Source: Bacilli bacterium (GTDB lineage: Bacteria; Bacillota_I; Bacilli_A; RF39; UBA660). Taken from it: a stretch of 64,000 bases of DNA. A program made the position numbers and the translations under genes. The notes under the pieces are model-generated. The model was not told where the DNA came from. It searched no databases and saw nothing but the letters and a program-made list of their open reading frames with translations. Location of the stretch: NCBI GenBank assembly GCA_045125935.1, contig JBGVNW010000068.1, positions 55,323 to 119,322 of the forward strand. The letters are read 5' to 3'. This document shows positions 1 to 64,000 of this stretch, one piece after another (position 1 is the first letter of the stretch; each line of letters opens with the position of its first letter).

Positions 1-468
1 TACTATAAGTCCTTGATTTTTATTAAGATAACGCTCGTCTTTACGAGAACACTTGAAGTGAATATCTTTTAAAGTCTTAATAATGTTTATCCTATTACCT
101 TTAATTCCAGATATAGCATCTTTTGGAAAACGACAACTCTGTTTATTATCTTTCTTTGACTTGAATTTTGGGAAATCTGATTTTTTAGTAAAGAAATTCT
201 TAAATGCAACATCTTGATTCATAAGAGTTTGCTGGATCACTTTTGAATGAGTGTCTGTTTTTAAGAAAGAAAAATCTTCCATTTCTTTTAATTCACAGAA
301 ATACTTATAACTCTTTGATAATGAACCACTTTCTTTTGTTTCTTCGTATATTTTATTTCTATGTTCGAGACATTTATTATAGACAAAGCGACAGCAACCC
401 AACAATTTATTTATAGTAATTTGCTGTGTTTCAGTAGGATATAATCTTATTTTTACTGCCTTTATCAT
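1..468 (-). CDS. tnpB: TnpB-like RuvC nuclease (IS200/IS605 OrfB family), N-terminal 156 codons; gene continues past the left edge
   Basis: Not in the ORF track because there is no stop inside the window. My reverse-strand translation from the ATG at 468-466 reads MIKAVKIRLYPTETQQITINKLLGCCRFVYNKCLEHRNKIY...SDFPKFKSKKDNKQSCRFPKD. This is the canonical TnpB N-terminal signature. It is the only convincing minus-strand gene. Confidence 0.75.
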   Translation of the reverse strand, partial: MIKAVKIRLYPTETQQITINKLLGCCRFVYNKCLEHRNKIYEETKESGSLSKSYKYFCELKEMEDFSFLKTDTHSKVIQQTLMNQDVAFKNFFTKKSDFPKFKSKKDNKQSCRFPKDAISGIKGNRINIIKTLKDIHFKCSRKDERYLNKNQGLIV

Positions 469-499
469 ACAGTATTTATGAAAATAATTATTATTTTTA

Positions 500-531
500 T
501 TTGGATATTTTATTTTTTATTGTTATATTTG
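500..531 (+). promoter_or_regulatory. Bacteroidota-type promoter opening the + strand gene array
   Basis: TTTG(500-503)-N20-TATATTTG(524-531). It lies in the divergent spacer between the minus-strand tnpB and the + strand genes. Confidence 0.6.
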
Positions 532-648
532 TAATAGAAAATAAAAATATATAATATACAATATAAAAATATTTTTACAAATTATTAAATATTTTTCTAT
601 AAAAACAATGAACAATTATAATACATAAAAAATTATAAAAACACGAGT

Positions 649-786
649 ATGAACACCGCTGATTTAAAAAAGAATTCAAAGGAAGAACTTATTATTTATA
701 TAGAAAAGTTGAGCAGAGATATGATGAATATTCAAGAAGAAAATCTTGAGTTAAGAAAAGCAAATCAACAAATGCAAGATTATATT
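649..786 (+). CDS. small hypothetical protein (45 aa, coiled-coil-like)
   Basis: My own translation: MNTADLKKNSKEELIIYIEKLSRDMMNIQEENLELRKANQQMQDY*. It lies downstream of the promoter at 500-531 and is below the track size cutoff. Confidence 0.3.
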
Positions 787-847
787 AATCAACTTGATAG
801 TACAAACAAATTTGAAAAAATAAATTAACATTTAAAAATATTTTATT

Positions 848-1165
848 ATGGTAGAAAACAACGCAAAAGTAAATTATTCAGACCTAATTGAACTCGGTTT
901 TAAAAAAATTAATTGTAGTAGTGATACAGTTTTCCTTTCTCAATATGGTTATCCATACTTCTTTCTTGCATATGGAGAAGAAGGTGATCAAGTTACATTG
1001 GAATGGAGTCCAGTAGATCGTAATGTAAATCTTTATCTCAATTCACACACATATCAATCAGGATTGTCACTATCAGAAGTCAAAAAGATTGTAAATATGT
1101 TGAAAGATGATGTGTGGGAAAATATATCTGCTGCTATCAACAATATTACGCCTGAAAATGAATAA
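848..1165 (+). CDS. hypothetical protein (105 aa)
   Basis: ORF track. First long ORF after the promoter at 500-531. No recognisable motif. Confidence 0.55.
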   Translation: MVENNAKVNYSDLIELGFKKINCSSDTVFLSQYGYPYFFLAYGEEGDQVTLEWSPVDRNVNLYLNSHTYQSGLSLSEVKKIVNMLKDDVWENISAAINNITPENE

Positions 1166-1385
1166 TTTAAAAAACATCCCTGTTGAACAATACAACAGAC
1201 CTGCTATATGTTGTCATCTTGATGAGTTCGATCCTATATTTGCAAATGAAAGCGACTTCGTTGAAGTTTGTGAGTGGAAAAACGGAGAAGGATATGACAT
1301 CACAATCAACGAAAGACAATATGCATTTACACACGGTGAGTTGGATGCTATCAATTATTTAATAACACAACTAAATAAAATTTAA
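1158..1385 (+). CDS. hypothetical protein (75 aa)
   Basis: Track ORF 1107..1385. I moved the start to the internal ATG (MNNLKNIPVEQ...), which overlaps the upstream stop and avoids a 59-nt overlap. Confidence 0.5.
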   Translation: MNNLKNIPVEQYNRPAICCHLDEFDPIFANESDFVEVCEWKNGEGYDITINERQYAFTHGELDAINYLITQLNKI

Positions 1386-1390
1386 AAATT

Positions 1391-1834
1391 ATGAGTCAAT
1401 ATTTAGGTTTTGAATTGGTCAATAAGGCAAATCCTGAAATCAAAGTTGATTTAGGTTATTGGTGTACTTCTATCGCAAGAGGTATCAGTTATAACTTCGC
1501 AGGTATCTTCCCTTATACCGATAGCGATGTCAAGTTGGATTATGAAAAATTGAAATCTTGGATTGAAATTCTACACGAAGGCATTGACGACTATAAGAAA
1601 AATCTCCGTAAGCAACAAGACAAGAAGAAAGAAAATATTGAACTATTACTCAAAGCACAATCAGAAGCAGCGGTGATTGCTATCAAGGAAGATATTCAAT
1701 ATAATGAGGAGTCTATTGCTGACTGGGAGCAAGAAATTGAAGATTGGACAATGGTAGAAAACAAATTGGAATTCATTCTGAATATTCTTGATGAGAATAA
1801 AGAAGAATGGTATGTAACTTATTGTAATTCATAA
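1391..1834 (+). CDS. hypothetical protein (147 aa)
   Basis: ORF track. Starts 5 nt after the upstream stop and ends at an AT palindrome. Confidence 0.6.
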   Translation: MSQYLGFELVNKANPEIKVDLGYWCTSIARGISYNFAGIFPYTDSDVKLDYEKLKSWIEILHEGIDDYKKNLRKQQDKKKENIELLLKAQSEAAVIAIKEDIQYNEESIADWEQEIEDWTMVENKLEFILNILDENKEEWYVTYCNS

Positions 1835-1852
1835 AATAATAATTATTTTTAT

Positions 1853-2230
1853 ATGTGTAGTGACGAATTAGTAAACGCAAATTTAAAACAAGAGTGGTTA
1901 GATGCGATAAAACCATATGTTATTGCACAAGGATTTCAGGATGCGGAATTCGGATTTGAGTATGTTCAAATCGGTAGATTACCTGGTCAAACAATTTCTA
2001 TCAACGGGCGTGTAATGCAAAAACCTGGTAAAGAAATTAAGATTAAGTATATAATTGAGTTTGTGGGTGACGGTTGGGTTGCTAATGTGGATGAAACCAA
2101 TAAAGAAGAATTCACACAAGTAAAATTTGAATCATATCAAGACAATGAATTGATATCAGAATATGAAGAAGCATTTTTTTGGGATAATCCTAACTATTTT
2201 ATTGAATCTTTTAATCGAATATTTAGATAA
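1853..2230 (+). CDS. hypothetical protein (125 aa)
   Basis: ORF track. Follows the palindrome at about 1834-1852. Confidence 0.6.
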   Translation: MCSDELVNANLKQEWLDAIKPYVIAQGFQDAEFGFEYVQIGRLPGQTISINGRVMQKPGKEIKIKYIIEFVGDGWVANVDETNKEEFTQVKFESYQDNELISEYEEAFFWDNPNYFIESFNRIFR

Positions 2231-2263
2231 AAAAATTATTAACAATTTAAAAAAAAATTAAAA

Positions 2264-3763
2264 ATGAGTATTGCAGTATTAATTAGTGTTATTATTGGAG
2301 TTGTTCTCCTATTATGTGTAATCCTATCATCTTATGTAAAGGCTCCCCCTTCGGTAGCATTTCTAATCTCTGGTCTTTCAAAAGAACCAAGAGTTTTAAT
2401 TGGTAAAGGTGGATTTAGGATTCCTTTCTTTGAACGAATTGATAAAGTTTTTCTAGGTCAAATGTCTGTGGATATCAAGACCAGTGTTGCTGTACCCACA
2501 AAGGATTTTATTAATGTGAATGTGGATGCAGTAGCAAAAGTTAGAGTAGTTCCAAATCAAGAGGGAATCAGGTTGGCAGGGAAGAACTTCCTGAACATGA
2601 CTCAAACCGATATTCAACATCAATTGAAGGATTCTCTTGAAGGTAATATGCGTGAGATTATTGGAACGCTTGATCTTGTTTCTTTGAATACAGACCGAGA
2701 CTCATTCTCTGACCAAATTGCACAAAAGGCGGGAAAGGATATGAACAAGTTGGGCATTGAGATTCTTTCTTGTAACATTCAAAATGTAACAGATGAACAA
2801 AATCTAATCAAAGACCTTGGTGCAGATAATACATGGCGAATTAAAAAGGACGCTGCTGTCACAAAAGCACAATCTGAGAAGGAAATAGCTATTGCACAGG
2901 CAGAGGCGAACAAAGAGGCGAATGATGCACGAGTAACTTCAGAAACTGCTATCGCAGAGCGTAACAACGAACTCGAAATTAAACGAGCAGACTTGAAGAA
3001 AGAAGCAGATGTGAAAAAAGCTATGTCAGATGCCGCATATGCTATTCAAGAACAAGAACAACAAAAACTCATAAATGAGAGAACTGTCGAAGCACATATT
3101 GCCAGAACAAAAAAAGAACAAGAACTCACAGAAGAAATGATTAAGGTTCGTGAGAATAATCTTCAAGCAGAGATCGCAAAACAAGCTGATGCTGAACGAT
3201 ATAAGTTAGAGGTTGAAGCTGCTGCAGATAAAAAGAAAACAGAGTTGGATGCAGAAGCAGAACTTACATTGAGAAAGCGTCAAGCAGAAGCGGAAGCATA
3301 TGAAGCAGAACAAAAAGCAAAGGCAGTTAAAGCAGAAGCAGATGCTATCAAATATAAGATGTTAATGGAAGCAGAAGGTATCAAGGCAGTTGGTGAAGCA
3401 GAAGCTGCCAAAATCAAGGCAGTTGGTGAAGCAGAAGCGAAAGCTCTCGATGCAAAAGCGAAGGCATATAAGAATTACAATGACACAATCAAGTTGCAAG
3501 AAGCACTTGTGGAAGTGCTACCAGAAGTTGCAAAGAATGTTGCTGCACCTATCGCTGCTCTTAAAGATGTAACTTTATATGGTGGTGGAATGAGTCAGGT
3601 TTCGGAGAATGTTCCAGTTATGACACAAATGGTTTATGACACAATGTCTGCTGCAACAGGTGTGGACATGAAGGAAATTCTTAAAACAAAGACACTCACT
3701 GCACAAACAGATAGAAATGTTAATGTGAATGGTGCGGAAGATGTAATTATTACAACAAAATAA
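2264..3763 (+). CDS. flotillin-like SPFH/band-7 membrane protein (FloT/YuaG/YqiK family)
   Basis: N-terminal TM helix, then an SPFH core (GKGGFRIPFFERIDKV...VDAVAKVRV). This is followed by a long A/E/K-rich flotillin coiled coil (AEADAIKYKMLMEAEGIKAVGEAEAAK...) and a tail (VLPEVAKNVAAPIAALKDVTLYGGG). The whole layout is co-linear with B. subtilis FloT as I remember it. Confidence 0.85.
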   Translation: MSIAVLISVIIGVVLLLCVILSSYVKAPPSVAFLISGLSKEPRVLIGKGGFRIPFFERIDKVFLGQMSVDIKTSVAVPTKDFINVNVDAVAKVRVVPNQEGIRLAGKNFLNMTQTDIQHQLKDSLEGNMREIIGTLDLVSLNTDRDSFSDQIAQKAGKDMNKLGIEILSCNIQNVTDEQNLIKDLGADNTWRIKKDAAVTKAQSEKEIAIAQAEANKEANDARVTSETAIAERNNELEIKRADLKKEADVKKAMSDAAYAIQEQEQQKLINERTVEAHIARTKKEQELTEEMIKVRENNLQAEIAKQADAERYKLEVEAAADKKKTELDAEAELTLRKRQAEAEAYEAEQKAKAVKAEADAIKYKMLMEAEGIKAVGEAEAAKIKAVGEAEAKALDAKAKAYKNYNDTIKLQEALVEVLPEVAKNVAAPIAALKDVTLYGGGMSQVSENVPVMTQMVYDTMSAATGVDMKEILKTKTLTAQTDRNVNVNGAEDVIITTK

Positions 3764-3782
3764 TAATTATTATTTCTAATGA

Positions 3783-3816
3783 GAAATGGTCGTTGTGAAA
3801 CGACCATTTCTTTTTT
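3783..3816 (+). terminator. intrinsic terminator after the flotillin gene
   Basis: Perfect 12-bp stem GAAATGGTCGTT/AACGACCATTTC with a GTGA (GNRA) loop, followed by T6. Confidence 0.8.
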
Positions 3817-3856
3817 ATATTCATAAATATGGTGAAGATATATTATATCTATATTA

Positions 3857-4102
3857 ATGAACATTTCGTTTAATCAAAATTATCACCAAAAGGTTCCTGT
3901 AAAAAATAAACACAAACGCTGTCATTATTATAAGAAAGATGGTAAATGGAAACCTAAAATCAAATTCGAAACATATCAAGAAGCAGAAGCGTATCTTAAA
4001 GAAAAAAACAAACTTGAAGAATACAATATATATTGCTGTCCGATCTGTGGAAAATATCACATCGGACATCTGGATGAGAACCAGAAAAAGGAGAATGTGT
4101 AA
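3857..4102 (+). CDS. small basic protein with C-terminal CxxC (81 aa)
   Basis: ORF track, contains CCPICGKYHIGH. The terminator hairpin overlaps its stop codon. Confidence 0.55.
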   Translation: MNISFNQNYHQKVPVKNKHKRCHYYKKDGKWKPKIKFETYQEAEAYLKEKNKLEEYNIYCCPICGKYHIGHLDENQKKENV

Positions 4103-4117
4103 CCGTTCTCCTTTTTT
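4090..4117 (+). terminator. intrinsic terminator
   Basis: GGAGAA...TTCTCC hairpin followed by T6. The perfect AT palindrome follows directly at 4123. Confidence 0.6.
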
Positions 4118-4122
4118 ATTTT

Positions 4123-4142
4123 AAAATAATAATTATTATTTT
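4123..4142. repeat. perfect 20-bp A/T palindrome AAAATAATAATTATTATTTT
   Basis: Read directly from the sequence and equal to its own reverse complement. One of nine perfect copies in the window. Confidence 0.95.
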
Positions 4143-4182
4143 CTAATTTTATTGTTTTATTGATGAAAAAGTTTGAAATAAA

Positions 4183-4214
4183 GTTGGATATTAGAAAAAA
4201 ATATGTTATATTTG
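4183..4214 (+). promoter_or_regulatory. Bacteroidota-type promoter (-33 GTTG, -7 TATATTTG)
   Basis: GTTG-N20-TATATTTG followed by TAGTGTAAA. The gene start is at 4268. Confidence 0.6.
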
Positions 4215-4267
4215 TAGTGTAAAGAATTAAGAAAAGTAACAATAGAAGAATTTTAAAAAATAAAATT

Positions 4268-4567
4268 ATGGGAAAAATATGTAGAAACAGGTGCGGGGAT
4301 TTTGTGTTATTTAAAAATTCTGCAACACCAGAACATTGTAAAAGAGAAATATATACAGTTGAACGTGGTTCATATAATAACTATTATAATGACTATGAAG
4401 AAATACGACATTATACTGGCAAATACGAAGATTTGGGATTCTGGGAATATCTTGATGATGGTGTTCATATAAATATTGAAAATGTACCAGAAAAATATTT
4501 GGATATGACATATGATTCTGAACCAAGAATATTTAAATTATGGCATTTATACAACCTTGTTTTATAA
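4268..4567 (+). CDS. hypothetical protein (99 aa)
   Basis: ORF track. First ORF after the promoter at 4183-4214. Confidence 0.55.
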   Translation: MGKICRNRCGDFVLFKNSATPEHCKREIYTVERGSYNNYYNDYEEIRHYTGKYEDLGFWEYLDDGVHINIENVPEKYLDMTYDSEPRIFKLWHLYNLVL

Positions 4568-4965
4568 GAAATAATACTTCTGAACTTATGAAGAAGTTAG
4601 AGGAGTTGGGGTATTTCTATACATACTATCATGATGGTAATGGTATATATTGTTATAATAATATAGCACAAACATTTACATATAATAATGAAATACCTAA
4701 AGAATGTATTGGAATTTCTAAAAATAACGAAGGACTATTTCTTGCGTTAGCAGCATTGAGAGATGATACTGATATAAATCAAATATATTTGTGGAATGAA
4801 AGACATTTAGTTAAATGTATTAGAGATTATTCATGTACACTAAACATAGAAGCAACACCTTATTATATGTGTCAATTGATTAATAATTCGGATATTAAAT
4901 TTGAAATACCCTGTAAAGAATTAAGAAAAGCAACAGTAAAAGAAATAATTGAACATTTTAAGTAA
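4540..4965 (+). CDS. hypothetical protein (141 aa)
   Basis: ORF track. Overlaps the upstream gene by 28 nt, so the start is uncertain. Confidence 0.55.
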   Translation: MAFIQPCFIRNNTSELMKKLEELGYFYTYYHDGNGIYCYNNIAQTFTYNNEIPKECIGISKNNEGLFLALAALRDDTDINQIYLWNERHLVKCIRDYSCTLNIEATPYYMCQLINNSDIKFEIPCKELRKATVKEIIEHFK

Positions 4966-4973
4966 TAAGGGAT

Positions 4974-5087
4974 ATGAGTGATATAAAAGAAAAATTAAAT
5001 GAAATTTATAAACTCCAAAATATTAAAAGTAAGGAGTGGGAAAAACTTCGCAAAAAATATCAAAAATATGTTGATGAATATAATTAA
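4974..5087 (+). CDS. small hypothetical protein (37 aa)
   Basis: My own translation: MSDIKEKLNEIYKLQNIKSKEWEKLRKKYQKYVDEYN*. It fills an otherwise empty gap. Confidence 0.35.
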   Translation: MSDIKEKLNEIYKLQNIKSKEWEKLRKKYQKYVDEYN

Positions 5088-5098
5088 AAAGTAAAAAT

Positions 5099-5350
5099 AT
5101 GAATGGATTAATTTGTTTATTAATTATTAGCACTATTTTATGTATAATTGGAATAACTTGCAAAAATTGTGGTGCAGTTGCAGTTTTAGGTGGTGTTCTT
5201 TTATTTTGTAGTGTAAAAGGCATTATAGACTTAAAACAACCTGAACCCACAGCATTAGATGTTTATCGTAATAAAACAACACTACAAATCACATATGTAG
5301 ATTCAATACCAACAGATACTGTGGTAGTATTTAAAGAAGAGTTTAAATAA
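5099..5350 (+). CDS. small membrane protein, paralog of 19025..19294
   Basis: TM segment plus a shared C-terminus: TALDVYRNKTTLQITYVDSIPTDTVVVFKEEFK here versus TAKSVYEGKTTLEITYKDSIPVDTVVVFKDEFKK in the paralog. Confidence 0.65.
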   Translation: MNGLICLLIISTILCIIGITCKNCGAVAVLGGVLLFCSVKGIIDLKQPEPTALDVYRNKTTLQITYVDSIPTDTVVVFKEEFK

Positions 5351-5352
5351 TT

Positions 5353-5543
5353 ATGAAAAGATTTGAGTATCAACAAGTTGATTATAGTAATTATCCATCT
5401 CCAGAAGAACTAAATGAAGAAGGTGATGAGGGTGGGAAATGATTTGTATGGATGAGATTACAAAAAAGTATTTTGATACAGAACTTTCATCATCATATAG
5501 TAAAAAGATATTTAGAGTAACATTTAAACGGGAGATTTTATGA
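5353..5543 (+). pseudogene. DUF4177-like small protein interrupted by a 1-nt frameshift
   Basis: Frame A gives MKRFEYQQVDYSNYPSPEELNEEGDEGGK* (5353..5442). Frame -1 from 5433 gives WEMICMDEITKKYFDTELSSSYSKKIFRVTFKREIL* (to 5543). Re-reading T5433 restores ...LNEEGDEGWEMI..., which resembles the DUF4177 LNELGxEGWELV motif. Confidence 0.45.
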
Positions 5544-5713
5544 CAGTAGCAGAATTAATTGAAAAACTTTCTAAATACGATAAAGATTTGGAAATTATAG
5601 GTATAAGAGGAAGTTTAGAGTTGGAATATAAACAAGTAACAGAAGTGGTTGAAAATAGTGGTTCTGTTAGTTTAACTACAACAGGATGGAAAGATGTTTT
5701 AAGAATTAATTGA
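5540..5713 (+). CDS. small protein, 'MTVAELI' family (57 aa)
   Basis: My own translation: MTVAELIEKLSKYDKDLEIIGIRG... The start forms an ATGA overlap with the upstream stop. Paralogs lie at 16267, 37333 and inside 50932. Confidence 0.5.
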   Translation: MTVAELIEKLSKYDKDLEIIGIRGSLELEYKQVTEVVENSGSVSLTTTGWKDVLRIN

Positions 5714-5715
5714 TT

Positions 5716-6708
5716 ATGGCACAATTAGCAATTAAAGGTCATGAAACAAGAGGAAAAGAAGTCATAGAACTTCTTGAAATGTTGGGTGGAAAGAATAAAA
5801 ACTTAACAGGTGATATAGGTACATGCGTAGTAGATCCAAAAGTCTATTTCATAGAAGATAATAATATTTATTGGTATTATTATGGTGGTCTTGACTGCGA
5901 TGGAAGATTAGAAAATATGTGTGTATTTACTCTTGAAGAATTTGAAGAGAAATATCCATATAAAGTGGGGGATAAAGTAGAAAGAAATATTGATTATGTT
6001 TCGTGTTTTATTAATGGCATGAGGTGGAATTATGATAGAATGCGCGTAGAATATCATTTATGTTCGCTTTATGGTAATGATGCATATGGTTGGCATATTG
6101 CTGAATGTTTTGATAAAGATTTCCCAAATAACACACCTAAAATTATGGAAAAAAGAAAATATTCTGATTTAAGACTTGACTTAGACCAAGATGATAAATT
6201 GGCGACGGAAGCAACTATTGACGGTGATAAAATAACACCGCCAAATAATTATCTAATTGGTAAGATTACCAAAGTGGATAATGGAATGCTTGTAGAGTTT
6301 GTTAAGAAACATCCACAATACCCAAAGACTTATGATGATTGTTGTGATGTGTTGTATATTGAAACGAATAGAACAATTGACTACTGCGATGATTATTTGG
6401 GGTATCGTGATATAACCCAATATGATACTAATTTATTAACGCAATTAAGATATCTTCGCAAACTCCGTATCTGTCGTGATGCCTATTGGAAGATAGCGGG
6501 AGAAGAACTTGGTTTAGGTAAACCTTGGGAACCTGATTGGAGTACGGAAAGTAAAAAGAAATATGTTATTGAAGTTTATCGAAATAATATTAGAACAAAC
6601 TCACAAGGTTATTCTAATACAACATTATCTTTTCCAACAGTCGAAATGAGAGATGCTTTTTTTGAAAATTTCAAGGAGTTAATTGAACAATGTAAAGGAT
6701 TGCTATGA
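5716..6708 (+). CDS. multi-copy phage paralog family 'MAQLAIKGH' (copy 1)
   Basis: Track ORF 5710..6708. I prefer the ATG at 5716 by analogy with the paralogs. Shared blocks with 11732 and 23567: MAQLAIKGHxTRGxEVIxLLEMLGG, FTLEEFxxKYPYKVGD, YPQYPKTYDDCCDVL, AYWKIAGEELGLGKPWEPDW, LSFPTxEMRD. Confidence 0.7.
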   Translation: MAQLAIKGHETRGKEVIELLEMLGGKNKNLTGDIGTCVVDPKVYFIEDNNIYWYYYGGLDCDGRLENMCVFTLEEFEEKYPYKVGDKVERNIDYVSCFINGMRWNYDRMRVEYHLCSLYGNDAYGWHIAECFDKDFPNNTPKIMEKRKYSDLRLDLDQDDKLATEATIDGDKITPPNNYLIGKITKVDNGMLVEFVKKHPQYPKTYDDCCDVLYIETNRTIDYCDDYLGYRDITQYDTNLLTQLRYLRKLRICRDAYWKIAGEELGLGKPWEPDWSTESKKKYVIEVYRNNIRTNSQGYSNTTLSFPTVEMRDAFFENFKELIEQCKGLL

Positions 6709-6944
6709 TAACTATAAGAGATATTGAACAATTCAAATCAATTCAAAAAGAAATTGATTATTTAGTAAAGAAATATTACGATAAACATGTTAAAGGATAT
6801 TCAGGATATGAATATCACGGTTGGCATTTAACAGATGAAAACGAAATAGAAATCTATTATAGTTACACAGACTACCGTGAAGAATATTATCACGATGATG
6901 TAACTATTTCAATTGATGAACTTAATAATTTGAACAACGATTAG
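6705..6944 (+). CDS. hypothetical protein (79 aa)
   Basis: ORF track. ATGA start/stop overlap with the upstream gene. Confidence 0.6.
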   Translation: MITIRDIEQFKSIQKEIDYLVKKYYDKHVKGYSGYEYHGWHLTDENEIEIYYSYTDYREEYYHDDVTISIDELNNLNND

Positions 6945-6964
6945 AAACATTAAATTAAAATAAT

Positions 6965-7255
6965 ATGGATAAAGGAATTCAACGAGTTAAAGAAAGCATT
7001 GTAAAAGACATTAAAAATTACAGAGAAACTTGTAAATTTATCGCTCCGTTGTGTAGAAAATATTTTGAGAAGGTATACGACAGTAGTTGGCAACATTTCA
7101 GTGGCTGGAGATTTAATGACAACTGCAACTTAATCAACATAACATACTGGTATGAGGACTTTTATAGCAACACAGAAACATACACAGAATATGAAGATGT
7201 TATTATACCTTTGGAAGATATCATTAAAATGATGGATGAACCAGATGAAAAATAA
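6965..7255 (+). CDS. hypothetical protein (96 aa)
   Basis: ORF track. Its stop runs into the perfect palindrome at 7255. Confidence 0.6.
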   Translation: MDKGIQRVKESIVKDIKNYRETCKFIAPLCRKYFEKVYDSSWQHFSGWRFNDNCNLINITYWYEDFYSNTETYTEYEDVIIPLEDIIKMMDEPDEK

Positions 7256-7325
7256 AAATAATAATTATTATTTTAAAGAAACTATCAAAAATATTTGGTA
7301 GTTTCATTTTTTTATGTTATATTTG
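7255..7325 (+). promoter_or_regulatory. family-A cassette: palindrome + hairpin/T-run + promoter (copy 1 of 5)
   Basis: Perfect palindrome at 7255-7274. A 12-bp hairpin GAAACTATCAAA-AATA-TTTGGTAGTTTC at 7278-7305 is followed by A-T7. The -33 TTTG (7294-7297) lies inside the 3' arm of the hairpin, and the -7 box TATATTTG (7318-7325) follows after an N20 spacer. Confidence 0.75.
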
Positions 7326-7375
7326 TAGTGTAAAAGTAAATATAAGATATTTAACCTTATAAAAAATAAAAGATT

Positions 7376-7996
7376 ATGTTTGATTGTACAAATTTGAAGA
7401 ACGGTGATGTTATTGTACTCACCAATTATGGTAATAGAACAGTTATAATTAATAAGATCAAGGATGATAAAACATATAGTTCTCCGCAGTTATATACTTA
7501 TGTGGAACTTGATGGAAACACACTAACATTTGAAAATGATGAAACAGAATGTTTCTACCTCATTGAAAATATTAATTTTAGACTCTCAACTATTGAAGAA
7601 AAGACAAAGTTGTATAATGAAATAGGTAAGTACTTCACAGAAGAGTATGATAAGAATTGGTATAATCATTTTACAGATAGTTCATATTTTGATATTCAGG
7701 ATTTTTTATTTGATGTATTTTGTATTAAAGTAGAAGAATATGACAATGATTTAATTTATCCTGATTTTATTAATGATATACATCAATATATTTGGAATAG
7801 ATTATGTGAAGTTACCAATGAAGATGTAGAACATAAGGAAAATAAAATGGTTAATCTGGATGATGCTTGCAAATGGTTGGAAAATAAATTATTATGTGCT
7901 GAAGACCACTATCCGACTTTAGAGTTTTTATCTATTATTGAATATAACTCATTAAAAGAACTTATTAATGATTTTAGAAAAACAATGAATAAATAA
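7376..7996 (+). CDS. hypothetical protein (206 aa)
   Basis: ORF track. Driven by cassette copy 1. Confidence 0.65.
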   Translation: MFDCTNLKNGDVIVLTNYGNRTVIINKIKDDKTYSSPQLYTYVELDGNTLTFENDETECFYLIENINFRLSTIEEKTKLYNEIGKYFTEEYDKNWYNHFTDSSYFDIQDFLFDVFCIKVEEYDNDLIYPDFINDIHQYIWNRLCEVTNEDVEHKENKMVNLDDACKWLENKLLCAEDHYPTLEFLSIIEYNSLKELINDFRKTMNK

Positions 7997-8150
7997 AATG
8001 AAATACAGGATTTGTAGATGTTACTCACCATTAGTAGATTTTAAATAGGAAATGGTGACGATGAGATTAAACGCAATTTGTTTAATCTTAACGACCACTC
8101 GGAGAGATTAATTTTATAAAACTTGGGAATGATTAAATTTGATAAGAGAA

Positions 8151-8390
8151 ATGAAAATAAGTAATATAATATTAAAAAGATACACCGCGGAAAAAGGTAA
8201 ATCCTTAAAGTGGCATGAATGGGTAATGAATCCAAATACAAGAGAAAGCGAAAGAGTGTTGCGATATTCAGAATGCACCGCAGTAATAGACACCAATCAA
8301 CTCGATGGCGATGTTGTGGAAATTCCAAATGAAGAGTATAAAGAATGGTGGGATAAAAATTATCATAGTTTAGGTTTGACAGGATTATGA
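8151..8390 (+). CDS. hypothetical protein (79 aa)
   Basis: Track ORF 8139..8390 starts at TTG. I prefer the first ATG (MKISNIILKRY...). Confidence 0.5.
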   Translation: MKISNIILKRYTAEKGKSLKWHEWVMNPNTRESERVLRYSECTAVIDTNQLDGDVVEIPNEEYKEWWDKNYHSLGLTGL

Positions 8391-8650
8391 CAATCTATAC
8401 AAAGTACAATATCGGTGATGATGATATGGATATTAAAGAACTAATAAAAGAGAGACTAAACCAATTAAATAAAGAAGAATTGGTTGATGCACTCGCAAAT
8501 GTTTGTGTTATATGTGTGTCATCAAATATCAATAAAAAATTAAGCAGCGCAAATTGCATACAGCAGTGCATAAATAATGTGCAGACCAACTTACAGCAAG
8601 TTGATAATGTATTAACGCAAAGATTGAATATTAACTTTAAGAAACTATAA
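8387..8650 (+). CDS. hypothetical protein (87 aa)
   Basis: ORF track. ATGA overlap with the upstream gene. Confidence 0.5.
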   Translation: MTIYTKYNIGDDDMDIKELIKERLNQLNKEELVDALANVCVICVSSNINKKLSSANCIQQCINNVQTNLQQVDNVLTQRLNINFKKL

Positions 8651-8710
8651 CAAAGAATTTAGCATGTGTTTTTATTGTGGTAAGGAAGAATTGAAAAATA
8701 ATATAAAGCA

Positions 8711-8881
8711 ATGAACGAAGTAAGCACAATAATCAACGGAGTACGCTATGATGCGGTGGTAGAAAATGGGAGTAGTTGCCGACAATGTGACTTGATAAAA
8801 GTATGCAACAACTATCGTATTTGTCGAGCATTTTCACTTGATGGAAAAACATTATTTAAAAAATCCGATAAAAAGTTTTGA
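8711..8881 (+). CDS. small Cys-containing protein (56 aa)
   Basis: My own translation: MNEVSTIINGVRYDAVVENGSSCRQCDLIKVCNNYRICRAFSLDGKTLFKKSDKKF*. It fills the gap before 8885. Confidence 0.45.
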   Translation: MNEVSTIINGVRYDAVVENGSSCRQCDLIKVCNNYRICRAFSLDGKTLFKKSDKKF

Positions 8882-8884
8882 AAA

Positions 8885-9187
8885 ATGAAAAAAGAAGAAT
8901 TAATTGAATTGATTAACAACGAGTATTTGTATTCTATTTGGGATGCTGAAGAAATTATGCCAAAAAGTATTGAATGTGTTGCAACTGATTTGGAATTAGA
9001 CAGACATCGTTGGTATAGCACTTGCGTAAATATTTACGCTTGTGAAGATGGATATGTTGGTGTTTTTGGTGTAAATCATTTGTATAGTGAAGGGATGGAT
9101 TATAGCGATTGTGATTGCCATTGTAACGCATCAGAATACGAGGAAGTAACTACTATTACATATAAACCTAAAAAATTTGAAATATGA
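8885..9187 (+). CDS. hypothetical protein (100 aa)
   Basis: ORF track. Confidence 0.6.
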   Translation: MKKEELIELINNEYLYSIWDAEEIMPKSIECVATDLELDRHRWYSTCVNIYACEDGYVGVFGVNHLYSEGMDYSDCDCHCNASEYEEVTTITYKPKKFEI

Positions 9188-9384
9188 AAGGACACCCTAA
9201 ATTCAATTACAATGATGAGGTTAAATTCAACCTCGACGGCGAAATTAAAAAAGGCATAGTATATGTCATTGATAAATACGGAACATTTGAAGATGATTCC
9301 GATGTTAGTTATGATATATTAGTTAAAAACGAAAACGAAAAATGTCTTTATAAACATATAAACGAAAAATTTTTAATAACATGA
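9184..9384 (+). CDS. hypothetical protein (66 aa)
   Basis: ORF track. ATGA overlap. Confidence 0.55.
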   Translation: MKGHPKFNYNDEVKFNLDGEIKKGIVYVIDKYGTFEDDSDVSYDILVKNENEKCLYKHINEKFLIT

Positions 9385-10097
9385 ACACAAAAAATTCAAT
9401 GACAACTGCTGTCAAAAACACTAAAGACGCAGTTGAAAAAGTAGAATCTTTAAAAGTAGAACAATCTATGGATAGAACAATTGATACAATTAAAGATTGG
9501 GCAAAAAAGCACGAATATAAGTTGGCTTCTCACAATACAATGTCTTACCTGACACCAAGAACACTTTTGGATAGAATTATCGCTTTTACGGCAAGATGTC
9601 AATCTAAAACCATATACGAACAAATTGAAAAATATGGCGTTGAATTAGTAGATCTCAGATTTAAATTTAATAATAAAGGTCAAGTTTTCTTTGCTCACGG
9701 TGCTATCGAATATAAATGTAATATTCATGAAATATTGAAATATCTAAATTCTTTTGATGGATTTCCTGCAAGAGTAATGCTTGAAAATAAACCTGGTGAA
9801 AAAGAAGAAGAGTTCAAAGCTTGGTGCGAATATATTGAAAACACTTACACTAACATTAAATTCTTCTGTGGTAGAAATAAATGGAGTTGGGAGCAATTGT
9901 ATAAATTTAAAAACGAAGAACCTACTATGACAGATAAGTATTCTTCTTGCAACACTAATGAACCTGGAAAACCACAAACTGGTACTTATTTAGATGATTT
10001 ATATCCTAAATATTATGCTAAAAAGAATAATAGAATAAATCTTTTAAATGGTACTGATAAAGATTATCTAATGATAGATTTTGTTGAGATAAGATAA
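9381..10097 (+). CDS. hypothetical protein (238 aa)
   Basis: ORF track. ATGA overlap. Ends at an AT palindrome near 10101. Confidence 0.65.
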   Translation: MNTKNSMTTAVKNTKDAVEKVESLKVEQSMDRTIDTIKDWAKKHEYKLASHNTMSYLTPRTLLDRIIAFTARCQSKTIYEQIEKYGVELVDLRFKFNNKGQVFFAHGAIEYKCNIHEILKYLNSFDGFPARVMLENKPGEKEEEFKAWCEYIENTYTNIKFFCGRNKWSWEQLYKFKNEEPTMTDKYSSCNTNEPGKPQTGTYLDDLYPKYYAKKNNRINLLNGTDKDYLMIDFVEIR

Positions 10098-10148
10098 TAT
10101 AAAAATAATTATTATTTTATTGATGTTTAACTTTAAAACTTTATATAA

Positions 10149-10628
10149 ATGAAAAAACTTTTAATTTTTATCTTTACAATTATTTGTGTTTTTACAGCAC
10201 AAGCAAACAGGTCACTCGTTAGAGTAGTTGAACACGAACAACCAAGCATTCAAACAAAGTTCGGAGAATATATTCAAACTAAAATTAATGAGGTCATGAC
10301 AGATACTACAATTTATTTTTACGAAATTGTAAGGAATGATCATCTAAATGCAATGATTGATTATAAAGAATTAACTGTTATTAATAAATATATTCCAGAA
10401 CTCGTATCCAATGCTGAAGAAGATTTGTTAAAGAATTATAAATCTATTGAGTTTAAATATATCACTAAAACAGGTCTGCAAATTGGATATTATATAAAGC
10501 GAACAAAAATTAGTTGGTTTATTCAATTTGGGCGTTCAAAAGATGATATTATATATATTAAAGATAAAGATGCTTTTATCGATGCTTTTGTAAATGCTCA
10601 AAAAACTATCGAAGAACTAATGGAGTAG
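10149..10628 (+). CDS. secreted hypothetical protein (signal peptide)
   Basis: N-terminus MKKLLIFIFTIICVFTAQA looks like a cleavable signal peptide. Confidence 0.65.
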   Translation: MKKLLIFIFTIICVFTAQANRSLVRVVEHEQPSIQTKFGEYIQTKINEVMTDTTIYFYEIVRNDHLNAMIDYKELTVINKYIPELVSNAEEDLLKNYKSIEFKYITKTGLQIGYYIKRTKISWFIQFGRSKDDIIYIKDKDAFIDAFVNAQKTIEELME

Positions 10629-10647
10629 TAATTATAAAATATTAAAT

Positions 10648-11322
10648 ATGGAAAATAAAACAACAAAACATATTAATTTATGGTACACTTTTGTTGGTGT
10701 TATTCTGTCGCTTATTTTAATCTCTTGCACTTCTTTAGCAATAATGGTTGCTGTTGATAAATATAATTCACCAAAAGATGATTACGAATATAAAATTTTC
10801 AGATCTAATATGGAACTCGCTCTATGGAAAAATAAAGCAAACTGTGTAAATTCTATTAACAATTATATTAAATCCATAGCACCGACATCTAGTCTTAATG
10901 GAATTTCTATTTTTGAATCTTGTGATGAATATAATATAGATATTGTGTTTGTATTAACACAGGCACAAATTGAATCTTCTTTTGGAACTGCTGGTGTCGC
11001 CGCAAAAACAAACTCGGTATGGAATGTATTTGCATACGATGGCAAAAATGCAAATGATATTATAACAGATGGTCACGGATATAAACACCCAGATCAATCT
11101 ATTAGACCATATCTGCAACTGCTAAAAGATAAATATCTTGTAAAAAATAAAACAGAATTAGATCTTTTACAAAATTATATAAATAACACTGGTCACAGAT
11201 ATGCATCGAATAAAGAATATGAATCCAGAATGCAAGCACTATACAAATCTATTAAGGAATCTACCGAAATAGACAAATATTATAAAGAATATAAACATTA
11301 TAAAACAATTTTAGGATTTTAA
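10648..11322 (+). CDS. membrane-anchored glucosaminidase-like peptidoglycan hydrolase
   Basis: N-terminal TM segment (LWYTFVGVILSLILISCTSLAIMVAV). LTQAQIESSFGTAGVAAKTNSVWNVFAYDG resembles the FlgJ/LytD glucosaminidase motif AQAxLESGWG...NNLFGI. Confidence 0.6.
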   Translation: MENKTTKHINLWYTFVGVILSLILISCTSLAIMVAVDKYNSPKDDYEYKIFRSNMELALWKNKANCVNSINNYIKSIAPTSSLNGISIFESCDEYNIDIVFVLTQAQIESSFGTAGVAAKTNSVWNVFAYDGKNANDIITDGHGYKHPDQSIRPYLQLLKDKYLVKNKTELDLLQNYINNTGHRYASNKEYESRMQALYKSIKESTEIDKYYKEYKHYKTILGF

Positions 11323-11323
11323 A

Positions 11324-11632
11324 ATGGCATTTAACAAAGAAAAATTTATGGAATTTGTAGATGAAACTCCAAGAATTTCTATATTTAATCCAATAGAAAT
11401 AGAATATAGTTATGGATGTATGTCTAATTCGCTTTCTTGCAATGGCGTTCAAGAAATTGATTTGACAGAAAATGAAAGAAAATATATCATACACAAACTA
11501 ATGATGTGGTATAAAAAACATCCAGAAGAATTAAATAACCTTCTACAATATTTCGTAGAATCTAATTATACAGAAAATGAATCTTGCGAATGTTTTGGAG
11601 ATATAGTATCTACATTTAAAATTACAATTTAA
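11324..11632 (+). CDS. hypothetical protein (102 aa)
   Basis: ORF track. Starts 1 nt after the upstream stop and ends at the perfect palindrome at 11633. Confidence 0.6.
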   Translation: MAFNKEKFMEFVDETPRISIFNPIEIEYSYGCMSNSLSCNGVQEIDLTENERKYIIHKLMMWYKKHPEELNNLLQYFVESNYTENESCECFGDIVSTFKITI

Positions 11633-11703
11633 AAAATAATAATTATTATTTTAAAGAAACTATCAAAAATATTTGGTAGTTTCATTTTTTTATGTTATAT
11701 TTG
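11633..11703 (+). promoter_or_regulatory. family-A cassette (copy 2 of 5)
   Basis: Perfect palindrome 11633-11652. Hairpin 11656-11683 plus T-run. -33 TTTG 11672-11675. -7 TATATTTG 11696-11703 after an N20 spacer. Confidence 0.75.
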
Positions 11704-11731
11704 TAATAGATAAATTTAAAATTAAAAAAAT

Positions 11732-13060
11732 ATGGCAGAATTATCAATTAAAGGACACCCAACCAGAGGAGAAGAAGTAATTAAACTTCTTGAAATGTTG
11801 GGTGGTAACAATAAATACAATTTTAGAGGCGATGAAGATGAATGGTTTGTACTTAACGGAAATATTCAACGCTCTGATAGATTGTTTGACGAAAAAGGTT
11901 TCACTCTTGAAGAATTTCTTAAAAAATATCCTTATAAAGTTGGAGATGAAGTAGAATATAAATCAATTGGTGATGCAAATCTAAAATCTAAAATTATATA
12001 CATGGAGTGGTGCAACGCATTAAATAAAGTTTTATACACGACCGAAGAATCTCATGTAATATCAACAGAAGATATAATAGAAACAAATCAACATCCAAAA
12101 ACTCAAGCAGAGGTAGATAAATACCTTCAAGAACATTCTGTTAAAAATGTAATGAGTGTAATTGATATTGAAACTTGTCTGGAAATAGATGGATTGAAAT
12201 TACCAGAAAATGTTGTTATTAATTCAAAAGGCATTGGTTCAATACAATTTACCGAATGGTATGAAAAATCGCAATATCCAAAGACTTATGATGAGTGTTG
12301 TGAAGTACTTGGATATACAGAAGCACTTGGATATGCAGTTGATGATATTATATTCATAAAAGACACAGGGTGGATAAGAATTACAAAAAAACTTTGGGAT
12401 TGTTATGCTGAAGAGCATGTGTATGAGGGTATTGATATTATAAATGGGCATGAATATAAAGATATTCGCCATCAAAATGTAACAGCAAAATTGCAATTGG
12501 GGCACTTAAAACATTGCAAAGATGTTGATGATGTAAGATATGTTAATAGTATTGCCGATGATATAATGATAAGCCAAATCACCAACAAAGTATCTGTAAT
12601 TAAATTTAAACCTGATGTTTGTGATAATGAAATAGAACTTCATCTTGGTGATTATGAGATTGAGGTTCGAGACGGTAAGACTTATGCAGTAAAGAAGAAA
12701 TCTAAATATCCAAAAACATATAAGGAGTGTTGTGATGTATTAGGTCTTAACACAATGGATAATGATGCTCAAGGATATAAAGCAGACTTGATAATTCGGT
12801 TTCAGGAATTAATTATCGCTCGTAATGCATATTGGAAGATAGCGGGTGAAGAACTTGGTTTAGATAAACCTTGGGAACCCGATTGGAAAGACAGTTCTCA
12901 ACAAAAGTTCACAATTTTTTATTACCAAGATGAAGTAAGTTTATCAAAAGGACCTAATGTTAATAGATTTTTATCCTTTCCAACTGAAGAAATGCGAGAC
13001 ATTTTTTATGAAAATTTTAAAAATTTAATTGAAAATTGTAAAAAAAATATTATAATATGA
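11732..13060 (+). CDS. 'MAQLAIKGH' paralog family (copy 2, expanded)
   Basis: MAELSIKGHPTRGEEVIKLLEMLGG..., with two internal YPKTY(D/K)ECC(E/D)VLG repeats and C-terminal AYWKIAGEELGLDKPWEPDW...LSFPTEEMRD. Confidence 0.7.
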   Translation: MAELSIKGHPTRGEEVIKLLEMLGGNNKYNFRGDEDEWFVLNGNIQRSDRLFDEKGFTLEEFLKKYPYKVGDEVEYKSIGDANLKSKIIYMEWCNALNKVLYTTEESHVISTEDIIETNQHPKTQAEVDKYLQEHSVKNVMSVIDIETCLEIDGLKLPENVVINSKGIGSIQFTEWYEKSQYPKTYDECCEVLGYTEALGYAVDDIIFIKDTGWIRITKKLWDCYAEEHVYEGIDIINGHEYKDIRHQNVTAKLQLGHLKHCKDVDDVRYVNSIADDIMISQITNKVSVIKFKPDVCDNEIELHLGDYEIEVRDGKTYAVKKKSKYPKTYKECCDVLGLNTMDNDAQGYKADLIIRFQELIIARNAYWKIAGEELGLDKPWEPDWKDSSQQKFTIFYYQDEVSLSKGPNVNRFLSFPTEEMRDIFYENFKNLIENCKKNIII

Positions 13061-13308
13061 AAAAGTTACTATCTATTTTAATCCTATCGGTTCTATTCAT
13101 TTCTTGTGATGAACAACCTAAACGAGAAATTGTTGGTAAATGTAACTCTAAAGTGGAGATTATTAATAATGATATTGGTTCCGAAATTGAAGTTCAAACT
13201 TTAACCTATAAAGGTCATGATTATATCATGTTTAAAAAGGGTACAGGGAAATTGGCCACTATGGGGGTCGAACATGACCCAGATTGTAAAACTTGTAAAA
13301 ATAAATAA
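13057..13308 (+). CDS. putative lipoprotein (83 aa)
   Basis: MKKLLSILILSVLFISC: signal peptide with a lipobox-like Cys. ATGA overlap. Confidence 0.65.
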   Translation: MKKLLSILILSVLFISCDEQPKREIVGKCNSKVEIINNDIGSEIEVQTLTYKGHDYIMFKKGTGKLATMGVEHDPDCKTCKNK

Positions 13309-13310
13309 CT

Positions 13311-13703
13311 ATGGATTTCGTAACATTTGAAATAGCAAAGAAACTCAAAGAGAAAGGGTTTATTTTGCAAAAAACAGAAATTTATGGTAAATTTGATAGT
13401 GATGGCTTATTTCATCCACAATTATATTTTAATTATGTTGAAACGATGGATTGTGATGAAATTATAGCTCCAACAATCTCTCAAGTCTTGAAGTGGCTGA
13501 GAAAGGAGAAGCACCTGCACATTGAATTGGTTGCCGCATCCTACGGCTATAATTACATTGTAAGTCAAACACCAGAAGATGGTGGCACAGACTACTATTC
13601 TTCTGCGTGGGAGTATGCAGGTCCGAATGACGGCGGAGCTTGGGATTCTGATGAACAAGCTGCCCTTGCAGGTATTGAATATACACTTAATTATTTAATT
13701 TAA
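13311..13703 (+). CDS. hypothetical protein, paralog of 22392..22775
   Basis: Shared blocks: FxIAKKLKEKGF, APTISQVLKWLRKEK, ALAGIE. Confidence 0.65.
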   Translation: MDFVTFEIAKKLKEKGFILQKTEIYGKFDSDGLFHPQLYFNYVETMDCDEIIAPTISQVLKWLRKEKHLHIELVAASYGYNYIVSQTPEDGGTDYYSSAWEYAGPNDGGAWDSDEQAALAGIEYTLNYLI

Positions 13704-13713
13704 AGTCAAATTT

Positions 13714-13986
13714 ATGTTTAAAACAAAATATCCAGATTTATTCGACTATGTAGTTGAAGAAATAAAACCTTATATCAATGATAGCAATAACAAAGATGAT
13801 ATATATAATCTTTTTATTGACATTGCCGATAAGGCAAGTTTAAAGTATATTATACCAAATAAAGAATTACTCACAATATCTGATACAGCATCTGATATGG
13901 AAGAATATTTTAGATTAACATCAGATAACAACTGGATTGAAAAATTATTTAATGAAGTATATGAAAAGATTCAACTAACTTTATAA
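13714..13986 (+). CDS. hypothetical protein (90 aa)
   Basis: ORF track. Confidence 0.6.
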   Translation: MFKTKYPDLFDYVVEEIKPYINDSNNKDDIYNLFIDIADKASLKYIIPNKELLTISDTASDMEEYFRLTSDNNWIEKLFNEVYEKIQLTL

Positions 13987-14035
13987 GTTGGTTGGTTACA
14001 AAAAAGAAATTATCAAACATTTTAAATAAGAAATT

Positions 14036-14461
14036 ATGAATTTTATCAAATACACAACACAAGAACTTGAGTTTATTATCTCTAATTTTGGTGATTTAAA
14101 AAAAGAGTTAGAAAAACGTAAAATGAAAGAATCAGATGATTTTCCTTTTAAGGTTGGTGATGTTATTCACTCAAAAGTGAGCGATGATAATTTCCTACTT
14201 AAAATTAAGGAAATTGAAAAAGAACATAATAATGTAGTCGTTGATGAAATTATAATTAGAAGTGGTGAATCAACTGACTATTATATTGATGAGTGGTATA
14301 ATTTTGATACTCTCGAATGGCATGAATATACCAAGATAGAAGATTCTGAAATATTTGAAAATCTTCTTAAAATCATTGACAAATATAATGATGATATACA
14401 ACAATTAAATGATGATGTATATCTAAAACTTAAAAATGAAATTGCGCCTTATGTCAATTAA
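14036..14461 (+). CDS. hypothetical protein (141 aa)
   Basis: ORF track. Confidence 0.6.
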   Translation: MNFIKYTTQELEFIISNFGDLKKELEKRKMKESDDFPFKVGDVIHSKVSDDNFLLKIKEIEKEHNNVVVDEIIIRSGESTDYYIDEWYNFDTLEWHEYTKIEDSEIFENLLKIIDKYNDDIQQLNDDVYLKLKNEIAPYVN

Positions 14462-14990
14462 AGATACAATCAAATCAATGATAATTACCTGTCCAAGAAT
14501 ATTTCCGACAAAATTGTCAATATACAATCATTTGTTTTTAACAAATGGAAATGGTTATGAATGGATAGATGGTGAATTGGTTTCTAAGGATGATATAGAA
14601 GATTTTACAATTGAAAATGGTTTAGATATATTGTTTAATGATGAATTTCAATATGAACTTTTAAGTAGTTATTTAGAAATAACTTCAGATAAAGAAGATA
14701 TAATTAATTATTTTAAACGAAGAAATAAAGAAAAGTTTGAACTTGCAAAGGTAATCGTTAATTACGAAAAGATAATAAATGAAAAATTATACCTTACTGA
14801 TGAAGAAGAATTATATCCACTTTGTAAATATGCGAAAATTTTAAACATCCCTGACAATATAAAAGATGATTGGAAAGATGCAATAAAAGAATTCGTATAT
14901 TTTATTATGACCTCCGAAGAAAATAAAATTATAATATATAGAAATCAATATATTAACAAATTATCCGAAATACAATATAATATATTATGA
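14436..14990 (+). CDS. hypothetical protein (about 180 aa; start uncertain, alternative ATG at 14451)
   Basis: ORF track. Overlaps the upstream gene. Confidence 0.6.
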   Translation: MKLRLMSIKDTIKSMIITCPRIFPTKLSIYNHLFLTNGNGYEWIDGELVSKDDIEDFTIENGLDILFNDEFQYELLSSYLEITSDKEDIINYFKRRNKEKFELAKVIVNYEKIINEKLYLTDEEELYPLCKYAKILNIPDNIKDDWKDAIKEFVYFIMTSEENKIIIYRNQYINKLSEIQYNIL

Positions 14991-15322
14991 CACGAGAAGA
15001 AGAAATCAATCTATACTTAAAGGAACATAATATTCCAATTACAAGTTTAGAGGCTAATTCAATTATTGAAGGAATTAAATGGGCAGACGAACATCCAAAT
15101 CTTTATAATGATGAAAAATATCATACAGTTAAAGTATCTTGTTTGGATGAGTTATACAGAAAATCTGGATTGCTTGATACATTTATGGAAAAGGCTTGCG
15201 AATATATTAGAACTCATTTATGGACAAATGTAGATGATGATAATGACCCAAAAATAGAATCTGTTCAGAATATAACTTTAGATAATTTTATTAAAAATTT
15301 TAAAAAATACTTGGATGAATAA
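14987..15322 (+). CDS. hypothetical protein (111 aa)
   Basis: ORF track. ATGA overlap. Confidence 0.6.
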   Translation: MTREEEINLYLKEHNIPITSLEANSIIEGIKWADEHPNLYNDEKYHTVKVSCLDELYRKSGLLDTFMEKACEYIRTHLWTNVDDDNDPKIESVQNITLDNFIKNFKKYLDE

Positions 15323-15324
15323 TT

Positions 15325-15771
15325 ATGGAACTTAAGCTTTGGATAGCAAGAGATAAAGATAATGAAACTTTATGGTTATTTTTTGATGAACCAAAACTTG
15401 ATAAAGATACATTGTTATGGAATGGTACTAAATTATATTGTGGAGCAGCAAGTCCAGGATTGGACAAACACAAAGAAATTCTACCAGAACTAACATTTGA
15501 AAATTCACCTAAAAAAGTTGCTTTAAACCTATTACCACAAACAATAAAAGAAGGTGATGAATGTTTAGAACCTATAACTTATATTGGCTATCAAAAATTA
15601 TTTAAGGGATTTAAAGTTGGCGATGAAGTGATGACAGCAAAAGGCTCAAAGGGAGTAAAAACAACTATTAATGGTTTCGTTAAAATAGCAACAGGTAATG
15701 GTAAAGAAGAAATCAACGCAAGAACAACACACGGCTGGATAGCAATTGATCAACTTGTAAAAATAAAATAA
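15325..15771 (+). CDS. hypothetical protein (148 aa)
   Basis: ORF track. Ends at a palindrome (15765-15781). Confidence 0.6.
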   Translation: MELKLWIARDKDNETLWLFFDEPKLDKDTLLWNGTKLYCGAASPGLDKHKEILPELTFENSPKKVALNLLPQTIKEGDECLEPITYIGYQKLFKGFKVGDEVMTAKGSKGVKTTINGFVKIATGNGKEEINARTTHGWIAIDQLVKIK

Positions 15772-15802
15772 TTATTATTTTTTGAAAAAAACCTCCAAAA
15801 TT

Positions 15803-15834
15803 TTTGGAGGTTTAATTTTTTTATATTATATTTG
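15803..15834 (+). promoter_or_regulatory. Bacteroidota-type promoter with hairpin over the -33 box
   Basis: TTTG(15803-06)-N20-TATATTTG(15827-34). The inverted repeat AACCTCCAAAA/TTTTGGAGGTT (15790-15812) plus a T-run covers the -33 box, as in family A. Confidence 0.7.
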
Positions 15835-15859
15835 TAGTGTAAAACTTAAATAACACATT

Positions 15860-16264
15860 ATGGAAAAAGAATTTTTTACAGAGTTAAAAAAGAAATGCAA
15901 TATTCACGGAATTGATATTGACATTATATGTGATGAGGAGATTAATCTAATATATAATGGTACAACTTTCGATGTGCAATGTTGTGAATATGACGGTAAA
16001 ATAGAAGTACCCATCACTATTGTAAGTATGTCTATTAAAGGTAAAGATTATGATTGGGAAACTTATAGTTTTGTAGATATAGATTTCACTGATACATATA
16101 ATACAGTTAATGAAGCAGTAGAAGATGTAATAGATATTGTGTTGAATAGTGACGATAGAAGAAAAGTATTAAAAATTATAAATTCTTTTGAATCTTTTAT
16201 TGAAGATATGCCAGAAGACGATTTGGAAGTTTTGGTTAGTTATATTAAAAATACTTACGATTAA
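15860..16264 (+). CDS. hypothetical acidic protein (134 aa)
   Basis: ORF track. Confidence 0.6.
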   Translation: MEKEFFTELKKKCNIHGIDIDIICDEEINLIYNGTTFDVQCCEYDGKIEVPITIVSMSIKGKDYDWETYSFVDIDFTDTYNTVNEAVEDVIDIVLNSDDRRKVLKIINSFESFIEDMPEDDLEVLVSYIKNTYD

Positions 16265-16266
16265 TT

Positions 16267-16431
16267 ATGACAGTAGAAAAATTAATTGAGTTCTTGCAGA
16301 CTCTACCAAAAGATACAAAAGTAGTTAAACTATCAAACGAAAAAAATTGTATATACAGAGAAGTGGCATTTAACTATTTTCAAGCAATCAACGCAGATGG
16401 TTCTATTGCAAAACGATTAGAAGTAAAATAA
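16267..16431 (+). CDS. small protein, 'MTVAELI' family (54 aa)
   Basis: My own translation: MTVEKLIEFLQTLPKDTKVVKLSNEKN... Confidence 0.45.
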   Translation: MTVEKLIEFLQTLPKDTKVVKLSNEKNCIYREVAFNYFQAINADGSIAKRLEVK

Positions 16432-16452
16432 CAAAGACAAATATAATTAATT

Positions 16453-16732
16453 ATGACAGGAAATATCATAGCACTAATATTTGTAGTTTTTTTGTTGGAT
16501 AGCAACATACATATTGTGTCTGATTGCTATCAGAAAGTATTTGAAGGAGGCATGTTTCAATACTTGGTATTATGGAAAAAAGTTTAAAGACAATCGAATG
16601 CCAAATGATAGAATCACAGACATCAATTCAATATCGTTTAGTAAAATTGGATATTGGGTTTGGGGATGTTGGGTGGCAACAAGTTTATGGGTAGCAATCA
16701 TATTATCATTGATTACACTTATGTCAAACTAA
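16453..16732 (+). pseudogene. small two-TM membrane protein split at a T7 run
   Basis: ATG at 16453 gives MTGNIIALIFVVFLLDSNIH.... The track ORF 16514..16732 is in the +1 frame, which opens after a TAG at 16484. A 1-nt slip in T7 (16487-16493) would join them as MTGNIIALIFVVF-FCWIATYILCLIAIRKY.... Confidence 0.4.
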
Positions 16733-16744
16733 TAAAACAAAATT

Positions 16745-16984
16745 ATGAAAAATCTATTAAAAGAGGCAAACGACAACATTATGGAACTCATTGATGAGGT
16801 TATAAAGACCAGGTGTGCCGACAATCGTGGTAAAGACTTTTGTGCAAAAATGTTGTATCCAGAGATTGATATTAAGTGTGAGTGTAATGGCAACTGCTGT
16901 CAAAATTGTAAAGTGTCAGCAATGCTTGAGTTTAGATGTATTATGATGGAAAAATATTTTGTAGATATACCAAAAAATGAATAG
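16745..16984 (+). CDS. Cys-rich hypothetical protein (79 aa)
   Basis: ORF track. Confidence 0.55.
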   Translation: MKNLLKEANDNIMELIDEVIKTRCADNRGKDFCAKMLYPEIDIKCECNGNCCQNCKVSAMLEFRCIMMEKYFVDIPKNE

Positions 16985-17261
16985 TTCAGAAAAGAAGACA
17001 TGTTATATAATTGACTATACCAACAGGTATCATAGTGTGAGTGGTATAGCATTGTCCAAATGGGAATTGATTAAACGATTTATATCATTTTTGAGAAACC
17101 CAGAAGACCTTCAACTACTAATAACCAAAACCAATAACATACTCATATCCCAAAATCAAACTTGGGAGTATGATGAAGAAAAAGAAGAATACATACTCGA
17201 AACAGATTTAAGAGGTAGTGTAAATCATGAGTTATATCACAAAGACAAATATATTAAATAA
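16977..17261 (+). CDS. hypothetical protein (94 aa)
   Basis: ORF track. Confidence 0.55.
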   Translation: MNSSEKKTCYIIDYTNRYHSVSGIALSKWELIKRFISFLRNPEDLQLLITKTNNILISQNQTWEYDEEKEEYILETDLRGSVNHELYHKDKYIK

Positions 17262-17269
17262 TATAATTT

Positions 17270-17533
17270 ATGGATAAATTGAGCCAATTAAAAGATAATA
17301 TTAAAATAGCAAATACATATTTAAGTGAGTGTGAAAAAATATGTAATCAAATAAAAAGATTATTGAAATTTAAGGGTATTAAGAAAAATGATGTAGATAT
17401 ATATATTGATACTTCTAATAATTGCATAAACCTATCTTATTGTCTTTCCGAAATAAATGTTGAAGAAGCATTATCTATTATGGAAGCAAATGGTTATATA
17501 ACCGAAAAAGATTTCGGATTTGAACCTTGGTAA
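17270..17533 (+). CDS. hypothetical protein (87 aa)
   Basis: ORF track. Confidence 0.55.
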   Translation: MDKLSQLKDNIKIANTYLSECEKICNQIKRLLKFKGIKKNDVDIYIDTSNNCINLSYCLSEINVEEALSIMEANGYITEKDFGFEPW

Positions 17534-17560
17534 AATAATATTAAATAATATAGAAAATTT

Positions 17561-17854
17561 ATGAGCGAGAAAATAAGAATTGATATTTGTAAAAGTCCTG
17601 TAAAAAGATACCACACTTTATATATAAACGACATACGAGTTTACGGTGTTGAACCTTTATTTGAACCGCCTGTGATGAGTTTTATGGTGGAAAAAGACTA
17701 TATTTTGGGAGCATTAGATGGACTTTCATGTTATGAATTGAAAAAACTTCAAAAAGACACAGTTAATCTTGAAGATGTTTGTGCTTGGCTATCCGAAAAT
17801 ACAAACTTCTCTTTGGAAGATATTGAAGAATTTAAAAAAGCAATGGAGAAATAA
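17561..17854 (+). CDS. hypothetical protein (97 aa)
   Basis: ORF track. Confidence 0.55.
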   Translation: MSEKIRIDICKSPVKRYHTLYINDIRVYGVEPLFEPPVMSFMVEKDYILGALDGLSCYELKKLQKDTVNLEDVCAWLSENTNFSLEDIEEFKKAMEK

Positions 17855-17857
17855 ATT

Positions 17858-18748
17858 ATGAAACAAAAAATTAACATAACGGAATTGCTTAAAGACTACC
17901 CAAAAGGTTTGGAATTATATAGTCCGATATTTGGAGAAGTGTATTTAGATAAAATTAAACCAAATTTAGGAATCTTGGTTAGTACTGATAAATATAAAGA
18001 GGAATTCCTATATGATGGTAGGTATGGAATAAATGGGGAGTGTATGCTTTTCCCATCAAAAGACCAACGAGATTGGAGTAAATTTCAACGACCATTTAAG
18101 GATGGGGATATAATAACTTATCGTTTTGGAGGTTCTATGGTGGCAGGGATATATAAAGAGAGAATATCAAGGTCCATTATAAATTGCCATTTCATATTAT
18201 ATATCAAATGTATGGGATTTTCTTTGAATCAAGATATTGCTATTAGAGATGATGAGATTAGATTTGCTACCGAAGAAGAAAAACAAAAATTATTTGATGC
18301 AATAAAGTCAAATGGTTATAAATGGAACGAAGAAACAAAAACATTGGAAAAGTTGGTTAAACCGAAGTTTAAGGTCGGTGATAAAATTGTCAAGAAAAAT
18401 GGTGCTCGTGTTCCATTTGTAATCACAGGAGTAAGTGATGACTACTACTCTTCTAACACAGGTAAATATGTTGAAATATTATCTGTTGCAGACCAAGATG
18501 ATTGGGAATTAGTCCCAGATAAATTTGACATCACAACATTGAAGCCATTTGAAAGTAAAGTGTTGGTTAGAGATAATGTTGACGAAATTTGGTTTCCATG
18601 TTTCTTTGGAGGTTTAAGTAATGATAATGAGGACTATCCATATATGGTAATTGGTTGTGAAAGTTGGAAATACTGTATCCCATACGAAGGAAACGAACAC
18701 TTACTTAACACTAATAAAGATTGCGATGAATATTATAAAAATTGGTAA
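17858..18748 (+). CDS. hypothetical protein, full-length paralog of 35305..36042
   Basis: Shared blocks: RFATEEEKQKLFDAIKSNGYKWNEETKTLEKL, KFKVGD, VPDKFDITTLKPFESKVLVR, CIPYEGNEHLL...DCDEYYK. Confidence 0.7.
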   Translation: MKQKINITELLKDYPKGLELYSPIFGEVYLDKIKPNLGILVSTDKYKEEFLYDGRYGINGECMLFPSKDQRDWSKFQRPFKDGDIITYRFGGSMVAGIYKERISRSIINCHFILYIKCMGFSLNQDIAIRDDEIRFATEEEKQKLFDAIKSNGYKWNEETKTLEKLVKPKFKVGDKIVKKNGARVPFVITGVSDDYYSSNTGKYVEILSVADQDDWELVPDKFDITTLKPFESKVLVRDNVDEIWFPCFFGGLSNDNEDYPYMVIGCESWKYCIPYEGNEHLLNTNKDCDEYYKNW

Positions 18749-18758
18749 AATATTAATT

Positions 18759-18989
18759 ATGATTAAAGATAAAATATATATTACAGAAAGACAGACATTT
18801 ATAGAGTGGAAAAGAAATTATACTACTAGTGACGGCAAATTTTATGCTAAATGCAAAAGTGAAAAAGAGCCTAATTCATATCCTTGTATTCTATTGGAGT
18901 TAGAAGAATATAATTGTACATTTGATGATTTTGACCGTTTCTATTATTTTGTTTATTTAACTGATTTTATCAGTGATTACGGAAAATAA
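18759..18989 (+). CDS. hypothetical protein (76 aa)
   Basis: Track ORF 18651..18989. I moved the start to the ATG at 18759 (MIKDKIYITERQ...), downstream of the stop of the preceding gene. Confidence 0.5.
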   Translation: MIKDKIYITERQTFIEWKRNYTTSDGKFYAKCKSEKEPNSYPCILLELEEYNCTFDDFDRFYYFVYLTDFISDYGK

Positions 18990-19024
18990 TTATGATAACA
19001 ATTTTATATAAAACTTGGTAAGAT

Positions 19025-19294
19025 ATGGTAATAGCAATGATAGTATTCGGGCTATTGTATGGAATAGCCTTCTTTTGGAATCTTTCAACGGACGATAGCA
19101 ATAGTAAAGCATCTTCCGTGTGTCTTTCAACAGTATCAGCAATTATATTCTTTGCATTATTTTCAACATACGAAAGTAGAAATACACCCACAGCGAAATC
19201 TGTTTACGAAGGAAAAACAACACTTGAAATAACCTACAAAGATAGTATTCCTGTTGATACAGTTGTAGTTTTTAAAGACGAATTTAAAAAATAA
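19025..19294 (+). CDS. small membrane protein, paralog of 5099..5350
   Basis: See 5099..5350. Its stop codon lies inside the perfect palindrome at 19288. Confidence 0.65.
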   Translation: MVIAMIVFGLLYGIAFFWNLSTDDSNSKASSVCLSTVSAIIFFALFSTYESRNTPTAKSVYEGKTTLEITYKDSIPVDTVVVFKDEFKK

Positions 19295-19307
19295 TAATTA
19301 TTATTTT
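19288..19307. repeat. perfect 20-bp A/T palindrome bridging a stop and a start codon
   Basis: AAAATAATAATTATTATTTT. It contains the TAA of 19025..19294 and abuts the ATG at 19308. There is no promoter in between. Confidence 0.95.
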
Positions 19308-19538
19308 ATGAAAGTTTTAATCGCAGTAATATTAATAGTTCTTATTTTCTCATCGTTTATCATTTACGCTGTTTATAATGACTATAAAGATTTCAACAAA
19401 GGTGTTTGCCCTCGTTGTGGAAAGAAATTACACCTATTTGATATTGATAGTCAAGGTGGTAAACGATATTGTTGTCACAAATGTCCAAATTTCACTTGGA
19501 TTAGTTATGATTATGTAGATAAAAATTATAAAGGATAA
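19308..19538 (+). CDS. membrane-anchored zinc-ribbon protein (76 aa)
   Basis: N-terminal TM segment, then CPRCG...CCHKC. Confidence 0.6.
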   Translation: MKVLIAVILIVLIFSSFIIYAVYNDYKDFNKGVCPRCGKKLHLFDIDSQGGKRYCCHKCPNFTWISYDYVDKNYKG

Positions 19539-19544
19539 AGAACG

Positions 19545-19859
19545 ATGGATAGAATAGATAAAGTTAATAAAATTATCGTATGTGAATGTGGCGATGTCGC
19601 ACATCAATTAGTGCTTTCTTGGTTTAAACAACAAACTCCAATGGATTATGATTCAGATGAATATGTTTATTTATCTGTACATTTGAATAAACTACCTTTC
19701 TGGAAAAGACTAAAAGTTGCTATCCAATATTTGTTTGGAAAGCAATCAAAATATGGTGCTTTTGATGAGGTAATAATTGATTCTTCGGAATATAAAAAGT
19801 TTCAAGATATGGTTGATTTCATGAAAGATGTGGAGTTATATAAAATGACAAAAGAATAA
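19545..19859 (+). CDS. hypothetical protein (104 aa)
   Basis: ORF track. Confidence 0.6.
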   Translation: MDRIDKVNKIIVCECGDVAHQLVLSWFKQQTPMDYDSDEYVYLSVHLNKLPFWKRLKVAIQYLFGKQSKYGAFDEVIIDSSEYKKFQDMVDFMKDVELYKMTKE

Positions 19860-19951
19860 TGGTGAGATTTAGAGTTGTAATTCTTGACGAATCGGATAGA
19901 ATACAAGAAGTAATATATGAATCGAAAGAATATAAAGACCGATGGGAATAA
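19859..19951 (+). CDS. very small ORF (30 aa)
   Basis: My own translation: MVRFRVVILDESDRIQEVIYESKEYKDRWE*. TAATG overlap with the upstream stop. Confidence 0.3.
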   Translation: MVRFRVVILDESDRIQEVIYESKEYKDRWE

Positions 19952-20034
19952 ATCAGTAATTAAGAAAAGTATTAAAAAATATTAAAATATATACAAAAAT
20001 ATTCAATTTTTTTTATTTTTAAAGATATTTATAT

Positions 20035-20265
20035 ATGAAAGGAAACATAAATAATAAAAAGATTATTGAAAATATGGAACAGAAAAATATAAAAGTTGTT
20101 TCTATTGATGTAGACAATATGCTTTATATGTGTGATGATGGAAATGAATATCCATTAATGGATGGACTTGAAAATCTATCTGTAGAAGAACTTCAAGAGC
20201 ATATTAATAAAGCAAGATTAACTACAATAAACATATTGAAAGAAATGGAAATTGATAATGGATAG
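20035..20265 (+). CDS. hypothetical protein (76 aa)
   Basis: ORF track. Its upstream spacer lacks both the palindrome and a consensus promoter. Confidence 0.5.
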   Translation: MKGNINNKKIIENMEQKNIKVVSIDVDNMLYMCDDGNEYPLMDGLENLSVEELQEHINKARLTTINILKEMEIDNG

Positions 20266-20551
20266 ATTATTAACTATTAAAGAAACAGGAAAACTTCTTA
20301 ATGTAAGCAAACAAACACTTCAACGATGGGATAATAGTGGTAAACTAATAGCTATTAGAACAGAAGGTGGGCATAGAAGATATAAATTATCTGATATTGA
20401 AAAAATAATTAATATGAAAGATAAACAACAAGAAATATTAAATAAGGTGGAAGACTATCTTAGAGAAACATATATATCCGCAATAGGAGAAAAAGATTAT
20501 TCAATTGATGATATGATTGAACATTTTAGAAATTATTTTAATATAAAATAA
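20258..20551 (+). CDS. MerR/excisionase-type HTH protein resembling the N-terminal DNA-binding domain of IS607 TnpA, without the serine-recombinase domain
   Basis: MDRLLTIKETGKLLNVSKQTLQRWDNSGKLIAIRTEGGHRRYKLSDIEKI matches the IS607 TnpA N-terminus (..TLRRWDKEGKL..RTPGGHRRY..). No YARVSS-type catalytic block follows. It sits directly upstream of a tnpB-like gene. Confidence 0.7.
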   Translation: MDRLLTIKETGKLLNVSKQTLQRWDNSGKLIAIRTEGGHRRYKLSDIEKIINMKDKQQEILNKVEDYLRETYISAIGEKDYSIDDMIEHFRNYFNIK

Positions 20552-20560
20552 ACTTTAATT

Positions 20561-21373
20561 ATGATAATACAGAGTAAGTACACAAAAATATTTAAATCGT
20601 ATAATATGACTCGTTTAAAATATAATGAGTTATATGACTTCGCTGTGCTTATTCGTAATCATAAGAATACAGTTTCTGAATATGTTAATCAAAACCTTCT
20701 ACATTTCTTAGAATATAGCAAATTTACTTTCCTTAAAGAAATGAGAGAACACTTTAAGGGTTGTGTTCCAAGTTCATTTGATGCTCAATTATACACACAA
20801 ATATTTGATTGTTATCAAAATAAATTTGATGCAATACAGAAACGATTGAAATTTGAACATATAACATATTTTGGTTGTGAATTATATAAACGAACAACAA
20901 AGAAACATAAGAAAGGTGATTTCAAGAAAGTAATAACTGATAAGAAACAAACACCATTATCTAATTGTTTAACATATCTTGTTCGTTACGGTAATGAAAA
21001 TACTATTGAGTATATAACAAAACAGTTAGAAGCTTGTGATGATAAAAAACGAGATTTCTATAACAATATTTTACGATGTGTTGATAAATTTGGTTTTGAT
21101 AGACTACTAATTCTTGCAACACAGAAACGAAATAGAGTTATATCAAGATATTCAGAGAAACCAATAGAGTTTAAGTCGTTATCGTTTAGTGGTAGATGTA
21201 GAAAAACAAAGATTATTGGTTATAATTCGAAATTTGGTTCAGTTATAAACTCATTTATTAGTTTATCTGGATTAGGAAGAAAATCATTTGATATACCTGT
21301 TAAATTTAATAAGGATTGGCATGGTAATATTAAAAACTATTATAAAAAAATCCCGATTATGAATATACATTAA
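20561..21373 (+). CDS. tnpB: TnpB/Cas12-like nuclease, N-terminal segment (before the frameshift)
   Basis: ORF track. Contiguous with 21469..22197 if a -1 shift occurs in the A7 run at 21344-21350 (...NYYKK|NPDYEYTLTFNEKE...). Confidence 0.7.
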   Translation: MIIQSKYTKIFKSYNMTRLKYNELYDFAVLIRNHKNTVSEYVNQNLLHFLEYSKFTFLKEMREHFKGCVPSSFDAQLYTQIFDCYQNKFDAIQKRLKFEHITYFGCELYKRTTKKHKKGDFKKVITDKKQTPLSNCLTYLVRYGNENTIEYITKQLEACDDKKRDFYNNILRCVDKFGFDRLLILATQKRNRVISRYSEKPIEFKSLSFSGRCRKTKIIGYNSKFGSVINSFISLSGLGRKSFDIPVKFNKDWHGNIKNYYKKIPIMNIH

Positions 21374-21468
21374 CATTCAATGAAAAAGAACATCAGGTTA
21401 ATATACATTTATGTGCTGATGGTGAACGATATATACCACAAGCAGGTAACAACATAGTAGGTATAGAT

Positions 21469-22197
21469 GTGAATTGTAAACATAACTTATTTGCTTTATC
21501 TAATGAAACAACATATGATTATGATAGAAAGTTAGTTAATGATTTCTGTAAATTATCATTAGAAATTGATAAACTTAAAAAGAATAAATCATATATAGTT
21601 GGTAAACGTAAACAATGGAAGTTAGATACGTTGAAACGTAAAATAATTCATTCAGAACAACAGATGATTGCATCAATGTGTAAGGAACTACATAATCAAG
21701 GTGTTAATCATATTGTGATGGAAGATTTGGATAATGGTTTTGGTAAATGTTATGTTAAAGATAGTGATAATGAAGATATAAACTATAATAGAAAGATTAA
21801 ATTTCTTGGATTATCATCATTGAAACAAGAAGTAGAACATATTGCGAGGAAATATGATATAGCTGTATCGACTGTACATAGTAGTTATACTAGTAAAATG
21901 TGTCCTATATGTGGATGTATTGAGGATGAGAATCGTCCAAATCAAGAAACCTTTGAATGCATTGAATGTGAATATAAAAGTAATGCAGATTTCAATGCCG
22001 CAAATAACATAAAAAACAGAGTGAGCATAACCGTGTTATGTAATTCACTCTTAAAACAATTGGATAATGGTGCTTATGAACCAAAGAAACTTAAAAGGGA
22101 AAAGGTAAAGGAAGTGCTATTATCGTTTCGAAGAAGCCTACGAAATGTAGGTAGTGAATGTATAGAATGTAGTTTGACTACATTTGACTATGTTTAA
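21469..22197 (+). CDS. tnpB: TnpB/Cas12-like nuclease, RuvC + zinc-finger segment (frame open from 21346)
   Basis: RuvC-I is in the open frame just upstream (NIVGIDVNCKHN). RuvC-II is HIVMEDLDN. The YTS motif and zinc finger read SSYTSKMCPICGC...FECIECEY. RuvC-III is NADFNAANNIKNR. Confidence 0.8.
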   Translation: MNCKHNLFALSNETTYDYDRKLVNDFCKLSLEIDKLKKNKSYIVGKRKQWKLDTLKRKIIHSEQQMIASMCKELHNQGVNHIVMEDLDNGFGKCYVKDSDNEDINYNRKIKFLGLSSLKQEVEHIARKYDIAVSTVHSSYTSKMCPICGCIEDENRPNQETFECIECEYKSNADFNAANNIKNRVSITVLCNSLLKQLDNGAYEPKKLKREKVKEVLLSFRRSLRNVGSECIECSLTTFDYV

Positions 22198-22378
22198 TTC
22201 TTCGGATCCAGAATGGAATAATGATTACTACCTTACATTGATAGATTTGAATAAAAAATATGATCTATCAGATTGGGAAAACGCACCCTATTTAGAAACT
22301 CAAATTTTAGAAGATGTAATTAATGAAGGAATATGGCACTTTCATTCAAGCGTAATAGAAGATTGGTTTAATTTATAA
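22184..22378 (+). CDS. hypothetical protein (64 aa)
   Basis: ORF track. Overlaps the tnpB 3' end by 14 nt. Confidence 0.45.
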   Translation: MTMFNSSDPEWNNDYYLTLIDLNKKYDLSDWENAPYLETQILEDVINEGIWHFHSSVIEDWFNL

Positions 22379-22391
22379 TAATTAAAAAAAT

Positions 22392-22775
22392 ATGGAAGAT
22401 TTTGTAAATTTTAAAATATCCCAGAAACTCAAAGAAAAGGGGTTTCCACAAAGTCCTGATTATTTTAACTACAGTAGTTATTATGATTGGGATGGTTTAA
22501 GAAAAATACACTCATTATCTAACGCAAGTGTGTGGTTTGATCCCAATATAAGTAGAGATAATATTTATTTTGCTCCCACCATTTCCCAAGTCTTGAAATG
22601 GTTAAGAAAGGAGAAGAAAATACATATATGTATTGATTTTGGCGGAGATATGAATTGGTACTATCAAATAGCAATTTATGGTTCAACAGATATTGCTGCT
22701 GATGGTTATGGATATAATGATTATGAAATATCTGCATTAGCAGGAATTGAATGTGTTTTAGATAATTTTATTTGA
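22392..22775 (+). CDS. hypothetical protein, paralog of 13311..13703
   Basis: Shared blocks: FKISQKLKEKGF, APTISQVLKWLRKEK, ALAGIE. Confidence 0.65.
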   Translation: MEDFVNFKISQKLKEKGFPQSPDYFNYSSYYDWDGLRKIHSLSNASVWFDPNISRDNIYFAPTISQVLKWLRKEKKIHICIDFGGDMNWYYQIAIYGSTDIAADGYGYNDYEISALAGIECVLDNFI

Positions 22776-22814
22776 TGACATTAGAAATATTAAAATTAAA
22801 AATTAAAAATAAAT

Positions 22815-23003
22815 ATGACACAAGAAGAATGGAAAAAAGAAGATCGTAAGCATAATATAAAATTAACTTTTCAAATTATATGCTTTATCATTCTGTTATG
22901 GATTAGCATAACATCAACAATTTGTGTATTCAAAAATCCTGAAATGACCGAAACACAATTGTTCTTACATATCCCTAAATCATTTATTTTAGATTTTAAT
23001 TAA
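22815..23003 (+). CDS. small membrane protein (62 aa)
   Basis: ORF track. One TM segment. Confidence 0.5.
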   Translation: MTQEEWKKEDRKHNIKLTFQIICFIILLWISITSTICVFKNPEMTETQLFLHIPKSFILDFN

Positions 23004-23005
23004 TT

Positions 23006-23257
23006 ATGTACAGAGACGAAACAGATTATGTAAAAAACATCAGGAACACCCATTGTAAAGGTTGTATGAATGAAGGTGATGATAACTTTCATTTTTGTGA
23101 TGGTAAATCCGTGATCAATTGCTATCTGCGAAAAACATATTTACCAGAAGGCGAATGGCAACAAACATCTATGAACGACATTCGGATAGCACATTGCAGA
23201 CAGATAACAGAATCTATAAATAAAAAAATATTAGAAAAGATAACAGTAAAGAAATAA
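23006..23257 (+). CDS. Cys-rich hypothetical protein (83 aa)
   Basis: ORF track. Confidence 0.55.
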   Translation: MYRDETDYVKNIRNTHCKGCMNEGDDNFHFCDGKSVINCYLRKTYLPEGEWQQTSMNDIRIAHCRQITESINKKILEKITVKK

Positions 23258-23260
23258 ATT

Positions 23261-23452
23261 ATGATTAAAACAGTTGATGATCTAATTAATGTTCTGACAG
23301 ATTGCAAAAATCGCTATCCAGAATTTGGCAAATATATTATTTGTGTAAATGCGTCTAATCCAGATGATATTATACCAACATTAAAAGAACCAATGCTATA
23401 TATAAACACAGATATTGGTCAGGTGGAAATATACACGGAAGACGATGACTAA
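23261..23452 (+). CDS. hypothetical protein (63 aa)
   Basis: ORF track. Confidence 0.5.
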   Translation: MIKTVDDLINVLTDCKNRYPEFGKYIICVNASNPDDIIPTLKEPMLYINTDIGQVEIYTEDDD

Positions 23453-23462
23453 AAAAAAATAT

Positions 23463-23533
23463 AAAATAATAATTATTATTTTAAAGAAACTATCAAAAAT
23501 ATTTGGTAGTTTCATTTTTTAATTGTATATTTG
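23463..23533 (+). promoter_or_regulatory. family-A cassette (copy 3 of 5)
   Basis: Perfect palindrome 23463-23482. Hairpin 23486-23513 plus T6. -33 TTTG 23502-05. -7 TATATTTG 23526-33 after an N20 spacer. Confidence 0.75.
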
Positions 23534-23566
23534 TAATGTAAATTAAATTTAAAACTAAAAATAATT

Positions 23567-24490
23567 ATGGCACAATTAGCAATAAAAGGTCACTCAACAA
23601 GAGGCAAAGAAGTTATTCAACTTTTAGAAATGTTGGGTGGACATAATAGTTCAAATTTATTTGGTTATGGATCAAAAAGTGGATATTTTATTACAGATAG
23701 TGGAGATATTGGTAGCAGAGAAATTAACTACATTTTAAGTTACTTTACCCTTGAAGAATTTCTTGAAATATATCCTTATAAAGTTGGTGACAGGGTGTCT
23801 TATCGATCTGATAAACTACTCGAAACCCAAGTAATAACTCATATGCGTTGGGATTCTAATTATGATTGTGTTCTATATTATCTTGATAATTGTAATATAA
23901 TCACAGTTGATGATATTCTTTATAAAATTGGAAGTCCTGAAGATAATATTCCTACAATACAAGATAAAACTACAGTAGAAACTATGGAAGATAAAGATAT
24001 GAGTGAACATACATCAGAAATAAACCTAAACCATCCTTGTTTTGATGGACATAATAAAATAGAACTAATAATTCCAGAAAATTGGAAATTTGAACAAATA
24101 GATAATAAAATGTTTGGTATTCGTAAATATCCACAATATCCAAAGACTTATGGAGAATGTTGCGATATATTAGGTTATGACCCAAGTGAAGATGAAATAA
24201 ATTGTTATAAAGGTGGGCTTATTGAATCTTTTGTAAGACTTTTAATATGTCGTAATGCCTATTGGAAGATAGCAGGAGAGCAGATGGGGTTGGGCAAACC
24301 TTGGGAACCAGATTGGGGAGAAAACGATGGTGGGTATAGATACTGTATTCGCAATCGATCGAATAAAATTGTACTTAGTAATGAATGGCTTGGTGAAAAC
24401 TATATTTTATCTTTCCCAACCGCAGAAATGCAAGATGAGTTTTATAAGAATTTTAAGGATTTGATAAACAAAGTAAAAGAATTATTGTAA
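23567..24490 (+). CDS. 'MAQLAIKGH' paralog family (copy 3)
   Basis: MAQLAIKGHSTRGKEVIQLLEMLGG...YPQYPKTYGECCDILGY...AYWKIAGEQMGLGKPWEPDW...LSFPTAEMQD. Confidence 0.7.
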   Translation: MAQLAIKGHSTRGKEVIQLLEMLGGHNSSNLFGYGSKSGYFITDSGDIGSREINYILSYFTLEEFLEIYPYKVGDRVSYRSDKLLETQVITHMRWDSNYDCVLYYLDNCNIITVDDILYKIGSPEDNIPTIQDKTTVETMEDKDMSEHTSEINLNHPCFDGHNKIELIIPENWKFEQIDNKMFGIRKYPQYPKTYGECCDILGYDPSEDEINCYKGGLIESFVRLLICRNAYWKIAGEQMGLGKPWEPDWGENDGGYRYCIRNRSNKIVLSNEWLGENYILSFPTAEMQDEFYKNFKDLINKVKELL

Positions 24491-24528
24491 TGACAAAACA
24501 AGAATTTGATAGGAATCACCTAAAATAA

Positions 24529-24596
24529 AAAATAATTATTATTTTAATGAAACTATCAAAAATATTTGGTAGTTTCATTTTTTTATATTATATTTG
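24529..24596 (+). promoter_or_regulatory. family-A cassette (copy 4 of 5; short palindrome form)
   Basis: AAAATAATTATTATTTT at 24529-24545. Hairpin 24549-24576 plus T7. -33 TTTG 24565-68. -7 TATATTTG 24589-96. Confidence 0.75.
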
Positions 24597-24629
24597 TATT
24601 GTAAAAATAAACCAATAAAAAATTTAAAA

Positions 24630-24794
24630 ATGACATCAAGATCTACAATCAACATTATTATAACCATTCTAATATGGTTATGTATACCAATTATTATAAT
24701 TTCAGAAAATGATATGTTAGATTTATTTATCATTGGATTTCAAATAGGAATGGTATTAATGCAAATTATATTAAATCTAATAAACAAAGAATAA
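24630..24794 (+). CDS. small membrane protein (54 aa)
   Basis: Track ORF 24594..24794 starts at a TTG inside the -7 box. I prefer the ATG at 24630 (MTSRSTINIIITILIWLCIPIIII...). Confidence 0.5.
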   Translation: MTSRSTINIIITILIWLCIPIIIISENDMLDLFIIGFQIGMVLMQIILNLINKE

Positions 24795-24798
24795 TATA

Positions 24799-25164
24799 AT
24801 GAAAACATTTAAATATAATTATTGCATTTTAACAAAAGATGTAATTTATCTATCAGAAGAAAAAATTACTTGCAGACCTGCATTTGATACATATTTGGAA
24901 AATGTTAATATAGACATTTATGATAACGGTATTGCAGAAATTTGTGGTGATGAAATTCTTTTTGGTTTTAATTTTGATAAACACAAATTATCAGATATGG
25001 ATGAAATACCACAAGATGATTTTATAAAACACTATAAGGGTTTCAAACTTTTTGGGTTTTATTTAATTAAACCTTATGATTATGTTCCTGCTGGTTGGTA
25101 CAAAATCAAAGAAAGAAAACCAAAAAAGATAATTCTTAACAAATATAAAATTGAATTCATCTAA
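24799..25164 (+). CDS. hypothetical protein (121 aa)
   Basis: ORF track. Confidence 0.6.
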   Translation: MKTFKYNYCILTKDVIYLSEEKITCRPAFDTYLENVNIDIYDNGIAEICGDEILFGFNFDKHKLSDMDEIPQDDFIKHYKGFKLFGFYLIKPYDYVPAGWYKIKERKPKKIILNKYKIEFI

Positions 25165-25192
25165 TATATAAAAATTAAATAAAAAGATTGAA

Positions 25193-25615
25193 ATGACAAG
25201 AGATGAAAAAAATTTACTTTTGATGGATATTTCATCAAGACTTGCTTATGGCGTAAAAGTTGAAGTGGATTTTTATGATGAAAATGGTGACGAATATCAC
25301 ACAGGTTTAGGAACCATTTATCAAATAAACAAAGATGGATATTTTTACATTGAAGAAGACGATGATGAAAGAAACATAGAATTCTGTTTGCCATACTTAT
25401 ATCCGTTACAAAACATCCAAAATATTATAGAGAAACATCAAGAAGAATTTGATGAAATTATAGAAGCTGAACTTGATGATGTGTCTGCAGATGTGGTTAG
25501 TGTTAATGGTTTTATTAAAACGCTAAATTTATATCACAAATATAATGTGGATTACAGAGGTTTGATTGATATTGGCTTGGCAAAAGATATTACTAAACTT
25601 AATGATATAGGATAA
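25193..25615 (+). CDS. hypothetical acidic protein (140 aa)
   Basis: ORF track. Confidence 0.6.
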   Translation: MTRDEKNLLLMDISSRLAYGVKVEVDFYDENGDEYHTGLGTIYQINKDGYFYIEEDDDERNIEFCLPYLYPLQNIQNIIEKHQEEFDEIIEAELDDVSADVVSVNGFIKTLNLYHKYNVDYRGLIDIGLAKDITKLNDIG

Positions 25616-25616
25616 A

Positions 25617-25684
25617 AAAATAATTATTATTTTAAAGAAACTATCAAAAATATTTGGTAGTTTCATTTTTTTATGTTATATTTG
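25617..25684 (+). promoter_or_regulatory. family-A cassette (copy 5 of 5; short palindrome form)
   Basis: AAAATAATTATTATTTT at 25617-25633. Hairpin 25637-25664 plus T7. -33 TTTG 25653-56. -7 TATATTTG 25677-84. Confidence 0.75.
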
Positions 25685-25708
25685 TAGTAGAAATTAAAAC
25701 AAATAATT

Positions 25709-26065
25709 ATGTCAAAGATAACTAAACGCAAAGAAACATATAATACCAACAAAAAATTAAAAGTTGGAGATAAATGTACATGTCCTATTTGCAAATGTGA
25801 ATTTACTAAAACACATTATGCACAAGCATTTTGTTGCAATGATTGTAAAGTAAAATTCCATAATGACAGACAAAGAGGTAAAAGAAATGATTATTATCAC
25901 ATGTATAATATGAAACACCCTGATCGACTTAAAAGAGTTGGTATTGATTTGGAATTTGAAAAATGGAAAGCAAAATACTATAATGATAGTGATTGTTTTG
26001 GCGACATACCATCAGTAACAATAGATGAGAATGAACTATATAGACAATATTTACAAATATATTAA
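25709..26065 (+). CDS. zinc-finger-like protein (118 aa)
   Basis: CTCPICKCEF...FCCNDCKVKFH. Confidence 0.6.
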   Translation: MSKITKRKETYNTNKKLKVGDKCTCPICKCEFTKTHYAQAFCCNDCKVKFHNDRQRGKRNDYYHMYNMKHPDRLKRVGIDLEFEKWKAKYYNDSDCFGDIPSVTIDENELYRQYLQIY

Positions 26066-26089
26066 TTAACAAATAATAATTTTTATTTT

Positions 26090-27682
26090 ATGAAAATTTT
26101 TAGAATCAAAAACAGACGAAATTCGCTAGCAACCAATTCGAGTTCAACACATTCGGTTGTTTATAAAAACAAAGATCAAGTATTTGAAGATTTGAATATC
26201 TTTGATAATAGATATTATGACCGACACACGGAAACTATCGCTGCTAGCCGTGAAGCAAAGATTCGCTATATCTTTGCGAATATCTTCCGTTGGAACGAAC
26301 TTGTCGAATTGATGTCAATGAGATATCCCGAAATGAAGGAATATTATCCTTTGGCAAAGGATTATTACGATATTTACTGTAATGATAAAAAATGGGAAGA
26401 ACTTCGCAAATCCAATGGTGATGAATATTGGGATTTGTGGGAGGAACGAGATAGTTATATGTTCGGAGACCACATGAGAGGTAATCTATATAACCATCAA
26501 GAACTTTATCTTTCTTATGAATTTCTTTGCAATATTATTGATAGTCCAGATATTGTCATTGTCGGTGGTAGCGACGAAGCAGACTTTGTATATGATACTA
26601 TCGATGGGTGTGATGAAATTTCAAGTAGTTTCTCATATATGAAAAATATTACCGAGAAAATAAAAAATGGTAATTACTATATATTGTATGGTAGCACATA
26701 TAACCAAAAGGAAAAGGTAAGATTGCAGGTGGATAGCATTCCAGATATGATACCAGAATATCCAGAACTTGTTGATATGAAAATCACAAATGCATGTGAA
26801 CATAACTGTCCGTTCTGCTATATGGCATCTACACCTAATGGCAAGCATTCAAATTTAAACGACATTTATGAAATTATATCTAAATTTAAAATTAAAACAG
26901 AATTCGCATTGGGTGGCGGAAATGTGTTGCTACATCCTGATTTTGACAAAATTGTAAGATATATCAAAATTAATGAACATATCGCTAACATTACTATCCG
27001 ATATGACGATATTGATACTATTAATAACAATGAGACAATCAAGGATGCTATCGAGAAATATGTAAGTGGTATCGGTCTATCTGTTCAGAAAGCAAATGAT
27101 GTAGATGTTGCAACAGACTTCATTAATAAGATGCTCGATCTTGGAAAGCATGTGTCGCTTCATATCATCCCCGAAATGATTGGAGTTGACGAAACAATTG
27201 CTATCCTTACCAAAATGAATGATATTAACAAACAACGAGTTGCCAATAAGAATTACGATGATCCTTATGCGACAAATAGATGTAAAGTATTATTTCTTGG
27301 TTTGAAGCAATCGGGTAGAGCAAAAAATCTTGAACACAAGTTGCTGTCAGAAGAAAATTTAGATTTATTCGCACAAACATCTGGTTATCAATTTAATGTA
27401 GATACTGCATTTATTAACACATACGAAACGTGGTTCGCAGAAACTTTCAATGGTGATGATGAGTTTTTCTTAACAAAACATGAAGGCGAGTATTCTATGT
27501 TTATTGATGCTGTCAAGATGCAAGCATATACATCATCATATAAAGATGATGGTGGTATTGACCTATACAAATATGATAGCGAATACGACTATGTTAAGGA
27601 TATTAATGAAGTGTTCGGAGAGATTCGTAAAAAGAATGGATTTAAAGTTTTTGAAAAACCTGAACCTTATTATAGAAAATAA
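26090..27682 (+). CDS. radical-SAM domain protein with an N-terminal extension of about 230 aa of unknown type
   Basis: ITNACEHNCPFCYM gives the CxxxCxxC 4Fe-4S/SAM cluster motif. The downstream GGGNVLLHPDF resembles the GGEPLL SAM-binding motif. I do not recognise the N-terminal region. Confidence 0.75.
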   Translation: MKIFRIKNRRNSLATNSSSTHSVVYKNKDQVFEDLNIFDNRYYDRHTETIAASREAKIRYIFANIFRWNELVELMSMRYPEMKEYYPLAKDYYDIYCNDKKWEELRKSNGDEYWDLWEERDSYMFGDHMRGNLYNHQELYLSYEFLCNIIDSPDIVIVGGSDEADFVYDTIDGCDEISSSFSYMKNITEKIKNGNYYILYGSTYNQKEKVRLQVDSIPDMIPEYPELVDMKITNACEHNCPFCYMASTPNGKHSNLNDIYEIISKFKIKTEFALGGGNVLLHPDFDKIVRYIKINEHIANITIRYDDIDTINNNETIKDAIEKYVSGIGLSVQKANDVDVATDFINKMLDLGKHVSLHIIPEMIGVDETIAILTKMNDINKQRVANKNYDDPYATNRCKVLFLGLKQSGRAKNLEHKLLSEENLDLFAQTSGYQFNVDTAFINTYETWFAETFNGDDEFFLTKHEGEYSMFIDAVKMQAYTSSYKDDGGIDLYKYDSEYDYVKDINEVFGEIRKKNGFKVFEKPEPYYRK

Positions 27683-27694
27683 TAATTATTATAT

Positions 27695-28015
27695 ATGAAA
27701 AGAGACATCATAGTTAAAATTTGTGAATGGTTTTTAATTACATCAACATCATTGATAGCAACAATGTCTGCAATCGTTGGTGATTATTTATCGATGGTGT
27801 GGGCGATTTTTGCAATAGTAGCACTTATTGCAATGTCATATATGGAAAAACTTATTGACGAGCGAGATGAAGTTATCATTACACAAGAAAAAGTTATTGA
27901 TGAACTAACTGAATTATATAACACATTAGTGGAAAATTATAACAAGTTAGAAGAAGAAAACAAAGCATTGTTAAACGAAATGGATAATCAATCGTTGTCT
28001 GACAGCAAACAATAA
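27695..28015 (+). CDS. membrane protein with C-terminal coiled coil (106 aa)
   Basis: Two hydrophobic segments, then an E/L-rich helix. Confidence 0.6.
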   Translation: MKRDIIVKICEWFLITSTSLIATMSAIVGDYLSMVWAIFAIVALIAMSYMEKLIDERDEVIITQEKVIDELTELYNTLVENYNKLEEENKALLNEMDNQSLSDSKQ

Positions 28016-28033
28016 AATAATAATTATTATTTT
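28014..28033. repeat. perfect 20-bp A/T palindrome
   Basis: AAAATAATAATTATTATTTT, overlapping the TAA of 27695..28015. Confidence 0.95.
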
Positions 28034-28053
28034 TTAAAACAATCACGAAAATA

Positions 28054-28085
28054 TTTGGCAATTAGAAACAAATGTATTATCTTTG
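28054..28085 (+). promoter_or_regulatory. Bacteroidota-type promoter
   Basis: TTTG-N20-TATCTTTG. The gene start is at 28103. Confidence 0.7.
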
Positions 28086-28102
28086 TAGAAAATAATTAAA
28101 CA

Positions 28103-28480
28103 ATGAGCAAAATGAGCATAGAAGACTATAAGAAAAGAATAGCGTATGGCGAACCATTTATGAAAACTTTATCAAATATTTCTATAAAAGATATAGTTGC
28201 CGTAATAGAAAAAATCTGGGAAAACTCCTGTGGAAATTTTTATTTCACAATTGAAAACGGAGAATATCTTAAAAAAGAATACGCAAATAAAACAATTACT
28301 GTTGAATATAATTCTAATCTTGATATTGAAACTATCATAGTGAAATGGAGTTTTTATGATCAAATAAAGATAGAACTATCAGCGTATGGTCTGACAGCAA
28401 CATATAAACCCGAACATGGTCAGAATAAAATAATATATGACATAACTTGGGTACTTGTTAATAGTTGGTTTCAAAATTAA
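28103..28480 (+). CDS. hypothetical protein, distant paralog of 51278..51559
   Basis: Shared C-terminal block: TATYKPEHGQNKIIYDITW here versus ISITFKPEHRSQEQLVYISW in the paralog. Confidence 0.6.
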   Translation: MSKMSIEDYKKRIAYGEPFMKTLSNISIKDIVAVIEKIWENSCGNFYFTIENGEYLKKEYANKTITVEYNSNLDIETIIVKWSFYDQIKIELSAYGLTATYKPEHGQNKIIYDITWVLVNSWFQN

Positions 28481-28538
28481 TGTTGAATTTAATTTGTAAT
28501 AAATAAAAATTATTTTTTTCGGAATTATCTATTTTAGA

Positions 28539-28570
28539 CTTGGTTTTTAACGAAAAAAATATTATATTTG
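28539..28570 (+). promoter_or_regulatory. Bacteroidota-type promoter (-33 CTTG variant)
   Basis: CTTG-N20-TATATTTG. The gene start is at 28656. Confidence 0.5.
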
Positions 28571-28655
28571 TAATGATAATGATGTTTATATCAAAAGAAT
28601 ATATAAATACAGAAAACAAAATATTTGAGTTATAACATAATAATTTATAGAATAT

Positions 28656-29585
28656 ATGGAATATATTAATAAATTTGATGAATTTCACAACAGCGAAAAA
28701 AATGTTGTGAATGAGACCGAAGTGGGAGAAAATAAATTACAACCAATTAATGTCGGGGAACTTAAAATGCTTTACGAACCAGAAGAAGTTGAAAAGTATT
28801 TACCTTTGGTTTGGGAAATGCTAAAAAAATCCTATGAAGGTATAGGGGGATTGAAGGCATATCGTGGATATAATGATTTTAAGGAAAAAAAACATCTTTT
28901 AATGGTTGTAAGGGATTTTAATAACCAAGATTTATTAGCGTGCGCCGTATTCCGTAGAATAGAAAGTAGTTTAAAAATGACCGCCATTGGTTGTAATCAA
29001 GAAAATAATGGAAAACTCGCTTTACAACAGATAATACAACACACAATATCAGAATTAGAATTACATTATTGGACAGAAGTCAGTGGTGTAATAGAATATT
29101 ATTTCAAAAAACATAAGGGATTTCCAATGCCCAATACTATCGCAAGCAAAATACTAGGAGTGTCTGATAACCTTGTTATACCATCAAAGAAAGATATGGT
29201 TCATTATGATAGAGTCATTGTAAGAGATAGAGAGAAATTCACAAAAATGATATATGGAATAAAATCTGAAGAAATATTCCAAGATGCGATATCTGAGTTT
29301 GATGACTATTATGACTTTATGAAGGAGGTCAATAAAATAGTCAATGAGTCTAAAGAAACTAAATATTCTGTAAAGCAGGCTATTTACATCATTGAGAACT
29401 TATATACGATGCACGAAGATAATGCTATCAACGAACTAACTCCAAAATGGCACGATGCATTGAGAGATAGTGTGGAAGTGTTGAATTTAGTCAAAGAAAA
29501 AGACCAAACCATTTCAGACTATATTGAATATGGTAAATATCTGTTATCGGATATGCAGGTATTGACACTAAATGTTATACAATAA
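28656..29585 (+). CDS. hypothetical protein (309 aa)
   Basis: ORF track. No motif I can name with confidence. Confidence 0.65.
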   Translation: MEYINKFDEFHNSEKNVVNETEVGENKLQPINVGELKMLYEPEEVEKYLPLVWEMLKKSYEGIGGLKAYRGYNDFKEKKHLLMVVRDFNNQDLLACAVFRRIESSLKMTAIGCNQENNGKLALQQIIQHTISELELHYWTEVSGVIEYYFKKHKGFPMPNTIASKILGVSDNLVIPSKKDMVHYDRVIVRDREKFTKMIYGIKSEEIFQDAISEFDDYYDFMKEVNKIVNESKETKYSVKQAIYIIENLYTMHEDNAINELTPKWHDALRDSVEVLNLVKEKDQTISDYIEYGKYLLSDMQVLTLNVIQ

Positions 29586-29695
29586 ACAAAAGATTGACTT
29601 GTTATAATAGAGTATTCTTTGTCGTTTTTATTATGACATAATCCAACAAACACACCTTAATTACAAGTATAAAGTAGATAATTTCGTTTTTTTAT

Positions 29696-30076
29696 ATGTT
29701 TGATAAATCACAGCGGGGAAGTTTTAAATATCACTTTGCACATCTTTTTGCTTTCAATATGACAGCATTAAATCTTGGAGTTTGGAAATTCAAATATTTA
29801 TTTCACGATTTTGAGAAACCTTGGTTGATGTTGATATGGGAAGATTATTCAAGAGTACAGCAATATCACCGAAAGCATAATAATCATCATTTAGAATATA
29901 AAGGAAATTATGATTTTGAAGCAATGGTAATAGACTGGGAATGTAGTCGATTTACAAAATCAGCAATGTCATGGACAGCAAGACAAGAATATGAGCGAGT
30001 ACTTGCAGAATCACCAGAATTACCAAAATGGGTATTTCATGGCATAGAATCAACATTAATTAAATTAGGTTTATAA
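29696..30076 (+). CDS. hypothetical His-rich protein (126 aa)
   Basis: ORF track. Contains HDFEKPW...YHRKHNNHHLEY. Confidence 0.6.
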   Translation: MFDKSQRGSFKYHFAHLFAFNMTALNLGVWKFKYLFHDFEKPWLMLIWEDYSRVQQYHRKHNNHHLEYKGNYDFEAMVIDWECSRFTKSAMSWTARQEYERVLAESPELPKWVFHGIESTLIKLGL

Positions 30077-30528
30077 TGAAAAATTTGAAGTTTAGAGCAA
30101 AACGGTATAGCGATGGTAAATGGGTATATGGTAGTGGAGTTATATTTTGCGATGATTGTTGTTTCATAGATAAACGAGACGAATGCTATATTCAGAGACC
30201 ATATGCTTTCAGGGGAAATACACATTTTATAGAATTAGCATCAGTCATGTGTCTCGATAACACAGTCTGTCAATTTACAGGAATTAAAGATAAAAATGGT
30301 AAAGAAATTTATGACGGAGATATTATTCGAAGTTTTGACAGCAATAACAACGAGATTATACATTATATAACATGGCGAGAAACTGAAGCGAGATTTGTCG
30401 CAGTATATGATTATATCAATAAATGGCATATAGATTTAACATGTGGTCTACATCAAAAGTGGATAGATGAATACGGTAAAGAAATAATTGGAAATATATA
30501 CGATAATCCAGAAATATTAAATAAATAA
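30076..30528 (+). CDS. YopX-family phage protein
   Basis: KFRAKRYSDGKWVYGSG...CQFTGIKDKNGKEIYDGDIIR...IIGNIYDNPEIL is the classic YopX pattern. Confidence 0.75.
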   Translation: MKNLKFRAKRYSDGKWVYGSGVIFCDDCCFIDKRDECYIQRPYAFRGNTHFIELASVMCLDNTVCQFTGIKDKNGKEIYDGDIIRSFDSNNNEIIHYITWRETEARFVAVYDYINKWHIDLTCGLHQKWIDEYGKEIIGNIYDNPEILNK

Positions 30529-30529
30529 A

Positions 30530-30733
30530 ATGAATGTAAAAATCAATACACTACACATGCCAATAGACGATTATATTGGTAAAGACTTATATGAGGTTGC
30601 TGTCGAAATATGTGATAAAAAAGATCCGTTTGGTGTTTATAAATGGAGATGGAAAACATTTGCTGTATATGAGTCAGAATTAATCGCAAACTTTGTTGCT
30701 GAAAGCATACGCAATGGCGATATAGAATTTTAA
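30530..30733 (+). CDS. hypothetical protein (67 aa)
   Basis: ORF track. Confidence 0.5.
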   Translation: MNVKINTLHMPIDDYIGKDLYEVAVEICDKKDPFGVYKWRWKTFAVYESELIANFVAESIRNGDIEF

Positions 30734-30742
30734 TTTATTTTT

Positions 30743-30958
30743 ATGACACAAGAAATTTTTAAACAACAGATAGAACTATTTGTTGATCGCTATCAAGAAA
30801 AAATGCGTAGAGCAAAAACCAAAGCAGAGCAAAATGCTATATTAGATGATATAATTCTAATAAAAGGAACTATTGCCAGAACATTGAGATTGTGCTGTCA
30901 GTATCCAGACCTTGCGAAAGAATATATGGAAAATCAACCGAAAGCAACAATGGATTAA
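30743..30958 (+). CDS. hypothetical protein (71 aa)
   Basis: ORF track. Confidence 0.5.
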   Translation: MTQEIFKQQIELFVDRYQEKMRRAKTKAEQNAILDDIILIKGTIARTLRLCCQYPDLAKEYMENQPKATMD

Positions 30959-30970
30959 AATAATAAAACA

Positions 30971-31660
30971 ATGAGTAAGAAAAAAACTAAAGATGAAATA
31001 ACACTTGAGAATTATAAGAATCATGTTGGTGAATGGGTTTGTAGCATCTGTGCATCGGGAAGTAGTCAACCAGCAAAAAATATACAAAATTTAAGAGGGT
31101 TGGGATATGCTTTCAAAGAAACATCAACAGGTAGATATGCAAAGCAGTGTTTTTGTGAAAAATGTGGATGTAATCGAACACATTATATGTTGCTTTCAGC
31201 AGAACCAACATTTGATGAAAAAACAAGATGTATAATCACTCCTGAACAAAGAGAACGAATAATACCTTTATTTGAAAGCAGAGATGCTTTTACTGGTGCA
31301 AAAATTACTACAAGAGCAGAAATTGATCATAAAAAACCATTTGCCAGATTGGAACAAGATATAGATGTTTCGCTTCTTTCTGATGAAGAAATAAAAAAAC
31401 ATTTTCAACTTTTAACACGAGACCATAATCTATTAAAGGATAGAAAATGCCAACAATGTATTAAAACTAATAAGAGACCTTCTTTCTTAGGTAAAAAATA
31501 TTGGTATGCTGGTGATGAAAAATTCACGGGAGATTGTGAAGGATGTGGATATTACGATGGTGTGAAATGGACAGAAGAATTTAATAAAGAGGAAGTAAGA
31601 GAAATAGCACGAAAAAACTTAATATCATATCTATATAAATATATCGACAGCAATAAATAA
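30971..31660 (+). CDS. zinc-ribbon protein with a possible His-Me (HNH-like) finger; tandem paralog 1
   Basis: CSICASG...CEKCGC, then EIDHKKP...QLLTRDHNLLKDRKCQQC...CEGCGYYDG. Co-linear with 31691..32419. Confidence 0.55.
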   Translation: MSKKKTKDEITLENYKNHVGEWVCSICASGSSQPAKNIQNLRGLGYAFKETSTGRYAKQCFCEKCGCNRTHYMLLSAEPTFDEKTRCIITPEQRERIIPLFESRDAFTGAKITTRAEIDHKKPFARLEQDIDVSLLSDEEIKKHFQLLTRDHNLLKDRKCQQCIKTNKRPSFLGKKYWYAGDEKFTGDCEGCGYYDGVKWTEEFNKEEVREIARKNLISYLYKYIDSNK

Positions 31661-31690
31661 TATTGAGTAAAAATAAATAATAATTATTTT

Positions 31691-32419
31691 ATGGATAAAA
31701 AAAGTCAAGTAGATTCGGCACTTAATATGTGCATTAATAACCTCAACGAATGGGTGTGCAGTTCTTGTGCAACTGACAATTGCGATCAACCAGCAGCAGT
31801 TTTCAAGTTGTTGCGAAATAAAGGATATAAATTTGAGGAAACAGCAAGTGGTAAATTTAGTAAGAAAATATTTTGCCCAATATGTGGTAAAACACAAACA
31901 CATTACAAATTGCTATCAGACGATCCAAATTTTGACGAAAATGATAATAATAATGCAATTCCACAAAGACAATATATTAGAATTCAAAATATTCTGGACA
32001 ATGTAGAAGCATATAATTTGTGGAAAGCATCATCTAAACCACAGGTAGATAAAAAAACACCTGTGTCAAGAGAGAAGGATGTAGAAGATATTTCAACATT
32101 ATCTAATGAAGAAATTAAAAATCGCTATCAACTTTTAACACAAGAACATGTTGCGTTAAAAAATAAGGCGTGCAACCACTGCATGAAATACGGCATCAGA
32201 CCTCCTTTTATGGGAAAGAAATTCTACTATGCTGGAGATGATATTTACAGAGGAACTTGTGAAGGTTGTGGTTGGCACGATGGAGCAAAATGGACAGCAG
32301 AACTTAACAAATTACTTGAGGATTACTATCGCCTTAAGGAACTTGAAGATGAATACACAAAAGAGAAGAATAATTATATCAATTATATCAAATATCTTAC
32401 AAGTTTTAAAAAAGAGTAA
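31691..32419 (+). CDS. tandem paralog 2 of 30971..31660, with the DH/HN positions substituted
   Basis: CSSCATD...CPICGK, then VDKKTP...QLLTQEHVALKNKACNHC...CEGCGWHDG. Confidence 0.55.
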   Translation: MDKKSQVDSALNMCINNLNEWVCSSCATDNCDQPAAVFKLLRNKGYKFEETASGKFSKKIFCPICGKTQTHYKLLSDDPNFDENDNNNAIPQRQYIRIQNILDNVEAYNLWKASSKPQVDKKTPVSREKDVEDISTLSNEEIKNRYQLLTQEHVALKNKACNHCMKYGIRPPFMGKKFYYAGDDIYRGTCEGCGWHDGAKWTAELNKLLEDYYRLKELEDEYTKEKNNYINYIKYLTSFKKE

Positions 32420-32420
32420 C

Positions 32421-32756
32421 ATGGTAAACGAAAAACTTTTAGCATGGGCAAATGACCTCCCAGATAAATTTGATGATGTAGATTTCGATATATTCGTGCC
32501 TCGCTGTCAGACAAAAGAAGATTCTATATTTGTTCAAGATACACTTATTAGACACGGAGCAATTCCCCTACATGAATTGATAGCAGGTAAAACATATATC
32601 GGAACTTGCAGAAACGCCAGCGAAGCAGTGTGGGACGGAGAAGAGTTTGTCTATCAGAGATATAAGTGGGGTGAAACATATCCAGAAAAAATTAACCATT
32701 TTGAGAATGATGATGGTTATGATGTGTTTGTCCCAATTAAATTAAAAGATGAATAA
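32421..32756 (+). CDS. hypothetical protein (111 aa)
   Basis: Track ORF 32229..32756. I moved the start to the ATG at 32421 (MVNEKLLAWANDL...), 1 nt after the upstream stop. Confidence 0.6.
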   Translation: MVNEKLLAWANDLPDKFDDVDFDIFVPRCQTKEDSIFVQDTLIRHGAIPLHELIAGKTYIGTCRNASEAVWDGEEFVYQRYKWGETYPEKINHFENDDGYDVFVPIKLKDE

Positions 32757-32758
32757 TT

Positions 32759-32986
32759 ATGGAAAATATTGTAGTAATTAAACCTTGGTTAGAAAACCTT
32801 CGACATGAAATAAACGAAGCATTGCAAAAATATGTTGGTAAAACAAATTCTCTCAAAGAAAGAGAATGTATATATTTGACAATCAACAACATAGTAGATA
32901 AATATATGCGAGAAGGACATTTTGATAACACATTTAATGTTTGGAAATATTTAGATTTTAATTTAAACAAAAAAATAGAACCGTAA
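32759..32986 (+). CDS. hypothetical protein (75 aa)
   Basis: ORF track. Confidence 0.5.
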   Translation: MENIVVIKPWLENLRHEINEALQKYVGKTNSLKERECIYLTINNIVDKYMREGHFDNTFNVWKYLDFNLNKKIEP

Positions 32987-32987
32987 T

Positions 32988-33203
32988 ATGTCAAGCACAG
33001 AAAAGAAATTAATAAAAGCATATAAGAAATATATCCACTTTCTTTCAGAAGCATATGATGAGGCTTTCCTGATAGCAAACGCTCACGGTTATAATTGTAG
33101 TGAAGCAGAGGTTGCTTTCGGACAGCAGTTGAGAAATGATATCCAAGATTTGGAAAATGAATGTGGCGTACCTGATGAAATTTTGATGGATTATTTATAT
33201 TAA
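32988..33203 (+). CDS. hypothetical protein (71 aa)
   Basis: ORF track. Confidence 0.5.
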   Translation: MSSTEKKLIKAYKKYIHFLSEAYDEAFLIANAHGYNCSEAEVAFGQQLRNDIQDLENECGVPDEILMDYLY

Positions 33204-33360
33204 CAAACTTTTTTTTGCTGTTTGTTATCCGAAAAAAATAATTATTATTTTTTCTATAAATAATATATATAATTAAAATTTACCAGTATGACAGTAAAAG
33301 TTATTAATTCTTATGAAAACTTATTAAATATTTCATAAATATTATATATTAAGTAAATAA

Positions 33361-34743
33361 ATGATAACACTGAAGATTAAATATTCTACAACAGAAGATG
33401 GTTTAAATTTAATTAAGGAGTATAGAAAACAATACTCTTCGGTGCTTCATTTTGCTTATAACAGACGATATGAAGATATTAGTGAAAAAGTTATAGAACA
33501 TCAAATAAATTCATTGAATAATATCCCACTTATTAAATCATACATTAGTAGGTGTGCTGTAAAACATGCTACACAGTTGATTAAAACCGATGATAGAAAA
33601 CGAATATTTGGTGGTAAAAAGAATTTTATTGCTCGTTGTAAAGGAAAAATAACTAAAGATGAGTTTCTAAATAAACGATTAAACAATTTATATATTATTG
33701 GTGAAGCAAACCAACATGGCAATAGATTTATTAAATTAAATGATGATTTAGAATCTTTTACGTTTAAACCAACAAAGAAAGATAAAATTATTTTGTCTAT
33801 TGATGGTATATATAAAAGATATAAGTCAATATTAAATAAATTATATCATTTACAGCAAGATAAGCAAATACCTATAACATATGAGTTGGATAATGAGTAT
33901 ATTTATTTAACTTATGATGAAACATTATTAAACAAATTTGTTGATTATAAACCTATTAAAAACAGGATATTTGCTATTGACTTAAACCCTAATTATATAG
34001 GTTGGTCTGTTGTAGATTGGAAAAGTAGCAGTAAGTTTGAAGTTGTTAAAAGTGGAGTTATTAGTGTAAAAGATATAAATAATATCGACTTTGGTTTAAA
34101 AGGTAAATCAAGCGAATCAAAAGAAAGAATTTATATCAATAACAAAAGAACATTTGAAACATACGAAATAAGTAAGTTATTAGTTAATACTGCTAAATAT
34201 TATAGGTGTGAAATGTTTGGTTTAGAGGAACTTAATATTAAAAGTAAAGACACAGACAAAGGTAAACACTATAATAGGTTAGTTAATAATGTTTGGAATA
34301 GAGATAAACTCGTTAATAATATTAAGAAACGCTGTAACATATATTCTATTAGAGTGATGTTAGCGAAACCTAATTATAGTTCATTCGTAGGTAATTTTTT
34401 ATTTAGAGATTTAAATCTACCAGATATGACACTGGCATCTATAGAAATAGGTAGAAGATGTTATGAGTTTAAAACACAATATATAGATAAAACAAAAGAT
34501 AAAAGAAAAAATATAATTTTACCTGATGTTAATGATTTTAATGATAGATATATTAAGTCGTTGGAAGAATTTAATATACCTGGAGAAACCAAAGAATTAG
34601 TTAAAATATATTATTTCTTAAAAAACGCTAAAAGCAGATATAGGGTTTCTTTAGATGAATTAAATCATCTGGAGTTTTCGAGATGTTTTTCAAACAAAAG
34701 TAAAGTTAAGAAAATTTTAATAACAATACATAAAAACACATAA
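33361..34743 (+). CDS. divergent TnpB/Cas12-like RuvC nuclease without a zinc finger (460 aa)
   Basis: RuvC-I is RIFAIDLNPNYIGWSVVD. RuvC-II is CEMFGLEELNIKS. The YTSQ-like motif is AKPNYSSFVGNF. The RuvC-III-like block is LPDMTLASIEIGRR. There is no CxxC...CxxC between the last two blocks. The N-terminus MITLKIKYSTTEDGLNLIKEYRKQYSSVLHFAYNR is TnpB-like. Confidence 0.7.
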   Translation: MITLKIKYSTTEDGLNLIKEYRKQYSSVLHFAYNRRYEDISEKVIEHQINSLNNIPLIKSYISRCAVKHATQLIKTDDRKRIFGGKKNFIARCKGKITKDEFLNKRLNNLYIIGEANQHGNRFIKLNDDLESFTFKPTKKDKIILSIDGIYKRYKSILNKLYHLQQDKQIPITYELDNEYIYLTYDETLLNKFVDYKPIKNRIFAIDLNPNYIGWSVVDWKSSSKFEVVKSGVISVKDINNIDFGLKGKSSESKERIYINNKRTFETYEISKLLVNTAKYYRCEMFGLEELNIKSKDTDKGKHYNRLVNNVWNRDKLVNNIKKRCNIYSIRVMLAKPNYSSFVGNFLFRDLNLPDMTLASIEIGRRCYEFKTQYIDKTKDKRKNIILPDVNDFNDRYIKSLEEFNIPGETKELVKIYYFLKNAKSRYRVSLDELNHLEFSRCFSNKSKVKKILITIHKNT

Positions 34744-34747
34744 AAAC

Positions 34748-35125
34748 ATGAGTCTGAGTCTGACAGTCAAGTTTAATTTCGATTATGTGCTTAATCTACA
34801 CAGCAGAATCAGTTATATATCCGCTATCGAAAAAGATGGTGTTGATGAAGATGTTGCTTACAAACGATCAACAGTTCAGGTTAATAGATATGACATAAAA
34901 TCAATTACAAGAACAACAGAAGGTGCAGCGGTTATAACAACAAAAAAAGCAGGACCTCCAATTATTACAGTTGAGGATTATGATGAGATTTTAGATACTA
35001 TGGAAAAAGCAAATCTTGCAATTGACATCATGCATAAAGAAAAAGTATATATATTCGATAATTTCGTGGTGGGTGATGATGAATTAAAAGTTTGCGACGG
35101 TTGGAAAGAATTGAAAGCAAATTAA
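34748..35125 (+). CDS. hypothetical protein (125 aa) immediately downstream of the RuvC nuclease gene
   Basis: ORF track. Starts 4 nt after the nuclease stop. A terminator follows. Confidence 0.6.
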   Translation: MSLSLTVKFNFDYVLNLHSRISYISAIEKDGVDEDVAYKRSTVQVNRYDIKSITRTTEGAAVITTKKAGPPIITVEDYDEILDTMEKANLAIDIMHKEKVYIFDNFVVGDDELKVCDGWKELKAN

Positions 35126-35132
35126 TGAAGTT

Positions 35133-35166
35133 GATGGATAGCAATCGCTGTCCATCTTTTTTTTTT
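35133..35166 (+). terminator. intrinsic terminator
   Basis: GATGGATAGC-AATC-GCTGTCCATC, a 10-bp stem including one G.U pair, followed by T10. The stem arms are themselves GATAGC/GCTGTC motifs. Confidence 0.8.
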
Positions 35167-35205
35167 GAAATAATAATTATTATTTTTTATTTGCTGTCAG
35201 AAATA

Positions 35206-35237
35206 TTTGGTAATTACAAAAAATAATATTATATTTG
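35206..35237 (+). promoter_or_regulatory. Bacteroidota-type promoter fused directly to a truncated paralog
   Basis: TTTG-N20-TATATTTG. The reading frame of 35305..36042 is already open from 35227, inside the promoter. Confidence 0.65.
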
Positions 35238-35304
35238 TAGTGTAAATAAAAAAAAAATAAATTGTTATGTAACAAGATTTGCCACGGAAGAAGAAAAACA
35301 AAAA

Positions 35305-36042
35305 TTGTTTGATGCTATAAAGTCTCATGGGTACAAGTGGAATGATAATACTAAAACTCTGGAAAAGTTGGAACAAACTTGGACTATTCAATATGCGAAG
35401 GATGGTGATGTACTTGCTTTTGATGATGAAACAATCGTTATATTTAAAGATTTATATAATAACACATCTTTTCATTCCTATTGTCATATTGAAGATGGAA
35501 TATTTACAATTAGTAAAGAAGATATGCCTGATTGGTGGCAAGCAAAAGGATTTTATCCATCCACCGAAGAACAATGTACTCTCTTGTTTAGAAAAATAAA
35601 AGAAGCAGGTTATCATTGGAATGCTGAAACAAAGACTTTGGAGAAGTTGCCGAAGTTTAAGGTTGGTGACAGAATAATTAAACGAGATTCTATAGTAAAT
35701 TCGTGGATTGTCAACAGCGTTAGTTCTGAATATTATGGATTAAAATCACCAAATGGTAGTGAGTGTATTGGTGTAATGTCTATTGCAGAACAAGATGAAT
35801 ATGAATTAGTTCCAACTAAATTTGACATCACTACATTGAAACCTTTTAAAAGTGAGGTTTTGGTAAGAAATTATAAATCAGATTATTGGAAACCAGCAAT
35901 ATTCGGATTTACTGAAAAAGATAAAAATGCTCCATTTTATGTAGTAGTAGGGGGTAATTTCTATTATAATTGTATTCCATACGAAGGAAACGAACACCTA
36001 TTAGGTAAAACAGATGACTGCGATGATTACTATAAATTATAA
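35305..36042 (+). CDS. 5'-truncated paralog of 17858..18748 (start codon uncertain; TTG in the track)
   Basis: In-frame homology begins upstream of the called start, with RFATEEEKQKLFDAIKSHGYKWNDNTKTLEKL from about 35275. No in-frame ATG is available. Contains two GY(K/H)WNxxTKTLEKL modules. Confidence 0.6.
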   Translation: MFDAIKSHGYKWNDNTKTLEKLEQTWTIQYAKDGDVLAFDDETIVIFKDLYNNTSFHSYCHIEDGIFTISKEDMPDWWQAKGFYPSTEEQCTLLFRKIKEAGYHWNAETKTLEKLPKFKVGDRIIKRDSIVNSWIVNSVSSEYYGLKSPNGSECIGVMSIAEQDEYELVPTKFDITTLKPFKSEVLVRNYKSDYWKPAIFGFTEKDKNAPFYVVVGGNFYYNCIPYEGNEHLLGKTDDCDDYYKL

Positions 36043-36106
36043 ACGTTCATTATATTGTCCCTGAAAATATTATTGTGAAATTGGCTGACAGCAATTTCTA
36101 AAAAAA

Positions 36107-36126
36107 AAAATAATAATTATTATTTT
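36107..36126. repeat. perfect 20-bp A/T palindrome
   Basis: AAAATAATAATTATTATTTT preceded by a longer A-run. Confidence 0.95.
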
Positions 36127-36146
36127 GAAAAAAAGCATTCATAATA

Positions 36147-36178
36147 TTTGGTGTTTTAATTTTTTTATATTATATTTG
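36147..36178 (+). promoter_or_regulatory. Bacteroidota-type promoter
   Basis: TTTG-N20-TATATTTG. The gene start is at 36205. Confidence 0.7.
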
Positions 36179-36204
36179 TAATAGAAAATTAAATTATTGG
36201 AATT

Positions 36205-36411
36205 ATGGGAAATATGATTAAATGGCAAACTGGAACACCTAATTATAATGGTATGTATCTAATTACTTATAGACATTTTGATTGTAACCTAAAATATGTT
36301 ATGGTTGCTAGAAGAGAAGGTAATAGTTGGTATAACACCACTTATGATAGATTAAGTGTTGATGTTTTAGCTTGGTATCCGATAAACAATATAGAACCAT
36401 ATAAAGAATAA
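36205..36411 (+). CDS. small protein, possibly DUF551-like (68 aa)
   Basis: The C-terminus VLAWYPINNIEPYKE resembles the DUF551 ...W.PLPEPP ending. The similarity is weak. Confidence 0.5.
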   Translation: MGNMIKWQTGTPNYNGMYLITYRHFDCNLKYVMVARREGNSWYNTTYDRLSVDVLAWYPINNIEPYKE

Positions 36412-36415
36412 CACA

Positions 36416-36691
36416 ATGGAAAAAATTAAAAAATTTAGAAAAAAACCTGTTGAGATTGAAGCTATCCAATTTAATGGTTGGAATTTTGGAGAGATAAATG
36501 ATTGGATGTTAGGAAAACCATCCTGGTGTTCAGAAACATATTCAAGTTGTTATAAAGAAACTATGGTTATTGAAACTCTTGAAGGCAATATGACCGCCAA
36601 TGTGGGCGATTATATTATCAAAGGAGTTCAGGGAGAGTTCTATCCTTGCAAACCTGATATTTTTGAGCAAACCTATGATGAATTGACATGA
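36416..36691 (+). CDS. conserved small phage protein (91 aa)
   Basis: KKPVEIEAIQF...GDYIIKGVQGEFYPCKPDIFEQTYDEL is a motif I recognise from many phage hypothetical proteins. Function unknown. Confidence 0.65.
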   Translation: MEKIKKFRKKPVEIEAIQFNGWNFGEINDWMLGKPSWCSETYSSCYKETMVIETLEGNMTANVGDYIIKGVQGEFYPCKPDIFEQTYDELT

Positions 36692-37104
36692 AATATAAAG
36701 TAGGCGATAAAGTGAAAATCAAAAGTCTCGATTGGTATAATGACAACCGAGACTTTTATGGCAATGTCGAATGCGGGGTTTATTATTTCATTGAAGAAAT
36801 GACTAAATACTGCGGAAAGATATTGACAATTGGTAATATCCATAAAAATGGATATGATTTACAAGAAGATGAAAATTTTGCGTGGACAGATGATATGTTT
36901 GACAGCAACATAGAAAAACCCGATGATGTTAAACCAAAAACAACTTCAGAACAAATGGTTAGTCTAAAAATGATATTAGAATATTTGGATAAGGAATTAT
37001 ATACTTCTTATGATTTATTAGGCAATATTCAAACAGTATCTAAAAATGCTGTCAGCAAAGAAGATTTTATCAATAAATTATGTAAAGAAATAGAATTATG
37101 TTAA
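36688..37104 (+). CDS. hypothetical protein (138 aa)
   Basis: ORF track. ATGA overlap. Confidence 0.6.
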   Translation: MKYKVGDKVKIKSLDWYNDNRDFYGNVECGVYYFIEEMTKYCGKILTIGNIHKNGYDLQEDENFAWTDDMFDSNIEKPDDVKPKTTSEQMVSLKMILEYLDKELYTSYDLLGNIQTVSKNAVSKEDFINKLCKEIELC

Positions 37105-37328
37105 AAAAACTAAAAAGATTTTTACCTATCAAAGTTCACAGTATTAAATATGGATATGGGTGGTGGTTTGGAGATAAACTTTTCTTTTTTGAGAAACATT
37201 GGATCCCATGTAATATTATGCCTGTTTCTTATGAAATAAACAATTTGGTATTTGACAGCAATCTCAAATCTATCGAACATGGTTTTTCAAACTCGTGGGA
37301 TAGATATTATGAACAGTTTAAGAAATAA
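37098..37328 (+). CDS. hypothetical protein (76 aa)
   Basis: ORF track. Confidence 0.5.
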   Translation: MLKKLKRFLPIKVHSIKYGYGWWFGDKLFFFEKHWIPCNIMPVSYEINNLVFDSNLKSIEHGFSNSWDRYYEQFKK

Positions 37329-37332
37329 TATT

Positions 37333-37518
37333 ATGACAGTAGCAGAGTTAATTGACCTTTTGCAAGATTTACCAAAGGATGCAGAAGTGGGAAAAATAGT
37401 AACCCGCTCGATTGGAATGAGAGATGAATATGAAGATGTCTTCAAGCCTTTTAAGAAAATGGATTACAAAGTGGAATTTAAAGGTGGTAATTCAGTAAAA
37501 AATGTAATACTTGAATAA
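37333..37518 (+). CDS. small protein, 'MTVAELI' family (61 aa)
   Basis: Track ORF 37252..37518. I moved the start to the ATG at 37333 (MTVAELIDLLQDLPKDAEV...). Confidence 0.5.
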   Translation: MTVAELIDLLQDLPKDAEVGKIVTRSIGMRDEYEDVFKPFKKMDYKVEFKGGNSVKNVILE

Positions 37519-37520
37519 TT

Positions 37521-37877
37521 ATGACGAAAAATGAATTGAAAGAATTTAAATCTTTACTTGAAATCTTTAACGATAGATGTCATGAAATATGTCAATATTT
37601 GAGCAAGATAGATAATGACTATGAAAATCTGACCAGTTTCGATATATGGGATAATAAAATTCATGGAGAAGGTTATTGTCATGATTTAGGTTATATAGGC
37701 AAATCTTTCCCAACAAGATTTATATATGCTCCTAACTCCGAAATTGAAGAATATGTAAATGATATCTTGATTAAAAAATACGAAGAGCGTAAAGAAAGAG
37801 AAAGAAAAAATCAAGAAAATATAGAAAAAAGAGAACGAGAAGAATTGGCAAGACTGAAAGCAAAATATGGCGAGTGA
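37521..37877 (+). CDS. hypothetical protein with K/E/R-rich tail (118 aa)
   Basis: ORF track. Confidence 0.6.
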   Translation: MTKNELKEFKSLLEIFNDRCHEICQYLSKIDNDYENLTSFDIWDNKIHGEGYCHDLGYIGKSFPTRFIYAPNSEIEEYVNDILIKKYEERKERERKNQENIEKREREELARLKAKYGE

Positions 37878-37888
37878 GATTTGACAAC

Positions 37889-37908
37889 AAAATAATAATT
37901 ATTATTTT
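37889..37908. repeat. perfect 20-bp A/T palindrome
   Basis: AAAATAATAATTATTATTTT. Confidence 0.95.
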
Positions 37909-37974
37909 TAAAATTGCTGTCAGGTTTGTTATATTTGCTTATGTAGCAATTAGATATATAAAATAACATAATAT

Positions 37975-38025
37975 AAAAAATGGCGCATTTGTATAATTAT
38001 ATATATTATAGTTTTTTTTAATATA
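37975..38025 (+). promoter_or_regulatory. conserved element AAAAAATGGCGCATTTGTATA... (copy 1 of 2), candidate alternative promoter
   Basis: About 45 nt are nearly identical to 53441-53487. Both copies lie upstream of a gene that lacks the standard cassette. Confidence 0.35.
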
Positions 38026-38055
38026 AATCTTGCGATTTTTTTATAATAAAATCTA

Positions 38056-38409
38056 ATGCTATCGGATAGCACACAAAAAAATTTATTAAATTTAATTATG
38101 GAAAAAGACTTAAATACATTAAACTGTTTAAGAGAAGATTTTATTAAATGGGCTGACAGCAATGAACCAAGTGTTTATGAACTGGAATTAAATAGAATTG
38201 GTGGAAAATTAACAGGATTTGATTCTGTTACTGAACCAACAGTATTGCTTGATTGTAATAAAAGTAAAGGCGATTGGTATCTTTGTGTGAATTGCTCATC
38301 AGAAAATGAAATTGGATGCTATCCGATAGAAAATTTAAATAAAATGCAAATTCATGAAATAAGAAGAATTGTAGAGTCTTGGTTAGTTAGAAAGGATGCT
38401 GTTTTTTAG
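38056..38409 (+). CDS. hypothetical protein (117 aa)
   Basis: ORF track. Confidence 0.6.
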   Translation: MLSDSTQKNLLNLIMEKDLNTLNCLREDFIKWADSNEPSVYELELNRIGGKLTGFDSVTEPTVLLDCNKSKGDWYLCVNCSSENEIGCYPIENLNKMQIHEIRRIVESWLVRKDAVF

Positions 38410-38534
38410 TTCATATAATGCCAAAATATCGTCGATCTCTTTTGAGATGAGTAATTGTCCCACCAGATATGAGATCGTTGAAATTTGACAAATATATAAG
38501 CATAATATTTGAATTTATAAATTAGTTTTAAATT

Positions 38535-39029
38535 ATGAAATATTTGGAGAAATATATTGAAGAAAAAATGAGAATAAAAATTCTCGGTGAATTAACTACG
38601 AGAGAATGTAGCGAAGGAGATGATGTAGGAGTATCATTAGTTATAGATGGATATGAACCTGGTATAGAAATATGGTATGTCGACTATGCAAATTGGTTGG
38701 AGGAAAAAATTGAGAATTCACATTATAAAAACCTGTTCAGTGGTTGTGAAAAACCTAATGTTAACTATAAAAATATGTTCGGTGGTTGTAAAAAACCTAA
38801 TGTTAATAAAATGACATTAGAAGAATTCAGAGACGATGTGCTGACAGCAATGAAAAATAAACCTGAATCATGGCGAGATGGGCAGTTTGTTTTTAATTAT
38901 ATTGATAATATGTATGGTGGTATAAGACAAGCTCTCCAGATATCAAATGTAGATTGTTACAATAATGATAAACATATAGATGAATTTATTAACGCATGTT
39001 TTTCTTATCTAACGACTAAAATAAAATGA
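38535..39029 (+). CDS. hypothetical protein (164 aa) with an internal tandem repeat
   Basis: ORF track. Internal repeat: YKNLFSGCEKPNVN / YKNMFGGCKKPNVN. Confidence 0.6.
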   Translation: MKYLEKYIEEKMRIKILGELTTRECSEGDDVGVSLVIDGYEPGIEIWYVDYANWLEEKIENSHYKNLFSGCEKPNVNYKNMFGGCKKPNVNKMTLEEFRDDVLTAMKNKPESWRDGQFVFNYIDNMYGGIRQALQISNVDCYNNDKHIDEFINACFSYLTTKIK

Positions 39030-39316
39030 TAACAGCGATAGATGCAAAACTTGCAGTAGCACGGACAAAACCATATTATAATATAGTAGATCAAAAAATA
39101 AAAGTGGCGGCGAATAACGGTAATAGTATGTGTGCTATCCAATTGGATGAAATACCAAATGCAACAACTGGCACTTTGTATGAAATCTCAAACCTTCTAT
39201 ATGAACTCGGATATCAGACGCTGATAGCACATCCGAATACATTGACAATATATTGGCATGTAAAAACACCTACATATTATAATATAGATGATGATTTCGA
39301 TATCATTGAAGAATAA
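39026..39316 (+). CDS. hypothetical protein (96 aa)
   Basis: ORF track. ATGA overlap. Confidence 0.6.
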   Translation: MITAIDAKLAVARTKPYYNIVDQKIKVAANNGNSMCAIQLDEIPNATTGTLYEISNLLYELGYQTLIAHPNTLTIYWHVKTPTYYNIDDDFDIIEE

Positions 39317-39415
39317 ATGAAATTGAAAGATATCGGAAAAATATTGAGAAATTGTAGATATAAATAACTTTTTGTTTGTTATTTTTATTTTACAATATTT
39401 AAGGCAATAATATAT

Positions 39416-40225
39416 ATGAATATAAATTATCAATTAATACATGGTGATTGTTTTGAAAAAATGAAAGATTTGCGAGATAATTCTATAGATCTTACAGTTA
39501 CAAGTCCACCTTACGATAATCTTCGCAATTATGGGGGAATAATAGATGGATGGTCTTTCGAGAAATTTCAAGGAATTGCAAAAGAATTATACCGTATCAC
39601 AAAGGATGGCGGAGTGGTTGTATGGGTTGTAGGCGATGCAACTATTAAAGGAAGTGAAACTGGGAGTTCATTTCGTCAAGCGTTGTATTTTAAAGAGTGA
39701 GGGTTTAATTTGCACGACACTATGATATGGACGAAAAATGCTATACCCTACGATCCAAAATGTAACAGATATTGGCAAGGATTTGAATATATGTTTGTGC
39801 TATCCAAAGGTAAACCTAAAACATGCAATTATCTAACAGAACCATGTAAATTAGCAGGAAAACCTAAAACAAATGATTATGGTCAAAAAAGAATAGATGG
39901 AACAAATAGAGAAGACAGGAGAGATGAAAATAGAGTCATAAAAGAAACAAAGGTGAAAACCAATGTGTGGCATTTTGCTCCCGATGGACAGAAGACGAAT
40001 CATCCTGCCGTATTTCCCAGACAATTAGCACTTGACCATATTTTATCTTGGAGTAATGAAGGCGATGTTGTGTTTGATCCTTTCACTGGGAGCGGAACTA
40101 CAGGCATAATGGCAATTCTTAATGATAGAAATTTTATAGGTATAGAACTTAACGAAGAATACTTTAAAATAGCAAAAGAACGAATCGACAATGCTTTCGT
40201 TGAAAATAAAAACAAATTATTCTAA
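39416..40225 (+). CDS. beta-class DNA N6-adenine/N4-cytosine methyltransferase interrupted by an in-frame TGA (39698-39700)
   Basis: Motif IV is DLTVTSPPYDNL (N-terminal). Motif I is VVFDPFTGSGTTG (C-terminal), the beta-class order. The two track ORFs (39416..39700 and 39710..40225) are in the same frame: ...RQALYFKE*GFNLHDTMIWTKN. Confidence 0.8.
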
Positions 40226-40290
40226 TTGAATAATAAATGAAATTGACAGCAAATTGCTATCAGAAAAAAAAATAATTATTATTTTAAAAT

Positions 40291-40716
40291 ATGTATATCG
40301 CAGTAGATTTTGACGGAACTTGTGTGAGTCACGAGTATCCAAATGTGGGTAAAGATATTGGAGCAGTGCCTGTTTTGAAAGCACTTGTTGAAATTGGACA
40401 TAAGATTATTCTCAATACGATGAGGTCTGGTGATGAATTAGCGGATGCTATTCAGTGGTTTATTGATAATGATATTCCGTTATATGGCGTGAATGAAAAT
40501 CCAACCCAAAAAGAATGGACAGCATCACCCAAAGTTTATGCACATATTTATATAGATGATTGTGCATTTGGTTGCCCGCTTAAAATGGATCCTGCTATCG
40601 GCGACAAACCGTTTGTTGATTGGACAGCAGTTGAGAAAAATTTGATGGGAAATTTGAAACTATTATATGGAGATAATTTATCCAAATCTAAAATAATATA
40701 TGGAAATAAAACTTAA
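40291..40716 (+). CDS. HAD-superfamily-like hydrolase (141 aa)
   Basis: MYIAVDFDGTCV gives the DxDGT nucleophile motif at the N-terminus. The size is that of a small Rossmann-like protein. Confidence 0.6.
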   Translation: MYIAVDFDGTCVSHEYPNVGKDIGAVPVLKALVEIGHKIILNTMRSGDELADAIQWFIDNDIPLYGVNENPTQKEWTASPKVYAHIYIDDCAFGCPLKMDPAIGDKPFVDWTAVEKNLMGNLKLLYGDNLSKSKIIYGNKT

Positions 40717-41269
40717 ACTGATAGCAACCGATAATGATCGCAATATCGCCAAGAACATAGTTGAGAATCACCATTCTTATGTACCGACATTTAAAAGTGT
40801 GGGGAGAAGGATAGATTGGTTGATTGCTGTCGATAATGAAGTTGTCGGTATGATAGGAATCGGTTCATCAACATATCCGCCGTGTAAGGATATCTTGACC
40901 AGACTCGGTAAGACCAAGAGTGAATATAGGGAAATCTTCAACAACATTGCTAACAACTGGCGGTTCTGTATGTGTAAGAAAATTCCTAATGTTGGAACCA
41001 GAGTCTTGAAACTCCTCCGCCAGTAAGCACCAATAGAATGGAAAAAGAAATATGGAGATGAGTTGAGGTATTTGATTACATTTGTCGGCGGGGGGCATGA
41101 TGGTGCTGTATATAAAGCCGACAACTGGGAAGTGATTGGGAATACAGCGGGACTGCCGCAGCATAAATCTGTTTCTATGAAGTGGGATGATGCTGTCGGT
41201 TTGAAAGCAAAATTTGTAAAACCAACAGGGGAAAACAAAAAGGTTATATTCTTCAAAGAATTAAAATAA
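40700..41269 (+). CDS. DUF4338 (DruA-like)-resembling protein interrupted by an in-frame TAA (41024-41026)
   Basis: NNWRFCMCKKIPNVGTRVLKLLRQ*APIEWKKKYGDELRYLITFVGGGHDGAVYKADNWEVIGNTAG resembles, from memory, the DUF4338 pattern RF.I.P...NL.S.vL......W...YG....L.TFVD...F.GT.YkAaNW..vG.T.G. Both halves are in one frame. Confidence 0.45.
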
Positions 41270-41282
41270 TAATTATTATTTT
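41263..41282. repeat. perfect 20-bp A/T palindrome
   Basis: AAAATAATAATTATTATTTT, containing the TAA stop of the preceding gene. Confidence 0.95.
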
Positions 41283-41294
41283 TTATTAATTCAC

Positions 41295-41341
41295 TGACAG
41301 CAAACAAGATAGCAGTTGAATATATATGGTGATTGCTGTCA
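41295..41341. repeat. inverted TGACAGCA...TGCTGTCA pair ending in the 16-mer ATGGTGATTGCTGTCA
   Basis: TGACAGCA at 41295-41302. ATGGTGATTGCTGTCA at 41326-41341. Confidence 0.8.
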
Positions 41342-41376
41342 ATAAAAAAAAATATTATAAAAAACCTTCAAAAATA

Positions 41377-41408
41377 TTTGGAGGTTTCATTTTTTATTGC
41401 TATCTTTG
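41377..41408 (+). promoter_or_regulatory. Bacteroidota-type promoter with hairpin over the -33 box
   Basis: TTTG-N20-TATCTTTG. The repeat AAACCTTCAAA/TTTGGAGGTTT plus a T-run covers the -33 box. Confidence 0.7.
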
Positions 41409-41432
41409 TAGTGTAAAACTTAAACAACAACT

Positions 41433-41876
41433 ATGACACGAAAAGAACGAAAAGAATATATCCTCAACTTGGATAAGGTAGTAAGACGATGGAGAACTAA
41501 CTCTAAATTATTCGCAGGAGGTTGTTGCTTCTCATCTGGACAGATAGCAACATTACTTGAAAAGAAAGGTATTGGATATAAAGTGATTTGCTGGCAATGT
41601 GGAGATTTTAATGTGAAAAATCTAAAAGATATAATCTTAAATAACGATTGCTGTCATGTAGCCATTCAAGTCAGAATTGATAATCAGAAATTTATAATAG
41701 GTGGAAGTTTCTACTCTGGATGTAAAACGAATCGCAGAACATATACAGATATCAAAAGCAAAGAAATTATAGATTATGACCTGCTCGGACATTATAAAGG
41801 TTGCTGGAATAGAACATATAACAGAAACCTCAACAGCAGATTTACAAAAACATTGACGAATGCTGTCAATAAATAA
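41433..41876 (+). CDS. hypothetical protein (147 aa)
   Basis: ORF track. Confidence 0.6.
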   Translation: MTRKERKEYILNLDKVVRRWRTNSKLFAGGCCFSSGQIATLLEKKGIGYKVICWQCGDFNVKNLKDIILNNDCCHVAIQVRIDNQKFIIGGSFYSGCKTNRRTYTDIKSKEIIDYDLLGHYKGCWNRTYNRNLNSRFTKTLTNAVNK

Positions 41877-41908
41877 TAATTATTATTTTTATTTTTCTAC
41901 CAGCAAAA

Positions 41909-41940
41909 TTTGGTTATGTCAGAAAAAATGATTATCTTTG
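41909..41940 (+). promoter_or_regulatory. Bacteroidota-type promoter
   Basis: TTTG-N20-TATCTTTG. Confidence 0.7.
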
Positions 41941-41968
41941 TAATATAAAACTTAAAACAATAACGATT

Positions 41969-42229
41969 ATGATTATGATAAGCAATTTGAAAGCAAACGC
42001 AATGAATAAAGTAATGTATTTCATGGCAAACTGTGGTTATGATGCTGGCAAAAAACTGATCTATGATTCTTTTGACAAAAATCTGGCAGATCACATTTTC
42101 GATAAGTATATGGAGATTAGTGAGTATGCTAGCAGACCTTTCTTTGAGTTGTACTTTGCAGTGGACAACGATTGCAAAAAGGCTATCCTTAATTATATTG
42201 AGAACAACTATAACATTCCTGAAATCTAA
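41969..42229 (+). CDS. hypothetical protein (86 aa)
   Basis: ORF track. Confidence 0.55.
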   Translation: MIMISNLKANAMNKVMYFMANCGYDAGKKLIYDSFDKNLADHIFDKYMEISEYASRPFFELYFAVDNDCKKAILNYIENNYNIPEI

Positions 42230-42240
42230 TATATAATAAT

Positions 42241-42558
42241 ATGTATACAGCGAAAGATGCAAGAAATACTGTTATTGATTATGAAAGAAATCGCAATCAG
42301 GAGGAGTTAGAATTTCTATTAGACATAACAGACAATCGGATAGCATACGACATTGTTATTGAGAAAATCAAATCGCTTGCTTATAAAGGAGTGTCTGAAA
42401 TGTTGATTGAAAAAAAGAATAAAAGAGATACTGAACTGATTTCACTTTTTAAAGAAACGAATGTAGGAAAGATTTTGGATTATCTTGGTTATAGAATAGA
42501 AATGAAATTAGACAGTTTTGATCCGACTTTATTAGAATGGGTTAGAATTTCTTGGTAA
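42241..42558 (+). CDS. hypothetical protein (105 aa)
   Basis: ORF track. Confidence 0.6.
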   Translation: MYTAKDARNTVIDYERNRNQEELEFLLDITDNRIAYDIVIEKIKSLAYKGVSEMLIEKKNKRDTELISLFKETNVGKILDYLGYRIEMKLDSFDPTLLEWVRISW

Positions 42559-42573
42559 AAAATCATTAAAAAA

Positions 42574-42605
42574 TTTGGATAATTGAAAAAAAGTTATTAT
42601 CTTTG
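42574..42605 (+). promoter_or_regulatory. Bacteroidota-type promoter
   Basis: TTTG-N20-TATCTTTG. Confidence 0.7.
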
Positions 42606-42634
42606 TAGTGTAAAACTTAAAACAATAAAGCATT

Positions 42635-42826
42635 ATGGCAACAACGAATTATACACTAACAACAAATCGCAGTAAAAAAACCTATACTATCCGTAGATAT
42701 GACAACGGAAAGCTTACCAGCAAATATCGTAGTTATCCACAGGGTGATGAATATTCAGAACACTGGACAGAAAACGACATCAAGAATTTCTTGAAATATT
42801 CTGGAGATTACTATGTTGTTAAGTGA
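42635..42826 (+). CDS. hypothetical protein (63 aa)
   Basis: ORF track. Confidence 0.55.
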   Translation: MATTNYTLTTNRSKKTYTIRRYDNGKLTSKYRSYPQGDEYSEHWTENDIKNFLKYSGDYYVVK

Positions 42827-42888
42827 TTGCTGTCCGATGAGGTAAAATAAAAATAATAATTATTTTTTTCAAGAAAGTTGCTGAAAAA

Positions 42889-42921
42889 TTTGGAAATTCA
42901 AAAAAAAAGTTGTTATATTTG
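42889..42921 (+). promoter_or_regulatory. Bacteroidota-type promoter
   Basis: TTTG-N21-TATATTTG. Confidence 0.7.
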
Positions 42922-42950
42922 TAGTGTAAAACTTAAAACAACAAACAATT

Positions 42951-43196
42951 ATGGCACAAAAAAATCTCATTGAAAAAGACACATATGTATGCGTCTATAA
43001 TATTAAGGACAAAGACGGAAAGCATCTGAACAATTTGGAACTTAATGTTGGTAAAGAGATCCTGAAATCAGATGATGTCTATGAGGAATATGTCGGAAGA
43101 TTATATGTTGAGTCTGAAGATTTGGATAGTGCAGTATTTGATTATGTAAAGGAAATATATCCAGATTTTTTCACTTATGAATATGAAGTAGATTGA
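42951..43196 (+). CDS. hypothetical acidic protein (81 aa)
   Basis: ORF track. Its TGA stop is part of a TGACAGCA motif. Confidence 0.55.
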   Translation: MAQKNLIEKDTYVCVYNIKDKDGKHLNNLELNVGKEILKSDDVYEEYVGRLYVESEDLDSAVFDYVKEIYPDFFTYEYEVD

Positions 43197-43229
43197 CAGC
43201 AACCTGAAATCAAATGGCGAATGCTGTCA
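43194..43229. repeat. inverted TGACAGCA...TGCTGTCA pair with CTGAAATC in the spacer
   Basis: TGACAGCA 43194-43201, CTGAAATC 43204-43211, TGCTGTCA 43222-43229. Confidence 0.8.
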
Positions 43230-43257
43230 GAAAAAAATAAAAAAAGTTTCTGAAAAA

Positions 43258-43289
43258 TTTGGAAAAACAAAATATTTTTGTTATATTTG
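43258..43289 (+). promoter_or_regulatory. Bacteroidota-type promoter of the tRNA cluster
   Basis: TTTG-N20-TATATTTG. The first tRNA starts 30 nt downstream. Confidence 0.7.
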
Positions 43290-43318
43290 TAATGTAGTTC
43301 TTTGATAAGCATTGAAAC

Positions 43319-43699
43319 GGTCCTATAGCTCAGTTGGTTAGAGCATCTGACTTGATGTCCTATAAATTTCTCAAAAATATAAAAGTTTATAGGAGGTGGG
43401 TCGCAATATTGGAAACGATATTGTAGTAAGTGTTAAATTCATTGAAAGTCTTTATGGTAACATATTGTACCAACGATGAGCCAAATCCTTAACAGGAGAG
43501 GTGCAGAGACTATAATACACCACCTAAGTTATAGCACTTAACCAGATATGTGGTCATTCATATTTCTTAATAGGAGAATACCCCACGGTTAGGTGATGTA
43601 ATATGGTGAAGGCATAGTCCAAGTAAATGTATTTGAAATGAGATAGAATATATTTATAGCATAATCAGGAGGTCGTAGGTTCAAGCCCTACTGGGACCA
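43319..43699 (+). tRNA. tRNA with anticodon CAU (Met or lysidine-type Ile2) interrupted by a 307-nt intron between positions 33 and 34
   Basis: Exon 1 (43319-43352) is GGTCCTA-TA-GCTC-AGTTGGTTA-GAGC-A-TCTGA-CT. Exon 2 (43660-43699) is CATAA-TCAGG-AGGTC-GTAGG-TTCAAGC-CCTAC-TGGGACC-A. Joined, they form a canonical class I cloverleaf with anticodon loop CTCATAA. Confidence 0.8.
43353..43659 (+). ncRNA. group I (IC3-like) intron in the tRNA(CAU) anticodon loop
   Basis: The 5' exon ends in U and the intron ends in G. The core strings TATGGTAAC...GATGAGCCAAATCC...GGTGCAGAGACTATAATACACCACCTAAG parallel the Azoarcus tRNA-Ile intron as I remember it (UAUGGCAAC...GCCGAGCCAAGC...GGUGUAGAGACUAGACGGCACCCACCUAAGG). 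Confidence 0.7.
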
Positions 43700-43821
43700 C
43701 AAAATATACTGAAGCAATCTGAAAAATAATGATGATTGCTGTCGGGAAAATAAAAATAATTATTATTTCAGAAATGAAATGATATGAAATGGATAGCAAA
43801 AGAGATTGCTATTTTACAAAT

Positions 43822-44240
43822 GCTCTCTTAGCATAATGGATAATGCAACAGCCTTTAAGCAAATGTTTACATGAAATAGGAGTGCATACCCTGTAAAGGG
43901 TCGCTGGGAAACCAGTTATGTAGAAGTCCCCTAAACGGTGAAACCTTAACGGGTAGTGCTGATGGCAACACCGTGCCAATGTTATTAACGGAGATGACAT
44001 CTCGCAAGAGTTCAGAAAATAAAAGTCGGAGTTATAGACAGTGTGTAGAGAATCTACGGGGACAACCTAAGTTGAAATAGTGTACAGATTTCAATATGGT
44101 TGAGATTGATTCCAGACCACAAACAATTCACAATGTTTATAAAAGTACTTTTGGAAATGAAGACATTGTTAATAATTGGTAGTGAAAACTATAGTGGTAG
44201 GCTAAGCTGTCGATTGCTGGTTCGAGTCCAGCAGAGAGTA
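43822..44240 (+). tRNA. tRNA-Arg(UCU) (most parsimonious reading) interrupted by a 346-nt intron between positions 34 and 35
   Basis: Exon 1 (43822-43855) is GCTCTCT-TA-GCAT-AATGGATA-ATGC-A-ACAGC-CTT. Exon 2 (44202-44240) is CTAA-GCTGT-CGATT-GCTGG-TTCGAGT-CCAGC-AGAGAGT-A. This is a class I cloverleaf. The splice points were chosen so that the 5' exon ends in U, the intron ends in G and the loop has 7 nt (CTTCTAA). Confidence 0.7.
43856..44201 (+). ncRNA. group I (IC3-like) intron in the tRNA-Arg anticodon loop
   Basis: GGGTCGCTGGGAAACCAG parallels GGGTCGC plus a GAAA-loop hairpin in the first intron. The core GTGTAGAGAATCTACGGGGACAACCTAAG...CAATATGG parallels the Azoarcus ...GUAGAGACUAGACGGCACCCACCUAAGG...CUAUGG. 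Confidence 0.65.
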
Positions 44241-44263
44241 CAAAATAAAATTAAAAAACCAGT

Positions 44264-44830
44264 ATGAAAGAATTGAAAGAATGTCCAATTCATGGTTTAA
44301 CAGAATTTACATTTTATAAAACATCTTCACACAATGGACAATTTAAGTGTAATAAATGTGAAGTAGAGTTATCAACTTTAAAAAACCAAAAAAGAAAAAT
44401 TAAAGCGGTTGAATATAAAGGTGGAAAATGTGAATTGTGTAAGTATGATAAAAATATATCTGCTTTGGAGTTTCACCACTTAAATCCAGACGAAAAGGAT
44501 TTTACAATTTCTGGATTTAAATGTGGTTGGGAAGACTTAAAAAAAGAATTAGACAAATGTATAATGGTTTGTGCTAATTGTCATAGGGAAATACACAACC
44601 CACATTCAACTATACAGAATATTAAAGAACTGATAGAAAAACATGAAATTGACATTAAGATTAAACAGGAAACATATAAGCGAAATAGACCTTCAAAATA
44701 CAAATTTACTTTAGATGAAGTTAATAAAAAAAGATTGGAGTGTTCTAACTGGGAAGAAGTTGCAGATTTTTATGATATGAGTATATCAACTTTAAAAAGA
44801 CATCGCAAAGAATTAAAAAATAAAAAATAA
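44264..44830 (+). CDS. free-standing HNH endonuclease (homing-endonuclease-like)
   Basis: CELCKYDKNISALEFHHLNPDEKDF...MVCANCHREIHN is the HNH motif. Zinc-ribbon N-terminus (CPIHG...CNKC) and HTH-like C-terminal tail. Located 24 nt after the intron-containing tRNA-Arg. Confidence 0.8.
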   Translation: MKELKECPIHGLTEFTFYKTSSHNGQFKCNKCEVELSTLKNQKRKIKAVEYKGGKCELCKYDKNISALEFHHLNPDEKDFTISGFKCGWEDLKKELDKCIMVCANCHREIHNPHSTIQNIKELIEKHEIDIKIKQETYKRNRPSKYKFTLDEVNKKRLECSNWEEVADFYDMSISTLKRHRKELKNKK

Positions 44831-44835
44831 AATTT

Positions 44836-44893
44836 TGTCAGCAATCTGAAATCTAATGATGATTGTTATGAAATCAGATGGTGATTGCTGTCA
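44836..44893. repeat. composite intergenic repeat (TGTCAGCA, CTGAAATC, ATGGTGATTGCTGTCA)
   Basis: CTGAAATC at 44846-44853. Exact 16-mer ATGGTGATTGCTGTCA at 44878-44893. Confidence 0.8.
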
Positions 44894-44923
44894 AAAAAGA
44901 TATTTGAAATATTTGATAAGGAG

Positions 44924-45007
44924 GCAGGAATGTTGTAATAGGTAGCCAAGAGGCACTTAAAATGCCTTGACCATTTGGTCGTGCGGGTTCGAGTCCCGCT
45001 TCCTGTA
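44924..45007 (+). tRNA. tRNA-Leu(UAA), uninterrupted
   Basis: GCAGGAA-TG-TTG..CAA-G-AGGCA-CTTAAAA-TGCCT, then the long variable arm TGACCATTTGGTCGT, then GCGGG-TTCGAGT-CCCGC-TTCCTGT-A. Class II cloverleaf of 84 nt. Confidence 0.85.
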
Positions 45008-45030
45008 CAAAAAAATTAAATAAACTATAT

Positions 45031-45101
45031 TGACAGCAAACGCCAATTTTATGCAGTCAAATGAAATCAAATGAAGATTGATGTTATGGTGATTGCTGTC
45101 A
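45031..45101. repeat. inverted TGACAGCA...ATGGTGATTGCTGTCA pair
   Basis: TGACAGCA at 45031-45038. Exact 16-mer at 45086-45101. Confidence 0.8.
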
Positions 45102-45125
45102 GAACATTAAAAAACTGAAAGCATT

Positions 45126-45740
45126 ATGTTAAATTTTCTGAAATCAAAAACAAAGTATGAATATGTAGAAAAATATGCATACTTTACAAATGGCAAAAAA
45201 ATCTATAGAGTATCATTGGAAGAATTCATTGATAAGAAAGACCTTCAACTATCTCGTGATGAATTGTTCAACAAGTATGGTTTTTATGTGAGTGAATATT
45301 CTCTTGACAGCGGCATCTTTGAAGACTGGAATGCTATTGGATCACATGATAATCTATCAGATTATATCGGAGGAGACATGAAGGAAATTAATTCAACAGA
45401 ATTGCAATTTGCTATCAACAGTATTAAAAATAACTTTCAAAAGAAATTTGATGAATTGCAATTAGATGGGACATTATATACTTATAATGTATATGCCCTT
45501 TATGAAACATCTTGCTTTCAAAAGATCGCAAAGGTTAAGAGAAAGTTGGTCAATAAAGAAAGAAATGACGATTACAGACTTTTTCTTGAAATCGAAATCC
45601 TTGATGGAAAATCAGCAGAGACTAAACGAGAATTCATTCCGTTCGTTGAATTTATTACGGAATATAAATCAGGTTGTGATCTTGAAGTAGTTGACAGCGG
45701 TGATAAATGGATCACCAAAGTTGAAGAGTATTTTGATTGA
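45126..45740 (+). CDS. hypothetical protein (204 aa)
   Basis: ORF track. Confidence 0.6.
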   Translation: MLNFLKSKTKYEYVEKYAYFTNGKKIYRVSLEEFIDKKDLQLSRDELFNKYGFYVSEYSLDSGIFEDWNAIGSHDNLSDYIGGDMKEINSTELQFAINSIKNNFQKKFDELQLDGTLYTYNVYALYETSCFQKIAKVKRKLVNKERNDDYRLFLEIEILDGKSAETKREFIPFVEFITEYKSGCDLEVVDSGDKWITKVEEYFD

Positions 45741-45821
45741 ATCTGAAATCAAAAGATAGCGAATGCTAACGGAGAGAAAAAAAAAATAATTATTATTTCT
45801 GAAATCAAAAGCAATTTACTT

Positions 45822-46082
45822 ATGGTAAAGATATCATATTATTATGATCCTATTATGAAATCGTATGAAGAACGATACTATATGGATTATTATTGTTCGG
45901 ACGGTAAAACCCGCTTGTGGGCAGGTAGATGTATATCAGACACGCCGACAGCATTATTAAAAGATATCCGAAATATTGTGGCAGGTCTTAATAAACCGAG
46001 AGCATTATTTGGGCAGAATGGTAAATTGTCTCAATGGTTCTGGTGGAGGCGGGTCATCAGAAATCAAAAGAAATTAAGATAG
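45822..46082 (+). CDS. hypothetical protein (86 aa)
   Basis: ORF track. Confidence 0.5.
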   Translation: MVKISYYYDPIMKSYEERYYMDYYCSDGKTRLWAGRCISDTPTALLKDIRNIVAGLNKPRALFGQNGKLSQWFWWRRVIRNQKKLR

Positions 46083-46096
46083 AAGATGGGGATAGA

Positions 46097-46133
46097 GGGC
46101 GATAGCGTTGTGAAACGACATCGCTCTTTTTTT
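46097..46133 (+). terminator. intrinsic terminator (CGTT-GTGA-AACG loop family)
   Basis: GGGCGATAGCGTT-GTGA-AACGACATCGCTC with a 2-nt internal mismatch, followed by T7. Confidence 0.7.
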
Positions 46134-46235
46134 ATATCAACAAAAAAATAAAATTGCTGTCGACATAAATAATATAGAGATGATAATTTAAGAGCAATAT
46201 TAGCAATTTCCATAAATAATTTTATTGTTGTATGA

Positions 46236-46273
46236 GGGTGATGCCAAATTTTTGGTGTCGCCCTTTTTTTTTT
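46236..46273 (+). terminator. intrinsic terminator
   Basis: GGGTGATGCCAAA..TTTGGTGTCGCCC followed by T10. Confidence 0.7.
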
Positions 46274-46361
46274 GACAGCAATCGTCAATTATTTTCGTTT
46301 GCTATTAGAAATAATAATTATTTTTTGTTATATTTAATATGTAATTAAATGAAATCAGAAG

Positions 46362-46676
46362 ATGGAGGACAACAATTTTTACAACCCGATTAACAATCCG
46401 AAATTCAATACAGTGGAAGAACTTTGCGAATACCTGGAAGCACAAGGTCATGAAGGGACTGTATTTTTTGAGAATCCAAGTTTCGTCAAAGCGATCATTG
46501 GAATCACTGACAGCGAGCAGTTGATATATGATTATGATCTGATGATAGCAGCGGCGATGGAAGAAGAAGGATGGGATGTTGAGGGTGCTATCGAGTGGAT
46601 AGATTACAACACGCTACGATCAATACCATATATGGGAAATTATCATCCGATAGTTATCTTTCCCATAAACTGGTAA
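46362..46676 (+). CDS. conserved small phage/plasmid protein (104 aa)
   Basis: ...YDYDLMIAAAMEEEGWDVEGAIEWIDYNTLRSIPYMG is a pattern I recognise from many phage hypothetical proteins. Function unknown. Confidence 0.6.
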   Translation: MEDNNFYNPINNPKFNTVEELCEYLEAQGHEGTVFFENPSFVKAIIGITDSEQLIYDYDLMIAAAMEEEGWDVEGAIEWIDYNTLRSIPYMGNYHPIVIFPINW

Positions 46677-46767
46677 AGACACTATATATACTTTCTCCGA
46701 ATGGTGGTGGATGCTGGCAGTATGTCACTCCGTCACCATTTGTTAATAATAATTATTTTTATTTTTT

Positions 46768-48405
46768 ATGAAATCAACAGACAAACTTAATCTTTTTGGC
46801 GAACCGCTATCAGATGAAATTGAAAGAAATGTGGTGAAAAACAAGACATTATCTTTTAAAAAGAAATACAAGGCAACCCAAGACTATCACTATATGCCGA
46901 TTAAGAATATGAAACATCGGAAAGCAACCAAACAGTTTTTATCTGAAATGCTTGGACTTCAGACAGCAGGTTGGACAACTGACCAGATTTTGTATGCTAT
47001 CGGACGGGAATTGACAGCAGGTAAGCAATTACCAGACTTTCATCTGAAATCCAAAAGCAATTTGAAGATATCTATACCAGATGATGTTCGAGAAGAGCAT
47101 GATCTAATTGGTGGTTGCTATCAATATTTGAGCACAAAACACGAGAGACTCAAAAAAGGATCCTTTTATACTACAGAAAGAATTATTGAAAGAATCGTTA
47201 TTGGTCTTGATATTGATGGAGACACTTCTGTATTTGATCCATCTTGTGGGAGTGGGAATCTAATATTGAACAGTAAGGTTATTAACCCAAAACAAGTACA
47301 TGGCATTGATATTGATCCACTGGCAGTGATGTGCTGTCAGTTCAATTACTATCTGAAATTTGGGAACGACGCACCTGAACCTGATATCAGATGTATGAAC
47401 TTCTCGGATCTGGTGAAACAGGGATGTGATCTGAAATTTGATGTAATCCTGTGCAATCCACCGTATGGGGCGGAGATGAATATATCTGGAGTGAATTCTG
47501 AAATCAGAAGCACTGACTGTTTGGATTTCTTCGTAGAGCATGCGAGCAAGATGGCGGCGGAGTCTGTCTTCGTGCTACCAGAAACTGTAATCAATGTAAA
47601 GAAGCACGAGAACTTGAGATCTTGGATTCTACAGAAAAAGAAATTGTCTGCAATTCAAAGCTTTGGGGCTGGAATTGATAGCACATTATATAATATAGTA
47701 TCATTGACCTTAAATCATAAAGAAAAAAATAATTATTTTTTTGATGGAAAGCAGGTAGATTATGATTTTACCATCAATGTGTTGGACAGCAAATTTCGTC
47801 CGATCGGAGGAGATGAGATGGAATTCATTCGAAAGATGTATGCTATACCTCATCAGACATTAGAGAAGTGTAAACATGTAACGGGAATAGTAACTGGGGA
47901 TGATGAGAAGTTTTTATTAGATGAACCGACAGCAAGTTCTGAACCAGTGATTACTGGGAAGCACATAGAACCATATAAGATCACAGGAGAGAAATATATT
48001 AATTACGAAGATGTTCGTGGGCAGTTGGCGATCGCTGTCAAGGACTCATATTTCCGAACACCAGAAAAACTCATTTATCATACAGTATCCAGAAATTTAG
48101 AGTTTGCTATCGACACTGACAGCAGGCTTACTACCTGCACTGCGAATTTCTTTTTGGTGAAAGATATCAGGGTGAGTACTAAATGTATTATGGCGATGTT
48201 TAACTCTCGGATATATAATCGCATCAACGAGTTACTCTTCGGTGACAAAGTGAATCGTGGAGGCAATATTAAAAAATTACCTATCCCGATTCTGGATGAA
48301 GACCAGCAGCGGCGGATGGAGAAATATGTGGATGATGAGAATTACGCAGCGATTGAAGAGATGCTCGCTGATTTCTTTCAGATTTATGATAGCAAAATAA
48401 AATAA
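46768..48405 (+). CDS. gamma-class N6-adenine DNA methyltransferase (Eco57I/TaqI-like), apparently orphan
   Basis: Motif I is SVFDPSCGSGNLIL. Motif IV is DVILCNPPYG. There is a large C-terminal TRD-like region. No endonuclease partner is nearby. Confidence 0.85.
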   Translation: MKSTDKLNLFGEPLSDEIERNVVKNKTLSFKKKYKATQDYHYMPIKNMKHRKATKQFLSEMLGLQTAGWTTDQILYAIGRELTAGKQLPDFHLKSKSNLKISIPDDVREEHDLIGGCYQYLSTKHERLKKGSFYTTERIIERIVIGLDIDGDTSVFDPSCGSGNLILNSKVINPKQVHGIDIDPLAVMCCQFNYYLKFGNDAPEPDIRCMNFSDLVKQGCDLKFDVILCNPPYGAEMNISGVNSEIRSTDCLDFFVEHASKMAAESVFVLPETVINVKKHENLRSWILQKKKLSAIQSFGAGIDSTLYNIVSLTLNHKEKNNYFFDGKQVDYDFTINVLDSKFRPIGGDEMEFIRKMYAIPHQTLEKCKHVTGIVTGDDEKFLLDEPTASSEPVITGKHIEPYKITGEKYINYEDVRGQLAIAVKDSYFRTPEKLIYHTVSRNLEFAIDTDSRLTTCTANFFLVKDIRVSTKCIMAMFNSRIYNRINELLFGDKVNRGGNIKKLPIPILDEDQQRRMEKYVDDENYAAIEEMLADFFQIYDSKIK

Positions 48406-48528
48406 AAATTATTATTTTTTGGATACCTTTTTGTTCTAAAAGTCAGATTTATTTCGGGCTGTTTGAAAAATCATAGGGAAAAAATAAAAATCATTGATCT
48501 AAAAGTCGGATTTTGATTTTTAAAAGTA

Positions 48529-48561
48529 GCACAAGGGAATAAACACTCTTGTGCTTTTTTT
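48529..48561 (+). terminator. intrinsic terminator
   Basis: GCACAAG-GGAATAAACACT-CTTGTGC followed by T7. Confidence 0.7.
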
Positions 48562-49132
48562 ATTATAAAAAGGATCCTTTTCTCAAGTTTGCTATCGACA
48601 GCAGGTCGTCGATAAAAGGATCCTTATGGATGTGAGATAACTGTAATGTACTACATTAGCAAATTATTGATATTCTTATAGATAATATTTTATATGTTTT
48701 TTTTGAAATTTGACATTTGTTATAAAAAAAAATTATTATTATTTCGGAGAGATGAAGGAGAGATGATGATTTGCTATCGGAAAGCAACCCTTGAAATTCA
48801 CACACGCATATATTATATAAGGTGTATCCATCCTGATAGCAAAACCTGCAACTACCTGATCACCTGCTATCACCTGATATCAGAAGGATGAAACAGGATA
48901 CCTGTTTTAAGGTCCTATAGTATTACAAAAATTTCAACGATCACCCTTCGGGTGGTATATTTGGTCGTCTGAAAAATTTAAAGCGATTTTAGGACATTTA
49001 TGTGCGTCTTTTAAATCTGCTATCTGAAATCCGACAGCAAAATAAAAAAATAATTATTATTTTTCTCATAAATGTCTGATTTTCAATCAGATAAAAAATA
49101 ACATTATTTTTTGAAAAAAAGTTGGTAAAAAA

Positions 49133-49164
49133 TTTGGTAGAATGAAAAAAAAGCAGTAACTTTG
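49133..49164 (+). promoter_or_regulatory. Bacteroidota-type promoter (family B)
   Basis: TTTG-N20-TAACTTTG followed by TAGTGTAAA. Confidence 0.7.
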
Positions 49165-49200
49165 TAGTGTAAATGATAAACAACTAAAAAACAACGAATT

Positions 49201-49431
49201 ATGAAGTATCACGCAAATTACAACGCAAATAACGGAACTCGCCTTATGGTTGATATGATAAGCGATAACAAAAAACAACTGATGAAAGATATCCGAGAGA
49301 TAGCAACGGCAGAATGTTTTGATAGCAATCACGCAATTTGGTGGGTTGTGGACAGAAAAGGACACTATATCTATTCTGGTATGGTGGTAAAAGAAAATGG
49401 TAAAATATATTATTATCGCAATCAACACTAA
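49201..49431 (+). CDS. hypothetical protein (76 aa)
   Basis: ORF track. Confidence 0.55.
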   Translation: MKYHANYNANNGTRLMVDMISDNKKQLMKDIREIATAECFDSNHAIWWVVDRKGHYIYSGMVVKENGKIYYYRNQH

Positions 49432-49446
49432 AAACAAATAAAGATT

Positions 49447-49635
49447 ATGTATAGCAAATGTACAGAGTGGTGTCACCACTGCGAAACCGAAGTGATGCTG
49501 TCAGCAGAAATGACAATTCAGAAATGTCCTAATTGTGGCAAGTATATTATCCCTTGCTGTATGTGTGATTGGGACAATAGTGATTGTGGTGAGTGTGAGT
49601 TAGCAAAAATTTGTGAAACTAAAAATAAAAAATAA
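49447..49635 (+). CDS. Cys-rich zinc-ribbon-like protein (62 aa)
   Basis: CHHCE...CPNCG...CCMC...CGEC. Confidence 0.55.
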   Translation: MYSKCTEWCHHCETEVMLSAEMTIQKCPNCGKYIIPCCMCDWDNSDCGECELAKICETKNKK

Positions 49636-49666
49636 TTATTTTTTTCTGAAAAAAGTTTGGAAAAAG

Positions 49667-49698
49667 CTTGCAGGATTAAAAAAATTGTTGTAACTTTG
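49667..49698 (+). promoter_or_regulatory. Bacteroidota-type promoter (sub-family B2, -33 CTTG)
   Basis: GGAAAAAGCTTGCAGGATTAAAAAA...TAACTTTG. The same cassette occurs at 50080 and 51597. Confidence 0.65.
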
Positions 49699-49732
49699 TA
49701 GTAGAAAAATAAACAACTAAACAATATAAGAT

Positions 49733-50047
49733 ATGAGAACGAAAGAACAATGGTTGAAAGATTTCACACACAAATGCTTTAAGGATAATAGATATGAATT
49801 TCACCCTTATGGTTGTATGGTGGTAAAACCAAATAAGAAAGAGGTAGTTTGTTTCTATCCTATTCTATCAGAATCTGGTGAAGAAGTATTTTCTTTTGTG
49901 GTTAATACATTCAAGGTTAAATATCTTGACGAAAACACTTGGTATAGAGATTGCTCTAATGTAAATTATTCAGAGAATTGCACAAAACATCGCTTATATG
50001 ATGTAGATAAAGCATATAAGATTTACTCAAAGTATGCCAAAAAATAA
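49733..50047 (+). CDS. hypothetical protein (104 aa)
   Basis: ORF track. Confidence 0.6.
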   Translation: MRTKEQWLKDFTHKCFKDNRYEFHPYGCMVVKPNKKEVVCFYPILSESGEEVFSFVVNTFKVKYLDENTWYRDCSNVNYSENCTKHRLYDVDKAYKIYSKYAKK

Positions 50048-50079
50048 TTATTATTTTTGAAAAAAAAATTTGGAAAAAG

Positions 50080-50111
50080 CTTGCAGGATTAAAAAATAAT
50101 TGCTAACTTTG
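50080..50111 (+). promoter_or_regulatory. Bacteroidota-type promoter (sub-family B2)
   Basis: CTTG-N20-TAACTTTG. Confidence 0.65.
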
Positions 50112-50157
50112 TAGTACAAAACTAAACATAGTAATAACAACTAAAAACAACAGCAAA

Positions 50158-50817
50158 ATGGAAAATAAGAATTGTATAGAAATCGCAAAAAACATTCCAG
50201 AAAGAATCCAACAAAAATTTCTCGAAAAAGTAAGGAATGAGTATCCAAATCTTGATCCTGAAGGTTTTTTCTATGTGGGAAATAATCTCAAGCATACAGG
50301 AAAAAAAGCAAAAACAACAGCAAAAAAGGAAAAGATTGTCAGAAAGGAAGGTGAAAGCAATGCAAGTTTTGCACAAAGACTTTCCAAAGTCGACAGCAAA
50401 TTCTCGAAAGAATATAAGAAACACGAGAATGAAATTTTCCGACCTATCGAAAATGTAATGAATCGATTGCTTGGTGGTAATGTCGACTATACAGATACAT
50501 TTGAAGTATCTAATATGAGAACTTTCAGGGTTATGAATGGAAATGAAGGTTGGGGAACTTATCCAAAACCTTATCTTCAAAAGAAACACGGCAAGGCGTT
50601 TGAATATCAAGTTCATTTGAATAAAGAGAATGACGGATGTTTTGTGGTAAAAAATATAGTCGCTTTCGCATTTCCTGAAAGCGTAAAACAACCATTCAAT
50701 ATATCAGATTATCAATCATATTCTCAATTTGTAAAACATTGGGGAATTGAACATATCGATGGTGATAAATCTAATAACTCTGCTGAAAACCTTAAATGGG
50801 TTGCAAGAAAATCTTAA
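50158..50817 (+). CDS. free-standing HNH (HNH_3-type) endonuclease-like protein
   Basis: The C-terminus HWGIEHIDGDKSNNSAENLKWV matches the phage homing-HNH motif (vdHiDgnk.NN...NLrwv). Confidence 0.7.
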   Translation: MENKNCIEIAKNIPERIQQKFLEKVRNEYPNLDPEGFFYVGNNLKHTGKKAKTTAKKEKIVRKEGESNASFAQRLSKVDSKFSKEYKKHENEIFRPIENVMNRLLGGNVDYTDTFEVSNMRTFRVMNGNEGWGTYPKPYLQKKHGKAFEYQVHLNKENDGCFVVKNIVAFAFPESVKQPFNISDYQSYSQFVKHWGIEHIDGDKSNNSAENLKWVARKS

Positions 50818-50931
50818 ATTGTCCGTTATGTCAATGTCCCTAAAATAGAATTAGGGGCATTGATAGAAAACGACAATTGCTAATATCGGATAGCAAAAAA
50901 AATAATTATTATTTTTAAAACAATTAAGATT

Positions 50932-51132
50932 ATGAAACCGATTGTAACTTTAAAGACAAATAGAGATTTTTATGAAGCAAAAGAGTGTGCAGAAAACTCA
51001 ATGACAGTAGGAGAGTTTATGAATATGCTATCAACATATCCAAATGATGCGAAGATAGTATTTTCAAATGATAATGGATATACTTATGGTGTAGTAGGTA
51101 AATTTGGATGTGTCTTTGCAGTAGAACAATAA
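50932..51132 (+). CDS. small protein containing the 'MTVxE(F/L)' motif (66 aa)
   Basis: ORF track. Contains ...NSMTVGEFMNMLSTYPNDAKIVFS... Confidence 0.5.
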   Translation: MKPIVTLKTNRDFYEAKECAENSMTVGEFMNMLSTYPNDAKIVFSNDNGYTYGVVGKFGCVFAVEQ

Positions 51133-51277
51133 CATTAAAACAATAACGACTATGTTTATGGATTTGGGAAAAAATTATTTGGAAAAACTTGATTTGGGAA
51201 AAATTGAGTAGGCATATAAAGATGGTCTTGCTATCAGAGAGAAACTCACCGATAGCAATCCAAAATTTATCAAGAGC

Positions 51278-51559
51278 GTGCTTGACAAGATTGCGAGTTA
51301 TTATATGAGTATTCCAACAATGCGTAAGGGTGAGGAGTATTACGAAAAAGGAAATTTACAACTCAATTACGGTAAAGAGAAAACTAAAGATTTTATATTG
51401 ACAGAAGCATCTTGGTATTGGGGGAGTTATGATTATTGGTCAGTAAAGATTGACAGCATTGGTATATCTATCACCTTCAAACCAGAACACAGAAGTCAAG
51501 AACAGTTGGTTTATATTAGTTGGAGTATGTATTGCGAACTCACAAGTCTATTTGACTAA
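51278..51559 (+). CDS. hypothetical protein; possibly extends from ATG 51152 through an in-frame TAG (51209-51211)
   Basis: The track ORF starts at GTG. The same frame is open upstream except for one TAG: MFMDLGKNYLEKLDLGKIE*AYKDGLAIREKLTDSNPKFIKSVLDKI.... The 145-nt gap has no cassette. Confidence 0.5.
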   Translation: MLDKIASYYMSIPTMRKGEEYYEKGNLQLNYGKEKTKDFILTEASWYWGSYDYWSVKIDSIGISITFKPEHRSQEQLVYISWSMYCELTSLFD

Positions 51560-51596
51560 AAAATAATTATTATTTTTAAAAAAAGTTTGGAAAAAG

Positions 51597-51628
51597 CTTG
51601 CAGGAATAAAAAATAATTGCTAACTTTG
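51597..51628 (+). promoter_or_regulatory. Bacteroidota-type promoter (sub-family B2) of the sigma factor gene
   Basis: CTTG-N20-TAACTTTG. Confidence 0.65.
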
Positions 51629-51663
51629 TAGTGTAAATAATAAACAACTAAACAACAACCGAT

Positions 51664-52503
51664 ATGAAATATTCAACAATTTATAGAACAGAAAATACTC
51701 AACGATATTTCAAAGATATCAGCAGTTCAAAATATGATCCTATCGAAGAAGATGATGATGTTAGAAAAATGTTCAGAGATAGAGAACAATACAGAGATAT
51801 TATCATAAACGCTCATATCAGATTGGTAGCAACACTCGCAAAGGAGTATGATGCTAATGATAAGTTTATGGACTACAACCAAGAAGGTATAGAAGGTTTG
51901 TTGGGAGCTTTCGAAAAATACGATCCAGATAGCAATGCTAAATTTTCTACTTACGCATCATATTGGATTAAGGCAAAGATGTCTATGCTCTGTAAAGATT
52001 TCAATGTGGTGCAACGAAGTAATCAATCAAAGATTGGTTCAAAAGCACAGAAGTTCAAAGAAAAATTCTTCGCAGAAAATATGCGAGAAGCATCAACAGA
52101 TGAAATCGTTGAACATCTTTCGAAAGAACACAACATCGATATTCTGTATGATACTGAAATACACAACATTTCAGTGAAAAGTATCAACGACGAGTTAGAT
52201 GATGACGGACTCACACCTGAAACAAGTGGAGAGTTCGCAGTAAAAACAGCGTGCGAAAACGATTTCGTCAAAACTATATATGACGAAGATCTAAAAGCTG
52301 CTGTCAGCAAAATGATGAAAGTTCTCAACGCAAAAGAAATGGAATACATTACAAGACATATCTTTAACGAAGAAACTTATAATAGTATTGCAGATACTGC
52401 TGGTTGTACTAATGAGCGAGTTCGCCAGATTGTTGAAGGTGGATTGCGTAAAATGAGAAAGTGTGAATTTACACAAAAACATTTCGCTTGCTTCTTAAAA
52501 TAA
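51664..52503 (+). CDS. phage-encoded sigma-70 family RNA polymerase sigma factor
   Basis: Region 2 is IINAHIRLVATLAKEY...YNQEGIEGLLGAFEKYDPDSNAKFSTYASYWIKAKM. Region 4 is YNSIADTAGCTNERVRQIVEGGLRKMRK. Confidence 0.85.
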   Translation: MKYSTIYRTENTQRYFKDISSSKYDPIEEDDDVRKMFRDREQYRDIIINAHIRLVATLAKEYDANDKFMDYNQEGIEGLLGAFEKYDPDSNAKFSTYASYWIKAKMSMLCKDFNVVQRSNQSKIGSKAQKFKEKFFAENMREASTDEIVEHLSKEHNIDILYDTEIHNISVKSINDELDDDGLTPETSGEFAVKTACENDFVKTIYDEDLKAAVSKMMKVLNAKEMEYITRHIFNEETYNSIADTAGCTNERVRQIVEGGLRKMRKCEFTQKHFACFLK

Positions 52504-52539
52504 AAAAAATTATTATTTTGAGAAAAAAATGGTCAGAAA

Positions 52540-52571
52540 TTTGGTAGATTCAAAAATAATCACTACCTTTG
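52540..52571 (+). promoter_or_regulatory. Bacteroidota-type promoter
   Basis: TTTG-N20-TACCTTTG. Confidence 0.65.
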
Positions 52572-52608
52572 TAATAGAAATAATAATAACAACTAAATAG
52601 GAAACAAA

Positions 52609-52950
52609 ATGGAAAATGAAGTTATGACAAAGAAATTTGGTGCTTCCAGCATCAACCGTGAGATGTTCAACGACTGTTTCAACCCTGCTATCGATATGTC
52701 AAATGTGTCCGATGAATTCATGCAAGACCTTGCAGACACAACTGAAGACTACTTGAAAAAGAAATACGGTAGCGACGCAGATAAGATGTTTTCTATCTGG
52801 TCTGATGACTACTTGACAGATGACAACTCTATCATCATTGCAACAGAATACAAAAACATCTGGGAAGAATATTGGAATGTGCTTGAAGAACTCGCTCCTA
52901 AATTTGGAGGCGTAGTATCAAACAACAATTCAGAGAGTGCTGTCGAATAA
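52609..52950 (+). CDS. hypothetical acidic protein (113 aa)
   Basis: ORF track. Confidence 0.6.
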   Translation: MENEVMTKKFGASSINREMFNDCFNPAIDMSNVSDEFMQDLADTTEDYLKKKYGSDADKMFSIWSDDYLTDDNSIIIATEYKNIWEEYWNVLEELAPKFGGVVSNNNSESAVE

Positions 52951-53001
52951 GCACTCTCTAAAAAAAATAATTATTATTTTTAGAAAAAAATCATCTGAAA
53001 A

Positions 53002-53033
53002 TTTGGTTATTTCAAAAAAAGTTATTATCTTTG
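53002..53033 (+). promoter_or_regulatory. Bacteroidota-type promoter
   Basis: TTTG-N20-TATCTTTG. Confidence 0.7.
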
Positions 53034-53067
53034 TAATATAAAAACAACAACAAACAACAGAAACATT

Positions 53068-53442
53068 ATGACACACTTAAATTCACTTATCGACAGCAAA
53101 CGCAACTATTCAAAGAAATATTCTGAATTGCTAACAGCAAAGAATGCGTTGATAACAGAACAAGAAAATACTTTGACAGCAATCGTCAAAGAAGCACAGC
53201 AATCCGATGTTGAAGGAATTGACATCAAATCTCTGGGTATAACAGTCGAACTTGACGGCAATGAACCACTATTGGTGGAAGCTATCCGAGTGGTAAATCA
53301 AACAAACTATGTGGAACTAAAAGTGAATACATTGGATTCATATAAGTTTGATGATGAGTGGATTAGCATCTATGACTTCTATTCCGATACTGCTGAAAAA
53401 ATCCTCTTCGGAATAATGGAAATAATGGAGTTAATTAAATAA
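53068..53442 (+). CDS. hypothetical protein (124 aa)
   Basis: ORF track. Confidence 0.6.
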   Translation: MTHLNSLIDSKRNYSKKYSELLTAKNALITEQENTLTAIVKEAQQSDVEGIDIKSLGITVELDGNEPLLVEAIRVVNQTNYVELKVNTLDSYKFDDEWISIYDFYSDTAEKILFGIMEIMELIK

Positions 53443-53487
53443 AAAATGGCGCATTTGTATATTATATAATATATAGTTTTTAAAGAA
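53441..53487 (+). promoter_or_regulatory. conserved element AAAAAATGGCGCATTTGTATA... (copy 2 of 2)
   Basis: Nearly identical to 37975-38025. It replaces the usual palindrome/promoter cassette in front of 53501. Confidence 0.35.
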
Positions 53488-53500
53488 TATACTTTGACCT

Positions 53501-53902
53501 ATGGTTGATATAAGAAACTTAACGAGATTCCCTATATTAGACTTAAAAGAAGAACTTACTAATAATGGGGTTAAGAGTGGAAAGCACTCGGAGATTTTTA
53601 ACTACTTTAAGAAGCATCTTGATGATACAGAGTTTTATTGTATCTCTCAATATAATCCTGTACAAAAGAATATTACTTTCGGTCGTTGCGAGAGTATTAG
53701 TAGAATTTTTTTAACAAATGATTATTCTAACTTTTTTATTACAGCACCTTGTGATGTTGAAGGTTTAAAGACTAAAGCTGTCATTCAGGGAATCGAACCT
53801 AAAAATGGAAGACAACTTCAAATAGCGAGAGATTTTAGGGTAGTATATCTGTCAAAGAAAGCAGTCGATATCTACTTATCAAAATGTGAAGAACAAAAAT
53901 AA
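53501..53902 (+). CDS. hypothetical protein (133 aa)
   Basis: ORF track. Confidence 0.6.
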   Translation: MVDIRNLTRFPILDLKEELTNNGVKSGKHSEIFNYFKKHLDDTEFYCISQYNPVQKNITFGRCESISRIFLTNDYSNFFITAPCDVEGLKTKAVIQGIEPKNGRQLQIARDFRVVYLSKKAVDIYLSKCEEQK

Positions 53903-53915
53903 TAATTATTTTTTT

Positions 53916-54107
53916 ATGAAAGGATATATAGTTAAGATTTTATCTTTAATTCTAAAATTTATATTTGCTGTGTATAGCATTCCGTTTATTGTTATTTTAG
54001 CAACAGCAATTATAGCAGTTATATTATTTGTATGTGCGTTTGGCATATTAATCTCTCCATTATTTTTGTTATATTGTGTAATTTATTGGTTAAGTGAATT
54101 GGATTAG
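53916..54107 (+). CDS. small two-TM membrane protein (63 aa)
   Basis: Track ORF 53886..54107. I moved the start to the ATG at 53916, after the palindrome. Confidence 0.55.
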   Translation: MKGYIVKILSLILKFIFAVYSIPFIVILATAIIAVILFVCAFGILISPLFLLYCVIYWLSELD

Positions 54108-54110
54108 ATT

Positions 54111-54395
54111 ATGGAAAATAAAAATGAAAACATGCTGCCAGAATCTGACAGCAATACGGCAACTGTTGATGAATCAAATGAAATGGTTCAACTGTTAGAG
54201 AACGATCCTGATGTTCTGAAATTAAAAGAGCAACAGGCAGAACTGATGAGGTTGATTGATGACTCAAGAGTGATGAAATCTTATAAGAAGGTCAGAAATG
54301 AAATATATGGTATCGGGATCCGAAAACCCGTAAGTAAGAAAGAAAAGAAAAAGAAAAAGGCAAAGCGTCGTATGGCGAAGCAATCAAAACGATAA
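54111..54395 (+). CDS. hypothetical protein with Lys-rich tail (94 aa)
   Basis: ORF track. Confidence 0.55.
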   Translation: MENKNENMLPESDSNTATVDESNEMVQLLENDPDVLKLKEQQAELMRLIDDSRVMKSYKKVRNEIYGIGIRKPVSKKEKKKKKAKRRMAKQSKR

Positions 54396-54444
54396 GAAAG
54401 ATATTATATTAATTTAATTTTCTATTTTAAATATATTTATATAG

Positions 54445-54485
54445 GATAGACATCGTCGGGATGATGAGGTCTATCTTTTTTTTTT
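54445..54485 (+). terminator. intrinsic terminator (CATCGTCG..GATGAGG family)
   Basis: GATAGACATCGTC-GGG-ATGATGAGGTCTATC followed by T10. Confidence 0.75.
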
Positions 54486-54522
54486 AATAATAATTATTTT
54501 TTTGAAAAAAGTTGCTGAAAAA

Positions 54523-54554
54523 TTTGGTGGAATGAAAAATAATCACTAACTTTG
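54523..54554 (+). promoter_or_regulatory. Bacteroidota-type promoter (family B)
   Basis: GTTGCTGAAAAATTTGG...TAACTTTG with an N20 spacer. Confidence 0.7.
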
Positions 54555-54589
54555 TAGTGTAGATAATAAACAACTAAACAAATACAAAT

Positions 54590-55162
54590 ATGGGACAAAC
54601 ATTAGCAACTCGTACTTTCGGTAAGAAAGCATCAGAAATTACAAAAGAAGAATTTGTATATATGATGCTTGAAGACATTCAACTTGCAAAAGAAGCATAC
54701 ACAAAGTCTATCAATGAGCAAGCAGAGAAATGGCATCAAGATGTTATATCAAGAAAGACATCTGAAATCATTGCGTCTTCTTTCAAGAAATACAAGCGTG
54801 AGAGTTATCGTCTGCGTTGGGTTGAATCTGAAATCGCAAAGATTTCTGGAACTTTCACAAAGGAATATTTCGGATTCGGCGGACAGTTGCTATCAATATA
54901 TTGGAATATCAAACCTTGGTCTTTTGACGGAGGAACATCTATTTCACTGAACACCGATAAACTCGAACAAACTTTACATCGTATCTACGACGAAGCATCT
55001 CGTAACAAGTATTTTATCAACTGCTCTGGTTGGGACATTATAGATAAAAAAATTGTGCTTCATCTATCAGACGAGTTGACAGCAGAATGGACAGCAGATG
55101 CAAAGATGTTGAGCGATTCAGTATCAAGATTCTATGAAGGAACTAAATATTGGGGAGATTAA
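54590..55162 (+). CDS. hypothetical protein (190 aa)
   Basis: ORF track. Confidence 0.6.
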   Translation: MGQTLATRTFGKKASEITKEEFVYMMLEDIQLAKEAYTKSINEQAEKWHQDVISRKTSEIIASSFKKYKRESYRLRWVESEIAKISGTFTKEYFGFGGQLLSIYWNIKPWSFDGGTSISLNTDKLEQTLHRIYDEASRNKYFINCSGWDIIDKKIVLHLSDELTAEWTADAKMLSDSVSRFYEGTKYWGD

Positions 55163-55212
55163 TTTCTCCCTAATAAAAAAATAATTATTATTTTGAAAAA
55201 AGTTGCTGAAAA

Positions 55213-55244
55213 ATTTGGTGCTTTCAGAAATAATTGCTAACTTT
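55213..55244 (+). promoter_or_regulatory. Bacteroidota-type promoter (family B)
   Basis: TTTG-N20-TAACTTTG. Confidence 0.7.
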
Positions 55245-55280
55245 GTAGTGTAAATAATAAACAACTAAACAACAATCGTT

Positions 55281-55790
55281 ATGAAAAAGATTACTTATAG
55301 AGAAATGCCTATTTTGAGCGAACCTACATATCGCTTTCATATTTTGCCAGACGGCACTATGGTAGATGTATATGCTGTTAGATATGACAGCAAGGTCGAC
55401 ATTGAAAACCACAAATATCTTTCACCTGGTGATGATGGTTATAATGAGTCTGAATTACCAACACTAAATGACTTGTATGCTAACGGCACTATGGGTAAAG
55501 AAGGAAGTTGTATTGAAAACGAACACCGAGTAGATTTGGGATATAGACCAACTTTGTCTGACAGCAAAATCAAAAAGATTATTGCAGAGTTTAAGAAAAA
55601 TGGTTTCAACATAACAAAGGAGGCGATCCTACACAACTACGATGCGTGGAGATATGATATGAAAAGTGGCTATCGTGATGATGTAAACAATTATCATTTG
55701 TTCAGTCCTTGTGGTTGCAATCCACTTTCTTTCCGAGCAACTACACTTCATGAAAAATGTTCTGATTGGCAAAATACATATACTTGCTAA
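55281..55790 (+). CDS. hypothetical protein (169 aa)
   Basis: ORF track. Confidence 0.6.
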   Translation: MKKITYREMPILSEPTYRFHILPDGTMVDVYAVRYDSKVDIENHKYLSPGDDGYNESELPTLNDLYANGTMGKEGSCIENEHRVDLGYRPTLSDSKIKKIIAEFKKNGFNITKEAILHNYDAWRYDMKSGYRDDVNNYHLFSPCGCNPLSFRATTLHEKCSDWQNTYTC

Positions 55791-55809
55791 ATTTATGAAT
55801 ATATTTTCA

Positions 55810-55901
55810 CTCTGACAGCATTTCTCTTATCAAGTGGTATAAAGTATCACCTGAAAAATTTGAGGGGCTTAAATCGCATTAAATTGCGTTTGCTGTCAGA
55901 G
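55810..55901. repeat. 11-bp inverted repeat CTCTGACAGCA...TGCTGTCAGAG flanking an 70-nt spacer
   Basis: Arms at 55810-55820 and 55891-55901, read directly from the sequence. Confidence 0.8.
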
Positions 55902-55948
55902 CGAAAAAATAATTATTATTTTTGAAAAAAGTTAAATCAAATACAATT

Positions 55949-56650
55949 ATGGCTAACAACATTTCAAATCAACTTATCGTTACTGCTAACACTAACGAAG
56001 AACTTCAAAACTTTTTGAGTGCTATCAAAGGTAATAATATTATGGATAGACAGCAACAGGTCATAGATTTTAATATGATTATACCTATGCCATTACCTTT
56101 GCGCGATACAGAGGCATCTTCGTATATTGATGATGCTATCCATTACTATAAGGCTAAAAACAATCTTGTTGAATATGACAGACAGAAAATGGACAGATTG
56201 AAGAAATCTAAAAAAGAACTGCAGGAACTATACAAGATTGGTGAGCAATATGTTGGATATGAAAAAGAGTTTGGGGCAAAAGATTGGTATGATTGGAGTC
56301 GTGCAAATTGGGGAACTAAATGGAACGCTTATCACACGAGTGTAAAAATGCTTTCGGACACAACTGCTGAAATTGATTTTGACACTGCTTGGAGTGGAGT
56401 ACCAGACATCATACTGAAATTGATAGAAATGTTTCCTTCGCTAAAATTTGAATACCTATTCGCAGATGAGGACATGGGATATAATTGTGGTGAAGGATAT
56501 TCAAAAAATGGTGAGTTTTATTTTGAAATGCTTGAACCTTGCAGTGTAGAAGCGATGAGAACTTATGCAATTTGTAAGGGATATGAAATTGAAGATTTCT
56601 ATCAAGATAGCGACGGTCATTGGCACAATCGTGAATGGGAAGATGATTAA
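55949..56650 (+). CDS. hypothetical protein, possibly DUF1281-like (233 aa)
   Basis: Track ORF 55922..56650 starts at TTG. I prefer the ATG at 55949. I associate the motif ANWGTKWNAYH...DTAWSGVP with DUF1281/Api92-like proteins, but my recollection is weak. Confidence 0.6.
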   Translation: MANNISNQLIVTANTNEELQNFLSAIKGNNIMDRQQQVIDFNMIIPMPLPLRDTEASSYIDDAIHYYKAKNNLVEYDRQKMDRLKKSKKELQELYKIGEQYVGYEKEFGAKDWYDWSRANWGTKWNAYHTSVKMLSDTTAEIDFDTAWSGVPDIILKLIEMFPSLKFEYLFADEDMGYNCGEGYSKNGEFYFEMLEPCSVEAMRTYAICKGYEIEDFYQDSDGHWHNREWEDD

Positions 56651-56694
56651 GATTAAAAAATAATTATTATTTCTAACATTAAACAATAGACATT

Positions 56695-57042
56695 ATGAAT
56701 ATCTTTGAATATGCTTCGTCTTGTGAATATTGCTTTGAGCAATTTCTTCAAGCAGTTGGTAAGGAACGCAAAACTACTTTCTACTCGGATCTGTCGATAG
56801 CAGAGTGGTGTGGTACATCTGCTATTAAGGATACTTATAGACAAGTTATGGATTCTTGGGGATATGACCTTGAATATATGTGTGAATGGGTGATTGCTCT
56901 CAACCAGAAAATCTGGCAACACAATAATAGCAATCCAGAAATTGGAAAGTTATATGATTTGCTCTGGAGATCTGCTGACGAGTATTGTATGAATCACTTT
57001 AAGGGTGATGACCTGACAGCATACCTGCGATATGTAGATTAA
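56695..57042 (+). CDS. hypothetical protein (115 aa)
   Basis: ORF track. Confidence 0.6.
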   Translation: MNIFEYASSCEYCFEQFLQAVGKERKTTFYSDLSIAEWCGTSAIKDTYRQVMDSWGYDLEYMCEWVIALNQKIWQHNNSNPEIGKLYDLLWRSADEYCMNHFKGDDLTAYLRYVD

Positions 57043-57078
57043 AAAAATAATTATTTTTTGAAAAAAACCACCAAAAAA

Positions 57079-57110
57079 TTTGGTGGTTTCATTTTTTATT
57101 GCTAACTTTG
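57079..57110 (+). promoter_or_regulatory. Bacteroidota-type promoter with hairpin over the -33 box
   Basis: AAACCACCAAA-AAA-TTTGGTGGTTT plus a T-run. TTTG-N20-TAACTTTG. Confidence 0.7.
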
Positions 57111-57150
57111 TAGTGTCAATAAGACATAAAACAACTAAACAACAATCGAT

Positions 57151-57522
57151 ATGAAAAAACTTTCTTTACAATGTGTGATTGAAGAGGAAATCTTGTTCAC
57201 AAACAAAAAAATATTTAAGGATAACGAAGAATATTCGTACACATGTAAATGCTATGACGGTGTTGCAATTTGTACTCCAACTCCTGATGATGAAGAAGAA
57301 GATGAAACAAATCTACCTATGATTATCGCAACTTATCCAAAACGTAAAGATGTACTATTGGACAGCGAATTGTGTAGAAGTATTCTTGACTATCGTGGTT
57401 TATATGATTTGAGAAAAAATCAAATTACATTTGGCGACATAATGCTAAAATTGGGCAAACTCACAAAAGTCAAAGATTCTGAAATAGAGTTAGCATTACA
57501 ACTGTTTTCTGCTAATATCTGA
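57151..57522 (+). CDS. hypothetical protein (123 aa)
   Basis: ORF track. Confidence 0.6.
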   Translation: MKKLSLQCVIEEEILFTNKKIFKDNEEYSYTCKCYDGVAICTPTPDDEEEDETNLPMIIATYPKRKDVLLDSELCRSILDYRGLYDLRKNQITFGDIMLKLGKLTKVKDSEIELALQLFSANI

Positions 57523-57559
57523 AAAATAATTATTATTTTGGAAAAAAGATAGCAAATAA

Positions 57560-57591
57560 TTTGGTGCTTTCAGTTTTATTTGCTATCTTTG
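57560..57591 (+). promoter_or_regulatory. Bacteroidota-type promoter
   Basis: TTTG-N20-TATCTTTG. Confidence 0.7.
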
Positions 57592-57626
57592 TAGTAGAAA
57601 TAACAACAACTAAAACAATTGAAGAT

Positions 57627-57911
57627 ATGAAACTTACAAACAAAGACAAGTTTTATTTGCTATCAAAAGGTTATAGCAATGAAGATTTCACAGCAATCGA
57701 AGATGCTTCAAAAAATATGGTATATACAATATTCGACACACAAGACGAATTTGCACCAGAAGCAAAAATCAAAAAAACAACTGCTATCGAGTTGTTGGGC
57801 AGAGAACGCTATCTGTTAGCAATCGCAAGAGCAACATTTCATAACTCTGCTGTCAGAACACATAGCACGATAGAGAGAATGGGAATTTTATTTGAAAGAA
57901 CTAACTTCTAA
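57627..57911 (+). CDS. hypothetical protein (94 aa)
   Basis: Track ORF 57561..57911 starts inside the promoter. I prefer the ATG at 57627 (MKLTNKDKFYLL...). Confidence 0.55.
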   Translation: MKLTNKDKFYLLSKGYSNEDFTAIEDASKNMVYTIFDTQDEFAPEAKIKKTTAIELLGRERYLLAIARATFHNSAVRTHSTIERMGILFERTNF

Positions 57912-57927
57912 AAAATAATTATTTTTT

Positions 57928-58128
57928 ATGGCAACAACTACTTATAGAGTAAAATATTGCCCGCCGAATCCAGGATGGAACTCAAGAAAACTAAAAGAAA
58001 ACAGGTGGTTCACATCCCTGAAAGATTTACAGGAATATGTTGAGAGCAATCCTTCTGTTATCAATGAAATCTGGGTTAGTAATAATGGAAAGAAATTTGT
58101 TAAATTTAATTATAATGAAATAATATGA
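57928..58128 (+). CDS. hypothetical protein (66 aa)
   Basis: ORF track. The palindrome abuts the ATG. Confidence 0.5.
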   Translation: MATTTYRVKYCPPNPGWNSRKLKENRWFTSLKDLQEYVESNPSVINEIWVSNNGKKFVKFNYNEII

Positions 58129-58901
58129 TAACATCAGTATATAAATATCGCACATTACACGGAATTATAGAATATAAAATAATCAATGGTGAATTTGGAA
58201 TTGACAGCACACTACATTTACAAGACACAAGTTGCGAACATTCAGGTCCAAATTGTGAGATTGAAGTAGTGAAGTGTGAAAGTGGTAATTGCTATCAGTT
58301 CTCAAAGTCGTTGAACCAATCTGCAAAATATTATGAATATTTTCATACTTTGGAGAAATACTGGGAAACAAAGGAAGATGCTTATGTCGAAGTATTGATG
58401 TCAAGCATCAATTCATATCAAGAAAGAATTGAAGAGCAGAAAACTCGAATATCAAATGCAGAGGCGAAGTTGAAAGGAATGGAAGTAAAAGAAGTAAATT
58501 ACTTAATGCCAGATTCCGTAACAAACACTTGCTATATAGATGATATTGGTGTATGCGATATAATTGGGACTATTCGGTTTAAGGATGGTTCAGAAGGATA
58601 TCTCACCGACAGTAATTATTCAACATATTGCGACGGTGAATATATTGACGGCGATCGCATTATTCTCGTTGAAAATAAGAATAATGGCAGAATGGAAACA
58701 GAGCGAGGAGATATTGTGTTCTTGACAAAAGTTGATTCTGACAATTACAAGTTTGACAATAAAATAAAAGACACTATTAAGATTATCGTTGATAGCAATA
58801 AAGCAATATCCACATATAGAGAGCGAATTGAGAAATGTAAAAACATCATTGATAATAAGGATAGTTTGAACATAGACCAAATGAGAGAAATGACAAAATA
58901 A
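58125..58901 (+). CDS. hypothetical protein (258 aa)
   Basis: ORF track. ATGA overlap. Confidence 0.6.
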   Translation: MITSVYKYRTLHGIIEYKIINGEFGIDSTLHLQDTSCEHSGPNCEIEVVKCESGNCYQFSKSLNQSAKYYEYFHTLEKYWETKEDAYVEVLMSSINSYQERIEEQKTRISNAEAKLKGMEVKEVNYLMPDSVTNTCYIDDIGVCDIIGTIRFKDGSEGYLTDSNYSTYCDGEYIDGDRIILVENKNNGRMETERGDIVFLTKVDSDNYKFDNKIKDTIKIIVDSNKAISTYRERIEKCKNIIDNKDSLNIDQMREMTK

Positions 58902-58940
58902 AAAAAAATAATTATTATTTTGAAAAAAGTTCTCAAAATA

Positions 58941-58972
58941 TTTGGTAGTTTCAGAAAAAATGATTAACTTTG
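58941..58972 (+). promoter_or_regulatory. Bacteroidota-type promoter (first of a tandem pair)
   Basis: TTTG-N20-TAACTTTG. The cassette ...CAGAAAAAATGATTAACTTTGTA(A/G)TGTAAAACAA is duplicated 89 nt downstream. Confidence 0.65.
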
Positions 58973-59029
58973 TAATGTAAAACAAAAGCAATAAAAGCAA
59001 GAAAAAAAATAAAAAAAGTTGGTCAAAAA

Positions 59030-59061
59030 TTTGGAAGTTACAGAAAAAATGATTAACTTTG
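59030..59061 (+). promoter_or_regulatory. Bacteroidota-type promoter (second of the tandem pair)
   Basis: TTTG-N20-TAACTTTG. The gene start is at 59126. Confidence 0.7.
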
Positions 59062-59125
59062 TAGTGTAAAACAAATCAAGAGAGTAAATAAACAATAATA
59101 GTAACAATTAAAAATCTAAAAGATT

Positions 59126-59377
59126 ATGGCAAATTTTAAGACAACATCAGTAGAAGAATTAAACAAAATGCTTCACGAAGGTATCGTAGAGTTCGAGTTC
59201 ATCAAGAAAGACGGCAGTGTTCGTCAAGCAAAAGGCACATTGCTAACAGAACATCTTCCTGCACCGAAAGCAGACGCAACTCCTCGCAAGAAGAACGATA
59301 ATGTGTTGGTCTATTTTGACCTTGACAAGAAGTCATTCCGTTCTTTCGTTAAGGCAAGTTTCGTAGGAGCATACTAA
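59126..59377 (+). CDS. small beta-rich protein, possibly DUF2693-like (83 aa)
   Basis: FEFIKKDGSVRQAKGTLLTEHLP resembles the KKDG..R...GTL pattern of SH3-like Bacteroides phage proteins. My recollection of this family is weak. Confidence 0.55.
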   Translation: MANFKTTSVEELNKMLHEGIVEFEFIKKDGSVRQAKGTLLTEHLPAPKADATPRKKNDNVLVYFDLDKKSFRSFVKASFVGAY

Positions 59378-59391
59378 TTCTTGAGAGAAAA

Positions 59392-59426
59392 CAAGTGTGG
59401 GTTGAACACCGAAAGCAACCCACACT
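59392..59426 (+). terminator. 12-bp hairpin after 59126..59377 (no U-tract)
   Basis: AAGTGTGGGTTG...CAACCCACACTT. The palindrome follows at about 59445. Confidence 0.4.
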
Positions 59427-59462
59427 TTCCAAACCAAAAACAAAAAATAATAATTATTTTTT

Positions 59463-59723
59463 ATGAAGAATACAGAATATTCGCAACTATACAGAGAATA
59501 TCGCTCATTGGTAGAAAACTTTAACACAATCGTCGAACGCATCATCAAGACAAAGTTTGAAATGGATTATCTATGGAAGTATAAGAAAGATTATCCATCC
59601 GACTGGAAGCGAATGGCAGAGAAACTCACATCTGATAGAAATGATTCAAAATCAATTCGATTTGCTATCAGAGAACTAAAGTTAAAAATGAGAGAAGTCA
59701 ATTCAAATTTCACTAAAAAATAA
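59463..59723 (+). CDS. hypothetical protein (86 aa)
   Basis: ORF track. Confidence 0.55.
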   Translation: MKNTEYSQLYREYRSLVENFNTIVERIIKTKFEMDYLWKYKKDYPSDWKRMAEKLTSDRNDSKSIRFAIRELKLKMREVNSNFTKK

Positions 59724-59730
59724 TATAGCA

Positions 59731-60141
59731 ATGAAACGCAAATATACGATAAAACTTATGGGAACCAATTGCTACTTGAAAAACACTGGTCAAAATGGCA
59801 TAAATTTTACGACCGACATCAAGAAAGCAAAAGTGTTTGAATATAGCGAAAAGGAAGACATCATTGATAAATTGAGGTCTGGAAATTTTAAGGTGAAAGG
59901 TGAGCGACATGTAACAGATCATGTACGACTTACAATGGACAAAGAAACCTGGCAATATCTATATAATAAACACCTTGATAAAATTCAAGACATTTCAGAT
60001 TGTAGACTCGCTATACACCAGTTCTCAATAACATTGGTCGATAAGTTTAAAACCAAAGCATTGTCGTATAGCAAAACAGGAGAGTATCCTAATTTCAATT
60101 GCGATTATTATGGTGAAGATTTCGAAAGAGAAACAATCTAA
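59731..60141 (+). CDS. hypothetical protein (136 aa)
   Basis: ORF track. Confidence 0.6.
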   Translation: MKRKYTIKLMGTNCYLKNTGQNGINFTTDIKKAKVFEYSEKEDIIDKLRSGNFKVKGERHVTDHVRLTMDKETWQYLYNKHLDKIQDISDCRLAIHQFSITLVDKFKTKALSYSKTGEYPNFNCDYYGEDFERETI

Positions 60142-60159
60142 AAAATAATAATTATTATT

Positions 60160-60399
60160 ATGATAAAAGAAGGTACAATGTTTTCGATGAAAGCAAACTA
60201 CGACGAAAACAAGGAATATAAATATGTGGTCATAGAACGACTTGACAATATTGCTTGTGGCAGAGGAGGTTGGTTGTGTGTTGAGCAGGAAGCAATATCA
60301 AAAAAACCTGATAACATCTCACCATTTGATTGCTGGCGAGTAACAGATAAGTTTCTTGAAACCCAAATACAACGAGGCGTAATTAAAATCATTAACTAA
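60160..60399 (+). CDS. hypothetical protein (79 aa)
   Basis: ORF track. The palindrome abuts the ATG. Confidence 0.55.
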   Translation: MIKEGTMFSMKANYDENKEYKYVVIERLDNIACGRGGWLCVEQEAISKKPDNISPFDCWRVTDKFLETQIQRGVIKIIN

Positions 60400-60413
60400 A
60401 AAACAACAACCAA

Positions 60414-60833
60414 ATGAAAACTCAAATCAAAGTAACAGCATTAGAACACGAAGAATTAGTAGATTTGCTATCAACAGCACTTTACGGAAGTTCTTGGTTC
60501 GGAGCAGGTTATAATAAAGATAAGTATAATGCTATCAAAGAAAAACATGGCGAATGCTTTGAAGATGCACTGGCAGATATGCTGATCGCTGGGCATAAGA
60601 TTGAGATTACAGATTTTGAAGCAGAAGGTGAAAAGTATTCTAATAAGTTTGTGAGATTTGATGGTAAGTATGAAAGTGCTGTTTATGAAGTTGGTTTGGA
60701 AGATTTTCTTAAAGTCGCATCTACTAAACGAGGATATCAATTAGTTGATGATGTGCTATCAGGTGAAGGTGATTATTGGACAGCAGACGCTTTCCTTCAA
60801 CGAGTTGTGTTTGGTGAAGAAGTGTATGGATAA
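60414..60833 (+). CDS. hypothetical protein (139 aa)
   Basis: ORF track. Confidence 0.6.
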   Translation: MKTQIKVTALEHEELVDLLSTALYGSSWFGAGYNKDKYNAIKEKHGECFEDALADMLIAGHKIEITDFEAEGEKYSNKFVRFDGKYESAVYEVGLEDFLKVASTKRGYQLVDDVLSGEGDYWTADAFLQRVVFGEEVYG

Positions 60834-60896
60834 TCTTTATCTTTATTATTAAATTTATTTATATAAACCGATATAAGTGAAAGTATATCGGGTTCC

Positions 60897-60938
60897 GAAT
60901 GAGCATCGTCGTGAAGATGAGGTTCATTCTTTTTTTTT
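60897..60938 (+). terminator. intrinsic terminator (CATCGTCG..GATGAGG family)
   Basis: GAATGAGCATCGTC-GTGA-AGATGAGGTTCATTC followed by T9. It is preceded by a second hairpin, CCGATATA..TATATCGG. Confidence 0.75.
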
Positions 60939-60982
60939 AAAAAAAAAAATAATTATTATTTTGAAAAAAAGTTCTCAAAAAA

Positions 60983-61014
60983 TTTGGTGGAATGAAAAAT
61001 ATGTTGTATCTTTG
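60983..61014 (+). promoter_or_regulatory. Bacteroidota-type promoter
   Basis: TTTG-N20-TATCTTTG. Confidence 0.7.
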
Positions 61015-61040
61015 TAGTGTAAAACTAAAACAACAACGAT

Positions 61041-61325
61041 ATGAAACGAAAAGACATCATCAACGAAGTAGAAAAAGCATTGGTTACAAGATATGCTTGG
61101 AATAAGAATTATGACAACGGCACTATGCTCACTCAATATGCAATTTACTACAACAAGAGAGCAAAAAAACCTCTCGGTTGGTTACAAGTCGGATATTATA
61201 TCGATAGCGATGAGGTAATTGGTGCAAGTATCGATTTTAACAATGCTGAAAGAACTGAAGTAGAAATCGAAAAAATTGAAGACATTGAAAAAATAATCCC
61301 AAATTTATTTGGAAAATCAAAATAA
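61041..61325 (+). CDS. hypothetical protein (94 aa)
   Basis: ORF track. Confidence 0.55.
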   Translation: MKRKDIINEVEKALVTRYAWNKNYDNGTMLTQYAIYYNKRAKKPLGWLQVGYYIDSDEVIGASIDFNNAERTEVEIEKIEDIEKIIPNLFGKSK

Positions 61326-61339
61326 AAACATTATCTTTG
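61308..61339 (+). promoter_or_regulatory. Bacteroidota-type promoter whose -33 box lies inside the upstream coding sequence
   Basis: TTTG(61308-11)-N20-TATCTTTG(61332-39). No palindrome is present here. Confidence 0.6.
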
Positions 61340-61376
61340 TAATAGAAAAATAAGTTAAACTAAAAACATAAAAACA

Positions 61377-61709
61377 ATGAATTACAACGAAAAACTTGAA
61401 AGTCTTGCAAAAGAATTTGACGCAACTGTAAATCACGCAGTAGAAGTAATGGAAGAGTTTATGGCAACTGCTATCGAAAAAGAAGTAATGGATGCTATCA
61501 ACAGACTATCTCCTGAAGAAAAGGAAATGCTCTTGGTATTCACTATGCTCGACGAATTGATGCAATCTCAACCAGAACCAGAACCAGAAAAGGATGATGA
61601 TGATGACATCTGGGCAAAGATTTACAAGGAAGAAAAGGAACAAATGGAGCAAGAGCAATTGATGCAAAAACAAATCACAGAAGAAATGCTAAAATATCTA
61701 TTTAGATAG
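61377..61709 (+). CDS. hypothetical acidic protein (110 aa)
   Basis: ORF track. Confidence 0.6.
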   Translation: MNYNEKLESLAKEFDATVNHAVEVMEEFMATAIEKEVMDAINRLSPEEKEMLLVFTMLDELMQSQPEPEPEKDDDDDIWAKIYKEEKEQMEQEQLMQKQITEEMLKYLFR

Positions 61710-61716
61710 CAATATA

Positions 61717-61752
61717 TGTATCCTCCCTCAAATATTTGGGGGAGGACATACA
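61717..61752 (+). terminator. hairpin after 61377..61709
   Basis: TGTATCCTCCC...GGGAGGA(CA)TACA. An A-run and the palindrome follow. Confidence 0.4.
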
Positions 61753-61792
61753 AAAAAAAAATTATTATTTTGTTATATTTAAGTAGAAAACA

Positions 61793-61999
61793 ATGAAAGG
61801 GTGTTTAACATTAATAATAATTATAGCAATTCTTACCTGTTTGGTAGGTTGGATGTTTTCAACTGATTGTTTATTGCTGGAAATTTTGATAGCAATCATA
61901 TCATTTGTATTAATCATAGTTGCTGTAATCGTAGTAGGAATTGCAATAATATTTCTAATTGCATTTGCTATTTGGTTATTGATAGAAATCCTTTGGTAA
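61793..61999 (+). CDS. small two-TM membrane protein (68 aa)
   Basis: ORF track. Almost entirely hydrophobic. Confidence 0.5.
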   Translation: MKGCLTLIIIIAILTCLVGWMFSTDCLLLEILIAIISFVLIIVAVIVVGIAIIFLIAFAIWLLIEILW

Positions 62000-62020
62000 A
62001 AAAAAAATAATTATTATTTT

Positions 62021-62347
62021 ATGGAGAAATTTTTGAAAACAATTGGTGTTTGTGTTGTTGGATTGATAGCACTTTTCGTAAATGCTTTTGCGTTTCAAGT
62101 TTTTTGGAATGAAGTGATCCTAAATATCTGGCAGTTATTTGAACCTGTCGATGTAATTAATACAATGAAACTTTCGTATGGTGCATTTATTGTACTGGCA
62201 CTTGGTCTGGTGATGGTTCGTAGTAACAACAATAAAACAGAACCCGACAAAAATTACGAAGAAATTCTTAAAATTGCTATCGGAAAGATATTGACGAAGT
62301 TGGTTTATATTGGTCTAACATTATTAGCAGTAGCAATTATATTTTAA
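62021..62347 (+). CDS. membrane protein (108 aa)
   Basis: ORF track. Three hydrophobic segments. Confidence 0.55.
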   Translation: MEKFLKTIGVCVVGLIALFVNAFAFQVFWNEVILNIWQLFEPVDVINTMKLSYGAFIVLALGLVMVRSNNNKTEPDKNYEEILKIAIGKILTKLVYIGLTLLAVAIIF

Positions 62348-62535
62348 AGATGCGATAAATTGATATACCTTCCATGATAAAGAGTGATATAATGTGGTGA
62401 ACTCCGAGTAGGGAAATTGGCATATCAGGTGGATAATAATTTTGGAAAACCCACATTAAAGTCCATAACAATCAACCTTAATAAGACAAGCGCGATGTCG
62501 TGAGGAAGAATGATTCCACCCGCTCTTTTTTTTAT

Positions 62536-62636
62536 GACAATTTAGTAGTCAAGGCGACACACCTTATGCTTGATCAGGATCCCAGTTTTCTGTCAGCATA
62601 ATGGAAAGAGTGGTTCAATTCCACTAATTGTCACCA
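62536..62636 (+). ncRNA. tRNA-like element (101 nt) with a canonical acceptor stem, T-arm and encoded CCA but a non-canonical body
   Basis: GACAATT (62536-42) pairs with AATTGTC (62626-32). The T-arm is AGTGG-TTCAATT-CCACT, followed by A-CCA. G18G19 lie at the expected positions. However, the D-stem is poor, and the centre folds either as an irregular hairpin of about 12 bp or as a weak anticodon arm plus a 30-nt variable region. Confidence 0.35.
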
Positions 62637-62663
62637 AGTTTCATAGTTGTTTGTTTTTGTTGT

Positions 62664-62706
62664 GGTTGAGGTGCTGTCTTGAAAGATGACACCTCACCCT
62701 TTTTTT
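62664..62706 (+). terminator. intrinsic terminator after the tRNA-like element
   Basis: GGTTGAGGTGCTGTCTT..AAGATGACACCTCACCC followed by T7. Confidence 0.65.
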
Positions 62707-62746
62707 AAAAAAATAATTATTATTTTGAAAAAAAGTTGCCGAAAAA

Positions 62747-62778
62747 TTTGCGTAATTGAAAAATATGTTGTATCTTTG
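62747..62778 (+). promoter_or_regulatory. Bacteroidota-type promoter
   Basis: TTTG-N20-TATCTTTG. Confidence 0.7.
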
Positions 62779-62806
62779 TAGTGTAAAACTAAAACAACAA
62801 GTAATT

Positions 62807-63058
62807 ATGGAAAGTATCAGAAAACACATTTACAGTTGGTCTGAAGAAGGCAAGGTAAACCTCATCAATGAGTTGATGTCTTACATTGAACAATCTGAAA
62901 TCGGAGAGCAAATCGGATATATGGAGGAACTCAATGAAGTCAAAAGCAATTGGTGGAATTTGATTCATAGTGGAATTTACCACGATGCTATCGGTAAAGT
63001 AGTAGATGCTCAATTCAGAGGGTCGTTAATAATAGTAAATGTAGCAGAAGAATATTAA
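62807..63058 (+). CDS. hypothetical protein (83 aa)
   Basis: Track ORF 62756..63058 starts inside the promoter. I prefer the ATG at 62807 (MESIRKHIYSW...). Confidence 0.55.
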   Translation: MESIRKHIYSWSEEGKVNLINELMSYIEQSEIGEQIGYMEELNEVKSNWWNLIHSGIYHDAIGKVVDAQFRGSLIIVNVAEEY

Positions 63059-63095
63059 AAAATAATTATTATTTTGAAAAAAAGTTGCTGAAAAA

Positions 63096-63127
63096 TTTGG
63101 TAGATTGAAAAAAAAGCAGTAACTTTG
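63096..63127 (+). promoter_or_regulatory. Bacteroidota-type promoter (family B)
   Basis: TTTG-N20-TAACTTTG. Confidence 0.7.
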
Positions 63128-63176
63128 TAGTGTAAATAATAAACAAAGCAATTAACAACAATTAAATGAAATCGTT

Positions 63177-63383
63177 ATGAAAGCAAAAATTCAAACAATC
63201 GCAACAATCATAATAGGAGTAGTAGTAGCACTTCCTTGTGTTATGATATTCAATGACAACGAAAGTTTTTTGCCTAATTTTATTGGTATGGCATACTTCG
63301 CTGGTTTGATAGCATTTTGCAAATACACCAAACTCGGCAAACGCTTCGCTAAAAGGTTAGAAGAAATAAATGATAAATTTTGA
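63177..63383 (+). CDS. small membrane protein (68 aa)
   Basis: ORF track. Confidence 0.5.
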   Translation: MKAKIQTIATIIIGVVVALPCVMIFNDNESFLPNFIGMAYFAGLIAFCKYTKLGKRFAKRLEEINDKF

Positions 63384-63402
63384 AAAAAAAGTTACCGAAA
63401 AA

Positions 63403-63434
63403 TTTGGTAGTTACAAAAATAATCACTAACTTTG
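63403..63434 (+). promoter_or_regulatory. Bacteroidota-type promoter (family B, without a palindrome)
   Basis: TTTG-N20-TAACTTTG. Confidence 0.7.
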
Positions 63435-63478
63435 TAGCAGAAAAAAGAAACAATAACAACAACTAAATAATAGAAACT

Positions 63479-63925
63479 ATGACAAAGATTTATTTGACAA
63501 TCGCAGAAAGTCTTGGAACAGACAACGAATTTTCAACAGAAGTGTTCGTTTATATGACACCACAAGAAGCAGGCGAAATGGCATCATCGCTCATCGCCGA
63601 TATGATTAAAACAATGTATGACGGAGAGCAAGAAATCGATCCAACAAGACATTGGGAACTTGAAGGAGATGGATGGTTCTTTAGAGTGAGAGTTGAAGAA
63701 GCAAAAATCCCAGTAGAAGTGAAAAGAACAAAGAGATTTGCTTCAAACATTTCGTGGGACACGGACACCGAGTCTGAAACTATCTTCGACGTGCTCTATG
63801 TCAACGACTTGCCTTCATTGGTAGAAATCCCAGAGTGTGTAGATGATGAAAGCATCGCCGACTATCTGTCAGATGAATTTGGATTCACTGTAATGTCGTT
63901 TGTAATTAAACACGAAAATCTCTAA
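63479..63925 (+). CDS. hypothetical acidic protein (148 aa)
   Basis: ORF track. Confidence 0.6.
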   Translation: MTKIYLTIAESLGTDNEFSTEVFVYMTPQEAGEMASSLIADMIKTMYDGEQEIDPTRHWELEGDGWFFRVRVEEAKIPVEVKRTKRFASNISWDTDTESETIFDVLYVNDLPSLVEIPECVDDESIADYLSDEFGFTVMSFVIKHENL

Positions 63926-63934
63926 ATATAAAAA

Positions 63935-63967
63935 CTAATCGGGGGATATATGAAATCCCCCGATTAG
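63935..63967 (+). terminator. 13-bp hairpin after the last gene
   Basis: CTAATCGGGGGAT-ATATGAA-ATCCCCCGATTAG. A palindrome-like A/T run follows. Confidence 0.5.
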
Positions 63968-64000
63968 AAAAATAATAATTTTTTTTTCAAGAAACATATA

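What the first reader, a model, noticed from the sequence alone, without database searches (positions are those of the whole stretch)
27000..64000. Heptamer GAYAGCA (GACAGCA/GATAGCA) is massively over-represented in all reading frames and on both strands
By eye I count about 80 GACAGC/GCTGTC hexamers and about 100 GATAGC/GCTATC hexamers in the window. My rough composition-based hand estimate is about 10 and about 20 respectively.

GACAGC is concentrated from about 27 kb onward and is very dense from 35 to 58 kb.

Most hexamers extend to (C/T)TGACAGCA.

Inside genes the motif falls in different reading frames and in both orientations. Examples:
- GCT GAC AGC AAT at 38151
- CTG ACA GCA ATG at 38841
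- ATT GCT GTC GAT at 40821
- TTG ACA GCA GAA TGG ACA GCA GAT at 55081

Protein-level selection cannot explain this distribution.

I do not know of a described function for such a motif in phages. The pattern resembles DNA uptake sequences, Chi or KOPS-type signals, or the target of a phage-specific DNA-binding, nicking or modification activity. Two DNA methyltransferases are encoded in the same region.
Basis: seen in the sequence. Interest (0 to 1): 0.75.

Follow-up and report, generated by a model that had tools for sequence, protein, structure and literature searches.

The report
Dispersed 9-bp signature motif in huge phages
A short DNA word (about CTGACAGCA / TTGATAGCA) is kept at roughly 13 times its chance frequency, on both strands and in all reading frames, across a clade of uncultivated ~350-kb gut phages, which means some unidentified protein reads it.

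Summary
The window holds 83 GACAGC/GCTGTC and 102 GATAGC/GCTATC, against about 13 and 24 expected. These are the top over-represented hexamers, and the excess survives a synonymous-codon shuffle (141 in-gene sites vs ~49).

The selected unit is a graded 9-mer, Y-B-GAYAGC-R. It occurs 125 times in 27-64 kb against 9.6 expected (13x), split 62:63 between strands. Sites are spaced roughly at random and spread evenly along genes.

The same motif is enriched about 13x in relatives from independent metagenomes (370 vs 28.4; 182:188). It is not enriched in sister or distant clades of the same phage family, in crAss001, or in Bacteroidales chromosomal loci. Mobile genes (TnpB-like, HNH) carry none. 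One clade member (L028) has lost it.

The genome otherwise shows classic restriction-site avoidance, so this word is positively selected at the DNA level.

The profile is DUS/USS-like rather than Chi/KOPS-like, because there is no strand polarity. The function is unknown.

My best guess (about 0.35) is that it is the site of a clade-specific phage-encoded reader. The best candidate is the conserved N6-adenine methyltransferase in the hot zone, which would give dense self-marking of both strands.

No publication was found in the searchable literature.

The parts
27000..64000 (.). Motif-rich zone: 155 GAYAGC/GCTRTC hexamers, 125 of them full YBGAYAGCR 9-mers (62 on +, 63 on -). Mean spacing 235 bp with roughly exponential gaps.
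40000..62000 (.). Hottest part of the zone, mostly 4-9 sites per kb. GC3 stays elevated (0.31 vs 0.21) even with motif sites masked.
1..27000 (.). Cool zone: 30 hexamers and 17 full 9-mers against 2.6 expected, so still about 6x. It holds accessory genes (three paralogs, a TnpB fragment, SPFH, a glucosaminidase). SPFH and the radical-SAM gene are 22 kb apart here but only 2 kb apart in relative L050.
46768..48405 (+). Gamma-class N6-adenine DNA methyltransferase (N6_Mtase + Eco57I + TaqI_C specificity domain). It is conserved at 66-97% identity in the clade, and the next homologs are at 44% or less. It is the most site-rich of the larger genes (13 sites, 7.9 per kb), and 5-7 sites are positionally conserved across 8 orthologs. 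Candidate reader/writer of the motif.
46362..46676 (+). Acidic 104-aa protein found immediately upstream of the methyltransferase in every relative examined. It is confined to the clade (217 homologs, the 120 listed 72-95% identical). Its fold matches only uncharacterised phage proteins.
39416..40225 (+). Second DNA methyltransferase (N6_N4_Mtase, CcrM/orphan type), split into two ORFs (39416-39697 and 39722-40225).
30971..32419 (+). Two adjacent nuclease-like genes: IceA/NlaIII-like (30971-31660) and type II restriction-enzyme-like (31691-32419). These are possible effectors of a mark-dependent discrimination; this role is inference only.
51664..52503 (+). Phage sigma-70-family factor, syntenic with the methyltransferase in relatives. 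It marks the conserved hot-zone module.
33361..34743 (+). TnpB-related (IS200/IS605-type) gene inside the rich zone with zero sites in 1,383 bp (about 5.8 expected at the local density). It looks like a recently arrived mobile gene lacking the signature.
44264..44830 (+). HNH endonuclease gene with zero sites. A second mobile-type gene lacking the signature.
35133..35166 (+). Inverted motif pair forming a terminator-like hairpin: GATGGATAGC-aatc-GCTGTCCATC followed by T10. Free energy -16.3 kcal/mol, z -4.7.
43194..43229 (+). Inverted pair TGACAGCA...TGCTGTCA forming a hairpin downstream of a gene. Free energy -11.2 kcal/mol, z -2.7.
55809..55903 (+). Inverted pair CTCTGACAGCA...TGCTGTCAGAG closing a 95-nt intergenic structure. 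Free energy -34.2 kcal/mol, z -5.3.

Best explanation
The motif is a positively selected, orientation-neutral recognition tag on duplex DNA. It is read by a factor specific to this phage clade.

SHOWN: selection acts on the DNA itself. It bends codon choice and even amino-acid choice. It keeps observed/expected at about 13x over a GC range of 0.30-0.41. It spares recently acquired mobile genes. It arose after the split from the sister clade.

Its family (TaqI_C-type specificity domain, weak kinship to type IIS A-methylases) recognises short asymmetric sites that contain an adenine.

An asymmetric site is methylated on one strand only. Equal numbers in both orientations would therefore keep both strands, and both daughter duplexes after replication, densely marked, about one mark per 300 bp.

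FURTHER INFERRED (weakest step): the dense m6A pattern serves as a 'self' label. A phage or host DNA-processing activity (nuclease, repair or packaging) would use it to tell phage DNA from host or competitor DNA.
For: - DNA-level selection: a synonymous shuffle gives 49 sites against 141 observed. 27 of 45 Asp-Ser dipeptides are encoded GAY-AGC although AGC is 15% of Ser codons. GCT-ATC encodes 21 of 61 Ala-Ile pairs.
- Sharp specificity: only GACAGC (10x) and GATAGC (7x) are strongly enriched, and most other one-base variants are near 1x. The 9-bp graded profile carries about 13.7 bits.
- Orientation neutrality and roughly random spacing.
- Clade-wide conservation in independent assemblies. 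The Y position drifts with GC content. Sites switch C<->T at conserved positions.
- No enrichment in the sister clade, the distant clade, crAss001 or Bacteroidales loci. This argues for a clade-specific rather than a host-generic reader.
- The methyltransferase is found only in this clade, with an identity gap from 66% to 44%. It lies inside the hot zone in every locus and is itself among the most site-rich genes. Its family recognises asymmetric sites.
- Mobile genes lack sites.
- The genome is otherwise under normal restriction avoidance, so this word is treated as safe or beneficial.
Against: - L028 belongs to the clade. Its methyltransferase C-terminus matches the clade consensus at all 54 highly conserved columns. 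Yet it has 1 site in 5.8 kb, and 0 against 7 at orthologous positions. Carrying the gene is therefore not sufficient, although only 125 residues of that gene are visible.
- A graded 9-bp profile with flank preferences is unusual for type II-like methyltransferases. It looks more like an affinity-based DNA binder.
- I know of no precedent for genome-wide positive selection of a methylation site at this strength.
- The methyltransferase's specificity was not determined. No homolog with a known site was found.
- All hot-zone loci were fetched through the methyltransferase or its upstream neighbour, so their co-location is partly ascertainment.
Confidence: 0.35

Rival explanations
1. Chi-like control signal. 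The GT-rich strand (5'-TGCTRTCAR) would be recognised by a processive helicase-nuclease, either host AddAB/RecBCD or a phage enzyme. The enzyme stops degrading and starts recombination when it meets the word, so a dense array protects phage DNA and feeds recombination-dependent replication.
For: - The length (8-9 nt), the graded flanks and the absence from recently acquired genes are typical of Chi-type words.
- Site density correlates with motif-masked GC3 (rho about 0.5). This would fit recombination-associated GC-biased conversion.
- From my own knowledge, some phages such as P1 and some lambdoid phages carry many host Chi sites.
Against: - There is no polarity at all (62:63; 182:188) in a region transcribed in one direction. 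Known Chi/KOPS words are strongly skewed.
- The motif is not enriched in the Bacteroidales loci available (15 vs 10.5) or in crAss001 (1 vs 4.2).
- It is not enriched in sister clades of the same phage family, which should profit equally from a host Chi.
Confidence: 0.17
2. Binding-site array for a sequence-specific phage DNA-binding protein that does not modify DNA. Examples would be a phage-specific nucleoid or packaging-recognition protein, or a virion-delivered protector of incoming DNA. Many weak sites would together give preference for phage DNA (a DUS/USS-like logic, possibly with molecular drive).
For: - The graded 9-bp profile looks like an affinity footprint.
- Orientation neutrality, all reading frames, and inverted pairs reused as terminator stems match DUS/USS.
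- The constant observed/expected ratio fits a small uniform per-site advantage.
- Many conserved small proteins of unknown function lie in the hot zone.
Against: - No DNA-binding candidate was identified.
- The only conserved neighbour examined has an uninformative fold.
- Density differs about 2-fold between genome regions (13x vs 6-7x). A pure whole-genome label does not predict this.
Confidence: 0.18
3. Mutational or repair drive. A site-directed repair or gene-conversion bias would create the word from near-cognate sequences without any function for the individual sites. A very-short-patch repair coupled to a methyltransferase is the model.
For: - From my own knowledge, Vsr/Dcm repair in E. 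coli shifts the frequencies of words related to the Dcm site.
- A constant enrichment ratio across GC contents is also what a constant conversion bias would give.
Against: - The effect (10-20x) is far larger than the known repair-driven biases.
- Both the C and the T variant are enriched, so a T:G-to-C:G patch repair does not fit.
- One-mismatch neighbours are not depleted.
- Amino-acid sequences were also changed to hold sites: the codon-permutation null is 22 against 49 for the synonymous null.
Confidence: 0.08
4. Artefact of composition, codon usage, paralogous genes or repeated intergenic elements.
For: - Three paralogs share one site context (6492, 12838, 24268).
- A few GCTATC fall in promoters (TATCTTTG).
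- Some sites lie in a local CTGAAATC...TTGCTGTCA intergenic repeat.
Against: - These account for only a handful of the 185 sites.
- Markov orders 0-3, the codon permutation and the synonymous shuffle all fail to reproduce the counts.
- Flanks outside the 9-mer are random.
- The same word is enriched in independently assembled relatives 66-80% identical.
Confidence: 0.02

Closest known systems
DNA uptake sequences (Neisseria DUS, Pasteurellaceae USS)
   Same: - A short core with weaker flanking preferences.
- Both orientations equally frequent.
- Found inside genes in all frames.
- Enriched about 10-fold or more.
- Rare in recently acquired DNA.
- Inverted pairs double as terminator hairpins.
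   Different: - It is in a lytic-type huge phage, not a naturally competent bacterium, and no uptake step is known for a phage.
- It is 4-5 times denser (one per ~300 bp against about one per kb).
Chi sites and other polar genome words (KOPS, SRS)
   Same: - An 8-9 nt word that is GT-rich on one strand.
- Over-represented in resident DNA.
- Chi can be exploited by phages.
   Different: - No strand polarity whatsoever.
- Not enriched in the Bacteroidales DNA available or in related phage clades.
Target sites of orphan or type IIS/IIG gamma-class N6-adenine methyltransferases
   Same: - Asymmetric, with a 6-bp core holding one degenerate Y and invariant adenines.
- A conserved enzyme of this class is encoded in the middle of the hot zone.
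   Different: - Such sites are normally neutral or avoided in phage genomes, not enriched 13-fold.
- The flank preferences are atypical.
- One relative with the gene lacks the enrichment.
Restriction-site avoidance in phages
   Same: It is also a word-frequency signature imposed by sequence-specific DNA enzymes. It is present in this same genome for CTNAG, AGCT, ACGT, CCGG, CATG and GATC.
   Different: The sign is opposite: this word is selected for, not against.

Membership tests
DUS/USS-type uptake signal | Orientation-independent, dispersed, over-represented short word with a graded flanking consensus, present in coding DNA in all frames | tested here: met
   62:63 and 182:188 orientation split, roughly exponential spacing, all allowed frames, 9-bp graded profile
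DUS/USS-type uptake signal | Inverted pairs frequently serve as transcription terminators | tested here: met
   The 35133-35166 hairpin plus T10 (-16.3 kcal/mol); further pairs at 43194 and 55809. These are only a few cases. Nearby inverted pairs outnumber direct pairs 28:17.
DUS/USS-type uptake signal | Read by a competence DNA receptor during natural transformation | not testable with these tools
   No competence genes are expected in a phage and none were seen. The analogy concerns architecture, not membership.
Chi / KOPS-type polar signal | Strong strand skew relative to replication or DNA-end direction | tested here: not met
   No skew in 37 kb of co-oriented genes or in 96 kb of relatives. 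Neighbouring sites do not share orientation more often than chance.
Chi / KOPS-type polar signal | Same word over-represented in the host chromosome | tested here: inconclusive
   Three Bacteroidales chromosomal loci give 15 vs 10.5, but the true host is unknown.
Recognition site of the encoded gamma-class m6A methyltransferase | The enzyme methylates an adenine in GAYAGC | not testable with these tools
   No methylome data, and no homolog with a known site.
Recognition site of the encoded gamma-class m6A methyltransferase | Enzyme and enrichment co-occur across lineages | tested here: inconclusive
   Both are confined to the same clade, but L028 has a conserved enzyme C-terminus and no enrichment.
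Restriction target (avoidance signature) | Word under-represented in the genome | tested here: not met
   Enriched 13x here. In the outgroups it is at or below expectation (L052 1 vs 2.6; crAss001 1 vs 4.2), and hexamer-level depletion there is only suggestive (rank 26 of 1459 and rank 7 of 1898).
Repeat element / paralogy artefact | Sites share extended flanking sequence | tested here: not met
   Information content falls to about 0 beyond -2 and +1. Only a few sites sit in shared contexts.

The most novel reading that the evidence does not exclude
This clade of ~350-kb phages carries a genome-wide 'identity code'. It is a 9-bp asymmetric word kept at ~13x on both strands and written as m6A by a clade-specific methyltransferase. 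A phage DNA-processing machine (nuclease control, strand discrimination in repair, or packaging choice) reads it to tell self from host and from competing phages. That would be an epigenetic self-recognition system working by enrichment of sites rather than by avoidance or wholesale base replacement.
Probability: 0.2. Interest if true: 0.88.

Novelty: new variant of a known kind. Interest (0 to 1): 0.72.

Why it matters
Phage genomes are known for avoiding short words that restriction enzymes cut. Strong, clade-wide positive selection for a short orientation-neutral word is not something I could find described for any phage.

It implies an unrecognised sequence-reading activity in a widespread group of very large gut phages. 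It also gives a cheap sequence signature for recognising members of the clade and for telling resident genes from recently acquired ones.

If the word proves to be the site of the conserved methyltransferase, it would show that a phage can use dense site-specific methylation as a self label. That would be an alternative to the hypermodified bases of T4-like phages or the protein shell of nucleus-forming phages.

Tried and rejected
- **No close relatives in the curated phage collections.** Megablast of 33-48 kb against GenBank phages found no match. tblastn of the methyltransferase and sigma factor against GenBank phages found only distant hits below 30% identity. IMG/VR scans with the sigma factor and with the methyltransferase alignment found no clade members.
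- **Stop-codon recoding rejected.** ORF statistics do not improve when TAG or TGA is read through.
- **A replacement motif in the motif-poor relatives L028 and L017.** None found. The only excess words are strand-specific, promoter-like ones.
- **A different dispersed motif in loci with distant methyltransferase homologs or in sister and distant clades.** None found.
- **Depletion of GAYAGC in outgroups as evidence for a restriction target.** Only suggestive, so not used.
- **Window-edge look-ups to extend the genome.** The contigs were too short.
- **PDB sequence search for the methyltransferase.** Only type I M subunits and the catalytic domain matched, with no information on specificity.
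- **The 104-aa neighbour of the methyltransferase.** No Pfam family. The single-sequence model was poor (pLDDT 49). The alignment-based model (pLDDT 72) matched only uncharacterised phage proteins.
- **Literature searches for the motif and for comparable phage signals.** Only PCR primers and unrelated papers came back.
- **VSP-like repair drive.** Considered unlikely, because neighbouring words are not depleted and both Y variants are enriched.
- **Promoter or sigma-factor site.** Rejected, because sites are intragenic and in both orientations, while promoter-like motifs are on the + strand only.


Full report
**1. The observation**

The window is 30.2% G+C, and essentially all long ORFs are on the + strand. 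A third-order Markov model expects 8.8, 4.6, 12.7 and 10.9. In an exhaustive scan these four words are the four most over-represented hexamers. 76 of the 83 GACAGC/GCTGTC sites lie after 27 kb.

Shuffling synonymous codons within each gene keeps every protein and each gene's codon usage. It gives about 49 in-gene sites against 141 observed (z 5.4 to 11.7 for the four words). Permuting codons gives about 22. The excess is therefore selected at the DNA level, and the proteins themselves have been bent about 2-fold to hold sites.

In 27-64 kb, 27 of 45 Asp-Ser dipeptides are written GAY-AGC, although AGC is only 15% of serine codons. 21 of 61 Ala-Ile pairs are GCT-ATC, and 9 of 37 Ala-Val pairs are GCT-GTC. 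In 1-27 kb only 3 of 23 Asp-Ser pairs use GAY-AGC. Sites use every frame that stop codons allow; the frame that would read TGA or TAG is empty.

**2. What the unit is**

Specificity is sharp. GACAGC is at 10x and GATAGC at 7.3x. GAAAGC is at 2.6x, and most other single-base variants are near 1x.

The flanks matter:
- Cores with A or G at -2, A at -1 or T at +1 are barely or not enriched.
- C at -2 gives about 20x and A at +1 about 14x.

A profile from 590 distinct sites has information only from -2 to +1. It reads Y-B-G-A-Y-A-G-C-R, about 13.7 bits, with consensus CTGACAGCA / TTGATAGCA.

Counted as this 9-mer:

| Sequence set | Observed | Expected | Ratio |
|---|---|---|---|
| Window 27-64 kb | 125 (62 on +, 63 on -) | 9.6 | 13x |
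| Window 1-27 kb | 17 | 2.6 | 6x |

Gaps between sites are close to exponential (mean 235 bp). Neighbouring sites show no orientation domains, and sites are spread evenly along gene bodies. About a quarter are intergenic. Most intergenic regions have none, so the motif is not part of the regular stop / AATAATTATTATTT / promoter architecture.

A few inverted pairs form stable hairpins. One is a textbook terminator: 35133-35166, -16.3 kcal/mol, followed by T10.

**3. What the genome is**

Promoter-like sites upstream of most genes have the Bacteroidota form: TTTG, then about 17 nt, then TAnnTTTG.

The region encodes:
- a sigma-70-family factor;
- a gamma-class N6-adenine methyltransferase with a TaqI_C specificity domain;
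- a split N6_N4 methyltransferase;
- HNH nucleases;
- an IceA/NlaIII-like nuclease and a type II restriction-enzyme-like protein;
- YopX;
- a radical-SAM protein;
- TnpB-like genes.

Nothing similar exists in GenBank phages or IMG/VR. Metagenomes hold a large clade of relatives on contigs up to 372 kb. This is therefore an uncultivated huge phage. The closest bacterial homologs of its methyltransferase (39-45% identity) are mostly in Bacteroidales MAGs.

**4. Comparative evidence**

Every locus of the clade fetched through the methyltransferase has GACAGC and GATAGC as its top or near-top hexamers, at 2.6-7.5 sites per kb. These loci are 66-97% identical in protein, range from 0.30 to 0.41 G+C, and come from several independent assemblies.

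Pooled, the 9-mer occurs 370 times (182 on +, 188 on -) against 28.4 expected, again 13x. The C form dominates in GC-richer genomes and the T form in AT-richer ones. The enrichment ratio stays roughly constant.

Inside the methyltransferase gene, 5-7 sites are conserved in all eight orthologs, with free C/T or A/G switching at the degenerate position. Other sites come and go, and each ortholog keeps 7-16 sites in 1.6 kb.

Controls are negative (unless stated):

| Control | Observed | Expected |
|---|---|---|
| crAss001 | 1 | 4.2 |
| Three Bacteroidales chromosomal loci | 15 | 10.5 |
| Sister clade of the same phage family (radical-SAM protein 54% identical) | 1 | 2.6 |
| More distant clade (39% identical) | 5 | 3.6 |

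No control shows another dispersed word of comparable strength. The trait therefore arose within this clade.

**5. Heterogeneity**

The window is a mosaic.
- The TnpB-like gene at 33361-34743 has no site in 1,383 bp.
- The HNH gene at 44264-44830 has none.
- The TnpB fragment at 21664-22197 has none.
- The methyltransferase gene has 13 sites.

The region around SPFH and the radical-SAM gene is a cool zone (6-7x), both here and in relative L050. In L050 those two genes are 2 kb apart; here they are 22 kb apart, with accessory genes in between.

With motif sites masked, GC3 is 0.21 in 1-40 kb and 0.31 in 40-64 kb. Per-gene site density correlates with masked G+C (rho about 0.5).

One clade member, L028, is an outlier. 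Its genes are about 73% identical to the window's, but it has 1 hexamer in 5.8 kb and none at seven orthologous positions. It lost sites by a synonymous ATC-to-ATA change and by amino-acid changes. Its methyltransferase C-terminus is nevertheless unchanged at all 54 highly conserved columns.

**6. Context of other words**

The clade shows strong classic avoidance:

| Word | Observed | Expected |
|---|---|---|
| CTCAG | 16 | 138 |
| CTAAG | 21 | 75 |
| AGCT | 67 | 339 |
| ACGT | 19 | 177 |
| CCGG | 3 | 90 |
| CATG | 139 | 404 |
| GATC | 243 | 526 |

The DNA is thus exposed to restriction enzymes and is not globally hypermodified. That makes a 13-fold enriched word more remarkable.

**7. Interpretation**

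What is shown is a positively selected, orientation-neutral, clade-specific recognition word on duplex DNA.

Polar signals (Chi, KOPS) are disfavoured by the perfect strand symmetry in a co-oriented region. They are also disfavoured by the lack of enrichment in related phages, which should profit equally from a host signal.

The architecture is that of uptake sequences, but a phage has no uptake step.

The only recognisable sequence-specific DNA enzyme that is conserved, confined to the clade (identity gap from 66% to 44%) and located in the hot zone is the gamma-class methyltransferase. Its family reads short asymmetric adenine-containing sites.

An asymmetric site is methylated on one strand. 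Equal numbers in both orientations would keep both strands and both daughter duplexes marked. This is inference. L028, the graded flanks and the lack of precedent argue against it, so I put it at about 0.35.

The rivals are:
- a non-modifying DNA-binding protein array (0.18);
- a Chi-like nuclease-control word (0.17);
- a repair or conversion drive (0.08);
- an artefact (0.02).

The remainder is for mechanisms not thought of.

**8. Novelty**

Full-text searches found no description of this word, and the few keyword searches tried turned up no comparable orientation-neutral enriched word in phages.

It is closest in form to DUS/USS and in possible chemistry to orphan methyltransferase sites, but it is a member of neither by the tests that could be run. 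I rate it a new variant of a known kind (genomic signature words). It has a real chance of being a new kind of self-marking system.

Noticed in passing
window 43322-43700 (intron 43379-43629); also about 43820-44235; tRNA-Leu(TAA) 44924-45008: A tRNA gene is interrupted by a group I intron (Rfam RF00028, 46.6 bits against a gathering score of 50, E 3e-10). A second tRNA-like gene next to it has a ~350-nt insert that Rfam does not recognise. ARAGORN and Rfam at gathering threshold report only the intact tRNA-Leu.
   Followed up: partly
window, e.g. 42570-42635, 42880-42950, 49110-49200, 63070-63177: Upstream of many genes there is a conserved Bacteroidota-type promoter: gaaaaaTTTGG, about 17 nt, TAnnTTTGTAGTGTAAA, then an A-rich leader. 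TTTGTA[AG]TGTA occurs 19 times, on the + strand only. It is the second most striking over-represented word family in the window.
   Followed up: partly
window, after most stop codons (e.g. 40265-40285, 49043-49062): The palindromic AT-only element AATAATTATTAT occurs 37 times on + and 22 times on -. It sits between a stop codon and the next promoter. It is also abundant in relatives, including the motif-free L028.
   Followed up: no
window 39416-39697 and 39722-40225: The N6_N4 (CcrM/orphan-type) DNA methyltransferase is split into two ORFs that together cover one profile. The same split is seen in an independent contig (L001). It could be a pseudogene, a frameshift or a two-part enzyme.
   Followed up: no
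window 40000-56000 (e.g. 43205, 44850, 45075, 45745): A local intergenic repeat, CTGAAATC(A)AATGGTGATTGCTGTCA, occurs around the tRNA cluster. CTGAAATC occurs 14 times on + and once on -. Some copies begin what look like tiny ORFs (ATGGTGATTGCTGTC).
   Followed up: no
window 48420-49100: A stretch of about 700 bp has no convincing ORF but has several hairpins and 7 motif sites. It may encode a non-coding RNA. No Rfam family matches at gathering threshold.
   Followed up: no
window 5716-6708, 11732-13060, 23567-24490: Three paralogous genes of unknown function lie in the cool zone. They share the same site context (aatgcctattggaaGATAGCgggagaagaacttg).
   Followed up: no
window 33361-34743 and 21664-22197: A TnpB-related gene and a Cas12f1-like TNB-domain fragment (IS200/IS605-type elements) are present in a huge phage. 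Both are free of the signature motif.
   Followed up: partly
whole window and clade loci: There is very strong avoidance of CTNAG (CTCAG 16 vs 138, CTAAG 21 vs 75 in relatives) and of 4-bp palindromes (AGCT, ACGT, CCGG, GGCC, CATG, GATC). CTGAAG is not avoided here, whereas crAss001 avoids it completely (0 vs 48).
   Followed up: partly
L007 1-4300; L056 9215-9907 and L057 5590-6276: One relative carries Cas6 and a Cas3-like HD-helicase just upstream of the hot zone. Others carry an Acb3-like (anti-CBASS) gene directly upstream of the 101-aa protein and methyltransferase pair. This suggests the hot zone is an early anti-defence region.
   Followed up: no
window 26090-27682; L050, L052, L054: The 530-aa radical-SAM protein has weak viperin-like hits. 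It is conserved in three tiers (65-97%, 51-55%, 36-42% identity) of phages on contigs of 180-330 kb. It is a useful marker gene for this phage family.
   Followed up: partly
L052/L053 and L054/L055: In the sister and distant clades the hexamers are at or below expectation (GACAGC 0 vs 4.2 in L052; GATAGC 1 vs 7.5 in L054). This may be weak avoidance, but it is not statistically robust.
   Followed up: partly

Follow-up and report, generated by a model that had tools for sequence, protein, structure and literature searches.

The segment between positions ~33291/33299 and 34756 of the window, the 64,000-nucleotide stretch of DNA that was analysed, is very likely an insertion sequence of the IS607 family that has lost its tnpA gene. 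The same degree of confidence covers two inferred properties of this element, namely a restart of translation at a start codon that it would supply to the gene it interrupts and an RNA-guided homing. The element lives in huge Prevotella-type phages. Its parts and surroundings, all on the + strand, are the following.

33204..33287, +, intergenic/5′ region of the interrupted phage gene, outside the element; conserved in element-free alleles
33288..33298, +, original host start codon and next bases (ATGACAGTAAA), now left of the element
33299..33360, +, left end (LE), a conserved 62-nt block; from a 7-copy alignment, blastn to L102 and TRF
33361..34743, +, tnpB, 460-aa zinc-finger-less TnpB-type RuvC nuclease; from D207, E289 and D355, the fold and profiles
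34545..34582, +, candidate RNA hairpin H1 inside the tnpB ORF, 11 pairs; RNAalifold on two alignments
34623..34648, +, candidate RNA hairpin H2 inside the tnpB ORF, 8 pairs; RNAalifold on two alignments
34720..34756, +, right end (RE): repeats, tnpB stop at 34741-34743, then AAAC ATG AGT CTG
34757..34762, +, 6-nt tandem duplication AGTCTG; TRF finds TGAGTC x2.5 over 34749-34763
34763..35125, +, host gene codons 2-121, the rest of the supposed 125-aa partner; uninterrupted homologs P0273 and P0271
35133..35166, +, intrinsic terminator of the host gene, outside the element; hairpin 35133-35156 followed by T10

The 460-aa ORF, which ends with a TAA stop codon, was confirmed at 33361-34743, and the four RuvC-type motifs quoted for it in the original prediction are all present. 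As read from the sequence, the RuvC D/E/D catalytic triad is intact: the proposed alignment check, performed on 63 relatives with 33-55% identity to the window protein, showed D207 and E289 to be invariant (63/63 each) and D355 to be kept in 62 of the 63. The claimed lack of a CxxC...CxxC zinc finger was also borne out. Neither CxxC nor CxxH occurs anywhere in the window protein, and the stretch from the YSS motif (S341) to D355 comprises 10-23 residues with 0-1 Cys in all 63 relatives, so that window TnpB and its relatives have no C4 zinc finger (TNB) in the interval from RuvC-II to RuvC-III. This zinc-finger/TNB module is kept in most TnpB clades, and nuclease activity cannot be taken for granted since it is missing here. 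Beyond RuvC-III, the protein carries a C-terminal extension of ~90 aa.

An AlphaFold2 model of the protein (pLDDT 93.2, pTM 0.88) was compared with the PDB by Foldseek. The top 41 matches were all Cas12f, Cas12k, ISDra2/ISFba1 TnpB, Fanzor2 or other Cas12 proteins, with a best E of 1.6e-8 and 37 of the 41 at E <= 1e-3. In this model, the similarity to TnpB/Cas12f runs over the full length, the N-terminal WED/REC-like half included, which agrees with the structural comparison suggested at the outset and, together with the intact triad, supports a TnpB/Cas12-like RuvC nuclease in a huge-phage genome. The leading matches covered roughly 370-510 aligned columns at TM 0.36-0.50, the range expected for multi-domain proteins.

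The profile searches that had been suggested gave a divided answer. A profile run against PDB sequences reached Cas12f at E = 0.0025, and in the AsCas12f chain the residue aligned with E289 was the glutamate of MEDL, a motif of that chain. By contrast, no Pfam profile, OrfB_IS605 and OrfB_Zn_ribbon included, matched the nuclease, and NCBIfam TIGR01766 (E = 7e-4, 20 bits) stayed under its 32-bit cutoff, as did TIGR01765 (13 bits versus a cutoff of 47). Searches of PHROGs and PADLOC gave no match to the nuclease, and Cas12f1-like_TNB was touched by one of the 63 relatives (E = 0.005). An L11 match from the single-sequence PDB search was discarded as spurious. PF27229 was seen attached to some homologs of the nuclease.

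The last ~200 nt of tnpB contain two strongly covarying hairpins, H1 and H2, which were called on a codon-guided alignment and again on an independent MAFFT alignment. Across H1 and H2, 91.5% of cells are paired versus 70.4% in shuffles (0/500 shuffles as high), and the covariation score is 0.531, whereas shuffles score 0.163 and slid partners 0.08-0.11. Compensatory changes were found at 16 of the 19 pairs, G.U cells (50) outnumber A.C cells (28), and the H1 loop, TTGGAAGAA, is identical in 45/45 diverse copies. Synonymous-codon identity is raised across the last ~90 tnpB codons in two subfamilies. Folded as a single sequence, the 3′ region has modest stability (z = -1.8), and its MFE is unlike the structure supported by covariation. 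No Rfam family, including RAGATH-18, known omegaRNAs and the group I intron, matched at E <= 1. These features suit a candidate omega/reRNA scaffold, which would extend to the RE at 34756. The RNA expected at or after the 3′ end of the gene, at 34.6-35.2 kb, thus has a conserved structured candidate that overlaps the gene's 3′ end, close to the predicted place.

If the protein were a resolvase, a homing endonuclease or another guide-independent, structure-specific RuvC nuclease, the same hairpins would be DNA or mRNA features and not a scaffold, acting for example as recombinase sites, in mRNA stability or in the control of translation. In favour of this explanation, which we nevertheless regard as improbable, are the missing zinc-finger/TNB module, the presence of RuvC resolvases among the weaker fold matches (E ~2-4e-3) and the lack of a match to a known omegaRNA family. 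The model resembles TnpB/Cas12f over its full length, N-terminal half included, and not the 150-aa resolvases; moreover, the covarying hairpins, with their excess of G.U over A.C, precede the element end by 110-210 nt, in the usual TnpB scaffold zone. An RNA-guided TnpB is the reading retained below.

The unit first delimited, 33204-35166, proved too wide. The mobile unit extends in the window from ~33291/33299 to 34756, with conservation bounded by 33296/33299 and 34756/34757, and consists of the 62-nt LE, tnpB and 13 nt past its stop. TRF detected repeats of 10-bp period at both ends, CTTATGAAAA x1.9 at 33310-33328 in the LE and ATAAAAACAC x2.9 spanning 34720-34748 in the RE; no clean terminal inverted repeats were found at the element tips. 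The RE is identical in at least 7 copies and homology stops at 34757. An LE hairpin, TTATGAAA..TTTCATAA, considered as an IS605-type ssDNA hairpin, was rejected as no better than shuffles (z = -0.15).

Copies 85-92% identical occupy unrelated sites with sharp ends. The copy at L004, for instance, is 89% identical, lies between DnaJ and YqeY/ClpP genes and aligns as a single HSP to window 33296-34757. In paralogs from IMG/VR and Lak phages, the shared sequence is limited to the ORF with ~70-120 nt before it and 15-70 nt after it; the IMG/VR paralogs were recovered by an alignment-based search, a single-protein search having found nothing. When metagenome contigs were probed with the RE, most matches were chance 17-mers, and 6 of the 80 fetched loci were real. 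The same site is empty in closely related phages, and one copy, L169, is decaying and frameshifted. The family is large: its thousands of gut-metagenome proteins form at least 2,663 clusters when grouped at 90% identity and at least 1,046 at 50%, and Lak-type as well as other huge phages carry it in multiple copies. P0020 is probably the second copy within the window's own genome; its locus was not found.

As far as sequence can tell, the multicopy state, the sharp ends and the presence/absence polymorphism point to selfish mobility. They favour it over the role in phage-phage or phage-host conflict first envisaged, for which, as for a role in defence, no indication was obtained. They also speak against a domesticated, immobile TnpB derivative that would be no longer selfish and would serve the phage in a TldR-like or Cas12-like manner, regulating or cutting under RNA guidance. 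The absence of tnpA from the window could be taken that way, and exaptation of TnpB in phages is documented in the abstracts of two reports (PMC10705468, PMC13418256). A domesticated gene should, however, be a fixed, syntenic single copy, and the opposite is seen: many copies 85-92% identical, unrelated sites, sharp ends, polymorphism and decay in the frameshifted L169. In addition, the triad is fully conserved, unlike in the nuclease-dead TldR proteins described in the same abstracts (PMC10705468, PMC13418256), and no CRISPR-like array lies within +/-6 kb. We therefore consider domestication quite unlikely and a selfish IS607-type element the better reading.

Comparison of occupied and empty alleles locates the insertion at a start codon. 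Empty alleles read ..GGT ATG ACA GTT AAG TTT (L094) and ..GGT ATG AGA GTC AAG (L090), while every copy of the subfamily shows the host ATG, 5-6 nt and an A-run at the left junction, the left flank being ..TATG(A). In the window, a 16-codon mini-ORF (33288-33338, MTVKVINSYENLLNIS) begins at the original ATG and ends within the LE. Upstream, the phage's recurrent palindromic intergenic motif, with >40 occurrences in the window, lies at 33232-33253, and the part nearest the ATG (ATAAT.AAAATTTACCA..GT) is also found in the element-free alleles L090 and L094. The spacer upstream of tnpB, which had been attributed to the nuclease unit and described as lacking the standard promoter, thus belongs to the interrupted gene. 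The terminator at the other side is real, with its hairpin and T10, but does not close a nuclease unit: it is conserved 3′ of element-free alleles (L090 2999-3504 versus window 34758-35266, 96.7%) and belongs to the host gene.

The 125-aa ORF (34748-35125) begins 4 nt past the tnpB stop in a different frame, as described; its proposed status as a tightly coupled partner did not hold. Uninterrupted homologs exist as P0273 (MTVKFNFDY.., 92% identity) and P0271 (MRVKF.., MRVKFNFDY), at the element-free loci L090, L091 and L094 of phages that are 96% identical. In five other copies (85-92% identity), a different, unrelated ORF of 98-170 aa follows 4 nt past the tnpB stop; the downstream ORFs of the copies measure 98, 117, 125, 162/164 and 170 aa and have in common only their first three codons, M-S/G-L. 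From these sequence comparisons, the 125-aa ORF is an unrelated phage gene interrupted just past its ATG, three codons in, and a partner role of its product is refuted. Hence a dedicated two-gene phage effector for phage-host or phage-phage conflict, which the 4-nt spacing, the common terminator and the intact nuclease triad might have suggested, is extremely unlikely, given a downstream ORF that changes from copy to copy, a 125-aa gene that phages of 96% identity carry alone and under an ATG of its own, the PADLOC search without match and the absence of a partner homolog near the Lak copies. A TAG-recoded read-through or fusion of both ORFs was ruled out by the TAA stop and the different frames; an in-frame TAG is present in Lak homologs.

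The RE supplies ATG AGT CTG, with its ATG at 34748, and the start of the host protein consequently changes from M to MSL. This change was checked against uninterrupted homologs at two insertion sites; at the second, 115 of 116 homologs start with MI.. or MTIQ.., and the occupied allele with MSLI... The RE of the L005/L009 subfamily likewise carries an ATG and ends ..YTG. In the L014 group, the RE ends ..ACA(A/G)TG in most copies, and its terminal ATG opens ORFs of 744 aa (L083) and 160 aa (L064). The AGTCTG duplication, which adds SL to the host protein, occurs in the window copy only and is missing from L093 at the same site. A guide derived from the flank would be shifted by 6 nt with respect to the empty allele, and the window copy may therefore not home.

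The original observation that no transposase gene accompanies tnpB holds for the window copy, as tblastn detected none in the 64-kb window, but not for the family. In L102, whose TnpB is 87% identical, an IS607-family serine-recombinase tnpA lies directly upstream of tnpB and overlaps it by 20 nt; it corresponds to NF033518, 'IS607 family transposase' (E = 3.7e-49, 167 bits versus a cutoff of 110), with Resolvase and MerR domains. The LE preceding this tnpA is homologous to the window LE (blastn, 69% over 83-95 nt), and homologs of the L102 TnpA adjoin tnpB in ~18 other, more distant loci, including Lak-A1. Since siblings carry an IS607 tnpA, the window copy is classified as a tnpA-less, non-autonomous element of this family.

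Canonical IS607 elements have GG ends, use GG as insertion site and leave no duplication of the target. Nuclease activity guided by an reRNA has been described for IS607 TnpBs, with a TAM (AGGAG) that mirrors the site of insertion (PMC11061315, PMC13565253). The window element shares with TnpB-bearing IS607 elements, for which family features are given in PMC13565253 and of which ISFba1 TnpB with its RAGATH-18 reRNA is an example (PMC11061315), the serine-recombinase TnpA (NF033518) overlapping tnpB, here in siblings and not in the window copy, the D/E/D RuvC site with a structured RNA at the 3′ end, and the absence of terminal inverted repeats with short repeat units at both ends. Both insert at a translation-initiation signal, represented by the AGGAG TAM there and by ATG here. 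On the other hand, GG ends, GG insertion, an AGGAG/GAGGG TAM and RAGATH-18 were not found: the window element ends ..GTCTG and inserts at TATG, without a tnpA or a zinc finger, and it has a C-terminal extension and a replacement start codon in the RE. A further difference concerns the junctions. L004, L165 and L169, with the near-variant L114, are compatible with a 2-nt TG crossover without duplication, whereas in the window, L085 and L087 the element is flanked on each side by 8-10 or 8-11 bp of host sequence. This host duplication is unaccounted for by a simple serine-recombinase crossover, and none of the other crossover dinucleotides tried as its source gave both junctions.

By analogy with characterised TnpBs, we infer a guide, a TAM and a homing activity for the window TnpB. 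The element would be transcribed from the promoter of the interrupted gene; ribosomes would translate the 16-codon mini-ORF, then tnpB, and re-initiate on the host gene. Such coupled translation and re-initiation would make the insertion nearly harmless. TnpB would bind an omega/reRNA formed from the 3′-terminal part of the mRNA that encodes it, with a scaffold at ~34545-34756 and a guide of ~16-20 nt from the flank, and would cut empty alleles beside a TAM containing the start codon (~TATG) in sister or co-infecting genomes; recombination after cutting would then copy the element into the empty allele. For new transposition, TnpA would have to be provided in trans, and the crossover would fall on the start-codon TG. 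Cleavage of the mRNA to yield the omegaRNA would impair expression of the downstream host gene, which makes the coupled expression uncertain. That the zinc-finger-less IS607-type TnpBs of megaphages as a group use ~TATG as TAM and insertion site, provide a replacement ATG, home without tnpA between co-infecting phages and define a new omegaRNA class is put forward tentatively, as a generalisation about which doubt still outweighs confidence.

Concerning other TnpB relatives, ISDra2/IS200-IS605 TnpB and Cas12f (8exa, 8h1j, 8j1j, 7wju) have the same fold (Foldseek probability 1.0 over ~400 columns), a small size and the same order of RuvC motifs. They are 10-16% identical in sequence and, unlike window TnpB, carry a C4 zinc finger/TNB before RuvC-III; the window family goes with a serine recombinase and not with a Y1 transposase. 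Unlike type V Cas12 systems, no CRISPR array is present in 28-40 kb of the window. Clade RIIIr-4 of TnpB is also without the C4 zinc finger and found in viruses, in which it is enriched, but it has a RuvC-III Asp to His change and includes MazE-associated members (Altae-Tran et al. 2023, PMC10691335), whereas the window family keeps this Asp (D355, 62/63) and has serine recombinases as its associates.

Published precedents exist both for branches of TnpB that have lost the zinc finger and for phage-borne TnpB. The targeting of start codons by a TnpB element that also replaces them appears to be undescribed; the Lak-phage literature found by our search does not mention TnpB. With a built-in replacement start codon, the element could, as we propose, settle at the 5′ ends of phage genes and leave these genes functional. 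IStrons, in which IS605 or IS607 is fused to a group I intron, are also TnpB-bearing elements that spare the interrupted gene. They restore it by RNA splicing; the window element, in contrast, appears to do so by a new start codon and translational restart, which would be a second route into the genes of densely coding genomes. Start-codon targeting would parallel the Shine-Dalgarno-like AGGAG TAM of characterised IS607 TnpBs. Should the start-codon TAM and homing reading be true, it would bring a new class of omegaRNA, together with a compact nuclease whose TAM is A/T-rich; the 460-aa zinc-finger-less protein, whose activity is putative, is accordingly a candidate tool with a new guide-RNA scaffold and possibly such a TAM. 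In annotations of huge phages, the proteins of this family labelled 'uncharacterized protein', 'putative endonuclease' or 'CRISPR-associated fragment' would be TnpBs of a multicopy IS607-type element.

The 460-aa nuclease ORF and the elements discussed here lie in the window as follows.

33299-33360, + strand: conserved block of the left end (LE), 62 nt, from an alignment of seven window-subfamily copies
33361-34743, + strand: 460-aa nuclease ORF, stop TAA
34545-34582, + strand: RNA hairpin H1, inside the ORF (RNAalifold)
34623-34648, + strand: RNA hairpin H2, inside the ORF (RNAalifold)
34748-35125, + strand: 125-aa ORF in another frame, 4 nt 3′ of the nuclease ORF
35133-35156, + strand: strong terminator hairpin followed by a T10 run, 3′ of the 125-aa ORF

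The four ordered RuvC motifs of the original prediction were all found in the nuclease. All 63 relatives examined (33-55% identity) have D207 and E289 and 62 have D355, and Y339-S-S341, E362 and R365-R366 are conserved as well. The zinc finger is truly absent, as had been claimed, since S341 and D355 are separated in every member by 10-23 residues with 0-1 Cys and the window protein contains neither CxxC nor CxxH. Searches of the nuclease against Pfam, PHROGs and PADLOC gave no match. NCBIfam returned two sub-threshold TnpB-related domains in the correct order (TIGR01765, residues 2-62; TIGR01766, residues 269-341, E = 7e-4). When the family profile was compared with PDB sequences, Cas12f, 'IS605 OrfB', Cas12j, Cas12c and C2c1 were among the top 11 (E = 0.0025 to 0.7), with E289 aligned to the MEDL-motif glutamate of an AsCas12f chain. 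An AlphaFold2 model built from the family alignment (pLDDT 93.2, pTM 0.88) matched in Foldseek a PDB top 41 consisting entirely of Cas12f, Cas12k, ISDra2 and ISFba1 TnpB, Fanzor2 and other Cas12 types (best E = 1.6e-8; leading matches spanning roughly 370-510 columns). The confident model and these matches support a predicted TnpB/Cas12-like fold, but the protein does not reach the curated TnpB profile thresholds of Pfam and NCBIfam.

Viral proteins of the same family bear, in BFVD, the label 'uncharacterized', 'CRISPR-associated (fragment)' or, in Campylobacter phage F379, 'putative endonuclease'. Remoter matches go under the names of IS607 or ISCaje1 'transposases' and of TnpB-like proteins from giant viruses. 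The cultured phage F379 encodes two ~240-aa 'putative endonuclease' proteins, A0A7L8ZJN2 and A0A7L8ZKD0, with 43% and 38% identity to parts of the window protein. The pair may represent a copy that was split or has degraded, and could give an experimentally tractable relative.

Comparison with related loci revealed that the nuclease gene belongs to a mobile unit of which the 125-aa ORF is not a partner. Locus L004, on a 380-kb contig, carries an 89%-identical copy in a wholly different neighbourhood, and a single block (33296-34757) accounts for all of its DNA homology to the window. The seven-copy alignment has very sharp edges on both sides: 5′ of LE, every copy shows a host-like ATG, 5-6 nt and an A-run, and the right edge reads TAA-AAAC-ATG-AGT-CTG-(A). 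Beyond it, five of the six other copies run into differing ORFs of 98-170 aa sharing only M-S/G-L. Among paralogs of other subfamilies, similarity is likewise confined to the ORF with ~70-120 nt on its 5′ side and 15-70 nt on its 3′ side.

The alleles without the element identify the 125-aa ORF as the interrupted host gene. Its nuclease-free homologs start MTVKFNFDY (P0273, 92% identity) and MRVKFNFDY (P0271), and P0272 starts MSL-RVKFNFDY. In L090 and L091 the element is absent, with 96-97% identity to the window on both flanks (as far as 32749 on the left and from 34758 on the right); the gene is uninterrupted in L094 as well.

Sequences at the empty and occupied site
Empty allele L094: ..GGT ATG ACA GTT AAG TTT..
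Empty allele L090: ..GGT ATG AGA GTC AAG TTT..
Window, left junction: ..AGT ATG ACA GTA AA, then LE
Window, right junction: ..AAAC ATG AGT CTG AGT CTG ACA GTC AAG TTT..
L093 (same site, another phage), right junction: ..AAAC ATG AGT CTG AGA GTC AAG..

From these sequences, the element sits at the host start codon and its right end (RE) supplies a replacement ATG, changing M to MSL; AGTCTG is duplicated in the window copy, where the host protein starts MSLSL. The upstream spacer and the terminator had been proposed as the nuclease unit's own; they are parts of the interrupted host gene. At sequence level, a second site, L085, confirms the M-to-MSL rule: its downstream ORF starts MSL-IQKYSSF.., against MI(Q/K/H/R).. 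or MTIQ.. in 115 of 116 homologs. A spot between two conserved genes is variable (window 32750-33287, L090 2656-2998, L094 716-784), holding two additional small genes in the window (32759-32986 and 32988-33203), 343 nt of unrelated sequence in L090 and 69 nt in L094.

Left flanks read T-ATG in 10/10 cases and T-ATG-A in 9/10 (L087 has T after ATG), and all right flanks start with A after ..CTG. The left junction TA[TG]AATTAAAAAGTTA is common to L004, L165 and L169 despite their differing right flanks, which is consistent with crossover by a serine recombinase at the host's start-codon TG; L114 has a near-variant. Such a crossover would yield host ..TA + TG + LE on the left, creating the mini-ORF ATG AAT TAA, and RE ..ATGAGTC + TG + host codon 2 on the right. 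The left junctions of the window copy, L085 and L087 retain host codons up to an A-run before LE, so that 8-11 bp of host sequence are present on either side of the element; homing accompanied by microhomology-primed repair, or a bias towards targets that resemble the LE start, are possible explanations. Two further subfamilies obey the same start-codon logic: the L005/L009 RE includes ATG AAT GAT ARA AAG CAA YAT YTG, and the L014-group RE ends ..ACA(A/G)TG in most copies, its terminal ATG opening a 744-aa ORF in L083 and a 160-aa ORF in L064. The remaining subfamilies, including the Lak group, have different ends and an intergenic location.

Probing with the RE sequence located L102, whose TnpB is 87% identical to that of the window and is preceded by a 202-aa ORF overlapping it by 20 nt. 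NF033518 (E = 3.7e-49; score 167 bits, cutoff 110) identifies this ORF, which contains Resolvase and MerR domains, as an IS607-family transposase. Homologs of this TnpA adjoin the nuclease gene in ~18 of the fetched loci, including Lak-A1, and none occurs in the window; the reported lack of a neighbouring transposase is therefore right for this copy but not for siblings such as L102. The window LE is homologous to the L102 LE upstream of tnpA, and repeat units of 10-bp period and similar core occur at both element ends, which lack terminal inverted repeats (TIRs), matching IS607 ends as described (PMC13565253). The window element is thus a tnpA-less IS607-family derivative, LE-tnpB-RE; the role in phage conflict first suggested for it is not indicated. 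L088 and L089, in unrelated contexts, share the left-flank sequence ATGAAAGCAA(A), which matches the first bases of L102 tnpA (ATGAAAGCAAAAG) and may be a tnpA-deletion remnant or carried-over flank.

Synonymous-codon identity is raised over the last ~90 codons of tnpB in two independent subfamilies (0.87-0.95 versus 0.69-0.85; 0.80-0.88 versus 0.60-0.78). RNAalifold recovered H1 and H2 there from both a codon-guided alignment (51 copies) and an independent MAFFT alignment (45 copies). Paired cells reached 91.5% against 70.4 ± 1.0% in shuffles (0/500 reaching the observed value), the covariation score was 0.531 (shuffles, 0.163; slid partners, 0.08-0.11), and 16 of 19 pairs showed double-sided changes. 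Coding constraint cannot explain this covariation, because the pairs join codon positions 3-1, 1-3 and 2-2. The H1 loop TTGGAAGAA is identical in 45/45 copies, synonymous codon choice included, and the excess of G.U over A.C cells (50 versus 28) mildly favours the sense strand. An Rfam search of the region returned nothing at E ≤ 1, so the hairpins are not RAGATH-18. They lie 110-210 nt upstream of the element end, a position similar to that of TnpB omega/reRNA scaffolds. The prediction of an RNA at or beyond the gene's 3′ end was partly right: the covarying hairpins lie close to the predicted place, inside the ORF. A candidate guide would be read from the flank starting at 34757, which the 6-nt duplication of the window copy would place out of register with the empty allele; the putative mechanism would comprise guide use, a TAM, homing and coupled restart.

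The nuclease family comprises at least 2,663 matching 90%-identity clusters and 1,046 50%-identity clusters at E ≤ 1e-3. Its closest phage records are the Prevotella Lak megaphages, whose genomes each hold several copies; as many as 7 or more are found on huge-phage contigs of IMG/VR. Both standard-code phages and TAG-recoded Lak phages are represented: Lak-type copies (L001-L003, L010, L017, L019, L028, L035) contain 8-15 in-frame TAG and are intact only with TAG as sense, and the window copy, like several IMG/VR subfamilies, follows the standard code. TAG terminates only 4 of the 80 long ORFs of the window. At least two copies are probably present in the source genome, since a 360,293-bp NCBI contig lists the window protein together with an 89%-identical paralog. 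A window-subfamily copy in L169 (JAEIGA010602202.1, 317-1703) is frameshifted around residue 300, a decaying copy that fits selfish-element dynamics.

IS607 TnpBs are nucleases guided by reRNA, and their TAM is AGGAG or GAGGG (PMC11061315). IS607 elements insert at GG, have GG ends and generate no TIRs or TSDs (PMC13565253). The zinc finger is also missing from RIIIr-4, a major clade enriched in viruses, but there His takes the place of the RuvC-III Asp (PMC10691335); the window family retains Asp and thus falls outside that definition. TnpB has already been reported in phages (PMC12607003), and the Lak phage papers found by our literature search made no mention of it. In a limited literature search, no account was found of start-codon targeting combined with replacement of that codon, the feature that characterizes this zinc-finger-less, tnpA-less IS607-family TnpB element of a huge phage.

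Elsewhere in the window, tandem paralogous genes (30971-31660 and 31691-32419; 229 and 242 aa) resemble type II restriction endonucleases of the IceA/NlaIII type, with Pfam ICEA at E = 1.9e-8 and PADLOC REase_II at E = 7.5e-16 and 6.6e-10; both proteins have N-terminal Cys-rich motifs, and the genes are conserved in the related phages L090 and L091. The palindromic intergenic motif AAAAATAATTATTATTTTT occurs at more than 40 sites on both strands (e.g. 33232-33253, 35168-35188, 41263-41287) and AATATTATATTTGTAGTG, like the Bacteroidetes TAnnTTTG -7 box, at at least six, including 35226-35246; the two motifs probably represent the usual terminator and promoter signals of the phage. A 42-nt unit is present in two tandem copies with 90% identity (38724-38806), and the sole tRNA of the window is a tRNA-Leu (anticodon TAA; 44924-45008).
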